From assembly GCA_012295275.1 (NCBI GenBank), contig CM022672.1, forward strand, positions 29,016,001 through 29,080,000: a DNA stretch of 64,000 bases, given 5' to 3'. Made by a program: the position numbers and the translations under genes. The notes under the pieces were generated by a model, which saw only the letters and a program-made list of their open reading frames with translations, ran no database searches and had not been told where the DNA came from. Shown here one piece after another: positions 1 to 64,000 of the stretch (positions are counted from its first letter, which is position 1; the number at the start of each line of letters is the position of its first letter). The DNA is from Chrysomallon squamiferum. Taxonomy: Eukaryota > Animalia > Mollusca.

Positions 1-4
1 TCAG

Positions 5-334
5 TGTTCCAAACCAAATTTATCCATTTCTGTCCACCATCCTTTTATAGATGAGCAGAGTGACATGTCACACCAGGACAGACAGAGGATTTTCAAATGC
101 AAAAAGTGTGGCTACCTCACACACTATAAGAGTTCTCTTAACAGACACCAAAGACTTCACACAGGAGAGTTTTTCTGGTGTCATATCTGTTCTTGCCATT
201 TCAATGACCATTGTCAGCTAAGATATCATTTAAGTGGACATGCAGGTGATCTCAAGTGTTCTGTCTGTGCTAAGCATTTCACCAGCTTTGCTGGATTAAA
301 GCAGCACGAAAAAGGACATTTAAAGCAACTTTAG
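5..334 (+). CDS. Alternative terminal exon ZF-1, three C2H2 zinc fingers
   Basis: CKKC..HQRLH, CHIC..HLSGH, CSVC..HEKGH, then a stop. The frame is open back to the window start; TCAG at 1-4 gives a phase-0 acceptor (CSKPNLSISV...). The polypyrimidine tract would lie outside the window, so the start is uncertain. Confidence 0.8.
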   Translation, partial: CSKPNLSISVHHPFIDEQSDMSHQDRQRIFKCKKCGYLTHYKSSLNRHQRLHTGEFFWCHICSCHFNDHCQLRYHLSGHAGDLKCSVCAKHFTSFAGLKQHEKGHLKQL

Positions 335-1017
335 AAAAAGAACATTTAAAGCACCTTTTGTTTTTTTTTTTTAAAAAGAAGAAGAAAGAAATGACATGGT
401 TTTTAAATAATTTCATAATAATATTTTACAGAAATATTAAATTTTTGTTTGTTATTCAAAAACCATTTTAAGATAAAAAAAATAGTTTGAAAGAATCAGT
501 GTTTGGTTTTAATTTTATCTAAACCAATACTGAATATAACAGAGATGCCATCAAATACAGTTTGGGCATAGACTGTGTGTTTACCCCTACATTACACCAT
601 TATAAGATACTAATAAATAATTACACTGTTAGTCCAAATCCTCAGCCAAATACTTGTAATGCTATAGTGGATAAGAGCTTATAGTATTTCTGCATGTATT
701 GAAATTGGCAAAGAAAATTTCTTCTGAAGTGGACTTTTACTCAGCTTGACCTAATGTTAGAATTCTGAATCTGCTGCAGCACAGAGCATTAAAAAATAGC
801 TTGTTCAGTCAGCCATTTCAATGTTGCATCAGAAATTATGTTCATTTTAATGTTTATATTCACTAAATGTCTTGGTTGAATTCGCCTTTTTAAGCCAGTC
901 TTTCAATTTGACCTAGATCATTTTTACAGTCAATAAATGACATTGCATTTTTGCTGTTTGAGTTGAACTGTGAAATTTTGACAAGATCTGCAGGTTGTTT
1001 AAGCAGTCTCTGTTGTG

Positions 1018-1054
<37 letters not shown>

Positions 1055-1738
1055 GGCATCTGTATAATGTCTGTATTATCATCACATTGACTGATTTATA
1101 GTATACTGATACACTTTGAAAAATTTTGATTGCAGTTATTAATTTTTGTGAGACTCAGCTGAATAATTTTACTTGAAAAAAGATTAACATATTCAATATT
1201 ATCTGAGATGACAGAATGCTGATATTTAAGAATTCATAATTTTATTCAATCCGATCTTGTCTGAAATCATTACATTGTTCCTTAGGTATATAATATAATA
1301 ATATTATTGTTCTTGGATGGTTTGTATTTGGATGCAGTATTTAGTTGCTGGTGCATTGATATCAAAGGAAAAAATTGTGATATAAATGAAAGTATTCCTT
1401 GCATTACACCATAAAACATCAATTAGAAGTTTTTTTCTCTCTTTTCATGTGATCAGTTTGTCCCAAAGTTTCTGCAGTTTTAAAATAATGTGATCATTTT
1501 ATCTTTTGGTAAATTATTGAATTTTCTTGCTTTATTCTTTTTTCTATCTTTGTGTGTGTGTGTGTGTTATGTATTTTACAAATGAAAAAAACAAATATAT
1601 AAATAAATAATTAATTAAAAATAAATAAAATAGAACAATAACTAAACAGCAGTTTCACATAATTATTTGTATAAAGAATGTTTTGCATTACTTTCCCCTC
1701 TAATAAAATGTTAACCCTTGTCTTTGTGTGTTTTGTAG

Positions 1739-2107
1739 ACATATCAAATCAAATACAGTGATTCACTTATGCAAAATTTGGCCAGATGTTCAGATGCTCG
1801 TGGATTTGTCTCTGAGGAACAGGATTTTGGAGTTGTTATTTCCCAGACAAAAGATGGGAAATTTTATAAATGCAGTAAATGTGACTATATGTCACGTTAC
1901 AGACACTGTATAAAGAGACATCAGCAGGTGCACACGGGAAATTTCTTCTTTTGTCACATCTGTGCATGTCACTTTAGTGACAAGAATCAGCTGCAGTATC
2001 ATCTTGACGGGCATGCTGGCAATCTGAAATGTTCTGTTTGTGAAAAAGTATTCACCAGTTTTGCAGGACTGAAAAGACATAAAAAAGGTCATGTTGAAAA
2101 TGTGTAG
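1739..2107 (+). CDS. Alternative terminal exon ZF-2, three C2H2 zinc fingers
   Basis: Acceptor tgtgttttgtag ends at 1738; phase-0 frame TYQIKYSDSLMQN...; three fingers with HTGNFFFC and HAGNLKC linkers; TAG stop. Confidence 0.88.
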   Translation, partial: TYQIKYSDSLMQNLARCSDARGFVSEEQDFGVVISQTKDGKFYKCSKCDYMSRYRHCIKRHQQVHTGNFFFCHICACHFSDKNQLQYHLDGHAGNLKCSVCEKVFTSFAGLKRHKKGHVENV

Positions 2108-3000
2108 ACATTATAAGAACTGACATACTGTAATTTCATTTAACACTGGATCCAATCCATATTTATTTGTTCTTCTCTGTGATTATATTAGGAAAATGGC
2201 TTCCATATCAAACAGTGTTCTAAATTATTGGGTTGGAACAAAACTTCATAGCATTTTTAAGGTGAATGTCAGTATTTAGATATAAGCACACAGATGTAAT
2301 CACATATGTACCTTTACACTCGCCTTTCAGAATATGTTTATATATTTCAAATATTTCAGTCACGTGTAAAACAGAATCATGTGCCACCTACTGAAGAAAT
2401 GCTACAAAGGTTTGTTTTCAGCCCAGCATTATCTTCCATTCACAAGTGTACATTGATAACATCAAGAAAATATATTGTTAGTCATCAGAGTTGTTTTAAT
2501 AATTTTTAATTTTAGTTATTTATAGTTATTTAAAAAAAAAAAATTCTTAACATTATTGTAATAGTAAGGTTTAGGTATGGCTATAATCCTGATGAAATGT
2601 GAAATTCCATAAATTCTTAGTAAAAATAAATATTTTAATATCATTAACGAGTTATCTTTGTTATGCCTGAAACAAATGTGTGGAGTGAATCAGATTAGAA
2701 ATCTTTTTTACTCTTAAAATAGTTAATATTAATAGTAATTATTTATGAATATGGAAAGAAGCAAATTTAGAACCATTCTTTAAAGCATAAACATGTAAAA
2801 AGGTACCTGAAATTAGTGTAGTGGGACACCACACCCACACATACACAATTGTACACACATACCTTCCTGACAATTCTTATATATTGCACACACACACACA
2901 CACAAAATACATTTTTCATTACTGAAACTATTTTGATGAAGGATACTGTGCAGTGTAAGAGAATTTAAAATCATCATAGAGTAATCCATTCTCTTTTTAG

Positions 3001-3417
3001 AGTTCTACTGGCAAAACCATGCGACATCCAAGGTTCAGATTAACGTCTGCTTCAGGTGATGAAATAAACCAATCAGTCAGATTACAAGGTGACCAGTATG
3101 TTAGTTCTAAAGAAGATGAACAAATGAACACAAATCAAGGATCAGTTCAGAAACTTGCCAAGTTCAAGTGTTGTCACTGTAATTTCCAGACTGCATATCG
3201 CTTTGCTTTGGAAAGACACCAGAAGAAACACACAGGAGATTTCCTGTTCTGTCATCTGTGTCCATGCAGGTTCTATGACAAATATCAGCTTTCATATCAC
3301 CTGAAAGGACATGCAGGAGAGTTGAAATGTCGTTACTGTTCTAGAGACTTCTCTTCAGTACTTGGACTCAAACATCACGAGCTGATATGTCACAGAACTG
3401 AAAAATTACCTTTATAG
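3001..3417 (+). CDS. Alternative terminal exon ZF-3, three C2H2 zinc fingers
   Basis: Acceptor ctctttttag ends at 3000; phase 0 (SSTGKTMRHP...); three fingers paralogous to the neighbouring exons. Confidence 0.88.
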   Translation, partial: SSTGKTMRHPRFRLTSASGDEINQSVRLQGDQYVSSKEDEQMNTNQGSVQKLAKFKCCHCNFQTAYRFALERHQKKHTGDFLFCHLCPCRFYDKYQLSYHLKGHAGELKCRYCSRDFSSVLGLKHHELICHRTEKLPL

Positions 3418-4244
3418 TTTGCTTCTCTAATAATTATTAGCTGTCACTAGTTAATATTGTTTGACTTACTTTTTTTCTTTTTAGGGGCATAGAACTATTG
3501 GAAATATTTTTGATAATATTTTTGTATGCCACTGGTATTACCATTTACACAGACAATTCCATCAAATGGAATATCCTGAACTTTTAAAAGCTCCTTCAGA
3601 TGTAAAAAAGAATGTAAATATTTTGGACACAATAAACAGAAATGCAGCTTAATTTGTTTGTTTTAATTACATGAAGCTAACAATTATAATAATAAAACGC
3701 TATATTCTATCACTTTAAAAAAAAAAAGTAAAACAAAAAAGATAATAAAAAGGATATCTAAAAAGATTTTTAAATGTTTAGTTTTACAGAATTAAATTGT
3801 TGAGTAATGAAAAAGTACAAGTTGATACAATTAATAACAGCCAAATAACACAATTAAAAACTGCTTATCACACCTTTTTTTTAAAATTTGTATAATTACT
3901 GAAGGTCTGGAACTATTCATTTTATTAAAACAAAATTATATATATAAATAATTTATTCATATGATTCTACAGCCTTTTTTCCTTTTAATTTAATTAATTT
4001 TACTTACTTATTTACTTAGTTACTTACTTAATTTATTACTATTAGTTTTTATATTCTTTTTTTATTCTTTTTATTTTTGGTTTGGCTGTACCATTTTATT
4101 AATTTCTGTATACAAACTAATCTTTCAATTGTATTGAGATTTTTTCCTTTGACATCAGTGCATGCACCTGCAACTAAAATACAAACTGCATTCATATACA
4201 AACCATCCAAGAACAATAACTGTATTGTACACCAGTCTGTGTTT

Positions 4245-4795
4245 GTAAACCACTGAAAGGAAAATTACATAAAATACAACATCCTACTGTGCATGGCTTT
4301 TGTCAGCTGTAAGAAGACTTGACTCAGTTCAAACTCAGATAGCAATAACCTTACTTCAAAAATAGCTGATAGAAAATCTGAAAATCTTTACAAAACTTTG
4401 ATGACATTTCTCCTGCAAAAAGAAAACAAAATCCAAATAGAAAGAAGAGTATGACAAGGGGACACCATATCACCCAAGCTGTTTAAAGGAATGCTTGAGA
4501 ACTGTTTTCTAGGAAACCAGAGCTTGAAGATAGTTGGAGATTCACTTTCCTTTTGCTGATGATATACTCCTGTGTGTAAATAAATACACCAAGTGAAGAA
4601 ATGCTGCTGGAGTCAGCTGATGAAAGTACAGTCCTAGGACTGAAAATGAACACATCAACAACAATGGAGAATGATATTCCAATAGATGTCGACAACATGC
4701 TAGAAACACTGAAAGTGACTCCTGTCTGGGACAGAGAGCTGGGACAGAGACACCAGTGACAAAAACCAAGACAAAGAGACTCAAAGACATACTGA
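4245..4795 (+). mobile_element. Degenerate non-LTR retrotransposon (LINE, RTE-like) reverse transcriptase fragment
   Basis: Disrupted RT motifs are readable: NILLCMAFV..DFDSVQ, RRV*QGDTISPKLF (about 4443-4484), FADDILLC (about 4552), LGLKMNTS, DKNQDKETQR. Stops and frameshifts throughout. Confidence 0.8.
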
Positions 4796-6179
4796 AATCT
4801 CACATTTAACATTTTTATTAATTAATTCCAATAATTTAATTCATACATTTTTGTGTCTTTCTGTGGTTGTTTCCTAGTCAGCAAAACTATACAGTACATT
4901 GTGTAACTAAAGCTGAGGTCAGAATGTGGTACAAAATGGTTTTTAGTCAAATTTCCCACTGGTGTCAAACTGAGTGGCACTTGTCAATCAAACAAGAGAC
5001 CTTTGAATCCATTTTTTTTTTCTTTTCTTTTCTTTTCTTTCCTGTCATTTATTCATTTATTTATTTTAAGAACTTGAATATCAGTATCCTATTGTTCAGA
5101 TAGGGGTTATGTTAGCCTAGATTTAACATATTTACAACACTGTTTTCCAAACATTCATCTAATTTGTTTTATAATAATGAGTTATAAATGATTGTATAGG
5201 ATTGAATCTTCTTGGCAAACCCACTGGATACTTTTTGTTTTATCCAGTAACTAGTCTGTTGAAGACTGTGGTATGTTGTGTTCCTGTCCATAAGAAAGAC
5301 ATCTTTCTGAAAGCACATGTAAAACACACCCAACAGAGAATTCCCTTATGATCCGTAATTTATGACTATGTATAATAAGTGAAAAGGGTAATGGAGCTTT
5401 TTATACAGCACAGGTTAAATTTTGATTGGAAATTTATTTAACACAGGACATTCAGTGATGATAACAACAGTAATTACCAAAGCAGTGAGACAGTGTGATA
5501 CCATGAAGACCTCAGATTAAATATATATTTGTATGTATGTTTTTCTTGTCTAACTTGAACTCAGTGTATATGTGTGTGTATTTGTTTTAAAATCAGTCGT
5601 GAAGATTTAGTGTATTTTCTCAGGTGGTGTTTCTGTATGTAGTAAATTTGTAAATAATCATCAAAGAAGATGAAGATAAAGCTGATGCTGTTAGGGAAGA
5701 AAACTTACGTTGGCAAACAAGAATTGACAAATCATGCACCAAATATATAATTTTGGCATGTCTTTTCACTTGCATAATAGCAAGCATACCAGCCAGTGTC
5801 CATAACAGGTAGATGTAAAACTGAAACTGAACATCTAAAGTTTTTATTTCAAGCGTTCTTACAATAATATAAATACAAACATTTCTTCACTAAATTTCCA
5901 CTGTGTCAGTGTTTTTTTAGATTTTTTTTTCTCTATCTCTGATAACCTCAGTAACCATACATACTGTATCATAGAATAAAATTATGCTTTTGGGTGGTTT
6001 GGTTTTCTTAGCATATTTTAAAAAATCGATTATGTTCTCATTGTCATTTGTCACTGGATGTATATTATCACTGTCGTTTGAAACAGTCATGAAATATAAA
6101 ATGACATAATTTTCTAATTTCAACAGCATATAAATCATTTTTTTCACTTATGGCAGTCACCTGTGATTTTATTTTCTAG

Positions 6180-6536
6180 AGACTTGGTGGTCGTAGTGTT
6201 GGAATCTCGGGTTTGGCATGCAGAGTTGGTGGTGGTAAGCAGACAAACAAAGTGAACCTTAAAACAACCCAACACAAAGCGAAGTACCAGTGTAACAGAT
6301 GTGATTTTCAAACACTATACCGGTTTGCATTAACCAGACACCAGAGAATTCACACAGGAGACTTTTTCAGATGTCATCTTTGTACTTGTCACTTTTCTGA
6401 TGGCTATCAGCTGCAGCATCATTTAAAGGGACATGCGGGAAATCTCAGATGTAAAATCTGTGGACGAAATTTTACTAATTTCAGTACTTTAAAATATCAC
6501 GAGAAACGACACATTGAAAATCTAACGACACACTGA
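6180..6536 (+). CDS. Alternative terminal exon ZF-4, three C2H2 zinc fingers
   Basis: Acceptor ttttattttctag ends at 6179; phase 0 (RLGGRSVGISGLAC...); fingers CNRC, CHLC, CKIC. Confidence 0.88.
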   Translation, partial: RLGGRSVGISGLACRVGGGKQTNKVNLKTTQHKAKYQCNRCDFQTLYRFALTRHQRIHTGDFFRCHLCTCHFSDGYQLQHHLKGHAGNLRCKICGRNFTNFSTLKYHEKRHIENLTTH

Positions 6537-7996
6537 AAATCTCGCATCAGATAGAAACATCTGTTGACTTTTGTGTTCTTTTTTTTTGACATCACAGCAT
6601 AGATGAAACCTGTGTCAGGTTTTATTTATATCAAAAATGCTTTGATGCCTTTTTAATTTTTCATGTGACCTATTGGATTAATAAATACGTTATTACTTGT
6701 TGTTTCAAGAATCATGGTTGATCATTACATATTTTTAGATAAATAAAAAAAAATTATTTTGTTTGAAGCTATTATTTCAGGTGGAATGATATCTGGATAT
6801 TTTTATTGAATCTGATTTAGTGTTGTTGGTTTGTTTTTTAAAAATATAAAAAATAAAATAAAATATAAAAATAACATCAACACAGTTAGAAATTGTTTTT
6901 ATACTAGTATCTGTTTCTCTACAATTATTGACATTATTAAAAAAAATTTAAAGATTTCTTTTTGGTTTAGTTTCTTTTGCCAATAGCTGTTAATAACATT
7001 TTTTTAAATTTTTTTTTATGAAGTCCTATTTATATGGACAAAAGTTGTTGTTTTGTTTGGTCTGTGATTCCTGAGAGAGAAGAAAAGTTGTTTGAAGTCC
7101 TAATTCACCACCTTAAACTTCAACTAAATAACCAGTCCTCAGCTAATTTCCTGCTTTCTCTAAATTACCACAATCTCACAGATACCACAGTAGTTGATAT
7201 CTAAGTTAGTCATAGTCTAGTCTAAATTCTGAACATTTTCAGCTTAAATACTACTCATGTTATTCTTATTAATAATAAAAGAAAATGTTTACTTGTCCTC
7301 CTTTTCACTGAGACTCTGAGTTGTGTTTATGAGTTTACTTTTCTTTGTTAATGGGTATATGTTTAAAAATCAATTGTAACCATGATTACAAAATTCTCGT
7401 AGAATGGAATGAAAATTTATAAAATTTGGGTGTTTTTCATATGAATATACCCATTTCAAAACACTACTAATGGTTATGTATATTTTTAAAAACAGAATCT
7501 GAAATTGAAATTCACCAGCAACATGCATAAAAAGTTAAAAATATTAATTTCTTCATCTAACTTCATTCCACATGGGAGATCTGCTAAGGAAATGTTGTAT
7601 CTGATATTTCAATTCATTCTTCTTGTTATTAAATTGTTAATTTTATCTGGTTTGAAAGTTATGTTTGTTATTCCACTGATACTTATTGACTCCTTCCATT
7701 TACTTTGATGTACACAGTGAGCTCTGATGTTGATTTGAAACTTGTTTTTGTTTTATATTTATACATCCTATTGTAGGTTATCACACTTGTAATCCAGTTC
7801 AGATTTTCCATTTATGACTTCATGAATTTATCTTTTCTTATATCAAAAAAAAAAAAAAAAAAAAAAAGAAAGGAAAATAATCTTTACTATATTATTTTTA
7901 TTTATTTATTTATTTACTTCATTGTCATTTGATGCCATGGCCTGTAAAAGAGCTGCTGGATTGTTTACTGTAGTCTGTTGTTACTTTACTTTTTAG

Positions 7997-8320
7997 ACTC
8001 AAAGACGGACATTTTCCATACACAGACCAGCTCATGCAGGAAATGATCATCCAAGATCTGCAGCCTCCAATGCAAAAATCTATTGTTGTGACCAGTGTAA
8101 CTATCACACAATTTACAGTCACGTTCTCAGGCGTCACCAGAGAGTTCACACTGGAGATCTCTTTAGATGTAACATTTGTACTCGACATTTCTTAGGAAGA
8201 TATGAACTTCGTCAGCATCTGAAAGGTCATGCTGGTAACCTTAGGTGTCGCGTGTGTGGAAAAAATTTCATGGCCATCAATACATTACAGCAGCATACGA
8301 AAATGCACCATGTTAATTAA
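7997..8320 (+). CDS. Alternative terminal exon ZF-5, three C2H2 zinc fingers (absent from the ORF track)
   Basis: Acceptor tttactttttag ends at 7996; phase 0; manual translation TQRRTFSIHRPAHAGNDHPRSAASNAKIYCCDQCNYHTIYSHVLRRHQRVHTGDLFRCNICTRHFLGRYELRQHLKGHAGNLRCRVCGKNFMAINTLQQHTKMHHVN*. Confidence 0.88.
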   Translation, partial: TQRRTFSIHRPAHAGNDHPRSAASNAKIYCCDQCNYHTIYSHVLRRHQRVHTGDLFRCNICTRHFLGRYELRQHLKGHAGNLRCRVCGKNFMAINTLQQHTKMHHVN

Positions 8321-9659
8321 TACATGATTACGTTTTTTCTGAAATTCACATGAAATGGAGGGGAAAATAATGATGAAAGTCTTTTTATATTTTATTGTGT
8401 TAATATTAGTTTAATATATAAATTAGTGTTCATCATCAAGGAGGAAGTTAAAATAGAAAACTGAATAAGATTTAACATCCATAGATTATTTAAATGGTCA
8501 TTGCATATTGATAAAAAATATGAATAAAGATTTGTGAGAAAAGGTTTTCTCAAAAACTGATGTTTTTTAAAATGTATTTGTCAGTAAATACCTCATCATG
8601 TTGAGAAAAATCATATTACAGCTGCTAGATCCATGTGTTTTCATTTATGTGAATACTTTTATTTAGACGTACCTAACATTGCTCAGGAATAACATGTATG
8701 TATTTTGTAACATGGTAGAAATTCAAATCTTCTTTTACTGAGTCAGAGACACATTAGTGATTACAGACATTTCAAGTTAGAGAAACTGAAGATAATGCAA
8801 CAGGGCTAAAAGAAGAAGAAAAAAATTGGTTTTCTTTCTCACTGAATGGGACAAAATGATCACTAATGTGGGGAAAAAGCACACCCTTACAAACTAATAA
8901 GGAATAGAAAATAATAAATATCTGATTTTACTGGATTTCACTAAACTAGGCTTGATGATAATAAATTTAAAATTACAAAGATTTCACTTTTTGATTTTTT
9001 GTTTTTAAGAATTAAAATGTATAATGTTACTGAAGTTTTATCCTGTATGAAGTTTGTGTAAATCCAAGTGAGAATATTTCACAGTGTTGCAAAATTTCAC
9101 CTCTCACTGTGATTAGGTATAGGCAACTATTGCTTATCTGAAAATACTGGCACAGAACATAACATTTATACCTGTAAAACTGTAGTATAATGTATTTCTG
9201 TAAATATGATTTAATATTTTGTATATGTATAAATGTGTGTTTGAATACATATCATGCTAATAGTTTTTTCCAAATTCCATCAGATTCGTATAATATGCAA
9301 GTAATTTATAAGAGTACTATTTCGTATTTGGCTGTATTGAAGTTCATTGAATAAACAAAATAACTTACTGTTTCTCAAGATTTTGGTTTTTCTCTCTCTC
9401 ACACACACATGCACGCACACACACAGAGAGAAAACATGCAGTTGTGTGGTTTTTATTTTTATTAATTAATCAAAGACACAAGATTGTATAACTATATTAA
9501 TTTACTTTATAAACAGGATCTGGTTGGATTAATTAAAATTAAATTATTTAACAAAATCAAACACAGACACACACACAATATCTTGTAATTAAATTTCTAA
9601 TTATAAAAATAAGCTTTAAAAACTCAGAAATTTTAAATTCAAGTGATTTTCTTTTGCAG

Positions 9660-9980
9660 ACAGTAATAACAAAATGCAATGATCAACCTAACTCGCATGC
9701 AACAAAAGTCCCATACAAGTGTAAGTTTTGTCCATACCAGAGCAATTACTCACACGGACTGAAACGCCATCAAAGAATCCATACTGGAAACTTCCTCCAA
9801 TGTCATCTTTGTCCCAGCCACTTTTCTGAAATCTATGAGTTGACCCTTCACTTGAAAGGTCATTCTGGAGATCTTGTGTGTACAGTGTGTGGAAAGAAGT
9901 ATACTTCTAAGAAAGGTTTGGACAACCATGTGAAAAACTACCACAATAATAAAAAAAAGCTGAAGTGTGCAAAAGTGTGA
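9660..9980 (+). CDS. Alternative terminal exon ZF-6, three C2H2 zinc fingers
   Basis: Acceptor ttttcttttgcag ends at 9659; phase 0 (TVITKCNDQP...); three fingers. Confidence 0.88.
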   Translation, partial: TVITKCNDQPNSHATKVPYKCKFCPYQSNYSHGLKRHQRIHTGNFLQCHLCPSHFSEIYELTLHLKGHSGDLVCTVCGKKYTSKKGLDNHVKNYHNNKKKLKCAKV

Positions 9981-11597
9981 AATACATATTTTTTATTTTG
10001 AGAAAGGTTGTGGGTTGTGAGGTTTTCTCTGATAACATTTCGTTTCAAGTTATCGATCTTTTTGAAAAAGATTTTTAAATATTTCATGTTATGCTGAGAA
10101 AAGATAATAAAAAAAATATTATTTCTTTGAAATTGTTGTCCTTGTGATTTTAATATTGCCACACACTCACATAAACATACATTCAACCATATATTCATTA
10201 TCAGAAACTAAAGCTTTATCATAACAAATTCTAACACAAGACATAACTGCAACACACTGCCATGCAGACAAGTACTTGTACACTTATCTGAAGACTTCTT
10301 TGTGCTTACATGCAGCTAGCTGGCCTACAGATTGACCTCCTGTAAGAAAATGAACTAACATAATTATAACTCAGTTTCTTTTAATATAATCAGTTCTTTA
10401 TTTATCTTAATTATTTGTTTTCACGGATTAATGTTATATCTTTACATCCATGTATTACTACTGTCAACAAGCAAATAATTCAGTTTATCCAGTCATTAGG
10501 CAAGGTTAGACTAACATCAGTAGATACTGCTACATCTCAGTTTCCCAGCCACCAGTCTGTTGAATATTGTAGAGAAACCCTCAAACAGTTCTGCATATTC
10601 TCAGGTTTAACTGCTTAATGCTTTTAAAAATCATGCAAGAGCAATGGATTCACACACAAAATATTGTTGTTGTTTAATTTTCCCTATTAAAATTTCAGTC
10701 AGCAGTAGTTTGTGCTTTATTTTTCAGTGCACATTAATTAAAAATGTTCCAAGGGTTTCAAGAAGCATAATGTCATCAGTCTCATGATCAGATGTACTTT
10801 TGTGATTTTTGACATTATCCTGTACCTTTGTTCAGTTCTCTTTTGCTGCCATCTACTACTTATTCAGTCTTGCCATAGGAGAGATTACTATTTTTTTTTT
10901 GGAACTGCATATATATAACAATGCTGTGAAAGTTTAAAATATTCTTAATAATTAAATTTAATTTCACAAATATATACATTACACACCTGTGTTTTCTGGT
11001 TTCCTTTTATCTACAGGATATTCCATTTTAAGGTATATGGTTTTATGGAAATATTTAGAATGATACAAATATTTGCAATATATAACAAGAGAAATTTTTC
11101 TTTTTTTCCATATAATTTTGTTTTCTGAAATCTAACAGTTTGGTTAAATACTTTATAACTGGGGTGGTTAAGAAGAATATTTATTAAATTATATTAGTAC
11201 GTTCATATAAAGAAACATGTAAATCTCCTTGTGGTCAGTTTGTATAAATATCTAACACTGAAGAGTCAGTCTTTTCACTCATTATGTTTTTATGATCTAA
11301 ACAAGTAATTTTATTTCACTATTGAATCCAAAAATGATGAATGCTTTTATCAGTCAAAAACTGCAGCCTAATACATGCATCCTGACTTGATCATAAACTT
11401 ACAGAATATTTATTCAAGCTCTTTTTTCCTGAAAATATTCTAGGATATGCATATTTAACGTCTTCATAAATCTATTAGTTTAATTCAGACATAGTATTTT
11501 CAGTTTACAAAATTCTCCAATGCATTTTTGAACTGTTCATATTAAAATGACGACTGAAACAGACATATCTATTTTGAGCACTTTTGTTTTGTTGTAG

Positions 11598-11891
11598 AGT
11601 GAGTATTCTTGTGGAAATAAACAAATAAATGAAGGTCTGCTGGCTTGTAAACAATGTAGCTACAAGACAAAATATGCTAACTGCTTGAAACGTCATCAGC
11701 GGATTCACACCGGAGACTTCCTCAGGTGTCCTCTCTGTCCCAGTCACTTCTCTGCCAGCTATGAGTTGTCTCTTCACATGAGTGGACACGTTGGGATGTT
11801 AACTTGTATTGTCTGTGGGAAAAATTACACTTCAAAGAGAGGCCTTGACCTGCATATGAAATCCCACAAAGGATCTGAAACAACACACTGA
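11598..11891 (+). CDS. Alternative terminal exon ZF-7, three C2H2 zinc fingers
   Basis: Acceptor ttttgttttgttgtag ends at 11597; phase 0; SEYSCGNKQINEGLLACKQCSYKTKYANCLKRHQRIHTGDFLRC... extends the listed ORF to include finger 1. Confidence 0.88.
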   Translation, partial: SEYSCGNKQINEGLLACKQCSYKTKYANCLKRHQRIHTGDFLRCPLCPSHFSASYELSLHMSGHVGMLTCIVCGKNYTSKRGLDLHMKSHKGSETTH

Positions 11892-12089
11892 TGTTAGTAC
11901 AATGAATAAATCTGTCACGTTAATCAAAAATAAACCTTTTTAATATTTAAAATTGAATTACTTCTGTTAATTTTGTTTCATATTATATATTATACAAATT
12001 ATTATTGCATTATTTCTTGTAGAAGGGATACACTAAGGTTATAATCTCATTTGTGTCTGGCTTTGGTTGGTGGCAACACTTCATTTCAG

Positions 12090-12180
12090 AGTTTTTCTTT
12101 ATGGTCATCAGATGTAACTTCAAGACTGATTCTAGTGCTGTCAGTGAGATAACAGAATTCACACAGGAAATCACCTCAGA
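12090..12180 (+). pseudogene. Decayed relic of a zinc-finger exon
   Basis: After the acceptor-like tcatttcag, fragments RCNFKT (12110) and RIHTGNHLR (about 12154-12180) lie in different frames and match finger 1 and the linker of the intact exons. Confidence 0.5.
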
Positions 12181-12387
12181 GAGAAAAGGAGGCCACTACA
12201 AATAAAATCATACTTATTTATATTTATAAATATAAAAAAAAAAAAAAAAAAAAAAATAAAAAAAAAAGTCGAAAATAATATAAAAGTATTTACATATTAA
12301 ATGAAAAAAAATAAAAAAAATCGTAATTAATTGCTTTTTGTTTTCTAGTATTTGGATATGTACTGTATTTTTTGGATGTTTTTTCAG

Positions 12388-12672
12388 CTGAGGAGATGTC
12401 AGAAAGGTGTAAAGATGTTTTATAGCTGTGATCAGTGTTCCTACAAGACAGTAAGGGGAGATCATCTCATTCGACACAAGAGGAAACACAGTGGAGATTT
12501 CTTCCGATGTCACCTCTGTTCTAACCACTTCTTTGACAACTACCAGCTGGCACTTCACATCAAGGGACACGAAGGAAGACTGGCTTGCAGGACTTGTGGT
12601 AAACAGTTTCAGTCTCATTCAGGACTGTATCTTCATGAGAAAAAACACAAGATGTACTTGCTAACCCAGTAA
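12388..12672 (+). CDS. Alternative terminal exon ZF-8, three C2H2 zinc fingers
   Basis: Acceptor gttttttcag ends at 12387; phase 0 (LRRCQKGVKMFYSCDQC...); last exon of the array. Confidence 0.88.
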   Translation: MRRCQKGVKMFYSCDQCSYKTVRGDHLIRHKRKHSGDFFRCHLCSNHFFDNYQLALHIKGHEGRLACRTCGKQFQSHSGLYLHEKKHKMYLLTQ

Positions 12673-15569
12673 CTGTTTTGTTGAACAGTTACCATGACAA
12701 TGACATTACAACAAAATTGTCAGTTAACTAAAGTTTTTGTTAACAAAGGAAAGAATTTGTGCCTTTATTAAACTTTTTATTTTCATTTTTCTTTATTTTG
12801 GTTCAGTCATAATTAAACAAAAACAGTACATATTTTGTTACAATATGCAGAGAAATGATTCATCCACATGCAGATATAGCTAAATAGATTATTCAGTTAT
12901 AACAAAAATTATGCATTCAGCTTTATTTAATTATTTTTAAAAATATTTTTTTTTATTGTTTTCAAATAAAAGAATGAACTAATTTAACAGTATTAAACAT
13001 AATCGTATTATATTGCTGATATTATCTGCAGTGACTTTTTTCATTAATATTATTTCAGTGGAGTGTCTGTAAATTTGATTTTATTTGTGTACAAATCTCT
13101 GTTTTCTCATTTCAGCGTGTCTGTCAATGTGAAATGATATTCTCATCTACTATCTGTCTGTCTTCATACATACTTTCCAACATAACATCCAGAGTAAAAA
13201 GAACTAACTAAAACAAGATTTGGTCAGGTGTTTCTTTTTGTTTCCCTTTCCATTTAATTTTGATATTATTTATTGATATAAGGATACTTCTCTAGGTATT
13301 TCAAATGGTATTCAAAACACCTAAAGAAATCCAAATAAAAATTGTTACATGTTATTGTCTGTAATATTACAGTACTTTATTGATTTGGTGTTTATTATTA
13401 ATTCTAATTGCAAAACCAGTATATTTATATTAATATTTCTGACAAAAAGTGACAAACAGTTCATTTTTACTATGAATCCAAATACACAGACATGCATCTT
13501 TTTTAAATTTGAATTATGTAAATAACATTCATAAATATACATCTACTGTGCATCTCCACAAAAAGCAACACAGGCACACATACATCTGTTCATACATACA
13601 TGTTTTCAGTCAAATTTAATATTTGGTAATACTCTCCTTTAGATCAGTTTGGAGTTTTCTGATAACAAATATTTACTTTCTTATCATGAATAAATTCCAA
13701 GGCGTCTCTCTGTTCACACTGTCTCATTAAACTTCCAAGGAACTGTGACTTGTGATCAGAGTTTTGTGTAAACCAGCAAATGGATTGACTATCAAGTAAA
13801 CTCAATTACTACTGTTTGAAATGAAAAGATACACTATTAAACAAACCAATTAGAAGTTATTTTAAATGTATTGTGGTGTTGCCAACAGAAGATGGCAAGA
13901 GAATTCACTACATTTTTGCCCCTTTTTGGTGAAAGATTTTAAAAGATTTTAAAAGTAAGTAAATTGCCTAAAAGTTATATTTTATGTCCATTTTTTATTT
14001 TTGTCATTATATAATCCCAATCTCCGAAACTGAATATCTTCAAATTTATGCATGTTTTGTTTTCTATTTATATATACATAATTTTTTTTAAATTTCTATT
14101 TGATTCACTTACATTATTAAATGAATAGATTTTTTTTATATATATATTTTTAATGAGTCATGTTATAATATTTGATGTTATGTTAGAAACATTATAAAAA
14201 CAACTTTTAGTAGTAATAATAATAAATTTTTGTGTTATTGCAAAACACACTAGTCCTCTTAATTCTTTGTACAATAATTGAAAGACCAGTTCTGTAACAG
14301 TTCTACAACAGTGCATACTAGGGTGATGCCTTGCAGTAATTGTTGAAATTGCTGTGCATTACAACAAATTAAATTTCATTTGAAGATTTCAAGAGCTGAA
14401 TGCAACTAGTAAAATCCAAAGAAATTATTTTCTGTTTGATGTTTTTAGAATTAAACTGTGTAAACAAAATATACAATAGTGTAACCTGTTCATTTTAATC
14501 AATTCAGTTTTTTTTTTAAAGTTAAAAATAAATGTTGCAGTACAAACAAAAGTCTGTGTTTGTGTGTAATTTTAATTTTTTTTTTTTTATTAAAGGTTTG
14601 TTTTATTTGACATCTAACAGCCAGTCTATGATGCAGTACAGGATTATTTTTTGCTAATCTTTTCTATCATTGTGTGGTTTCCTTACTCTGTGTTTAAATA
14701 TTCACATCAGCTCAGATATCAACCAGCATTACAGAATGCTGAAAACAAAACTTGACATGTGATTATCAGTGAACTAACATATTACAACTAGTTTTATAAA
14801 TAAAAAACTAAGTCAAAAGTGTTCATTCATTTATTTGTATTTCTTACAAAGAACAACATAAAGCTGACTAGAGCTAACTACAGGAGCCTGGCAGATAAAC
14901 ACCACTGACAACACACAGCATGTTCCCATCATAACACAATATACTACCCAGCACCCTTTTTTGTTTCCTGGAATATTAGAAAATCACCTAGGTAAATATA
15001 AACAGTAATATATAGTTTAATAAAAATTCAATTATTTTTTATTTTTGTTATTTTACTGATTAACACTTTGTACTGTTTACCTGCTGAAAAGAATTTGCAT
15101 TTTGTTTGAGAAAAAAAAACACAAGATATTAAATAAATTTCTCTCCAAAACAAATCTTAAGTAGCCCTAAACAACTACTTCATGTTAAAAAAGTAAAAAA
15201 ACAAAACAAAAGAAATTTATAAAAAATATTATCCATCCAATTTTATTACTGAGAACTCAAAAAGAGTCTCCATTATTTTAAAAATGTAATAACACATTTT
15301 AGACAAATGTGATATTTATTATTGGGAATGGGAAATGTACATACAAAGGTAATAAACAATAATGTATTTTACACACAATTATTATTATCTGTATACAAAT
15401 ATGATATGTAACTGGATAAGATTTACAACCAAACCCTTTTACAGGCCTGTTTTACTGGAGAAATAATAATACAAATTTAAATCTATGAGCAATATGCATG
15501 ATGTCTGGATTTCAATTAAAATTGGAATATTTATTTAAATTTATTAAAACTGTTGAATTATTATGATTA

Positions 15570-16165
15570 CCGTATATACTTGTGTACAAGGCAACCTTAT
15601 GTATAAGTCAATGTGTATTTTAAGACCAAAAATTGCATAATTTTAGGTATTACTTGTGTATAAGTCAACTGTAGATTCCAGGCACTGTCACTTTGTTTTC
15701 GTTTTGTCGGTAGTGGATATTAATGACGATTGCAATATTATTTCACCAAATTCTTTACAATTACACAAGTGAGTTTTGTTTATGAAATTAGGACCGATAT
15801 TTAGTGCAATTTGGCAGAGAAGTCTGCATTCCTAGATCATTGCAAGACGCCGTAAGGCATAACGCCGTACTGACGGTTTTTTCGCTTTAAAATGTATTTT
15901 TATGTCATTAAACGGAAGAATATCAAGTTTTACATTCATATTTGGTTTTGTTATTTAATTTTTCAAAATTTGTTATACGATAAAATTATATTTTTGAAAA
16001 GCTGAAAGACCGTGATTATTTTAGATGCATCCCGTAGCAAAAAATAGTCAAAATGGCGACTCTTAAGCAACAGCTACAAAAGCATTACCTATGTATAAGT
16101 CGACCCCCAAAATATTACCTTAATATAGTCTCCCAAAAATTCGACTTATACACAAGTATATACGG
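15570..16165. mobile_element. Non-autonomous Tc1/mariner-superfamily MITE (Tc2/pogo-like)
   Basis: Terminal inverted repeats ccgtatatacttgtgtacaag and cttatacacaagtatatacgg, each flanked by TA; internal repeated gtataagtc motif. Confidence 0.85.
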
Positions 16166-16912
16166 TATTTTTTTGTTAATTGTTTTGTTTGGTACTTTAT
16201 TCCTTTTTTTTTTTTTCCTATAAAATTTTTTAATAAAAAAAAAGAAAAGAAAAGAAAAGAGTATAGAAGATAATAAGCAAGAATTTATTATGTAAGTATA
16301 ATAAACTGTGGAATAATTTAAAAAAATATAAAATAAAATAAAAGAAATGAAACATAATGAACAGGAAAGAAAAAAAGAAAAAGAAAGAAAAAGCAGATTA
16401 AAAAAACTAAAGATATACATGTGATTCTTGGAAAATGACCTGAACCATGTATACTGAAGTACACAGTCAAAATGAAAGCTTAAGTTATACATTTTATTTT
16501 TAAATAAAAAAATAATAATAATAATAAAACTACTGTATGTACATAACAACAGATCAATGACTTTTTAACATTCTAAAGGTAATATAAAAATAAAATTTTG
16601 AATTTTGAGTTTTGTTTCTGTCAAAACACATGAAAAAATGTATTAATTTATTTTTTCCTCATCAATGTTTTACAAAATAATTCATTTCAAAAGTTAAACA
16701 TTTTCTTTTGTTTATCATTAAAAGTGACAAAGACGTATGCACAGGTTTTGAGTAGCTGGGTCAGAAACTACAAGTACACATCTAAATCCGAAACCATAAA
16801 AATCCTAAATATTCACCAGCTGATTCCATTTGTATTTCTCATGTTTATTCACATATACAAAGAACCTAATTCTTCTATGTATATTGAACTCTGACCTCTC
16901 TGCTTGCAGTCA

Positions 16913-17055
16913 TCACTGGTGTTTATTGAACTTTGACCTGTAGATCTGTGACAAAGCTTTCTTTTTAACTCGACATTCAGCAGACGTTATCTTACTCCTT
17001 ATAGCTTTCTTGATGGAGGAAATTTCTGAGTCGGGAAATGCACACACAGTGAACT
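16913..17055 (-). CDS. BEN-domain C-terminal alternative last exon d
   Basis: Acceptor cttctttcttccag, phase 1; EFTVCAFPDSEISSIKKAIRSKITSAECRVKKKALSQIYRSKFNKHQ*. Confidence 0.82.
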
Positions 17056-17124
17056 CTGGAAGAAAGAAGATACATCTGGACCCTCACATACAAACTAGAT
17101 TATCTAAATGTGGTGACAATACAG

Positions 17125-17252
17125 TCACGGATTGTCTGAATACAAAGATCCCTTTCTTCGTCTGGCACGACTCTCAGCACAGGAAATCTTATTCCTAAAA
17201 GACTTCTTTAGAAGCACCACATCGGTATTAGGGAAGTTTTGTTTAGTGAAGT
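17125..17252 (-). CDS. BEN-domain C-terminal alternative last exon c
   Basis: Acceptor ctgttttttttgcag, phase 1; DFTKQNFPNTDVVLLKKSFRNKISCAESRARRRKGSLYSDNP*. Confidence 0.82.
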
Positions 17253-17454
17253 CTGCAAAAAAAACAGACAGTGGTGATGTAATTATTAACAGAATGCTTG
17301 CCAGCAATAGTCTTGTCCTTCTGAACTCCATGTAGCAAACATCTGCACAGAGAAGGCAACTCATTTTAAACGAGCAAAACAATTCTACATCTGAAGTTAA
17401 CATGCAAAACAGAACAGATCAGGTAAGTAAAACAATGTGGTCAAGCAATGGTTA

Positions 17455-17585
17455 TCAAGGATCCAGTTTAAAACACGGCAGTGACAGTTTCCGCTTAGCA
17501 CGAGTCTCCGCACAAGTGATTTTCTTTCGGATTGACTGCTTTATGACAGCCAGTTTGGCACCAGGAAAAGTGGCTGTGACGAAAT
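17455..17585 (-). CDS. BEN-domain C-terminal alternative last exon b
   Basis: Acceptor ttttctcttgcag, phase 1; DFVTATFPGAKLAVIKQSIRKKITCAETRAKRKLSLPCFKLDP*. Confidence 0.82.
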
Positions 17586-19298
17586 CTGCAAGAGAAAATA
17601 ATACCAATGTGGTATTCTAAAACTGTAGTCTTCTCAAAGATGCATTAGTCTATGTCATTAGTTATGTGAATAGATAAAAAAAGTGAATGAAATTATTTCT
17701 GCCAAATGAAAGTCATCTTTGCTTAGACATACCGATATAGGATCTTTGTTTCATGTTCTAAATAAAAAAAATGTATCTGCCTTATTAGGGATCCAAGCAA
17801 ATGATTCTAATGTTTTATAATACAGAACGTGATTTGCATTTTTGCAGAAAAAGGTTGCTTTATTAAGTTCTTGATGAATGTTAAAAATCAGTAAAAACTG
17901 AATTGCAAATTGCAACATTTTATATATGTAATGTTCATCATGATTAAGAAGTTGGAATTTCTATGCATATCAAACAATCTGTTTTGACAAACAGGAAAAG
18001 GCCAATAACAATAGCAGGGATTCTCTAATATGGCATATAAATTTTTGCAAATTAAGTGATTATAAAAGGAATAAAATAAAAAATAAAAAAAAATTAATAA
18101 AAAATAAAATAAAATACAATAAAATAAAATAAAATTAAATTAAATTAAAAATATTTTAAACCACATACAGCCAATGACAACATTACTAAATTGAGTTATA
18201 AGAAACAATTTGATAATTTTAACTGTTCATTGCAGTATGAATCCCAAAATAGCTTTTACTTAAAAAATCTCAAAGATAATAAAGTCTGTTTCTAAATTAT
18301 TACTTGGGACACTATTAGCCACTGAATATATAGCTTAACAAATGTTCTCTTCAAATTAAAGATCCTCTTGATTGATTAATATACTAAGAGAAAAAAGGAT
18401 TTTTTTAGAAAAATACATAAACACATGACACACAAAGATAGCTAATTAAAACTCTTCACAACTAATGTGTAAGATAATACTTAATTCACCTATTTTTAAA
18501 AAAATTAAACCTAAAGAAGAAATCCACTAAACATCTGAAAATAAGTGTGACATAATTAAGAACATTTGTCTTCTAAAATCTGCAATAAAAGTGACAAATT
18601 TTTATTCTAATTGTAAAACAAGATGTAGTACATTTCTCTTCTGTTGAGGCCAAGTATCTAAAAAAAATAAAAATAATAATCGTAATAATAATAAAAAATA
18701 AAAATAAAATATATATAGGCTCATAAATTAAATACAGGAATGAAACATATAAACATATTCTAAATGTGAGTGCCAAAATCTATGAATTTCCTTCTTTTAA
18801 AATAAAATACAGCAATAATGATTAAATTCATCTGAGATCAATCCAGATATCTGGTGATTACAATATCTTTGCAATTTAGCATCTAGTACTTTTTTTTTTA
18901 TTATTGTTATTATTATTTTTTTGAAGATATATGATAAAGGGGAAGACAAATTAGTTTATTTAGAAATATTTTAAATTGCTATTCGTTTAAAAATGTATGC
19001 ATGATTTTATGTATTATTAAAGAACGAAAAAACAATCTTATTTTCTCTTAAAATAAGTTTGTATACATTTTAGCAATTAAAGTCAAAACTGAATTTCAAT
19101 TCAATTTCATTAAGTCAGAGATATTTGGAAAAAAAAATTCAAAGAAAAATTGACATCAACTTTAATTCAGATTCATTTAGAGAGTAATATATTATTTTAT
19201 TTATATTTTATTTAAATTAAATGCACTACACATTTATATAAATCTGAAATACTTCCCTACTGCTAAAGAAGGAAATTCATGTATTCAGACTCACTGTG

Positions 19299-19429
19299 TT
19301 AAGAAGAATTTCTGGAGATTGCCAATATTGCTTTTTTCTTCATCCGACTTTCCGCTGCTGTTATTTTGTTTCTTATAGCACGCTTTAAAATCACTGAATC
19401 AGCTTCAGGAAAAGATTGAACTGTAAATT
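19299..19429 (-). CDS. BEN-domain C-terminal alternative last exon a
   Basis: Acceptor tatttcttacag, phase 1; EFTVQSFPEADSVILKRAIRNKITAAESRMKKKAILAISRNSS*. Confidence 0.82.
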
Positions 19430-19521
19430 CTGTAAGAAATATAGAGTCAGTGAAACAGGAGATGAGATGACCAGCTGAAAATTAAATTCTTTAACACGGT
19501 TTTTAATATCAAACTATTCTG

Positions 19522-21113
19522 CAAAACAAGTTCTGTATTACAGCTGATTTATAAACACAGTCATAAAACAAGTTCAGTATTACAGCTGATTTATATATAC
19601 AGCCATAAAACAAGTTCAGTATTACAGCTGATTTATAAACACAGTCATAAAACAAGTTCAGTATTACAGCTGATTTATAAACACAGTCATAAAACAAGTT
19701 CTGTATTACAGCTGATTTATAAACACAGTCATAAAACAAGTTCAGTATTACAGCTGATTTATATATACAGCCATAAAACAAGTTCAGTATTACAGCTGAT
19801 TTATATATAGTCATAAAACAAGTTCAGTATTACAGCTGATTTATAGATACAGGCATAAAACAAGTTCAGTATTACAGCTGATTTATAGATACAGTCATAA
19901 AACAAGTTCAGTATTACAGCTGATTTATAGATATAGTCATAAAACAAGTTCAGTATTACAGCTGATTTATATATAGTCATAAAACAAGTTCAGTATTACA
20001 GCTGATTTATATATAGTCATAAAACAAGTTCAGTATTACAGCTGGTTTATATATAGTCATAAAACAAGTTCAGTATTACAGCTGATTTATAGATACAGGC
20101 ATAAAACAAGTTCAGTATTACAGCTGATTTATATATACAGCCATAAAACAAGTTCAGTATTACAGCTGGTTTATAGATACAGGCATAAAACAAGTTCAGT
20201 ATTACAGCTGATTTATAGATACAGGCATAAAACAAGTTCAGTATTACAGCTGATTTATAGATACAGGCATAAAACAAGTTCAGTATTACAGCTGATTTAT
20301 ATATACAGCCATAAAACAAATTCAGTATTACAGCTGGTTTATAGATACAGGCATAAAACAAATTCAGTATTACAGCTGATTTATAGATACAGGCATAAAA
20401 CAAATTCAGTATTACAGCTGATTTATATATAGTCATAAAACAAGTTCAGTATTACAGCTGATTTATAGATATAGTCATAAAACAAATTCAGTATTACAGC
20501 TGATTTATAGATACAGGCATAAAACAAGCTCAGTATTACAGCTGATTTATATATAGTCATAAAACAAGTTCAGTATTACAGCTAATTTATATATAGTCAT
20601 AAAACAAGTTCAGTATTACAGCTGATTTATAGATACAGGCATAAAACAAGTTCTGTATTACAGCTGATTTATAGATTATAGTCACAAAACAAGTTCAGTA
20701 TTACAGCTGATTTATAGATATAGTCATAAAACACATCCTGTATTACAGCTGATTTATAGATACAGGCATAAAACAAGTTCTGTATTACAGCTGATTTATA
20801 GATACAGTCACAAAACAAGTTCAGTATTACAGCTGATTTATAGATATAGTCATAAAACACATCCTGTATTACAGCTGATTTATAGATACAGGCATAAAAC
20901 AAGTTCTGTATTACAGCTGATTTATAGATTATAGTCATAAAACACACCCTGTATTACAGCTGATTTATAGATACAGGCATAAAACAAGTTCTGTATTACA
21001 GCTGATTTATAGATTATAGTCATAAAACACATCCTGTATTACAGCTGATTTATAGATACAGGCATAAAACAAGTTCTGTATTACAGCTGATTTATAGACA
21101 AGTCTTAAAACAC
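19522..21113. repeat. Intronic minisatellite, unit about 40-43 bp, roughly 38 copies
   Basis: Tandem unit cataaaacaagttcagtattacagctgatttatagatacagg with no unique spacers; alternating variants at the right end. Confidence 0.97.
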
Positions 21114-21461
21114 ATTTAATAAGAAAGAAAAAAGAAAGAAAAAGAAAATAAAATCTGCTGATGACAGTAACAATGTAAAGAAATAACTAGAACAACTTCC
21201 TTTTGGTATAGACAGGTTATATCAGGAGAGCAATGTGACATAAAACACATATTCTACTAGCAAAGAGCACAGGAAAATTTCACTTCCAGTGAATTGTTGT
21301 ATGTTATATATCTACAAATAAGTTGTAATTCTGGACATTTTTTATGACTATATCTATAAATCAGCTGCTTTATGATTTTTGAAGAAGTTTATGTTGGTTT
21401 TACATGATATGTCCTATCAGTAATGCATATACCTTAAAGACTTAATATTTTCTAAACTTAC

Positions 21462-21660
21462 CTAAAATACTATTAATTATTTGTGGATCAAGCAGTTTTT
21501 TGTTGTTGACACCAGTGAGGTTGGAACCCAGGAGCTCGTTGGTGGTGTAGAAACAGTTGAGGAGATAGTTAGCACAAGCTGTTGGAGACAGTTTGTTTCG
21601 GGCTCGCGTAATCTGTAGAGGATAAACGTACACCCCTCGACACTGTGACAGCTCCATCAT
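21462..21660 (-). CDS. BEN-domain N-terminal exon (variable region of the minus-strand gene)
   Basis: Acceptor cttttttctag (phase 0) and donor G|gtaagt (phase 1). SPTACANYLLNCFYTTNELLGSNLTGVNNKKLLDPQIINSIL matches the BEN pattern (LL..F...EL..SN..G...K..LDP..I..I). Confidence 0.85.
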
Positions 21661-23206
21661 CTAGAAAAAAGTTTTCTATTTAGACCATTGAAGTTATTTA
21701 TCATTCTTTCTGTACAGTTAAACTTTATAAACATAATTTGAAGTAACGTTAAACAACATAATTAGACGCTACCTCCCACACACACTTATAAAAGATGAAG
21801 TAGTAAATGTATCACTTTAGTTTATTTTCATCTTTTTATTTATTATTATTATTTTATTATTTTTGTTTTTTTTTAACTTTCATGACTAAAGGATTGAGAA
21901 CAACAAAATTAATTTTACAATTTATGTAAAATATTAACTGTAAATTCAGTTGAGAAGCACTTTTATTTATATTTTATTAAAAATTAATACTACAGTTAAC
22001 AAGAAAAAAGAAAAGAAACCCATACAAAAAAAAAATAATAATAATATTACTCCTAGCTGATAAAGCTATATATTCAAACTGTTAGGTATCTATGACAACT
22101 AATATGTAGTTAATGCAAAGACAAAACAAGCTAGGACAGAAAACAAAGGTTTTTGTTTTTAATTTGACAACTGAAAATAACTAATATCATTAAAAAAAAC
22201 ACACACACAACCGCTCCCCTTCAGTTTTACAATTAAAAATTCTGAACATAAACAGGATATGTAATTAATGGAGTTATTAATTTATTGTTTTTAAACAGAT
22301 CTGCTTTGAAATTATAAATAAAAAATGTTTCTTGAATTGTTTTCCAACACTGGTCAAAATATCACTGTATTCATCAGTGAAACTTAATTTTTGCCCATGA
22401 AATATGACAAAAGAAAAAAAATTATGTGTAATGCTTTTCTTAAATTCAGTGTAATACACAGATATGAAACAGTAGGAAATTTAGTTCTCAAGTCTAGCTT
22501 TTTACATAAATCTGTGAAAAAACTGATCAAATATTTAAAACACTTGATGATCAAATACTCAGATACAGCTTAAAAAAAACTTAGCTTTTTATCTTGCTAA
22601 CTTTGCCAAATGACTGGTAGTGAAATGAAAATTGTACCAATGTAATCAATGAATACTGATAAATTTCTTAAATAGAAGTCAGCTGTCATTTTAAGCAATT
22701 ACCAGTCAACTAACAAGATGTAGTCAAAAAAAGAAATATTTTAAGTTTATTAACAATAAAGTTTTTATCATCATTTCTCAATTTCCAGTTCTGCAAGGTT
22801 ACTTTGCTAATATGACTTAGATTCATTTTATCTAACAAACAGTCTAAATATAATCTGCAAGTTTTGTTGTTAGTTTGCCATCCATTCTTATTTAATAAAG
22901 CAAGGTTAAAATTAGAGTACACCTAATAAATATCTAATTTTTCTGTAATGGTGATGTCACAGCATGCAGAGTAGATTACTTTGCTCAAATATTCTTTTCT
23001 AATGTCAGAAACAGTTATCAGTCTACAATACATGAAGTGAGTTATCAGTACATGCAGTTTACAATATGTGTTACTGGATAAAATGGCAATGTTCAAATCA
23101 TTTATTGTCATTCTTTGTCAAGTGTCTTGATGAAGAAAACAAACACAAAAACACTTCAATGTATAAGAATTTTATTAGATCATTTATTTATATTTTACAT
23201 TAAGAA

Positions 23207-23935
23207 TCAGTGCTGAATTAGATTATTTTTGTGGTATATCTCCATACACTGAGAAGGACAAAGACCAGGTTTATGATGGCAGACAGCACACTGAAAACGT
23301 GTGTCCCGTCTTTTGCCTAATGAATAACACACTCGACATCTCTTTCTAGCCCCTCTGTACTGTTTGGCAGTTGCTGGTACCAGTTCCAAATAATGCAGCT
23401 CTGGTTCTAACCCTTGCCTCAACACTGAATATGTAACATGTTCAGACGCGGGATGTGTCTGTTCCATGTTCTGATGTGTGTTCTTATTTATGTCTGTTGT
23501 TTCATCAGGCCCATTTGTAACATAGTCACAACTAATAGGTGTGTGTACTTGATTAAGAATTTTTGGAAGTATTTTAAAATAAGATGTTTCATCACTGCCA
23601 TTCTGTTTTAGATTTTTGTCAGTTCTGGATGCAGATTTTGACAGCTCTAAAACATTTTGTGTTGCTGAACAGTCTGCATCTGCATCTGTGGTAACATTAG
23701 CACTGACAGACACCTGCACATTGCTCTCCAATCTTTTCAGTCCTGCACACACATCTGAGGTAGACCTTGAAGATTCAGTCTTTAATCTACTTTTCACTTG
23801 TCTAGAAAATTTGACTGACTTATGGTGATTTGCAAGTTCTCTAAATTTCCTTGTGTTTCCATTTTCTTTTTGTGTTCTCTTCTTGAAACATTCAATCTGC
23901 CTTTTTTCTGACTTTATCTGTGATGAATTTTCTGT
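23207..23935 (-). CDS. Alternative terminal exon with piggyBac-type C-terminal cysteine-rich zinc ribbon
   Basis: Acceptor gattctattttcag, phase 0, open for 242 aa; ends LHYLELVPATAKQYRGARKRCRVCYSLGKRRDTRFQCAVCHHKPGLCPSQCMEIYH, typical of piggyBac/PGBD4 transposase C-termini. No DDD catalytic core is present. Confidence 0.82.
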   Translation of the reverse strand, partial: TENSSQIKSEKRQIECFKKRTQKENGNTRKFRELANHHKSVKFSRQVKSRLKTESSRSTSDVCAGLKRLESNVQVSVSANVTTDADADCSATQNVLELSKSASRTDKNLKQNGSDETSYFKILPKILNQVHTPISCDYVTNGPDETTDINKNTHQNMEQTHPASEHVTYSVLRQGLEPELHYLELVPATAKQYRGARKRCRVCYSLGKRRDTRFQCAVCHHKPGLCPSQCMEIYHKNNLIQH

Positions 23936-26508
23936 CTGAAAATAGAATCAGGAATATATATTTTATACAGTAAAGTTAAATATGTGTATATATTGGTGTG
24001 TTTAAAATGAAGAAAATGATAAATAAATAAAAAAATTAAGTCAAGTACTAGCACTAATTTATTATGTTAGTAACATCTAAATTAAAAGAAAACACTTTCT
24101 AATTAGGTCACAGAAAATATTAAAAATGTTACATATCTATTTCTGAAATGCAGCCTGTCTTCAGTCTTTGATATCTGTTAAGCAAATGTTGAATGATTTT
24201 CTAATGCTAATGGAAAAAAAACAAATCCCATTTATTTCAGAAAAACTATTATTTGTTACACTAGTTAATATCTAATTCAGCATGAATATTTTGTGGAAAA
24301 AGAAAATAATAATAATAAAGAAATAAATAAAGAAAGAAAGAAAGAAAGATAAAGAAAAAAAATGAAATAATGAAAATAACAATATTACTAAGACTACAGC
24401 TTCACCATTATCAGTTGGGTTTTTTTCTTCAGATGTATGCAGGTGCAGTTTTGAAGATATTTATAAGATTATTTTTAGTCATATTACTATTATTATCATT
24501 ATTTTTTAAACTTGAGATAAACATCAAATCCAGGAAAATTATCATTAGAAATAACTAAATAGTATAAATGTAATTTACATTTCCTAATATTAATATAAGT
24601 ATGTCAGGTTTATATCAAAATATATACATGTTGCATTTCTAAAATTTCCTATCAGAACTATTTTGAAGATTTAAACAAATAAATGTATCATTAGGTTTTA
24701 TTTTTTTAATTATTATTTTCTAACTAAATTCACTGGACAGGTAGGAATCACTTTTATCAAGCTATAATTGGTGCTCTAAAATGCTGAAGTTGAGGATAAT
24801 CAGAAGGAAGAGCTGAACAGGAAATTAAAAACATTTAAAAAAAAAAAAAAACCAGAAATGCCACAGGTAAGCTAAACAGGAGAGAGAAAGAGAGACAGAA
24901 AAAAAAAAAAATATATATATATATATCATATATATACATTAAGACCATGCAAGTTAATTCAAAAGTGGGAACTCACTTTTCTGGAAACAAACATGTCTTT
25001 GTTTTGTTTTTTCCCCAAACTTCAGGCTCTTCCCTTCCAAAAATCTCCTCTTCTTCAAAAGTTGTCAGTTTCACTTTTTAAAAGCATTGTAAAAGCTTCT
25101 AATTGCAAGTATAAGTTGAAAAAAAAACCACCACTTTTCTTTTCATCAAGTTCAAAATAAAAACAAGATACCAATACTAATATTCAATGTATAAATTAAA
25201 AAATATCTATTTAGTAATTTTTCACTTAAAAATAAACAGAATGAGCCATATTGATAAAAATTATCATTACTAAAATGTATTAAAAACTTGAAAAGATATT
25301 AGAACTAAATACTTAGTAACGTTTAGCATTCCCAGTTATTCTAAGACAAGCTCTAATGTCCAGTGATTAACACGACACTAATCTATCTTTGTGTATTTAT
25401 CTGTTAGGGAGGACCATAACACCATAACATCCACATCTATGGATTGGCGTTTTTTTTATAGTTGGTGTGTGTGTGTGTGTGTGCGAATGTGTTATTTACT
25501 TATATTTTTTTTTTTTTTTTTTTGTTTGTACTCAGGTTTCAGGGTAGATAACCAAAGCTCCTAGACATTTTTATTAACAAATACTCATTGAATCTTTGAT
25601 GTTATATGTTTTAAACAGCAGACTGGCTCACTAAGGATATTAGAAAGTAGAAATCCATTTAAACGCAATTTTTAAGAGATAGTAAGCTATTATGGAAAAG
25701 CAACACACTAGTCAAAAATGACACTGCCTGTGATTAACAAGGTTTCCATACAATCACCTTTTTAATTTAGTTTTTTCTTCCTGTTCACTTCTATGCACCC
25801 TTTTAAAGTGAATGGAATGGATTTATTGTTAGAAATAATAACAGTATGAAATTTTTGTTTTATGGGAAATAAAATGGCACTGGATGATGAAATCTACGTT
25901 AAGATACAATTTAACCAAAACAGGATGTCCGTAACAGTAGTTGTTATTTCCTTGACAGCATTAATAAAATGTTTTCATTTTCTTTCTTTTCAAAATATTT
26001 TTGTCTTGTTGATAAAAGTAAAAATATGACAGTGAGTTTACCCCCATTTTATCATTTCTACTGCATAATTAATCTGTGAGGTAAAGCCAATTTTATATAT
26101 CAGCTTAAAATACACTCTCAGTCAAATTTTATTCAAGTTTAAAGATAATTAAACTTTTCATAAATCATAAAATTAAAAAGAAAGTTATAACAGCTGATTT
26201 TTGAAGGGTGAATTAACATATAATTGATGAGTCACCCTAACTACTAGCATATATGAATAAAAAATAATAAAAAGATATATGATATCATCTGAAACATATA
26301 ATTTGTTTATAGTTTTTCTTACATATTTATTTAATAAAATAAAATAAATTAAAATAAAATAAAAATGGGAAAGAATAAAACTTGATTTTACAGATATATT
26401 CATTCTTACAATTATTTTTGCTGTGAATATTGTAAAACACATATAGAATTTCATGCAAAGGTAAAATGTAAAACTACATTCTCATACTAAAGGTAAAATT
26501 TTACTCAC

Positions 26509-26579
26509 ATTGTATTTAGCAGCAACTTCTGGAGACAGCTTTCCAGGTCTTGGAGCACATGGATTGTTGTTAAATGACC
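26509..26579 (-). CDS. Shared coding exon 3 (last constant exon) of the multi-isoform gene
   Basis: Acceptor (t)n-aaag, phase 1 in; GSFNNNPCAPRPGKLSPEVAAKYN; donor AAT|gtgagt, phase 0 out. Confidence 0.8.
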
Positions 26580-28198
26580 CTTTAAAAAAAAAAAAAAAAT
26601 CAATTTTTAATTACAAAGCATAAATATAAACAAATAAAAATTTATGTCTGTAAATAAATAAATAAAACTTATTTCTGCTTACACTTAATATCAAAAAATA
26701 CTTCTTTTTTTTCTTTTTTTTAAGTGAGTAATATATGCTGTAAAAATAAAGAGCAAGCAGCAAATTATTTTGCATCTACTCAATGTTACTTTTGGCTAAA
26801 CTTCATTCACAGATTATAGTTTTTATTCAAATTTTGAATATTCCAATGGAAATACGGTGGAGTTATTTCTAAATCTGTCAGCCATTTAACATATAACTGT
26901 CAGAATAAAAAATAATGTTTTTGGTTTTTTTGTTTGATTTCAGCTGAATGATATTAATGATTCTTGGATGATGATATTGCCCTTCATCAATAAGGATGAT
27001 GGTTTCTCAAATGATCTACTGCTGATGACAAAAATTACAACCTGTTTTAAGTGGCAAACAGTTCTGGAATCACTGTGTCAGTTTAACTGATGTGTGTGAG
27101 CAGGCTGACTCTGATTTTGATAAAAATTGTTTATTTTGGTCTGAAGCACTTGACTATCATATTTTACCTTCATCAGACAAACTTTTTTTTAATAAACTCC
27201 TTTCAGAATGCGTATTGCCACCAGTCTTTATATTTTAACAAAATGGGCAAATGTTCATAATGTTACTGTTTCTACAAGGATGTATTCTACAAGGAATTCA
27301 AGTCTGCAGTTACGTTTACAATGTTAAGTTATTTTGAAAGTAAATATATCTGTAACTACATCCACATTATGTTTAAAACATATTCTTATTCTTTCTATAT
27401 GGTTACCAGATAACTGAAGATCATGAAATCCATATGGTTTTAATCAAGGTAATACAAAAATTGTATTATGATATAGGGAAGAAAAATATTATATATATAT
27501 AAAAACAAAAATAAATAAATAAATATAAATGATTATGATATTCAATAAATATAAAGATTTATTACTCTTCACAGTTATTATTTAACCTTTTTGCTAGTGA
27601 CCTGTTATAGATAGAAAACAAAATATAACAAAATAAGTACATTTTATTTACAATTCCTGTTAATCTTTCTTTTCTGGCAATCTCTTGTAATAAACAACTG
27701 TCATAAAACAATTTCCATACTCTAATGAAGAGACACTTTGTAATGTATGAATGTTATTTGGAAATAGATAAGAATCTTTTCTGCAGCCCACTGTTGAATC
27801 AAGAGTGAAATAGTCTTTTGTATCAAGTCTGACTGTTTTCAGAGACAAAGCAATCATAATCAGTGAATGCACTAAACAATTTGTACTACAAATATCCCCC
27901 CCCCCAAAAAATTATTAACAAAAATAAATAAATAAAAAATAAATATAGCAATTAACAATACAAAAAATATCAGAAAGAAAAAAATATTATATGGACTATT
28001 TCTAATGCATTAAAAGAAACAAGTACATAATTAGTACAAAAACTGAAAAAGGAAAAAAAAGAAAGAAGAAAAAACAAGCATTATTCAATTTTATAATAAC
28101 TTGAGTAATCTGTCAAGAAATGCATGTAAAAAATACATTATGTATAATTAAAACAAACAAAAACACTCTCTTTAATACAATCATTATAATTCTCTTAC

Positions 28199-28465
28199 CT
28201 GTAGTTAAACCAGTTGTAGGAATGTGCAGGTTTGCATTCTGAGGTGAAGATATCAGCATGCTACAATCATTGTCAGATGTAGATGCTTGGTCAATTGCAC
28301 GTTTTGGAAAGTTCTGTGGAAAAACTGGACCACCATACCCAGTGACACCAGTATTAGTGTGCAGCACCAGAGGATATGGTGCATGTTGTGGCATGTCTTG
28401 ATTACCTTGTAGATTTTCTTCATCAGTACCAGAATCCATCTTACATTCATCTTCTCCAGAAAAAG
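28199..28465 (-). CDS. Shared coding exon 2 of the multi-isoform gene
   Basis: Acceptor tatatttttag, donor ACAG|gtaaga, phase 1 to phase 1; SFSGEDECKMDSGTDEEN...HIPTTGLTT. Confidence 0.85.
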
Positions 28466-29014
28466 CTAAAAATATAAACTGTTCTCGATCAAATTTCTTT
28501 TACATTTTTTCTCAGAGAAACATTTATGTAATACTGTTAGGATTAATAATACTTAATAATAACTGACTTAATACTAATGGATAGTTTAACTGAATATGTC
28601 CACTGAATCAGAAATCAGTTCTTTTTATAAAAATATAGTTCTTGATATGCATATTATAGAAGATGACTAACAATGTAATAGATTACATTAAATTAAGTAA
28701 TATTCTATCAGTTTCTGGAAAATAACTTTGTAAATAAATAAACTCAAAAAAAAAAAAAAAAAAAAAAAAAAATTATCTACAATTAAAAACAGACACAGTA
28801 CTGGCTCATTGGTCTAAAAGTGAAAGTTCATAACCTATTAAAAAATAATAACTAACAATTCATTTAAAATTCTGAAAAGCCCAAATGATACATCATTGAT
28901 AACCGATACAGTGACCAAAAATCTAAAAGAAAGTATTGTATATATAATAAAATTTAAAAAAAGCAAAATTAAATGAAACTGTCTAAATGTAAAATATTAA
29001 TAATGTTAACATAC

Positions 29015-30002
29015 ATGATGAATCTTGTGGATCTACAGTGTTAGACGTATTCCAGCATTTCTGATCATGATACACTACTCTCTGTTCGTGGTCTTGCAAA
29101 GAACAAAATGAAGCAGCATCGTCTGATTCTTTCTTCACACGAGACAAATCCACACTGAATTCCTTGCCAACTGCAGGTACCTGACTGACACTGTGTTCTT
29201 TTAAAAATCTTTTCCTTGATTCATTAGTCACTGTTTTGGAAAGCTGTCCAAGATTCTGATGAAGTCTTGCACTGGAAACTCTCATCATCCTGTCGTCAAA
29301 TGAAGAATTATTAGAAAAACTCTCTGAGACAGGTTTCCTTGTTTTCTCACTGTTAGCTGACTGATTTAAGTTTTCATTTTCATTTCTACAAAAACTGCCA
29401 GAATTCAAAGCTCTTTCAATATTACTGCTAATCCTTTGAGCAGCTTTTGGAGAAAATGATGGTCCTGAATGTGAAGTTATGTCTCTGGCCAAGAATTCAC
29501 TGTTTTCCACAGAAGGACCAGATGGGTAATCATCATTCTGTCTACTGAGTTCACTAATTTGATTTCTTTTCCTATGGGAAATATTTTCACTATGTGTTGA
29601 TGAAAATGTTAACTCACCATCATGTACAGCATTTAAATTCTCTCTGTCCAGTACAGATTGTACAACTGTGTCACTCTGCTCATTGAATGGAACATAATCA
29701 ACAGACTTTTTATTACTGTGAAATTTTGATTCTGTTTCTGATATGTCTTGCTGTTTGGGAACTACTTTTTTGGAAGGAGAGGATGCATAATAACTGTTAC
29801 TTACGAAAATGGTGGAGCCTTCTGTGCCACTTTTACACACCTGTTCTTGCACTATGTAATTGTACTTTTTAATCTTGTCAACATTCAAATATAGATGGCC
29901 AATGATTTCAACACTCTGTCCAAATTCTACATAACCGTGACATAATGCCTGCAGAGATTCAACCACAGAATTCACAAAATGAGCTGCCGTTTCATCATTC
30001 AT
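29015..30002 (-). CDS. Shared coding exon 1: unnamed compact N-terminal domain plus Ser-rich low-complexity linker
   Basis: Longest ORF in the window; acceptor ttcttttaaacag 22 nt before the ATG (exon starts at 30024); donor T|gtatgt, phase 1. The first ~73 aa look globular (alpha/beta); the rest is polar and probably disordered. Confidence 0.88.
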
Positions 30003-33000
30003 TTTGAATGTACGTATCTTTTCTCTGTTTAAAAGAAATAAAAGAGATAAAAATTATTTTAAAAACATTTAATATACGAAAAATATCTACAACTGAAATA
30101 TGATAATGTGATATTTATATGAATGCTGTAGAAGGTGAAATTAATACAAATAAACAATTTTGTCAAGGTTAAAATAATCAAAAACACATGGAAAGATCAC
30201 CATGACAATACATATATTTATCAGAATATACTATAAAATATTTGTTAATAACCATGTTTAATAATAGATTAGTTTTAGCAAAGTAAACAGTTTGTCATTT
30301 ACTTCTCAGCATACATAAATGATAAATTTTGTTGAGCATTTCTTTAATTATCTAACACATATTTAACAAACTACTTATCCAAGATTATGGGTTATAAACA
30401 AGGCTGGGAACAGAAAAACAAATGGCATACTGGAAATAAGGGGGGGGAAAAGGGCATCCCACATTTTTAATATTTCTGTTATAACAACACCTGGGAAATG
30501 TTCTATAAATAAAAAACTCTGTATCTTCCATTTCAGACAGTTTTACATCTATAAGCAATAATAATATGTAGTATACTTTTTATCATGTGATTTGGTGTTG
30601 TAACAAAGTCAAAATTGTAATAAAAAATGAAAAAATCTTTCATAAATTCTAAAAACTCATAAACTATACTTAATACAATACTTTAAAAAACATGAACTAA
30701 TGAAGATAGAATTTTTTTTAATTTTCATATAATTATAATATTTACATTTAAAAATATAACTGCAACATACTGAACTTAAAAAAAAAAGAAAAAGAATAAA
30801 GATAATAATAATATAAAGCAATGAAGAATTAATAATTTAAATTTATAAATTACAATAGCACAAATTTATTAGAATTTATTAAAAAAAAAAAAAAGAATAA
30901 TAAATTAATATAATAAAAAAAAAACAATAATAATAAATTAATATAATTTAAAAAAAGAATCAAAGATAGAAAAGAAAATAATATAAATTATCCCTCTTAA
31001 TATTTGATCAAACTCTAATTTAGAGCCTTTAATACCTACTGATAATAATTATCCAAATATTTGGAAACTTCTTTTAATTAATACACACTGAAATATGATA
31101 AGCATCTCTGGGAAGGGAATTATTACAATGATTTATAAAATAAATGTCACCAAGACATTAATAACAAAATATGCTGAGAAAAATTAAATTGATTTGTAAC
31201 AATCCACTGGCGATAATAAAATGGAATAATTGTATTAAATTTTGTATATAAATCATTTTGTATTTTGTCATATCAATCATGCATGTTATTTGGCTATCTG
31301 ATGACAAAGGTCTCTAGGTACATTTGAAGTTCAAAGATTTGATAACAGGTAAACTCTCTGGCAGAGCCTCCAGCTAACCATGTGACTAATGGATTCAAAT
31401 CTAACTCATGGCAGTGCAGATTTGTTTCTTGAGGTATGTTCTGACTGCCTGAAAAACATGAAGTCTAGAGCTATTGTCCATGTACACAGTTTGTGTGAGT
31501 GGATGGTTTTTGAAAAAAAAGGCATACAGAGGTTCCAGGATACTGGTTAACTGTATGCTGGCCAAAGAAAACTGATGGTAGTTGGGCAATAGGGGCAAGT
31601 AATGACTCTTGTGGTGATTTTATAAGTATAACAATGAATTCATGTCATTTTAAAGTTTGTAATAAAGACATAATAAATATACAAAAAAAAAAAATATATA
31701 AAAAAAATGTATAAATTGTTGCATGTTGCATTATTTCTATGGAATACCATTCTTATGATAACTGTCACTGATATAACACCTGTAATTCATTATCTCCAGA
31801 TTAAAAAGACTAATAACACTATTAAAACACAGAAGAAATATCAGTACAATACCATTACAATAGTATTAAAATGGGGAGGGGGACATATGAACAGAAACAA
31901 CAGGACAAATAATATAAAATGGAAGTAATAAACCATATAAATACAGATGGAAGTTTGAATCCAACAATCGAATTTCGTTTTCACAGATTCCACAGACACC
32001 AATAAACACTGAGAACTAGGTGAAAATGATAAAGGGAAAACTGGCTGATATTTTCAGGCTTCAGAAGCAACAGCAGATTTATACAAATAAATAATAACTT
32101 TTTATATCTGCTATTTCTAACAAAGGGTAGATTAAAACTGCAGTTACATAAACTGATAAAGGTATTTGGAGAGGTTATTTTTTCCCTTATTTTCTATCAA
32201 ATTTGTTCTTATATAAAGACATGTGAAATGATACAAGAACATCTTAGTGTATAAACTATTCCCAAAAATACAAACACACACTGACAAGTGACATGACACA
32301 CAGAGCAATAATTCGATTTAAGGATACAAATTAATAATTAATTAAAACATATTTTGGATAATAAATGTGCATTAACAAAACAAAACAAAAAATCGGTACA
32401 GCCACATCAAAACGTAATATAACAAACCTCTGTTAGCATCTGTCTATCGATAAGACTGTCAAAATTAATAGTAATACTGCTCAGTGTCCATACTTAACTG
32501 AGTTAATACTAACAGCCTGAAATTGGTAGTAATTGAATTTATCAGAAAGATACAGTTATGTACAGCTATCTCTTTTCTAGCAATAAATGCGGAATTCTTC
32601 GGTTTATTTTTTATTCTTATTGCTGTTATTATTAGTATTAGTATTTACTAAAGACAAAGTGTTATTACAAAAAATTCCGAGTCTCTTTTGTTCATTAATC
32701 AGGGGAAGTCACTCTAGAACGGTCTTCTGCATGTACTATCATCATAAAAACAAATTTACATTCCATCAGCTTTCACAAGTAAACAAAAACTATTATAAAG
32801 GATATAAGATACTCCGACAATCCAGTTTTTAAAATAGACACATATTGAGAGAAAAATATAATTCACTGATATGACATTGGAAATTAAAAAAATTTAAAAA
32901 AAAAATAAATATAAAACACTTCGATAGTAATTTACCAGAAAATAATAAATATATAATTTGGTAATATTCAATACGTAGTTTAAATTCAAATAAGAACTAT

Positions 33001-34229
33001 TTCTGACAATTTTGCTGTGATGTGTTCTTTTGAAACTAAAGAAAATAAAAACAACAACCACAATTTTTATCCTTTTAACATTTGCGCGTTTATTTTAAAT
33101 CAAGTAAGGCAAATAGACAGAAACTGAGAGAGATTTTTCTTCTAGAAATTCGGGTAAGTTCTGTTTATTTTTCAAATTTCGACTACAAATCAGAGTACAT
33201 GACGGTAAAAGTAATATTTTCATAAAATTCAGCTACTATCCACTGTTTATGAATAAAGATACAAGATATTTTTCCAAACCTACTTCCTACTTATCTCCCT
33301 TGAATTATAATAAACATAAGAACGTCAGGCCTAGCTGTGATATAAAAAGAGAAAACTAGCTCATCTTACAATCTTCTTCTTCTTCTTCTTCTTCTTATTA
33401 TTATTATCATCATCATCATCATCATATTTTGTGTATAACGTATTTTAGTAATAAAAAGATAAAAGGCAAAAATAATAATCATAAAAAAAGAAGAAACAGA
33501 AGAAGACTGCATGTTAAATTATAACCCATGAAAAATAGTTATATATATAGTAAATTACACAGAACTGCAGTAACCTTTAAAAATACATTTTAAAACATCT
33601 TTATAAAGCCCCTCCCCCATCATTATAGCACCATCCCAGTTAACTGCCCCCAAAATACTTGACCCCCGGTCGTTTATATTGAAATATACATAAATTTAAC
33701 TCGTTTTACCGTCATCCACTGAAGTTCAAATGACATATTCCATGTCAAAAACGTTAAAATTTCCCTACAAACCGCTATCAGTCGATCTCGTCTACGATCA
33801 TCAAGTTTAATGTTAATTACCAGGTAAACAAGTTTAATGTTTTGTCTTATTTCATGAATAAGTTGCTGTGGTTCTAAAGTCTATACTTTCGATATTTACC
33901 ACATTGTTGCATTTAGCATCAAGTGTCAAATATCCATTAACCAAAACTGGAACACATTTAGCAAGACAAAAAAAAAAAAAAAAAAAAAAAAAGAAGAAGA
34001 AGTAATTAAATAAATAAATAAATAAATAAATCTCATTTTAAACATATTTATTTGCTATTTTATAAAAGATATACTATATCTATCTATATCTGTACACACA
34101 CAAATCACAATTATATACAATTTAAGTAGGATAAATAACAATTTAATATAAAATATAAGTATGTATAGTAAATTTTCTGTCGAAATCTAAATCTGAGTTT
34201 GATGCATTATCAGTAGATGTATGCAACAA

Positions 34230-34412
34230 ATTCATAGGCAAACTGCAGCCCGCACGGCTTTCTGAGTGGCCCGCCTAATTTCACAAGGAAAATAACTTTA
34301 ATTCAAATTTTATAAAATGAGTCTATTTTGTATCTATTAATATAGTAAAACACCTTTAAGGATGAGTCATGTCTCATGTGGCCCGCTTCTCGAAAACGGT
34401 TGCCCATGCCTG
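34230..34412. mobile_element. Probable degenerate hAT-type MITE
   Basis: Ends cataggcaaac and gttgcccatgcctg are imperfect inverted repeats, with GC-rich subterminal ggcccgc motifs in an AT-rich background. Confidence 0.5.
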
Positions 34413-34945
34413 CTCTAGTGTGTGTTATATACTACTGATATATCGTCTGCTCTGTCAATGCAGGATTCAATCGATTATTCGTGCTCTTGCGCCATCGATG
34501 GATATGTTTAACGCAAACGGTAAATCGGTTCCACAGAAAAGAACAACACAAAAAAAATGAAATCATTTAAATGTAATTAAAATCAAAATTTACCTTTACT
34601 GACAATCAGAATTTTAATAATAAGTATTTTTCAGTGAGCATCAGTACATTTTTTTGTGTTTTTTGTTTTTTTGTTTTTTTGTTATAGTTTTAATGAAAGC
34701 TTCGTCAACAATGTTTTCAGCTTTCTGAACTGCTAAAATAAAAAATCTTTTTTTCTGAAAGTTAGTGAACTCCGCTTGGAACTGAATATTTCCAACAAAT
34801 TATCAGTAGGATTGAGGTTTGTTAATTTAGTAGATTAGAAGGAATATTACTCTGTTGGTATACTAACAGACTGGGAAGAGAAACATGTTGACAAAAAAGT
34901 AATTGTCTTCGTCATAAAAGTAATAGCCAAACTGATCAGTCTTAC

Positions 34946-35273
34946 CGATTGCCTTCAATTGAAAGTTTATTTTATTTCAGTTTTTTTAACTTATTTATTT
35001 ATTTATTTGACATAATTTATCTGATGGGGTATTCTGAGAATGGTGGTCAGTGGAAACTATTCATAAGGAACTGAAAAACTCTTCCGTTCTTTGAAGGTTC
35101 TCTTTTCCTTTAGTGGATTTATTATGAAAACATAAATACTATAGATCTTGCACTGTCTAATTACACCCTAAAAAATAAATTAAAACAACAACAACAACAA
35201 TAAAAGCTTAATTTCCCTATTTTTTCTCCACTTTTTTCTTAAGTACCAACGATAACGCCATTTGAAGAATTTT
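34946..35273. promoter_or_regulatory. Candidate bidirectional promoter with divergent non-coding first exons
   Basis: Minus-strand donor CG|gtaaga at 34946 and plus-strand donor T|gtaagt at 35273 face outward between two head-to-head genes; YY1-like cgccattt at about 35256. Confidence 0.35.
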
Positions 35274-36279
35274 GTAAGTAAAAATAACTAACAATTCAAT
35301 ACTAACTAAAAAAAAATCCTATATATATATTAAATAAGCTTCTGATAAATTTCCAAAGCAAACAAAACTTAATAAAAATGGAAAAAAATAACAATATAAA
35401 TATAACTGATCGGTTTGGATTTTTCAAATGAAATAAAGGAACAAAGCAAATGACTACAGTAAATAAATTTAAAAAAGAATAAAATAAATAAAAATCCCCA
35501 AATCTTACAATGATTTTTTTTTTCTTCTTCTTCTTCTTTATTGATTTATTTATTTATTTATTTTTATTATTATTATTATTATTAATTTTTTTTTTTTTTT
35601 TTGTAAGAGAATGTAAATCAGTTGTTTTCGGGCGTTAATTTTATATATATATTTGTTTATATTTTAAAAAATTGTTTACAGTAGTAAATAATGTACTTTG
35701 TTTTAGAGTTATCATCAATGATAAATCATCCGATAAATCTTTGACATAAAAGTTTTAAATGTTAGCAGGATTGTTCGCTAGTTTAATTTAAATGGACATC
35801 AGAGGTGACAGAAATTAACGAAATTACATACAGAACTGTAATGAGGAGATAACTCTGAAAGAATTGTTATAGAGAGGGTGGAATATCTCTGGTTTGGAAT
35901 ATTATTATTTACATTATTATATTATTATTATACATAGTAACATTCATTCTTTTGCGTAAGTTTTTACAACTTTTTTCTTTTTTTTTTTTTTTAATTCTGT
36001 TAAAGAAAAGAGTTTTCTCAGTCACTTTATTTTTATTTATTATTACGGTATTACTATTATTACTTGTATTACTATTAGTATTACTATTAGTATTAGTTCA
36101 GTTAAACTTAAAGAAATTAAGTTGAGAAACTTGTTCAGAATTTCACCGTAAAGATTCGGTTGGATCCCAGAAAAATTGTTTCAGCAGCCTATTGAGTGAT
36201 CTTTTCGTTTACACTATTACAGCACTCCGAATAGTTTCAACGAACAAACATGCATCGTAATCATTAAAAAAATCAAAAA

Positions 36280-36323
<44 letters not shown>

Positions 36324-37785
36324 TTGAAATTAAAAGTATAGAAGTAACTACAATTGGTGCAGAAGAGCAGTCAAACAGAAATCTATAACTCTATTTTATT
36401 TTAGTCTTGTCCAACGGGGCATTTGATGATAAGTCTGTTTGGGTCACTAGTAATACTAATAGTGTGAAAATAAAAAATAAAATTTACATTTGAAAAGTAA
36501 ATGTCGTAAGTGTCTTGAATATGCACAATTTAGACATGTACACTACTCAAGAGAAACACTTAAACATTTTGTATGAAAAAAGAATAGTAAGAAAAAAAAC
36601 ATACTTTGTTCTTCAGTATTTTTTTTTAAACTCAACAATGAGGAAAATCTTTACCAGAGACAAAGAAACCTTCATGCCTTAGTTGTTTGTGAATTACGAT
36701 CAGACTTCTTTATAATTCCTTCATTTATCTCTATAAAACTGTTTGACCAAAGATCATCGGTATGCATGTCTGTACCTTACTGTACAGTTATACACTATGC
36801 AACACCGTTTTGGTTGAAAGACTCTAGCTCATAGTAAAATTATCCTGTATATGGCCATCAGCTAATCTGGTCAACCATTATAAAGTCTGTATAAATTATC
36901 AAGCAGTCCAAGTTTCATTTTGTATTTTAGAACTGTTACATAATTCAAAATAGTTATAAACTGTACAATCTGTTAAGGAGTATATACATGCTTCAGTGTT
37001 TGGTAGACCCAGTCAGTGGCCAGAGAAAAATCAGAGACATCACCAATAGATGGAACCAACAACGAAATGTTTGAATATTTTCATGGAAATACAGACTTCA
37101 GGCAACTTAATTAGTCAACACTTTGAATATGTTCATTTTTTTTAATTTTGTGTTTCAAATATTTCTTTTTATCTATAACAGTGTTAATAATTTTTACCTC
37201 TAATGACTGGGAAGAAAATATCAGAGGGTGGAAATGGCTGTAGTCACTGCATTTTCACACTATTGACAAAAATAAAATTAGTGAGCATGTTGTTTTCTCA
37301 GTAATCTTGTTACGTAGTTTCGACACTTGGATGCTCTGTAAGGAATCACCACTGAATTTTAGGTTTTCTCTTGAATCACTTTAAATATGTATACAATACA
37401 AAGTACACATATTTTAAAATTATTTCTTAGAATACAGATCCTTTGCCTTTCAGTTCACTGTTTTTGTTTGCACTGGTTACTATGGTAACTATTTGCAAAC
37501 TGTCTGCTTTACTATTTTCAGGAAAACTCATGCAGTCATCAAGCTATAAGCAGAAGCAGAAAGATATATTTTTAACCTGTATTCTTCTGTCTGTTAACCC
37601 TTATTAGTAACTAAGAGAAAAAATTAAATATATTTAGAGAATTTATTTTTTATCACCAAAGGTACAAATATAAAGCATAGTAACAACAGTTATTTAGCAG
37701 ATTCTAATTTTTTTCTTCATCATCAGTATTTATTACTATATTTTTTTTATTGTTCTCCTTTATTTTTTATAGATACTGATTTGAG

Positions 37786-40700
37786 ATGAGTGAACAAGAA
37801 CAAAATCGGGGACATTTTGTAGAAGAAAATGTTATACCAACTGATTCAGTCACAGAAACAAGTCATGATGTAACAGTGAAAACTGACAAAAATATCGGTT
37901 AGTGTATAATTATTAATTTTTGCAGGAATCAAATTTTACTTTTGGGGGGACAAAGCAGATTGGAGGGCCACATTTCCTCAAAAGTAGAGGCACCAAAGCA
38001 ACTTAATGTTTATCTGATTTTATCAATTTGAAGTTATCAGAATTTCCTGTATAGTTTCTGTAAAACCAACATATACATGAACAATAATACTCTAAATAGC
38101 TGCATTCTCACATGAACAGATTCTGAGTACAAAGAAATTGGTAAAAATTGAATCAGAAAATATTTTATCTGTTAATTACTTTAACAATTTCTAGTATCAG
38201 TATGTTGCAGCTACACTTTGTCTGAAGATAATTTTATACATTTTCTTAACAATGAGAATGCCAAAAGTGTATATTCAGTGATGTTAACATAGAACAGAAA
38301 ATGAGTGTTACCTTGGGTGCTGAAAAGCAGTTTTGGATTCAGGTGCTTAACCTGTACTACTATCTCTATTGTTAATATTTCTGTTATTAAACATTTTGTT
38401 TAGAAGTCAGAGCTGTTGGCGATGTAGAAGTTGAAGTAGCTAGACAAGGAGTGGAAGTTTTTTCTGACCAAACAGAGCTTTCTGCTGGTGGTGATTTCCA
38501 CATGGGTAACATTTTCTTCTTTTAACTTTATTGTAAATTTACAGTATATACTTACAGCTGTTCAGTAGCTTGACGTATTCAATGGTATTGTAAACACTGA
38601 CTATTTTTTTTTCTTTTTCAACTTATTACTTATTTTTTCTTTTTCTTTTTCTTATTATTTATTGTAAATGCAGACTTTTTTGTTTTGTTTTTCTTATTAT
38701 TACTTATTAATGATAAACTTAAACTAGACAATGCTTATGCTAGACAATGACTCTAACCTACTAATTAATATAATATAATCAACAATAAAGCAAATGACAT
38801 TATAACCAAATCTGCAATATACATGTTGTAATATGTAAATTATAAACATTATTTTTGATTTAAAATAGGACTTAGCGTGTATAAATGAGCATTGTTATCT
38901 TTTTCAGTCACTACATTACCTGTCAGTTGTGAAATTGTTGATAAACTTTGTAGTGGATTTGTGAAGAAATTCCTTCCACAGTTGGAGAAAGCAGACACTT
39001 CAGTGAAAGAAGTTCTGTACGTACTTGATGTTAAAACTGAATCTACTTATATATTATAACTACTTCACTTCTTTTTTAGCCATTATTACCATTACACATA
39101 GTCATTATTACAGATAATGTTACTACAGATTTAGAATCCTTTATCCAATATGCTTAGGACCAAGAGGGTTTTGAATATAAGGAGAAAATAAGAATTCCAT
39201 TTGAATTTTATAAAAAGCTTGTACAAATAGTCTGCAGAATTGTTTTACATAATGTTTAATAATTTTATTGCATAAAATAAAGTTTATGTATGCAAAACAA
39301 TTCTAAAGACTGCTCAGGAAATGTTTTGGATTTTGAGTTTTTTGGATTATGGAATTTTGAGTAATGGATCTTACACCTGGATTACAACTAATTTTGTTAC
39401 CATTATCATTTTTATTAAGATTACTGCTGTGATTATTGTAAATATTGCTCTTATTACTGATAAAACTGATATTGTTAAAATTATTACTGTTGTTATTACA
39501 ATTACTACTGATAATGCTCTACTATTATTAATAATGCTGCCATATTACTAATGATACTCATATTATTTCTTGATATTCCTATTATTATTACTGAAGCTAC
39601 TATTACTACTGCTTTCTTTGCTGTTAGTATTAACACTTCTCCTGTTAATGTTAATCGTGACTTAATTATGAGGTATTCTGCCTAAAAGCATCTAGCTTTC
39701 TTCCTGTAAGTTAGTAACAAACAACACAAAGGAACATGTTGATAAAAACTGAGGATAGAATACAAGTCCTTTCTTTGAGAAGTGAAAACATCACTAAAGT
39801 TCCTTCATAGTTGATTAATTTGCCACTCATTGACATTTTTTGTTTCACTAATGATTAACAAATTAATAAATTGATGTTTTAAAAAAAGTAAAAATAAAAT
39901 GAGCTTTATTGTGGTAATTAATATAAAAATTTAAACTTTATAACTCGAAAAAAAAATTCTATCAGTTATACAATCTTGTAATAGTATCATTTCTACTACT
40001 TGTCATAATGATGATGTGAATGATAATAATAATGACAGTGATGATAATAACACTAATAACAATAATAATTATTATACCATTATTATACTGTTGCTTAAAA
40101 AGAACTAATACAGTTAATACTTCTGCATCATCTGTTGCTGCTAATGTTCTATCAGCATAACAGTTTCTTAAGTAACTGGAATAAGTCTTTTTATTACTTT
40201 CTTATTTTAATTGAAGTGTAAATTTACTTTTGTTTTGCAGCTTCTAATATTTTTAAAAATTTTATTTTTAGGTCTAGTCAGCAAGTTCTGATAGAGAGTG
40301 TAGAGCAAGAGAAAGCCAGGTTTGCAGAATGCTCTTCTTTGGAGGAAGTTAAAAACATGGTGAGCTGTGTAGAAATGGAATTTTCTGAGTGACAAAGAAA
40401 GAAATAAGAGTTAAATAAATTTCTCAAATGTTATGAATGTATGGAATAGTTTAACTACTTACATAAACGGTTTGCACATCAGTGTTTATGGTTTCCTATA
40501 AAACATTACATTTGTCCCTTTGTAACATTATCACTTGTAGTCATACTAAACATCCACTGTGAAATATTATTAAGCTCTTGTATGTGGAACAAGTAGCAAA
40601 ACTGCCTTATATCAGAGATAAATATGTAACTAATTTATTTTATCATGTTTTATAAAATTCAGATCTTATTTTATACATTGCAGATGATAAAGGCTAAACT

Positions 40701-41500
40701 GTATTACAACAAACTTGTTGCACTGAAAAAAAAGAAATGTTGTTTCTCCATGATAAATCAGTGAAACTAAAGGTGAGTTCAACAAATTTTATCATGTGGC
40801 TGATGTCACAAGTGCTTAATATGATTCAAAATTTCCTCCCACCAAAAAACCCCCCAAACAAACAAAAATACAAAAACAAAAATAATACAAACTGACTGTT
40901 TCCTTTTTTCTCAGTCAGCATTCTTCAATTGCTTAATATGGAAATGATTTGACTTTATCACTTCCTTTAACATTACATGGAAATGTATCAGTATTTTTTA
41001 TCAATCATTTTATTTCACATAACAGGGAACAGTATGATTCATTTGTGACATGAACTTACTATCTAATTCTACATATTTTGTGCTCGTTCCCTCCATCAGT
41101 GAATTTAATAATTAGCTAGGTTAATCTGAGGTTTACATTGCTGTTTAGTGTTTCTCTTGAACCAAGAGATTTTTATTTTCTTTCAGACATAATTTTTCTT
41201 GCTGCTGATCATTACCTTTCTCGATTCTGATGGAGTTTTCTGTGAAAACACGTTTGTTCATTAAATATCTGACACCACAGACTTGCAGTCTCTCAACCTT
41301 TCGAGCAATATTTACAGATTCAGAAGTTTAAACTGCAGAATGACATTTTTATGTGATGTTTGTATTTTCAGAAGCGTGCTGTCAGACTACAACAACAGAA
41401 ACAGAAGGATGAGATGCAGAGACTACAACAGCTGGAGAGAGAGCAGGAGAAGGAGAGGATGCTCACAGCCAGACTTGCCAAACAACATTCATACTCTTAA
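37786..41500 (+). CDS. BLOC1S6: BLOC-1 subunit 6 (pallidin); six coding exons: 37786-37897, 38404-38505, 38908-39016, 40272-40359, 40684-40772, 41372-41500
   Basis: GT-AG exons translate to ...VDKLCSGFVKKFLPQLEKADTSVKEVLSSQQVLIESVEQEKARFAECSSLEEVKNMMIKAKLYYNKLVALK/KEMLFLHDKSVKLKKRAVRLQQQKQKDEMQRLQQLEREQEKERMLTARLAK, recognisably pallidin. An A8 run in exon 5 shifts the frame. Confidence 0.9.
39126..39379. mobile_element. Tigger/pogo-type MITE in a BLOC1S6 intron (MER46/Tigger4-like)
   Basis: Starts TA|cagatttagaatcctttatccaatatgcttaggacca and ends ttttggattttgag...ggatcttacacctg; degenerate TIRs and ttttggatt subterminal repeats. The family resemblance is from memory of the consensus. Confidence 0.6.
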
Positions 41501-43044
41501 CAGGACACACAAGGCGAAAAATTACAAAATTTGAACAAACAAAATTGTTTTTCAGTTTTTGACATGACCATTTAGAAAATGTACATAAAAAATTAACTTT
41601 TTCAGATAAATGTTTCACGTGTTTTGCAAAATGAAGTGCACATACACAGATTACATAATAATGATGAGTAACATCACCCCTACAGCAATGATAAGTGGAA
41701 ATATTGTTTATAAAACTTCATTTTTTAATCTTTTATCAGCTATCTTTTTTTGTACTAACGTTCTTGGAATAATGCTGTAGAAAACTATTTGTGCTAGAGT
41801 TTCCAGATTTGGAATATATAAATTTAAAAACATTCTGAGTAAATATTCCTTATCTGAAATTATAGAAGAGTGTTGGAAATGTTATCAGTTGTAGATATAT
41901 TTTATCAATTGCTTGTAGAGATGATCTACAGAATCTTTATATTAAATATTTCTAAATTCTATGCAAAATGTGAATTCTGTATACTAAACCTTTCAGAAAC
42001 AGTAAATTGTTACTATCTTGTTTGCTCAGAGAAAGTTAAAACTTCTGGAATTGTTGATCATGGATGTTCAGCCTATTTTATAAATTATTGTTTGTTGCTA
42101 AACGTACATTCTGTATATTTATTTTTTGTTATTTCTAATTAAATTATGGTCTTAGATATATAAATATCCTGAATAAAATTGGTATATTTTGTTAATATTA
42201 AATGTATCATTGTAAATGGACACAACAGTGGCATGCTGTGTGTGTTTTGTGTGATATGGTTTGTGAGCTTAGTGTTTTGTGCACTGTGTGATGTGCTGTA
42301 TGATATGCTTGATCTGTTGTGTGTGTGTGTTGTCTTCTGCACATTAAACACATGCACTGCACAACAGATGTACTATCTATGCAAGACAGAACAAAAACAC
42401 ATCCAGTGTTTGGTGGCTAGTGTACATGTGATATTTTGATATTTTGGTGTGGTTTCTGTCTTATGTGTGAGTGTGTGGCCGCGATAAGTTGTGGTTTGTG
42501 TGGTACCTCGTAACACTGGATTTGTTTCTGAGAATCCCTGTCTTTGCAAAATATAACCACGCAAAATATGCACACACATTTACACTTTCTCACTCAAAAA
42601 TAATTATATTTAATTATATTTTTGATGTCACATATTCACACACACACACACATACACACACAAACACAGACACAAATAGCTAAAGGTAATGTTTTTATGA
42701 ATGTATATATGAGTAGATATGGATGTATGTATTTATTTTATAAAATATAGAATATTGTTTCTACAAATAATTGTATATGACTAAAAAAAAAATATATATA
42801 TATAACTAAACAAATAATATTGACAAAATCACACATTTGTCTAGTCTTCATAATATTTTATCTAAATACTTGGTTATAGATGCTTTATTTAAGAAATTCT
42901 TTCATGACTCACATCCCCTTTATATATACAGATTCAGTTTTAGGATTGAATTACTTCAGTTTTCAATAAAATAATATAATTATTTGTCGTCAAAGTTATT
43001 TTTTTTTTTTTACTGTTATCATCATCAGTTAATTAATTAATAGG

Positions 43045-43350
43045 TAAAATGAAACGAAATGTCGATTATGAAATGATCTGGAAGCAAAATAAATAGGACA
43101 CTGTATTGTTTAATGTCATTTTTACAGAATAGTTATGATAAAATGATTACGTCATCAGAAAAACTTAATAACATTTCTTCAGAAATAAAATTCAGTGTCA
43201 TTGTGAAAATATTGTTTGACAAAATGCTGATTTGTGATTGGCTGAACCAATTAGAGCTATTTACAAGTTGATGTCTTACATTACCGATGTCTTACATGAC
43301 TTCCAACTAATATTCAATTAAGAGAAAATTTATATTCTTGTAAAATTAAT
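43045..43350. repeat. Dispersed repeat copy 1 (inverted relative to 49260-49580)
   Basis: gacttccaactaatattcaattaagaga is the reverse complement of tctcttaattgaatattagttggaagtc at about 49281; similarity runs for about 300 bp. Confidence 0.8.
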
Positions 43351-43765
43351 TTATACTAAGCAATATGACATTGATAAATAATTATATTTTTCCTTTTTGG
43401 TGTTATCAACGAATTTAAATATTGCTCAACAATTACACACTAGTTAGCTAAGTGTTTTTCTGATGATTTTCTTAATACCAAAATATTTCTTTTTAATATT
43501 ATTAATAGTGTGTTCTCATTAACTTGAATTAAATCTCGTTAAAAATGTAATCACTTTGTGGAAGTTTACTAAATTACAGATAATGAGGTCATCTGAGTTC
43601 CATTAAAATTTGGAGTTATAAAATAAAAATTAATGAGACAGATGTATTTATTTATTTATTTATAACATATTACAGAATATTGTTTCTACAAATAATTTTA
43701 CTTTCTGACATTTTCAAAATTAAATTTTGTCTTCTTCATAATACGTAATCTAAATAATTGGTTTA

Positions 43766-43801
<36 letters not shown>

Positions 43802-44498
43802 TATTTATAAGTGTGACTTGATATCCTTGCATGTTCACAGTTTTATTTTATTACAAGAAAACAACAATTTAAACAAAACAACAACTAAATAGTGAAAACA
43901 AACTACTTTTGACATTTTACAGTTTGGTACGAATGCACCATTATACAACGTTGAACACTGAGTCATTCTAATCACCGATATGAACCGAAATGGTACAGTA
44001 ATAGTCGATGTCGTCATCTTTCTTTTGTACAACATAAAATTGTTTATCAAACTTTTATAACATTTAAAATCAATTTCTTCAATTTACAATGACACGTAAA
44101 TGCATACACATTTACATCCATATGCGATATTTCTATATGTTATACATTTTAAGTAGTCACCAAAACGCTATGTAATGCGTGTGCGTATGTGAGTGTATAT
44201 ATATATATATATATTTGCATTTAAATTAATTGATCGTGAAATATATTCTGATTTGAAGGAATTCTTGTTTGAATACCGTCCGGGATTTATATGCACTTAT
44301 ATGACATATGTGTTTGCGTAACCACAACGTTTGACGTACCAGTTATGTAGCAGTGGTCTGGGAGAAAAAACTAATTGTAAGGAGGTCCAACAACGTTTGA
44401 TTCTGCACCCCCGGTAAATCAAAATGTGTAACATATGTATGTTTATTCGTCGTTGCATTAAGCACATAATATATATACACATATATATTGTGTATGTA

Positions 44499-44533
<35 letters not shown>

Positions 44534-44836
44534 GCGTGTAACGTGTACGTAATGTATACATGAACATCGTGGCACTAAAATATAATATTTTGTTTGTTCG
44601 CTTTAACGGCAGACTTTAATATTACAGTGAGTTAGAATAACAATATTTTCGAATTAAACTGGGAATCAATTGACATGTGTCAATATCCTTGGTTTATCTC
44701 CAAGTGACTCGCGTTTATAACAGTTATTATTACCTTCTGTGACTGCAGAGAGAAACAAAATCAGATCTGGATGGTAACGTATGTTTTCAGTAGAAATTAT
44801 TTTGACAATTCTGAACTGAAGCACACACATATACAC

Positions 44837-44839
<3 letters not shown>

Positions 44840-44928
<89 letters not shown>
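44840..44928. repeat. (GA)n microsatellite
   Basis: Perfect dinucleotide run. Confidence 0.98.
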
Positions 44929-44933
<5 letters not shown>

Positions 44934-45057
44934 AAGAGAAGTAACAGTAATAGTAGTAGTAGTACTGGTTTTAGTAACTGTAGTCTGAAGTATTATCATT
45001 TTAACTATTCAATTTCTTTTTAGGTAAAGAGATAAAGAAAGAAAAAGAAATTTTAAA

Positions 45058-46392
45058 ATGATATCTGAACACTTTGTGGTGATTCTTGCTCTGACTGTAT
45101 TTGCGGATTCTGGTAAGTTTCAGTTTCTGTATTTTACATCAATTCTTTTGATTTTTATATCAATATAAATTACATTGTTTTATTATTAAGCTAATATATA
45201 TATACATACATACAAAGAGAGCATTCACTGGATTATAGAAATAAATAAGGATCTCTTATTCGAAATTCCAAAATACAAAACGTTTTCTTAGCAGCAGAAA
45301 TAATGATATGCAATTTTCTGACTTTTTTTTTGCATATACAAACTGTATTTTATGCACAAAATTATTAATAATATTATATAAAATATCCTGTAAAAAGGTT
45401 CGAGTGGTGGTATGGTTCGGCGTGGGTATTGGCGGATACGGACACTTGCAAACTGGATATGGTGGATATGGACAACTGTACACTGGGTCTAGTGGATATG
45501 GTGGTAGAACCTACTACGGTAGTACTAGCAGCAGCTCTAATTTCGGTGGATTTGGCGGCAGACGAATATCAGGATGGCGAAGAGATATTGAAAATACCCG
45601 TGAGTTTTATTATTATTATTGTTATTATTGTTATTCTGTTGTTATTATTGTTGTTGTTATTGTTATTATAGTTATTATTAACAAACATAATTATTGTTAT
45701 TGTTTTTATCATCATCATATTCATAATTATTAGTAGTAGGAGTATTGATAGTAGTAGTACTTGTAGTATTAGAAGTATTTGTCATAATAATAGTAATAGT
45801 AATAATAGCAGCTTTAGCAGTTGTAGTTTTGTTATGTTATTAATAGTAGTAGTAATGACAGAAGTAGCAGTAATACTTTTTTGGTTGTTGTTGTAGAAGA
45901 GTAATAGTACCTACCACTACTACTACTACTACTACATCTACTACAACCGTAACTACTACTAAAGTTAATTTTAAATATTTATTAACTTATTCAAATCTTT
46001 ATTTGTAACTCTTAATTACCGATAATTTTGTCTAGTGTCATTCATTCATTATTCATTCTTACTTTCATTCGTTCATTTTAGATCAAAGACCTGACCATTC
46101 AGATTTTGAAACCTTATGGAAACCTAATAGGAATGGACCTGAATGTGAGTGTTATTTATTTATTTTATTTTATTTTATTTTATTTTATTTGTTGTTGTCA
46201 CTGTATTAACACTTCTTTTTGTTTAAAAAATCTAGTAATTAAAATGTAATTATTTAATATAACAGTAAATAAATATTATAATGAAATAACTGAATACAAA
46301 CAATTTAATTGATCATTTCAGATGTCGTCGACACGTTTAACAAATGGCCGAAGACCAAGAAAATTAGGAATAGGAATAGGAAAAAAAATTAA
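45058..46392 (+). CDS. Small secreted Gly/Tyr/Ser-rich protein with a basic tail (structural or shell-matrix-like); exons 45058-45112, ~45398-45599, 46082-46144, 46322-46392
   Basis: Signal peptide MISEHFVVILALTVFADS|gtaagt; GIGGYGHLQTGYGGYGQLYTGSSGYGGRTYYG...; phase-1 junctions to HQRPDHSDFETLWKPNRNGPE and YVVDTFNKWPKTKKIRNRNRKKN*. The 5' phase of the second coding exon does not reconcile cleanly. Confidence 0.65.
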
Positions 46393-48565
46393 CGTACTAA
46401 TCAGAGCAAGTGAAGCACGTCTGCGACGGGCACGCTTTCTGACAGGTCAGTGAAATCGATTTTTCTACTAAATTAACGTCATAATGATGTAGGACTAAAA
46501 AGAAACAATGTATCTATTACCTAAAACTGTTTAATGCCGCTAACTTTGATTAATTTATTTATATACCTTACTTTTCACTCAGTTCTACTTTAAGTCAGTG
46601 GACTATTAAATAATTTCATAATATTGTTGTTGTTGTTGTTTTTGTTATTGTTGTTTGGTATTATTTTGATGATTTGTTGTCGTTTTGTGTCTTTTATTCT
46701 GTTACAATAGAAACAGCAGCAACAACAACCGTTCTATTACTATTTCTATTTTCAAAGGTACTTTATTCGTCCATCCTACGATCTAATTATTAAAAAGCAT
46801 TTTCATTCATTCGTCTTCTGTCGGTTTATTAAATTATTCGTTCATTCAAGTTGGGAAGACTGACTAAACAAATTTAATGTATCAACTTACACACTTAACG
46901 GAATTTCGTCTGCTTTTGACAGTTCAAGTGGATGATTACTAAAAGAATGACCAGTTTGTCCGTCTCTTATTTGTCCACTTCACAAAGTCTGTCACATCTT
47001 CTTGGACTTAAATTTTTCTCGTTTAAACTGACGTTTGACTGACTTTACTAATGGAGAGAAAAGTATCAGAGGTTTTATCGTTACCACCAATCAGAAATTA
47101 TTATTAGAAACGAGTTCTATTCAGATATGTCAAATTATAAAGTAAGGGACCTAAGTAAGTATTATTAAAGATTTGTCATTAATGTCCTTAATTATCTCCC
47201 TTTAATTTTCTTCAAGATCAGTGGAAACTACTAACAATAATTTTTGTTACAAGTGGAACGTAGAAAGGACTGAAGTTCGAAGCGGTCGTTTCCTTTTACA
47301 GTTCAAGTGTATAAAATAGCAGGTGCCCGAAGCTGTCTTTACGTATAACGATATCGTTAACATCACCTTCATGATCTCAGACATTCTTTATGAATGTCTT
47401 CGTTTGCTCAGAATATCACTGTACTAACAGGTCCAACCTTTTTGTTAACAGTGTCGTTTACTAAAGGTACTACATAAATGATATATGCTGATAATCACTA
47501 ACACCATCATCTAATGCTTACAGTTTCTGGCTTTGAACTGCTGGTCGTCGATTTGTGATCATCATCTTGCCGTTGGACAGCCATACTTATTTGCTAAATG
47601 ACTATAAGTTCATGACACTGGTCAAATTAATGAAAAGAGTCACTGTAGATTTTAAGCTAGACCGATGACGTTTTTGTCCAAAAACTGCTGATGAACATTT
47701 CAGATTTTTTTCTTTGATAGGTAAAATATTCATAACTATCGACCAAATAAACCTAAAACATGCAGTTTGGATTATAATTATTGTTCAGTTATAATGCATT
47801 TAGTAAAATCAATAAAACGCCGAAAAAAGGCAGACTTTTTCGATTTTTTTATGATTATATATCGAGAAGATTTATATCATTTTAAATTAAAGCATCTTCA
47901 AGCCAATTTTCTTTCTCATTTATCTAGAATGGTCTATGAGGCATCCATGAAAATGGTTAAATCAAATAATTCTGGCATTTCATAACTTATTGAAACGTTG
48001 AAATTTTTCTACGGTGCGGTAACATAAGCTGCTTTTAGACACAGTATAAACAGTTTACATTTTTTTCAAGCGGGCTCTCCGTATTCAAAATATGATCCAG
48101 AATCTGTTTTATCATTATGCAACCAGTTAGATAATTATTGTTCATGTTTTGGTTGGTTTCAGAACCAAAACTAAAATAAAAATAAACATTTGATTTACCT
48201 CTTGTGAAAGTAATAATTTTTAAATAAAATAATAAGTTAGCTGTAATATATATATTTTTTCTATAATGAAAGTGACTTTTACATTATACTGGGTAGGTAG
48301 CATGTGAGCTGTTACAGTGTAACGTAAATGACAATATCACGAATATGTATCTTTGTCTATGTCAGAAAACCTTTTTTGAAATTTAAGCAAAGGTATTTAT
48401 TATAATCAGAATAGGATTGATATTATAAAACCAACATTTTAGAAAATATTTATTCAGATCTGTTGTTGTTCTTATTAACATATAGTAAAATTCTATACGA
48501 GAAGGTTTAATGATGTGATAATATTGTATTCACAAAATACATAAACAGATCTGTTCACCAATTTG

Positions 48566-48569
<4 letters not shown>

Positions 48570-48655
<86 letters not shown>
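48570..48655. repeat. (CT)n microsatellite
   Basis: Perfect dinucleotide run. Confidence 0.98.
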
Positions 48656-48659
<4 letters not shown>

Positions 48660-49259
48660 CCTCTTTTATTATTAGTTATTTCTGCTATAGTAGCTGTAGT
48701 AGTAGTATTTAGTGTTATTTGGCTGTAATGATTAAAAACAAATAAGACAGATGAATGAATTTCAAAATTCCACTTTTTGTTGTATTTGTCTTCTTTCTAG
48801 ATGATTCTATACTGCCCTTAGTGACTTCCTAATTTTACCACGTTTAGCCCTAACTAACGCAGGAAGACTTATAAGTACTAATCTAGCAAAACATCTATAG
48901 TCTTTGCGAAAAATATTAAATGGTTAGGATGTCTTTTGTTAGTAAATTCAGTATGTTAAAATTTATATATAAATGTGTATGTCTGTGTAGAATCAGAATG
49001 TAATAGCTTAACATTAATATATTTATTGAATTTTATTAATACTTAAGACTAATAAGTACATGCCATTATTAAATTTCAAGTATTATTTATCAAAAAGAAA
49101 GTTTTCAGAACAGCTTTACAAAATATATTTATGGACTAAAGCCTACTCTGTACGTTGCACTTTGCTGACAAGAATCTTTAAATTACTTCCATTGATAACA
49201 CCAAAAAGGAAAAAATATGATTAATTATTTATCAGTGCCATATCACTTAGTATGAATTA

Positions 49260-49580
49260 AGTTCACGAGAACATAAATTATCTCTTAATTGAATATTAGT
49301 TGGAAGTCAACAAGGTCACCACTAATGTCGTCTGCTCGCTGTAAGACGTCAACTTGTAATTAGCTCTGATTGATTCAATTACAAACCAGCATTTTGTTAA
49401 AGAATATTTTCTCAATGTGACTGAACATTATTTCTGAAGAAATGTCATCCAGTTTTTTAATGATGTAATCATTTTATCACAGATTACTATTTTGTTCAAA
49501 TGCCATTACAGAATATGGAGTTTAATAACCTATTTATTTTGCTTTCTAATTATTTTATAATCAGCCTTTCGTTTTAATTT
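49260..49580. repeat. Dispersed repeat copy 2 (inverted relative to 43045-43350)
   Basis: Reverse-complement similarity to 43045-43350, e.g. ttatttctgaagaaatg and cctatttattttgctt. Confidence 0.8.
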
Positions 49581-50824
49581 ATTTTATTAATTAATCAATT
49601 AATTAATTAATTAATATTAATATTATTATTATTATTATTAGTGGTAGTAGTAGTAGTAATAGTATTAATAGTAGTATATTATCCCAACAGTTGTGTATTT
49701 TTATTATTGTTGTTACTATAATTTTATGAGAGAGGTTTCTGATCAGATAGATGTTGTCCATACATACGTTTTAGTCGTTTAATTTCACAGAAAAAGTAAT
49801 GATTTATATTCAAGCCTGAAACATATTCTAAATCCACTATTAGAACAACATAAACGATATTAAATGATGTTTTTCATGTTGGCCTGGTTGTAGATCCTTG
49901 GACAATTGTAATGACCCTAAACAGATCGCAGAAGCGTTAGTGCATAACAATATAAAGATAATTAGAATTTGCTACACGGCAAATTTTAAAAACCTCCATT
50001 TAATATCGCAACGGGATCGTCTAACGTGTCTCTTAAGGGTACCCATTAACCTCTATATTAAAAATATGTCTATTTGTTTAATTGCCATTTTGATTTGAAA
50101 CGTTTCCTTCATCCCTGGAGTCCTGTTGTGACAGATAACTTGGTTTAGTGTACCCGAGAGCTCGTGTTTGCCTTCACAAATCTTTTCTGGGCTCTTTTGT
50201 TTTGTTGTTGTCGTTCTTTTCGTTTCTTTTCTTTTCTTATTATTTTTTTTCTTATTCATGTTTTATTATTATTATTATTTTTTTTTTTTGAAAGCTTTTT
50301 CTGGTAAAATCTGAATGAGAGTTTATCTTGAGATGTGATCGATTTAAAATTTCCATATAATTCTTCATTTCTTCTCGCCTCGCGTTATTTATTCTCTCTG
50401 CATATCGTTTCTTTATCCTGATTTACTTTTTTCTTTTTATCAATTATTTGCGTCTTTCTTATTTATCTTTCTATTTATTGATTTTTCTGTCTTTTTTTCT
50501 GTTTTTCCCAATCCCAAATTATGGTAGTTAAGTAAGCTGCACGACTCTATATAAAAATAAATAACTTACGACGACAAATAATTATGAGCGATATTGTTTT
50601 ATCTTGAAAACAGAAATAATCGATCTTACAACCGAACTCACACGCCAGTAAAGACATTTCTTTTTCTGCACATTATATTTTACTAAAACGTGATAGAATA
50701 ATAACAAGCAACCTTGTTTATATCACGGGCGAATCTATTCTGTTTGCAGGGGAGGTAGGACGCGGCAGAATTTCTTAAATAATAATAAAAAAAATAATAA
50801 TAAAAAAAAAAAAAAAAAAAAAAA

Positions 50825-50860
<36 letters not shown>

Positions 50861-51715
50861 CAACTATTTAGACTATGGTATGAAAAATAGACAAATTTGA
50901 TTTTAGAAATCTACGATCTTTTTTAACGTGTATACAATTTTTCAAGAAGTCGGGGAGTTCTGTCCTACTTAACACCCCACTGTGACTGCCGCAGCCGTCA
51001 TTTTTCCAAGACTTCCATTACGGTCAAGACAGTGATAAATATTCTCCTATAACTTTTACATGGTTATCTTGTCATTTTGATAAATGCAAATTTGAAATTG
51101 AAATCACAATACAAATGTGCTGTCTTTTTACAAAACTATACTTCTATTTCAGACAGAAACAAGAAGAAAAATGTAATAAATGGTTTTTCTTCAAGACCGT
51201 TAAAGTTTCATCGTCCATTAAACCCAAGACAGCAGATCAGCCCTGTGGTTTAATCACGTGTTCACTGAGTGAGTCGTTTCTAGAAATCCTGTTCTTCAGT
51301 TTATATATAAATCACTGGACCTCTTTGAATAATTTCTGTTTTCTGTTAGTGAGTGTCCTTCAGAATTTAAATAGACAGATACAATTTTATTAAATAGATA
51401 TATTTGAAAAACATCAACAAATAAATTTATTAAGTACGTAAGTAAGTAAATAAATACTACTATTAATACTACAACAATAATTTATTATTGTGACCTCCAG
51501 TATAACAGCTTCGTACAATACTGTCTTGATTATATCAAACATTACTACCTATACTGCTATCAAATTAATCCTACAATTACTACTGTTGCTGCTGTTACTG
51601 TTATTACTACAACAGTAACAACAACAATGTAACTATTATCTTCTAATAACGTATTTACATCGTTATTTTTATTTTGAAAAAAAAAAAAAGTACATTTATT
51701 TTTTTATTCATGTTG

Positions 51716-51758
<43 letters not shown>

Positions 51759-54282
51759 GATCATCATTTTCTTGTTTTTGTTGTTGTTTTAACATTTTAA
51801 ATTCATTAATTTTCTACTTACTTTTTTGAATTTTTACTATTAATTAGTTCTGTGTTGTTTTTGTTGTTGTTGATGTTCCTGTTGTTTTCTCACTCTATCT
51901 TCTATCAGTGTAGCCTACGTCCTTACGCATATTGAGTCAAACAAGCGTTAAACGTAGAGAGGAAAATGTGTAACTTACGATCAGCAGGCTAAAATTACGT
52001 TATCCGCTATATTAATTTTAGTAACACGATCGTGACGTCAGTTATACGCGAGACGTTTAAAATTAAAGAACGACTGGCAGACGCAGAAATGAGCAATCAG
52101 AAATGTCTAACGCGACGGGATATTTTAAATATAAGTGACAGTTATATAATTATAGTTACCAATATAATTTACTATTTCTAATTTTCCACATTTTTTTTCT
52201 CCCTCTGGCATGTAGTTTTTTTTAATGCTATTTTTTCATTTTTCTTAAATTTAAATTGTATGTATGTATGTATGTATGTATGTATATGTTTATGTATGTA
52301 TGTGTGTAACTGTTTATGTATGTCTGTATAACCTATTTTAAGAATTGCAAGATGAGTTATGATTCAAGCAATTTCTTTTATGTTTTCTATTTTTAATACG
52401 GAAGTCACTAACAAATCAATGTAACACGATATCTGCCAAATAGCAGGAACCAATTATTTTAATTTTAAAATCTAGCTCTAAATTTAAAAAAGAAAAAAAA
52501 AAAAGAAGAAAAAAGGAGAATTAGTGTTACGTTGTTTGAATGTCAATAAGCCTAATAATAGCAAAGCTCATTTAGAAAAATCAAGCATGTTTGAAACTCT
52601 AGATTTTAATAAATTTAGTTATTTCAAGTGGGATTAATACATTCTTTTTTATCACTTGGGAGTAATGGTTTTCCTTTTTTCAAACCTGATAGAACCATGC
52701 AGGTAATGAAAGGGAAAATTCGTTACCTCAACCTTTTCGATTAACAGGAAAGAAATTTCTATCTACACCATCCCATAGACTAGGAAATATGTTATCTCTG
52801 TATTTATAAATCAGATGTGAGATCAGAGCATGCTTTAGACATAAGTTAAAAAAACTACAGCTGGGGGCATGCCAATTCAAAGGAGCAGAAAAAAAAAAAT
52901 GAGGGTAACATGAAATTCAGAATAAATATTTAGCAAATAAACAGTTTAAATGTTGCGCTGAATGAGCCACTAGCTTTAACGAGAAATAAAACAACTGAAG
53001 CACTGGCTAAGAATATTTTTTCTCACAAATTGAATACTGAAACTGAAATAATAATAATAATAATAATCAGCGGTTGTCTGACCCAAGTACAAATATAGGA
53101 GTCGCCAGTGGACAAGAACAGCAGAACACGTTTGACGTGACTGAATCACAATACAGCAGTAAAATAGGTTCCATTGCTTTGTCCATAATGAAATTATTAT
53201 TGTCATCAGGGAATCAATCAACTATTTGAAAAATGCTACTTGCAATAATAAAGGTTCGCATTGGCCTGTTTTGTCAGTACAGATTCACAAGTTGTCTGCG
53301 AAGAGAGTGATGTTGTCAAAGAGAAAAGAGAGGGTGTCCTTCCATTCTATCTAACCGTTTTCCATTCAGTCACTTTGTCAACAGGTTTTTTGGAACCAAA
53401 TTTATCTATACCTGTTTTGTGAACAGTCTAAAATCTCTACATTCATTCTGCAGCCAGCACGAAGAATGATATTTCTAATACTAAGTGACAGTGACAATGA
53501 CAGTGCAGTGACTTGACAGTGACAATGACAGTGAAATGACTTGACAATGATAATGCCTTGACTTGACAATACCAATGACAATGACTTTATTGTCATAAAC
53601 TGTATGATTACAGTACAGAGAAGAATGTATTACAAATATATAACAACATGCGTGGAAGTTTAACACGGAGGACATACTCTCTCACATATAGTTCTTATTA
53701 ACAAACATAACTTTTCTTAAAATAATCACAATTTTACAATTAAACAAATTATTATATGAAACTATATTTAGATGTCTCGTGTATTTATCTGGTATACCTT
53801 TTCTCGCATTTAATAATATATGATCATTACATTCAAATATTCAATGATACTCATCTCCAGTTTTTTCAAGATTACAAATATGACACTTTCTATTTTACTT
53901 AGAATATTAAACCATCGTCCTATTTCAATAGGAAGTTTATATTCTAAAGTTATATAAGACATTGCCAGTCTTTTGAGATAGCACTGAAAGATAATTTTCT
54001 AATTTTAGTTCATTTTAATTTTTTTTATAATTAATACCCTTTGAATATGTTTCATTTTAATTTTTACATAATTGTATCTATTGATCGTGTAATATTTTCG
54101 ATACCCTATATTGTTATTGTAGCTCAAACCATTTGTTTGTGATGTGAAAATGTAACAGTACATTGTAATCATAATCATAATCAGATTTTGTTTATTTTTT
54201 CTTAACTGTAAACCCCGTTCGCAGAAATGAATAAATAAATAAATATAATAAAAAGTACGAAAAGCTAAAAAAGTATTAATGA

Positions 54283-54331
<49 letters not shown>

Positions 54332-54912
54332 TTTTATAAAAAAAATATTTTTAAACATGATTTTAAACTGAGCTTTTGAAATACATATATAGACTTTCAG
54401 ACACAGAAATGGACTGACTAATGCACTGATGGATGAATGGATGGATAAATAAAGAGAACAGGGACAGCTAGAGAGACAGGTAAAGCGTAGAGGAAGAGAT
54501 ATTACTCAAAACGGATATGTAACTATACTGATCTATGACGGCTGATATATCAAAAAACTGAATTTACATCATAAAATGATCGTATTTTTCCCTACCTTTT
54601 CTTTTTTTTAAATCCAAGAACAATAAATACATTGTTGCAGTTTTGAGTGATTATTTCACTTTTTCATTCTAAGTATGAAATGATTTTAAGTAAAGTAGTG
54701 TCAGGAGGGTAATGACAGGGAACCATTAGACGGAATGAAAAGATAAAATGGTCTTATACTTTTTCATTAAACTCTGAAGCAGGATCCGTTTCAGATAACA
54801 TCACCATACTTACAGATGTAAAATCCGCAAGCTTATCTCTTATTTTAACTAGGACGCGTTCATATTGACTAAATTGAATACTGTAGACGAATCTGAAAAA
54901 GCTTATCAGAGG

Positions 54913-54950
<38 letters not shown>

Positions 54951-55496
54951 TCACACACGCACATACACAGAGATTTTTTATAACTAATAAAAGTAAAATA
55001 TACTGTAAAATTAGCAGTGATAGAAAAAAATAAATAGAAAAAAATAAGATAAGAAAAAAGATCGCAGCGGGAATAGTTGTTATTTTTAAAGATAAAAGAT
55101 AGACAGGAATAAGTCTAGCTACATTGTCCTTGTTTATTTGATCATTTGAGACTGAACTGCAGGCACTTTTCTAAATACAATTTTTACATGTATGAAATAT
55201 ATATAGAAGCATTGTTAATGTGGTACTATTAATTTTAGACATGTTAATACATTAGCAACAGCAACTTATGACATTATGGAGAATGAATCTTGAGAAGTTG
55301 AATATGTGACGTCAGAAGTCATAAATGTAAAAATGGAAATATCGTTTTTTTTATGCGTTTTGATAGAGAATAGACACGTCGTTTAAAAATGTAGTGAAAA
55401 CAAAAGCAGTAATATTTTGTTTAGCCACACTGTACATATATTAAAGATTATTTATCATAGTTGTATATGATAAGAGAGACAAAACCTGTTCTATTA

Positions 55497-55503
<7 letters not shown>

Positions 55504-55590
<87 letters not shown>
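55504..55590. repeat. Compound (TG)n(AG)n microsatellite
   Basis: Directly visible in the sequence. Confidence 0.98.
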
Positions 55591-55595
<5 letters not shown>

Positions 55596-55804
55596 GCAGT
55601 CTGTCAACAGAAGAGCAATGATAAATGACTTCTCAATACTGAGAGGAAATCCCAGCTAAACGTGATCGAGTTACTAACGCTGATCAGCTCTAACATTAAT
55701 GCTAATTCTGATTAAAGGTAATCGATAATATCCTGTCTTTAATACCATATACGTGCACCTCTTTTCCAAGATTACGTCACGTCTGAACCATCATGCACGT
55801 TATA

Positions 55805-56526
55805 TACTGTTCCAAAAAAAGTAGGGGAACTCTAATAAGAATTTACAAATGCCAAAATTGTAAGATATATTAGCTCTAAGATAATAGAGAATTAACAAGG
55901 CATACAGTACAGTCGGTACTTAGTATTACAGCAGGTTTCATGACCATCAAAGATCTTGAAGAACGACTGGGGACAGAAATGAAATTTGAACGTTGACGTT
56001 TCTGTGACAGTAGTGTGTGATACCGCCGCGGTGTATAAGACCTTTATTCACAAATGAGGCACCCTTTGTATGAGTCTGTCAAAAACTATTTAAGGGAGTT
56101 TGGTCCACTTTTGTTCTATTTTCTGTAACGTGGTAGGCAGTCTTTGATCTTGACGCACACATTTCCTTATTGTGCAGGTGAGCACTGGCAGTTCATGCAG
56201 TAGACGGGATTTCAGATGGCTTCAGTATGTCGTCCTGGTAGTACTGCCCGGTGACCCTTCCTTCCTGGAAATGGCGGGAGATGGCTTTTGTCAGTCATAG
56301 TTGTCACAATCAAGAATGTCACCCTCATGCATATGTACGGGGCAACTGCGTGATGCACGTGCTAACTATGGAATGTGTTTTCGTGTGATGATAAATACAC
56401 TTGAACGTTCTTTACTAATCTTCTGTCTGAGGTTTAATAATTGATATTAATACTAATATTTCAGATTTTTTGTTGAAAAGTACACATTGAAACTAATCCG
56501 AAACAGAAGCATTTATAAAACAGTAC
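55805..56526 (-). mobile_element. Internally deleted, degenerate Tc1-like DNA transposon
   Basis: TIR-like tactgttccaaaaaaagtaggggaact at the left end. Minus-strand transposase remnants GRVTGQYYQDDILKP, DRLIQRVP and IHRGGITHY resemble the Tc1 C-terminus (..RGG.T.Y*). The right boundary is uncertain. Confidence 0.65.
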
Positions 56527-56927
56527 ACAACAAGTCTTTTTAGTAAAACATCGCCAGTCTCAGATACGAGTTAAACGCATCGAGACAGATGGAAAGAGTG
56601 TGTGTACGGACACAGATAGGCTGGTAAATAGAAAGGTAAGTAGAATGATGAGTGAATGGCTGGATGATGTGTAGTACAGTCAAAGAGAGGCTACATTCTT
56701 CACTTCCGACATAATTTATATACCTATTTATCAATTTGTATACACCTACATGTACACAAACACATATATACGCATACATTATACATACACACATATACAT
56801 TATACTTGCATATATATACGTGCATACTGTCATACAAACACATGCATACTTATGTACATACATCAACACACAACTCACATACGGACTTATATTCACATAC
56901 ACATAGACACTTACACTATATACATAG

Positions 56928-56968
<41 letters not shown>

Positions 56969-58382
56969 GAGACACCTCTCTTATCCCGTTCGTTTTATTT
57001 GTCTACTCTTTATTCGAAAACAGTTATTCGTTGTGCAGCTAACACATTTATAACTTCAAGCAGTGTACCCTAGTGATTATCTTAAAACCGTTTCACTGAT
57101 GACATAAGTAACTTGGTCATTATCTACTCGGTACTTTGCCAAATTGACCAGCCTCTTGTTTAGCCATGATACAAACTGCTTTCACCAATTTCCAAAACTT
57201 ACTTAATAACAGTGCAATTAAGAACAGTTTACATGACGTCTTTCAAATAAAACGGTACACGATAGAGTCAAAAGTATCCAATGTTATCCAATGAATTCCG
57301 TGTATACATACTTAATGGAAAGGCTTTTTATTCTGACTTGCACTTTAAAAGACTTTTAAGCAAGTTACAAACGAACAAAACAAAAAACATATTACTTTCT
57401 TGAAGGGGAAAAATACATAGCTAAAAGGTGTTTACTATTTTTTTAAAGAAAAAAGAAAACGTTTTAACTATTTTTACAAAATATAAACGGTGCCTTAATC
57501 TAGTTAGATAGAAGCGTTCATTCTGCACTCAGGCTGTTTAGAACGGATACGCACTGGTTCCCTGTGGGCTATTTCTAAAACTAAAAATTAACGATGTTTG
57601 CCGTGTTCTCTGCTGAATAAAAGTCATCATCTGACAACAGGGAATTACTCGATGTGTTCTAGTGGTTCTGTAAAACAAATGTTTAACATTCCTCTGATAA
57701 ACAAAAACAGAATTAATGTAGTTGAGTAATGTGTTTGACACTGAAAAATAGACTGAAAAAGCAGTCTAGTGGTGTCATGACGTAAGGGAAAACGAATCTG
57801 TTCTTAACTCTTTTCTACACGTAATACACCAAATATTTCAAAACCAAAAACCGATCGCGGAGTGTTAATCAGTCTTACATCTTTTGACGTTTTATTTTTC
57901 GTTTTTATTTCTAAACAAATTAATATACTGTAGTTAGTATTCTCTTACATTATTAAATAAATATTTTATTCCCCAGTAACATACACGGAACATTAAGCAG
58001 TGTATTATAGAGATATCTAAACAAATGTTTAAACTTTCAATATGCTTGTTCTGTGTTAAATTCCTGAAGATTGTTGCAGATATAATAAATATTCTGCACT
58101 GATCATTTACTAATATAAAATAATGTTTAATGTTCAGTAGCTGATAACAGTCACTCTGGTGTGTACATTACTTTTGATGTGAAAATATGTTGAGAATTAA
58201 CTGTGAATTAACTGTGATGTTAAAATAATAAAATACTACTACTACTACTGTTACTGCTACTACTGCTATTACTGCTACTCATAATAATAATTATAACAAC
58301 AATAACAACAATAATAATAACAGTAACAAACAAGAAAGCAATATCAACAATAAAAAACAAGAATAATAATAGCAACAGCAAC

Positions 58383-58431
<49 letters not shown>

Positions 58432-60934
58432 TTTTCAATAACGGTAACGCCAATAACAACGGGAAGAAGAATAATAATAAGAAGAATTCATCACAGATGC
58501 TAGTATTTTTCCTGATTCGCTGATAAAAGATTTTTTTCTCTGTGTCTTCACATACAGTGGAAAAAACGGTTCTCAGTACGTACATTATATGACGTAAACT
58601 GAAACATTTTTTGGTGATGTCATTAAATTTTTACACGGCTTGAGATGTCAGAAGTAGAAAAATAAACAAGCAAATCTGGTGATATAACTTAATCAATGTT
58701 TCCTAGTCGTGTCAGTTAATCAGATGAATGACATCTGTGACTGAAAATAGAAAACATTAATCTATTTTATTGGTGTTTTACAAACATTTGTTTAATATCT
58801 AACCAGTCGCGTTGGACGATTAAAACAGTCTGTTCCAGCGTTAACGCTAATCGTGTCTGGTATCCAGCAGATGACGATAAGAATATTAATCAAAGTCTTC
58901 CGGTTATGACGTAAAACAAATGATTGACAAAAGCCGAAAATGTATCTTTGATGATACGAAAGAATTGGTCTAAATGTGTTGCGCACATTTCCATGTTATA
59001 ATTTGTTTCAAGCCATTCAGTTTAATTTGGTAACAACAAAACAGCACAGTTTAAAAATAGCTTTGCGTCGACTTCTTGCTTTAGTGCCTGTTTGTTTTAG
59101 GAATATAGTAGACTAATGGTCATCTGCGTATGAGTGAACGGTGTCTTCCCATTTGGTAGATTCCCAGTTCGTATAATTCTCATTTCGTAGAAAAACCTGG
59201 TTTACTGCAATACCTGATTACCTCTGTATATAATGAACTTGGCCTGTGCATACATCTGGTTTCTTTCTAACATTCAGAGGGGGAGCGCATTGTTCCTAAA
59301 TCGATTATGTAACATCAACCGAAAGCAGAATAAGCATTCACTTTTGTTGTTGATTTGTTACTTTTTCATTATTTCATCATCTTCCTCCTTCTCATTATCA
59401 TCATCATAATTATCATCATCAACATTATTATTATTATTATAATATTATTACTATTATTATTGTTGTTATTATTATTATTATTGTTATTCTTCTTATTCTT
59501 CTTATTATAATTACTGTTACTATTATTATTATTATTATTATTATTTTTTAAACTGGTCATTTCTAATTCATAAACATTTCATTTCCGTTACAAAACAAGC
59601 AACCAATAATAAACAATTTTACATCAATTTCATCTATTAAAATACAAAACGAAAAAAGAATGAAAGAAAAGAAAAATGGCTTGCTTCTGTAAGAGAATAC
59701 GACAAAAATATTATAAATAACTAATTCAGCAAATATAATTTTTAACAAAACATATTTTACATATGAGTAATTTACTTATATTCAGTAAATAGAGTATTAG
59801 AACGTTACATTTATCATTAACTTTTCGAATTCAACCGTATTCAGCTTAAACATGTACAAGATATCTGCTACTGATCATATTTACATTATGCACACATACA
59901 TATTCAGATTGTGCACATATTATACAATATATGTGACATAGTATATTAATAGTGTGTACACTAAAGATATTATGACCTGCAAATACTTTGGCTATGACTG
60001 AAAAAGTTTATACGAAGGACCAAATCATTGGGAATACTTTTAGATAAATACCTTCTTTTTTAATTATTTACATTCACTATATTCGATACATAGATTATTT
60101 CGATATTTGTCATATTTGCATACTTTATGCGATAAGCAATATCCACACTACAATAATACCTCAGATTAAAGATGTAATTGGTTCCAAAACTTCCAATAAT
60201 TAAGTGAGGTAAGCGGGAGACTAATTTACATAGAATTAAGGTTAAAAGCAGTGGTTACTTTCTCGCTGATGAGATCTGACATAAAAAAAAAAAAAGGTGA
60301 AATAAGGAGAAATAAAACAGCAGTTTAGACATAAATGATTTAATAGATTGTAGATATTAAATAAACAGTAAATCATTTACAAATCAATTTATACAAATAC
60401 ATTAAGAAATAAGTATATGCCGCTCATTGTGGGTTTTGGTTTCATTTAAGATAATGTATTTTGTTTCTAAAGTTATTATCTTCTGTTTCTTTTATCATCA
60501 GCATTTGCCGGTATACTGTTATTCGTTTTGACATATTGGAAGGGTAAATTACAAACAAGTTTAAGTCTAAATCGAAGCAGAAGACAAAAGAGAATCAGAA
60601 TATCAGATGCACATATGACGTGTCAACTGATCAACACAACTGAGAGAAGCTCGTGAATGAACGAAAAATTAAAGAAAAAGGACTTAAAAACATGCACTGT
60701 ATACATTTGTATCATTTATTTCGAGCAATTAACTATTAAATTAAATTTCTATTTATATAATTTGTAAAGAAGAAAGATTGTTAAAGCGTGGTATCGTTAA
60801 GCGAGATGTTACTGTATTTATACAATAATAATCGCTTTCCAAATAATCTGGAGCAGTTCATTAAAATGACTGAGGTAAAACCAAACATGTCAATAAGACC
60901 ACTGAACCACATTTAGCCTTTCTACGAAATGGGA

Positions 60935-61275
60935 TTCTACCATATGGGACTAAGCCGAATTTTTCTTTTATTTATTTCTTTTCTTTTATTATTATTATAA
61001 TTTTTTCCTTCATTACCTTGAGTCATGGAAGTCTTTGTGCTTATATCCAAGATATTATTTTGTTGTTTTGAGTAACAAAGACCATAAAAGATTAGAATGT
61101 CTCAGTTAAGTTGTACCTTTTCAGAGCTGTGAACATGCCGTTCACTCGGCTTAGTCCCATATGGTAGAACAAAATAATATCTTGGATATAAGCACAAAGA
61201 CTTCCATGACTCAAGGTAATGAAGGAAAAAATTATAATAATAATAAAAGAAAAGAAATAAATAAAAGAAAAATTC
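60935..61275. repeat. Perfect 130-bp inverted duplication with circularly permuted arms
   Basis: 60957-61064 is the exact reverse complement of 61168-61275, and 60935-60958 is the reverse complement of 61146-61169. Confidence 0.93.
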
Positions 61276-64000
61276 ATTATTTCATTATGAAAATGATCAT
61301 AATGGATTCATAAAACACCTAATTTGCAGAAAAAACCCTTAAATTTCTTGTTCACTTATGTTTTTTCCTCACGGTTCTGACATCAACACGTAATTGAGAT
61401 ATGAAGGTTACAAATTACCCCAAAATAGGAATATTAAGTCTCTCAAATCATCCACACAAAACTGATTTTGACACTTTATTTCACTCACTTTATAATGTCA
61501 GCAGCATCTGTTTGAAGTATATGGAAGATTAAAATATTTTCTGAAAGTAGATTTACAAACACTGGATTTAAAGGATTGTGCTCAGTCAGTGTAACGTCCG
61601 TCACAAGAATCTAAAGGTTTATGTGAGAAGAAAATCTGAAGATCTATAGTCATGTTCTTTCTAATTCTCTAAGATCTTATTAAGGGAAATTTTGAAAATA
61701 TATGTCAGTCAATCTTGAAATTAGGTTATTTGTATTTTGGCGAGGAAAGAAAACTAACATCCGTTACATGAAAAAGTTGGTAACGTCTGTCACAGTCAAG
61801 AAAAATCTTTACTACTGCTTTAGTCATTCAGCATCTTTAGCACAAAAGGCGGTTTCACTAATTACCACTACAAGACAGATGTAGAATGCTGAATTTCAAC
61901 CAACAATTCTTCACGAGCTCCTTTTAATCCATTTCCTGAGGTGTCTTTTCAAGCAATATCCTTAAAAAATAAATATATTCATTAAGTTTTTCCTGCTGTT
62001 CTGAAACAATATTATTTCTAAGTCCAAGAAAAAGACGTCTATCTTCAAGTAATCACAAATTTTATGTTAAAATGTTTGTTAATGAAAGACAACAAACACA
62101 CGTACATAGAACAGCCTTGCGTGCGAGGTTCATGGAGGCAGCCGATAGAGAAAACAGAAATAAGGTTCTCTAACTGAACGAGGTGTTTGTCGCTAGCCGC
62201 CTTTGAGAATGGTGCTATGTCCCTTTCATTCGGCCAAATAATGACGCGGAAACTTCTGAAGAAATTCATCTGTCTGCAGATGAGACCACTATTTACATGT
62301 TTGAAGCAAACTCGCTAAAATCTGTGTAATGTTCAGAATGATACTGAACTCTTTCCTGGAGAGGTAAAAAGCATATTCATGGTTAGAATTACGAAGAAGA
62401 CAAAATCTTTTATATTATCGCTTGGACATGCCATAAACAAATTAAAATAAAATATATTTAATTACAGCAACCAAAGTTATAAAGCCAAAGTCGTCAAGTT
62501 ACAATCCATCCAATCTAACAATTAATTAAAATACTTAAATACATTAATACATAATGATATGAACCGGCTCCAATTAATGGGTATGCGCCGATTAAGGACA
62601 GCTGAAGACAAAGATGTCTTATCCCTAGTAAATTGATTACGGCAATAATCTTGACAACAATTAAAATACCTAAATACATTAATACATAATAGCCGAGTGT
62701 TATAAAATAACGCACAGACCAGTGTCCAGTTGCGACGGACACGCCCGCTGACCTGTCAGAAAGCGTGCCAGTCGCAGACGTGCTTCACAACAGCTTGCTC
62801 TGATTAGCACGTTAATTTATTTTCACTTCACTTTCAGTGTCCAGTTACAACGCACTTGGCTGACCAGCAATAAACACTTCGGAACTCGGCTCATGGAATT
62901 TACCATGGAATTTGATATCCTAAATATGATAGAAAATGTAAACTAAAATCAGGTTCTTCTTCTTCTACTACTTTTTTTTCTTTTGTTTTTTCATCTATTA
63001 ATTTTGAATAATTCATTTAAATAGATTTACTTGTATGAACGGTTTTCGTGTGATGGTTAACATGTAATATGCACCAGGATGCGACATGATGGTCTGGGTA
63101 TTTTTTAACGTGACAGTTGTTAGAACATTCACTTTAGAATAATTGCAGGTTGCTACGTGACAGTAAAGACAATGGATATACTGGTAAAAGCTCGGTTTCT
63201 TCTGTAGAGTTTTGAATATCTTGAAAGTTTAGTTAACTGATCAAATCCACATCATAACGCTTTTAACATAACAGCGCTCGACTATACACTTCTCCCTACG
63301 AACAAAGAATATTCTTAAAATTAATAATGAACTCTAGTGCTAATCATAAAAACATGTCGGATAAACAGTAAATGGTAAGCGATGATTCAGAATTAACAAG
63401 TGTACTGCGACAGCGTCATTAAACAGGACTTTGACATCAGATAGAACTTTAATATGATCCTTGTGATGTTGGAAGATTAATCTGTTCTTGTTGTGTTGTC
63501 TACGACAGAAAATAAGCACGTTGAACTGTACGTATGTGGTCAGATTTGTAACAACGAGAACGTAGCGCTCTTGGATGCTGTAACGAAAAACATCCTTAAC
63601 TCAGAATCGCAATTAGACGCGTTAATAAAATCAATTTATGTTGTTGTTCGTGACATCCGAGGCGTCGCGTACCACGTAACAAACGTCGAGGACTTTCGAT
63701 GACTTATCAGCGAGTGTTTTAGTTTGTGACATTTATTGTTTCACTATTTCGACGTGCTTACAAATAAAGAAACAAAATATATTTAAAGAAAGAAAGAAAA
63801 CATCTCACACATTCATACACAGATAACCAACCATACACATATACTACACACATACACACTCACACACACACAAGAACATACACATTATAATAGAGATTTC
63901 GTGTGGTTCCAATTTCATAAATTTGTTTTTGAATTTTTTCTTTTTTTAAATATCAAATTAGCATATTCTATGTGTATTGATCTTTCTACCTGTCAAATCT

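Follow-up and report, generated by a model that had tools for sequence, protein, structure and literature searches.

In Chrysomallon squamiferum, a gene on the minus strand joins a constant 442-residue front part to an exon encoding the first half of a BEN domain. On balance we favour the reading that three more BEN endings and a zinc-ribbon ending are likely available to the same gene in cis, and that an array of zinc-finger exons on the opposite strand likely belongs to a convergent gene, probably a paralog. The window, the whole stretch of DNA analysed, is 64,000 nt long (assembly GCA_012295275.1, CM022672.1, positions 29,016,001-29,080,000, forward strand). Within it, the constant part of the gene is laid out as follows:

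32428..32689, minus strand, 5′ non-coding exon
29015..30024, minus strand, constant exon with the ATG at 30002, 988 coding nt and a phase-1 donor (RNA joints and sequence)
29778..30002, minus strand, unnamed N-terminal domain of ~75 aa (310 homologues, predicted model)
29127..29150, minus strand, conserved linker motif DLSRVKKE, a hydrophobic-acidic stretch plus psi-K-x-E
28199..28465, minus strand, constant exon of 267 nt, phase 1 at both ends (RNA joints and sequence)
26509..26579, minus strand, last constant exon of 71 nt, from phase 1 to phase 0, with its donor at 26509

A preliminary description of this DNA had proposed three shared minus-strand exons of 442 codons that end at a phase-0 donor at 26509, and the recomputed coordinates and phases agree (988 + 267 + 71 nt = 1326 nt). 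The 5′ UTR exon, 32689-32428, was absent from its exon list. RNA contigs assembled from one study contain the joints 32428 to 30024, 29015 to 28465 and 26509 to 21660 in all four runs, and the last constant exon is 80% identical, across 20 aa, to that of the Gigantopelta ortholog.

No Pfam family was matched at E<=0.1 by constant exons 1 and 2, nor by the N-terminal domain itself, and BTB is absent from the 25 families listed, of 30 in all, in a Pfam scan of 95 family members. The predicted model of the domain has a helix (residues 3-23) followed by three strands (30-41, 45-57 and 64-68; pLDDT 85.6), whereas the BTB core is described as multi-helix (PMC11426971). The domain as modelled is thus not a BTB, and the BTB/POZ domain of TTK-group genes such as lola and mod(mdg4) was not found in the constant part, bearing out the earlier statement that the locus does without one. 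A Foldseek search with the model returned no match at E<=0.001. The best VIA-align match was a type II secretion pseudopilin (Z 5.9, rmsd 3.1, 72 residues), a likeness that was set aside, the arrangement being common; the best 50 VIA-align rows hold no BTB chain, which excludes nothing. A PDB sequence match to Scone-R was discounted as no stretch passed, and a two-copy complex prediction made without an alignment (scores 0.15 and 0.07, mark 0.32) gives no evidence either way. The strict linker motif is present in 55 of 112 family N-termini and in none of the shuffles, and psi-K-x-E in 107 of the 112 against a shuffle mean of 18; the latter, at 29127..29150, may be a SUMO-type site. By analogy with BTB, the constant domain would act as an oligomerisation or cofactor hub, and such a hub combined with a SUMO-type site might, with about equal weight for and against, point to chromatin repressors or architectural proteins.

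The exon that follows donor 26509 in the RNA, and the endings that could follow it, are:

21462..21660, minus strand, BEN first-half exon, 66 aa, phase 0 with a phase-1 donor, joined to 26509 in 4/4 RNA runs
19523..21112, tandem repeat within an intron, 38 copies of 42 bp
19299..19429, minus strand, BEN ending a, 79% identical to Gigantopelta protein P0002, whose annotated ending is its ortholog
17455..17585, minus strand, candidate BEN ending b (sequence comparison)
17125..17252, minus strand, candidate BEN ending c (sequence comparison)
16913..17055, minus strand, candidate BEN ending d (sequence comparison)

A phase-0 BEN exon at 21660 with four alternative endings had been proposed, and the phases are confirmed, with phase-1 acceptors at 19429, 17585, 17252 and 17055. 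The domain assignment is close to threshold: the exon alone matches Pfam BEN weakly (E 0.037), and over the complete domain, taken from the ortholog in Gigantopelta, the match to PF10523 has E 1.5e-4 and 22.3 bits, just below the cut-off of 23.2. P0002 has the same constant-plus-BEN join, and 21462..21660 is 97% identical to it. The best PDB sequence match of the domain is BEND6 (E 0.036), to whose C-terminal part the endings align. To BEN-domain factors (BEND6, Insensitive/Bsg25A) the sequence match is weak but consistent across the whole domain; unlike in these proteins, an intron splits the snail domain before the last helices and there are four candidate interchangeable second halves. All four endings keep 10 invariant columns, with b to d 38-50% identical to ending a. 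Helix alpha5 of Bsg25A binds the major groove (PMC4281564), and the four endings would exchange C-terminal helices, including the major-groove helix, retuning specificity inside one domain. Use of more than one BEN ending is quite probable. The locus had been described as joining unrelated modules in cis; of the five isoforms counted in cis, however, four would be variants of a single BEN domain.

23207..23935, minus strand, candidate alternative last exon with a piggyBac-type zinc ribbon at its C-terminal end (sequence and Pfam)

The earlier identification of this phase-0 exon, with its own stop, holds in acceptor (TTTTCAG), phase and Pfam match (zf-Tnp_2, PF13842, E 4e-7, 30.9 bits against a gathering score of 24). 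The exon encodes 242 aa, and RNA covers it in 4/4 runs. This cover is not counted as support because pieces of intron are covered at similar depth. The one listed joint skips the exon, and the main contig runs unbroken into BEN in all four runs. No second partner of donor 26509 is among the joints listed for these runs, and no loose end at 26509 is among the 24 listed (145 more exist, and contigs drop rare forms); the RNA comparison covered a stretch that stops short of the BEN endings and the plus-strand exons. The proposal that 26509 joins several modules is thus upheld for the BEN exon, in 4/4 runs, but no second partner is listed. The main contig ends 1, 28, 13 and 30 letters beyond the BEN donor in the four runs; an end 1 letter past the donor is consistent with a fork into several endings, each of which starts with A, although contig ends prove nothing.

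Since the BEN join alone is listed in RNA, the locus might make a single product, constant part plus BEN ending a, with the zinc-ribbon exon a transposon remnant or separate transcript and endings b to d unused duplicates. The Gigantopelta aegis RefSeq entries for the locus fit this: three accessions give one identical constant-plus-BEN protein in a one-member cluster, and therefore no alternative ending of similar length is annotated there. We regard a single product as distinctly improbable, however, as the zinc-ribbon exon stays open for 242 codons from an in-phase acceptor within DNA of 30% GC, and no other long open frame able to hold a transposase is present between it and exon 26579. 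Five family proteins carry the same terminal module as their tail (39-54% identity), and endings b to d are themselves open and in phase, with the invariant columns kept at the identities given above. With intact frames and matching phases, the zinc-ribbon exon and the four BEN endings are likely used, the zinc-ribbon exon probably as a minor alternative. Of the isoform numbers first proposed, at least five in cis and up to 13, one is present in the RNA, five are likely and thirteen is unsupported.

Searches with the N-terminal domain define a gastropod gene family of 310 matches, with named members in Patella, Haliotis, Gigantopelta, Littorina, Pomacea, Babylonia, Nucella, Batillaria, Aplysia, Biomphalaria, Physella and Bradybaena, and several paralogs per genome in the gastropods sampled. 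No description of the family was found in open PMC and bioRxiv articles. In a quick tree of the domain (79 columns, many open forks), used solely for this grouping, the window sequence groups with Gigantopelta (99), and metagenome scans gave two contigs with other family members. Whether homologues of the N-terminal 75 aa also have variable last exons had been put forward as a check, and the answer is clear. Among 181 family proteins there are 23 groups that share at least 200 identical N-terminal aa, and 14 of the 23 contain a pair of unrelated tails. The tails found in relatives include C2H2, FLYWCH, HTH, piggyBac ribbon and homeodomain; within 33 group members scanned with Pfam (14 without any family), the pairs include homeodomain/zf-Tnp_2, C2H2/FLYWCH and HTH_Tnp_1/CENP-B_N. 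Patella LOC126815664 has a constant part of 471 aa; of its 14 isoforms, 13 end in double-finger tails that differ from one another (C2H2 in 6/6 scanned). Four Patella paralogs have near-consecutive accessions on a single contig. On these sequences a lola-like design without BTB holds for the family, the relatives' isoforms being database gene models, taken as annotated rather than from reads.

Eight ORFs with triple C2H2 fingers, each with a 76-codon core, lie on the plus strand:

5..334, plus strand, triple-C2H2 last exon 1, acceptor and phase uncertain
1739..2107, plus strand, triple-C2H2 last exon 2, phase 0
3001..3417, plus strand, triple-C2H2 last exon 3, phase 0
6180..6536, plus strand, triple-C2H2 last exon 4, phase 0 (ortholog P0280, 67% over 112 aa)
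7997..8320, plus strand, triple-C2H2 last exon 5, phase 0
9660..9980, plus strand, triple-C2H2 last exon 6, phase 0
11598..11891, plus strand, triple-C2H2 last exon 7, phase 0
12349..12672, plus strand, triple-C2H2 last exon 8, phase 0, acceptor 12349 or 12388

All eight had been described as phase 0. The eight exons are present, but a clear, pyrimidine-rich phase-0 acceptor precedes only seven; exon 1, at the window edge, has an AG at position 4 with no visible tract; of the acceptors that can be seen the best, at 51, is phase 1, with weaker phase-0 AGs at 56 and 59. Synonymous sites are saturated and pN is 0.20-0.40, and by this comparison the eight are old last exons under selection. Four of the eight have no Met ahead of the first finger, and the exons consequently need an upstream donor.

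That donor could in principle be 26509. In mod(mdg4)-type trans-splicing, the eight finger exons would be transcribed from their own promoter and joined to 26509, giving up to 13 isoforms. In its furthest form, this reading would have molluscs arriving on their own at both parts of the mod(mdg4) system, a non-BTB constant hub with captured DNA-binding endings and intragenic trans-splicing, with 13 or more regulators made by one locus. Opposite-strand clusters are known at fly mod(mdg4) (PMC4528330; PMC13490949), seven of the eight finger acceptors match the phase of 26509 and half the exons have no start of their own. In a relative, moreover, the longest contig given is 668,156 bp both for the ortholog of finger exon 4 and for that of constant exon 1, a hint that their linkage is conserved. 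Such linkage is, however, equally explained by a paralog cluster, and phase 0 is not specific to 26509 but shared by the Patella paralogs, in which phase-0 finger arrays are present. With no loose end at 26509 among those listed and the contig unbroken into BEN, no evidence for trans-splicing or internal promoters was found in the RNA contigs, which cannot show transcript starts, nor was a TSA-like motif found in the last common intron. The best U1-pairing pseudo-donor in intron 26508-23936 scores 8/11, a value reached by 91.5% of 200 shuffles on a crude score; the test is weak because the motif is redundant in flies and largely dispensable in vivo (PMC13490949). Trans-splicing of the finger exons to 26509 is judged unlikely.

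A convergent neighbour gene accounts for the plus-strand exons more simply. The arrays face each other tail to tail and do not interleave (12672 against 16913), and because paralogs cluster in Patella, a convergent neighbour to the left of the window is a likelier owner of the finger exons than the minus-strand gene. Against this assignment, no second family gene was found within the window, no second Gigantopelta paralog among the 21 species-named of 28 family clusters and no close match of the triple fingers to any family tail (best 39.8 bits). Metagenome scans gave no relative of finger exon 1. When full-length proteins carrying the triple fingers were sought, long poly-finger proteins crowded the results, and the top match, P0160, is unrelated; a short-length search gave three close relatives among 18 matches, all three stand-alone gene calls. 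The array might also be inverted in this assembly or haplotype alone and in truth continue the minus-strand gene in cis, since in Patella paralogs finger exons normally lie in a cis array and the phases here agree with 26509. The window has no break, gap or N, and we consider an inversion very improbable.

Drosophila tramtrack and fruitless are of the same constant-plus-variable-end kind as lola, and mod(mdg4) uses FLYWCH ends. In lola, at least 20 isoforms differ in their DNA-binding last exon, which mostly encodes zinc fingers (PMC4528330). As in lola, and also as in broad, the N-terminal part of the snail gene is constant and contains a small conserved domain, and the joint 26509 to 21660 attaches to it a DNA-binding last exon. 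Unlike in lola, the constant domain is not a BTB, the design extends through an entire family of paralogs and there are more kinds of tail. With mod(mdg4), which has a BEN isoform (PMC4281564) as the snail gene does, the likeness extends to a constant core with variable ends, to FLYWCH tails in snail relatives and to nearby finger exons on the opposite strand. It differs from mod(mdg4) in being without BTB and in that the RNA-supported join is collinear, with canonical GT-AG ends. The TTK-type BTB is reported as arthropod-specific (PMC11426971), and the layout of the snail family was likely invented independently of the fly genes. In the gene structure favoured here, the DNA-binding module would be set by which last exon, with its poly(A) site, is used, and new endings would arise when exons duplicate in tandem or when DNA-binding exons of transposases are captured in phase.

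The Chrysomallon locus, with one isoform shown, is a modest member of its family. Swapping the last BEN helices alone would be a finer tuning of specificity. A constant hub with variable last exons is regarded as typical of arthropod TTK-BTB genes; in the gastropods sampled it is built on an unnamed domain. This points to convergent evolution, in which new regulators were made from finger duplicates, from the DNA-binding parts of transposases and even from a homeobox exon. Known fly insulator proteins were not found in molluscs in one study (PMC4208683), and the family provides candidates for the chromatin-architectural proteins of these animals.

Recomputed from the window, an AT-rich stretch of animal DNA with no gaps, the sizes and phases of the three constant coding exons on the minus strand (30002-29015, 28465-28199 and 26579-26509; 988 + 267 + 71 nt = 442 codons; phases 1, 1 and 0) agree with the preliminary description, in which they end at a phase-0 donor at 26509. 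The zinc-ribbon exon and the BEN exon with four endings that it placed on the same strand were all found:

23207..23935, minus strand, acceptor 23935: zinc-ribbon exon, 242 aa, with a piggyBac-type zinc ribbon at its end (30.9 bits to Pfam zf-Tnp_2)
21462..21660, minus strand, acceptor 21660: BEN first half, 66 aa
19429, 17585, 17252 and 17055, minus strand, phase-1 acceptors: the four BEN second halves (endings a, b, c and d)

The second halves at 17585, 17252 and 17055 are 38-50% identical to the one at 19429, and 10 invariant columns are common to all. Most of the intron separating the BEN first half from ending a is a tandem array, 42 bp x 38 (19523-21112), that could affect the choice of ending.

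The gene is present in four RNA runs from one study, as contigs, which drop rare forms; these were compared over 21200-35400, a stretch outside which the BEN endings and the finger exons lie. The constant exons are spliced to the BEN exon: joints 32428->30024, which reveals a new 5' exon, 29015->28465 and 26509->21660 occur in all four runs with canonical ends. The join of exons 2 and 3 is unlisted as a joint, the contig coordinates leaving exactly 7 missing exon letters. Among the joints listed for these contigs, depleted of rare forms, there is no 26509->23935, and none of the 24 loose ends listed falls at 26509. For Gigantopelta, RefSeq holds one and the same protein, likewise made of constant part, BEN and ending a, under three accessions, in a cluster without other members. 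Based on the RNA joints and this single protein, the constant-plus-BEN isoform is likely the major one in the RNA samples examined. Of the at least five isoforms in cis expected previously, one is thus seen in RNA and the remaining four are likely. Within intron 0, at 31027-31445 (minus strand), contig pieces in two runs begin near an AG at 31449, and a loose end at 31050, common to three runs, does not match the window; this is possibly a repeat, or else an alternative exon at the 5' end or a terminal one. A short element at 34250-34430 with very high summed contig depth, and no terminal inverted repeat in the range tried, is probably a dispersed repeat. A short open stretch rich in Gly/Tyr at 45370-45590 (plus strand), with a dibasic motif at its end, could be one exon of a gene for a secreted structural protein or a peptide precursor.

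The first 80 residues encoded by the minus-strand gene match an uncharacterised Gigantopelta aegis protein at 84% identity and Patella proteins at 58-59%. As described previously, the constant part is without a BTB domain: the N-terminal domain has no Pfam match, and the AlphaFold2 model (95 sequences; pLDDT 85.6), one long helix with three strands, predicts a fold that is not BTB. By analogy with BTB, we infer that this domain may act as a hub. The linker is poorly conserved apart from a motif like DLSRVKKE, a putative SUMO-type site; the motif is present in 55 of 112 distinct family N-termini (0 in shuffles) and psi-K-x-E in 107 (shuffle mean 18), counts that are not independent as the sequences are related.

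A search with the N-terminal domain gave 310 representatives at E<=0.001, the best 150 of them listed; 21 of 28 clusters checked have a species name, all gastropod, and the taxonomic range may extend wider among weaker matches. Homologues do have variable last exons, as the preliminary description asked: among 181 family proteins, 23 groups have at least 200 identical N-terminal residues in common and 14 of these include an unrelated tail pair, the isoforms being database gene models. Pfam named the tails in 19 of 33 selected proteins (C2H2, FLYWCH, HTH_psq, CENP-B_N, HTH_Tnp_1, zf-Tnp_2, homeodomain), and a ribbon of the 23935 type terminates five family proteins (39-54% identity). Patella LOC126815664 has a 471-aa constant part with 14 isoforms, and isoform names running to X34 in Pomacea and X15 in Aplysia suggest larger sets there. 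In groups with unrelated tails, the first tail residue is G, A, V, D or E in 23 of 25, which fits phase-1 donors; two Patella finger-array genes agree with phase 0. Babylonia LOC143299761 and a partner sequence have 314 common residues followed by a homeodomain or a piggyBac ribbon. The homeodomain of its isoform X10 (P0142, B. areolata) is full (residues 320-376, Pfam E 1e-21) and annotated as one of the alternative tails; it resembles Antp-class Hox homeodomains, and either capture of a homeobox exon or a fusion made in annotation may explain it. Two other members, P0061 and P0035, have long tails that resemble Crypton/tyrosine-recombinase-derived domains, with no Pfam match at E<=0.05.

Eight triple-C2H2 exons are present on the plus strand (5..12672), as described, with a 76-codon core in all and a stop in each; the acceptor is clearly phase 0 in seven, that of exon 1 being ambiguous. 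Synonymous sites are near-saturated with pN 0.20-0.40 (28 pairs), a poly(A)-like hexamer lies within 700 nt of each, and four lack a Met ahead of the first finger; they are old last exons under selection that require an upstream donor. Between exons 3 and 4 there is a reverse-transcriptase-like fragment, presumably RTE-type, that is broken up by stops and frameshifts (4380-4800, plus strand). In a relative, the longest contig is given as 668,156 bp alike for the ortholog of finger exon 4 (67% over 112 aa), the ortholog of constant exon 1 and a further finger exon, which suggests that linkage of the array to the constant gene is conserved and that the array holds more than eight exons. Such linkage leaves open which gene the finger exons belong to. 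The arrays face each other tail to tail over ~4 kb with no interleaving, four Patella paralogs have near-consecutive accessions on one contig, and some paralogs have no tails other than fingers; a convergent neighbour gene is therefore the simplest owner. We lean slightly towards this neighbour being a family paralog; an unrelated neighbour is improbable. Two results speak against the neighbour reading: the 21 species-named clusters include no second Gigantopelta paralog, and none of the family tails closely resembles the triple fingers. Between the arrays (15568-16167) lies a 600-bp MITE-like element with 19-bp terminal inverted repeats. Trans-splicing could instead join the finger exons to donor 26509: all mod(mdg4) mRNAs are described as trans-spliced, from five clusters bearing promoters (PMC13490949), with a U1-binding motif helping (PMC4387717). 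In the intron that follows 26509, no site pairs with U1 better than expected by chance, a weak test. We consider such joining unlikely; the earlier figure of up to 13 isoforms is unsupported.

lola and mod(mdg4) are reported to combine a common BTB domain with variable ends, lola in at least 20 isoforms and mod(mdg4) in more than 30 (PMC4528330). The snail gene works in the manner of lola but is not a member of the BTB family; TTK-type BTB is reported in arthropods only (PMC11426971) and fly insulator proteins, CTCF excepted, were not found in molluscs (PMC4208683). The lola-like reading holds strongly at the family level; at this locus one isoform is observed and five are likely. No description of the family was found in the open PMC and bioRxiv literature. 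The terminal exon chosen would determine the DNA-binding module. As all four BEN endings can be aligned to BEND6 in its C-terminal part, and helix alpha5 of the Bsg25A BEN is described as sitting in the major groove (PMC4281564), switching endings would alter the recognition helix. New endings may originate both when exons are duplicated and when in-phase exons for the DNA-binding parts of transposases are captured.
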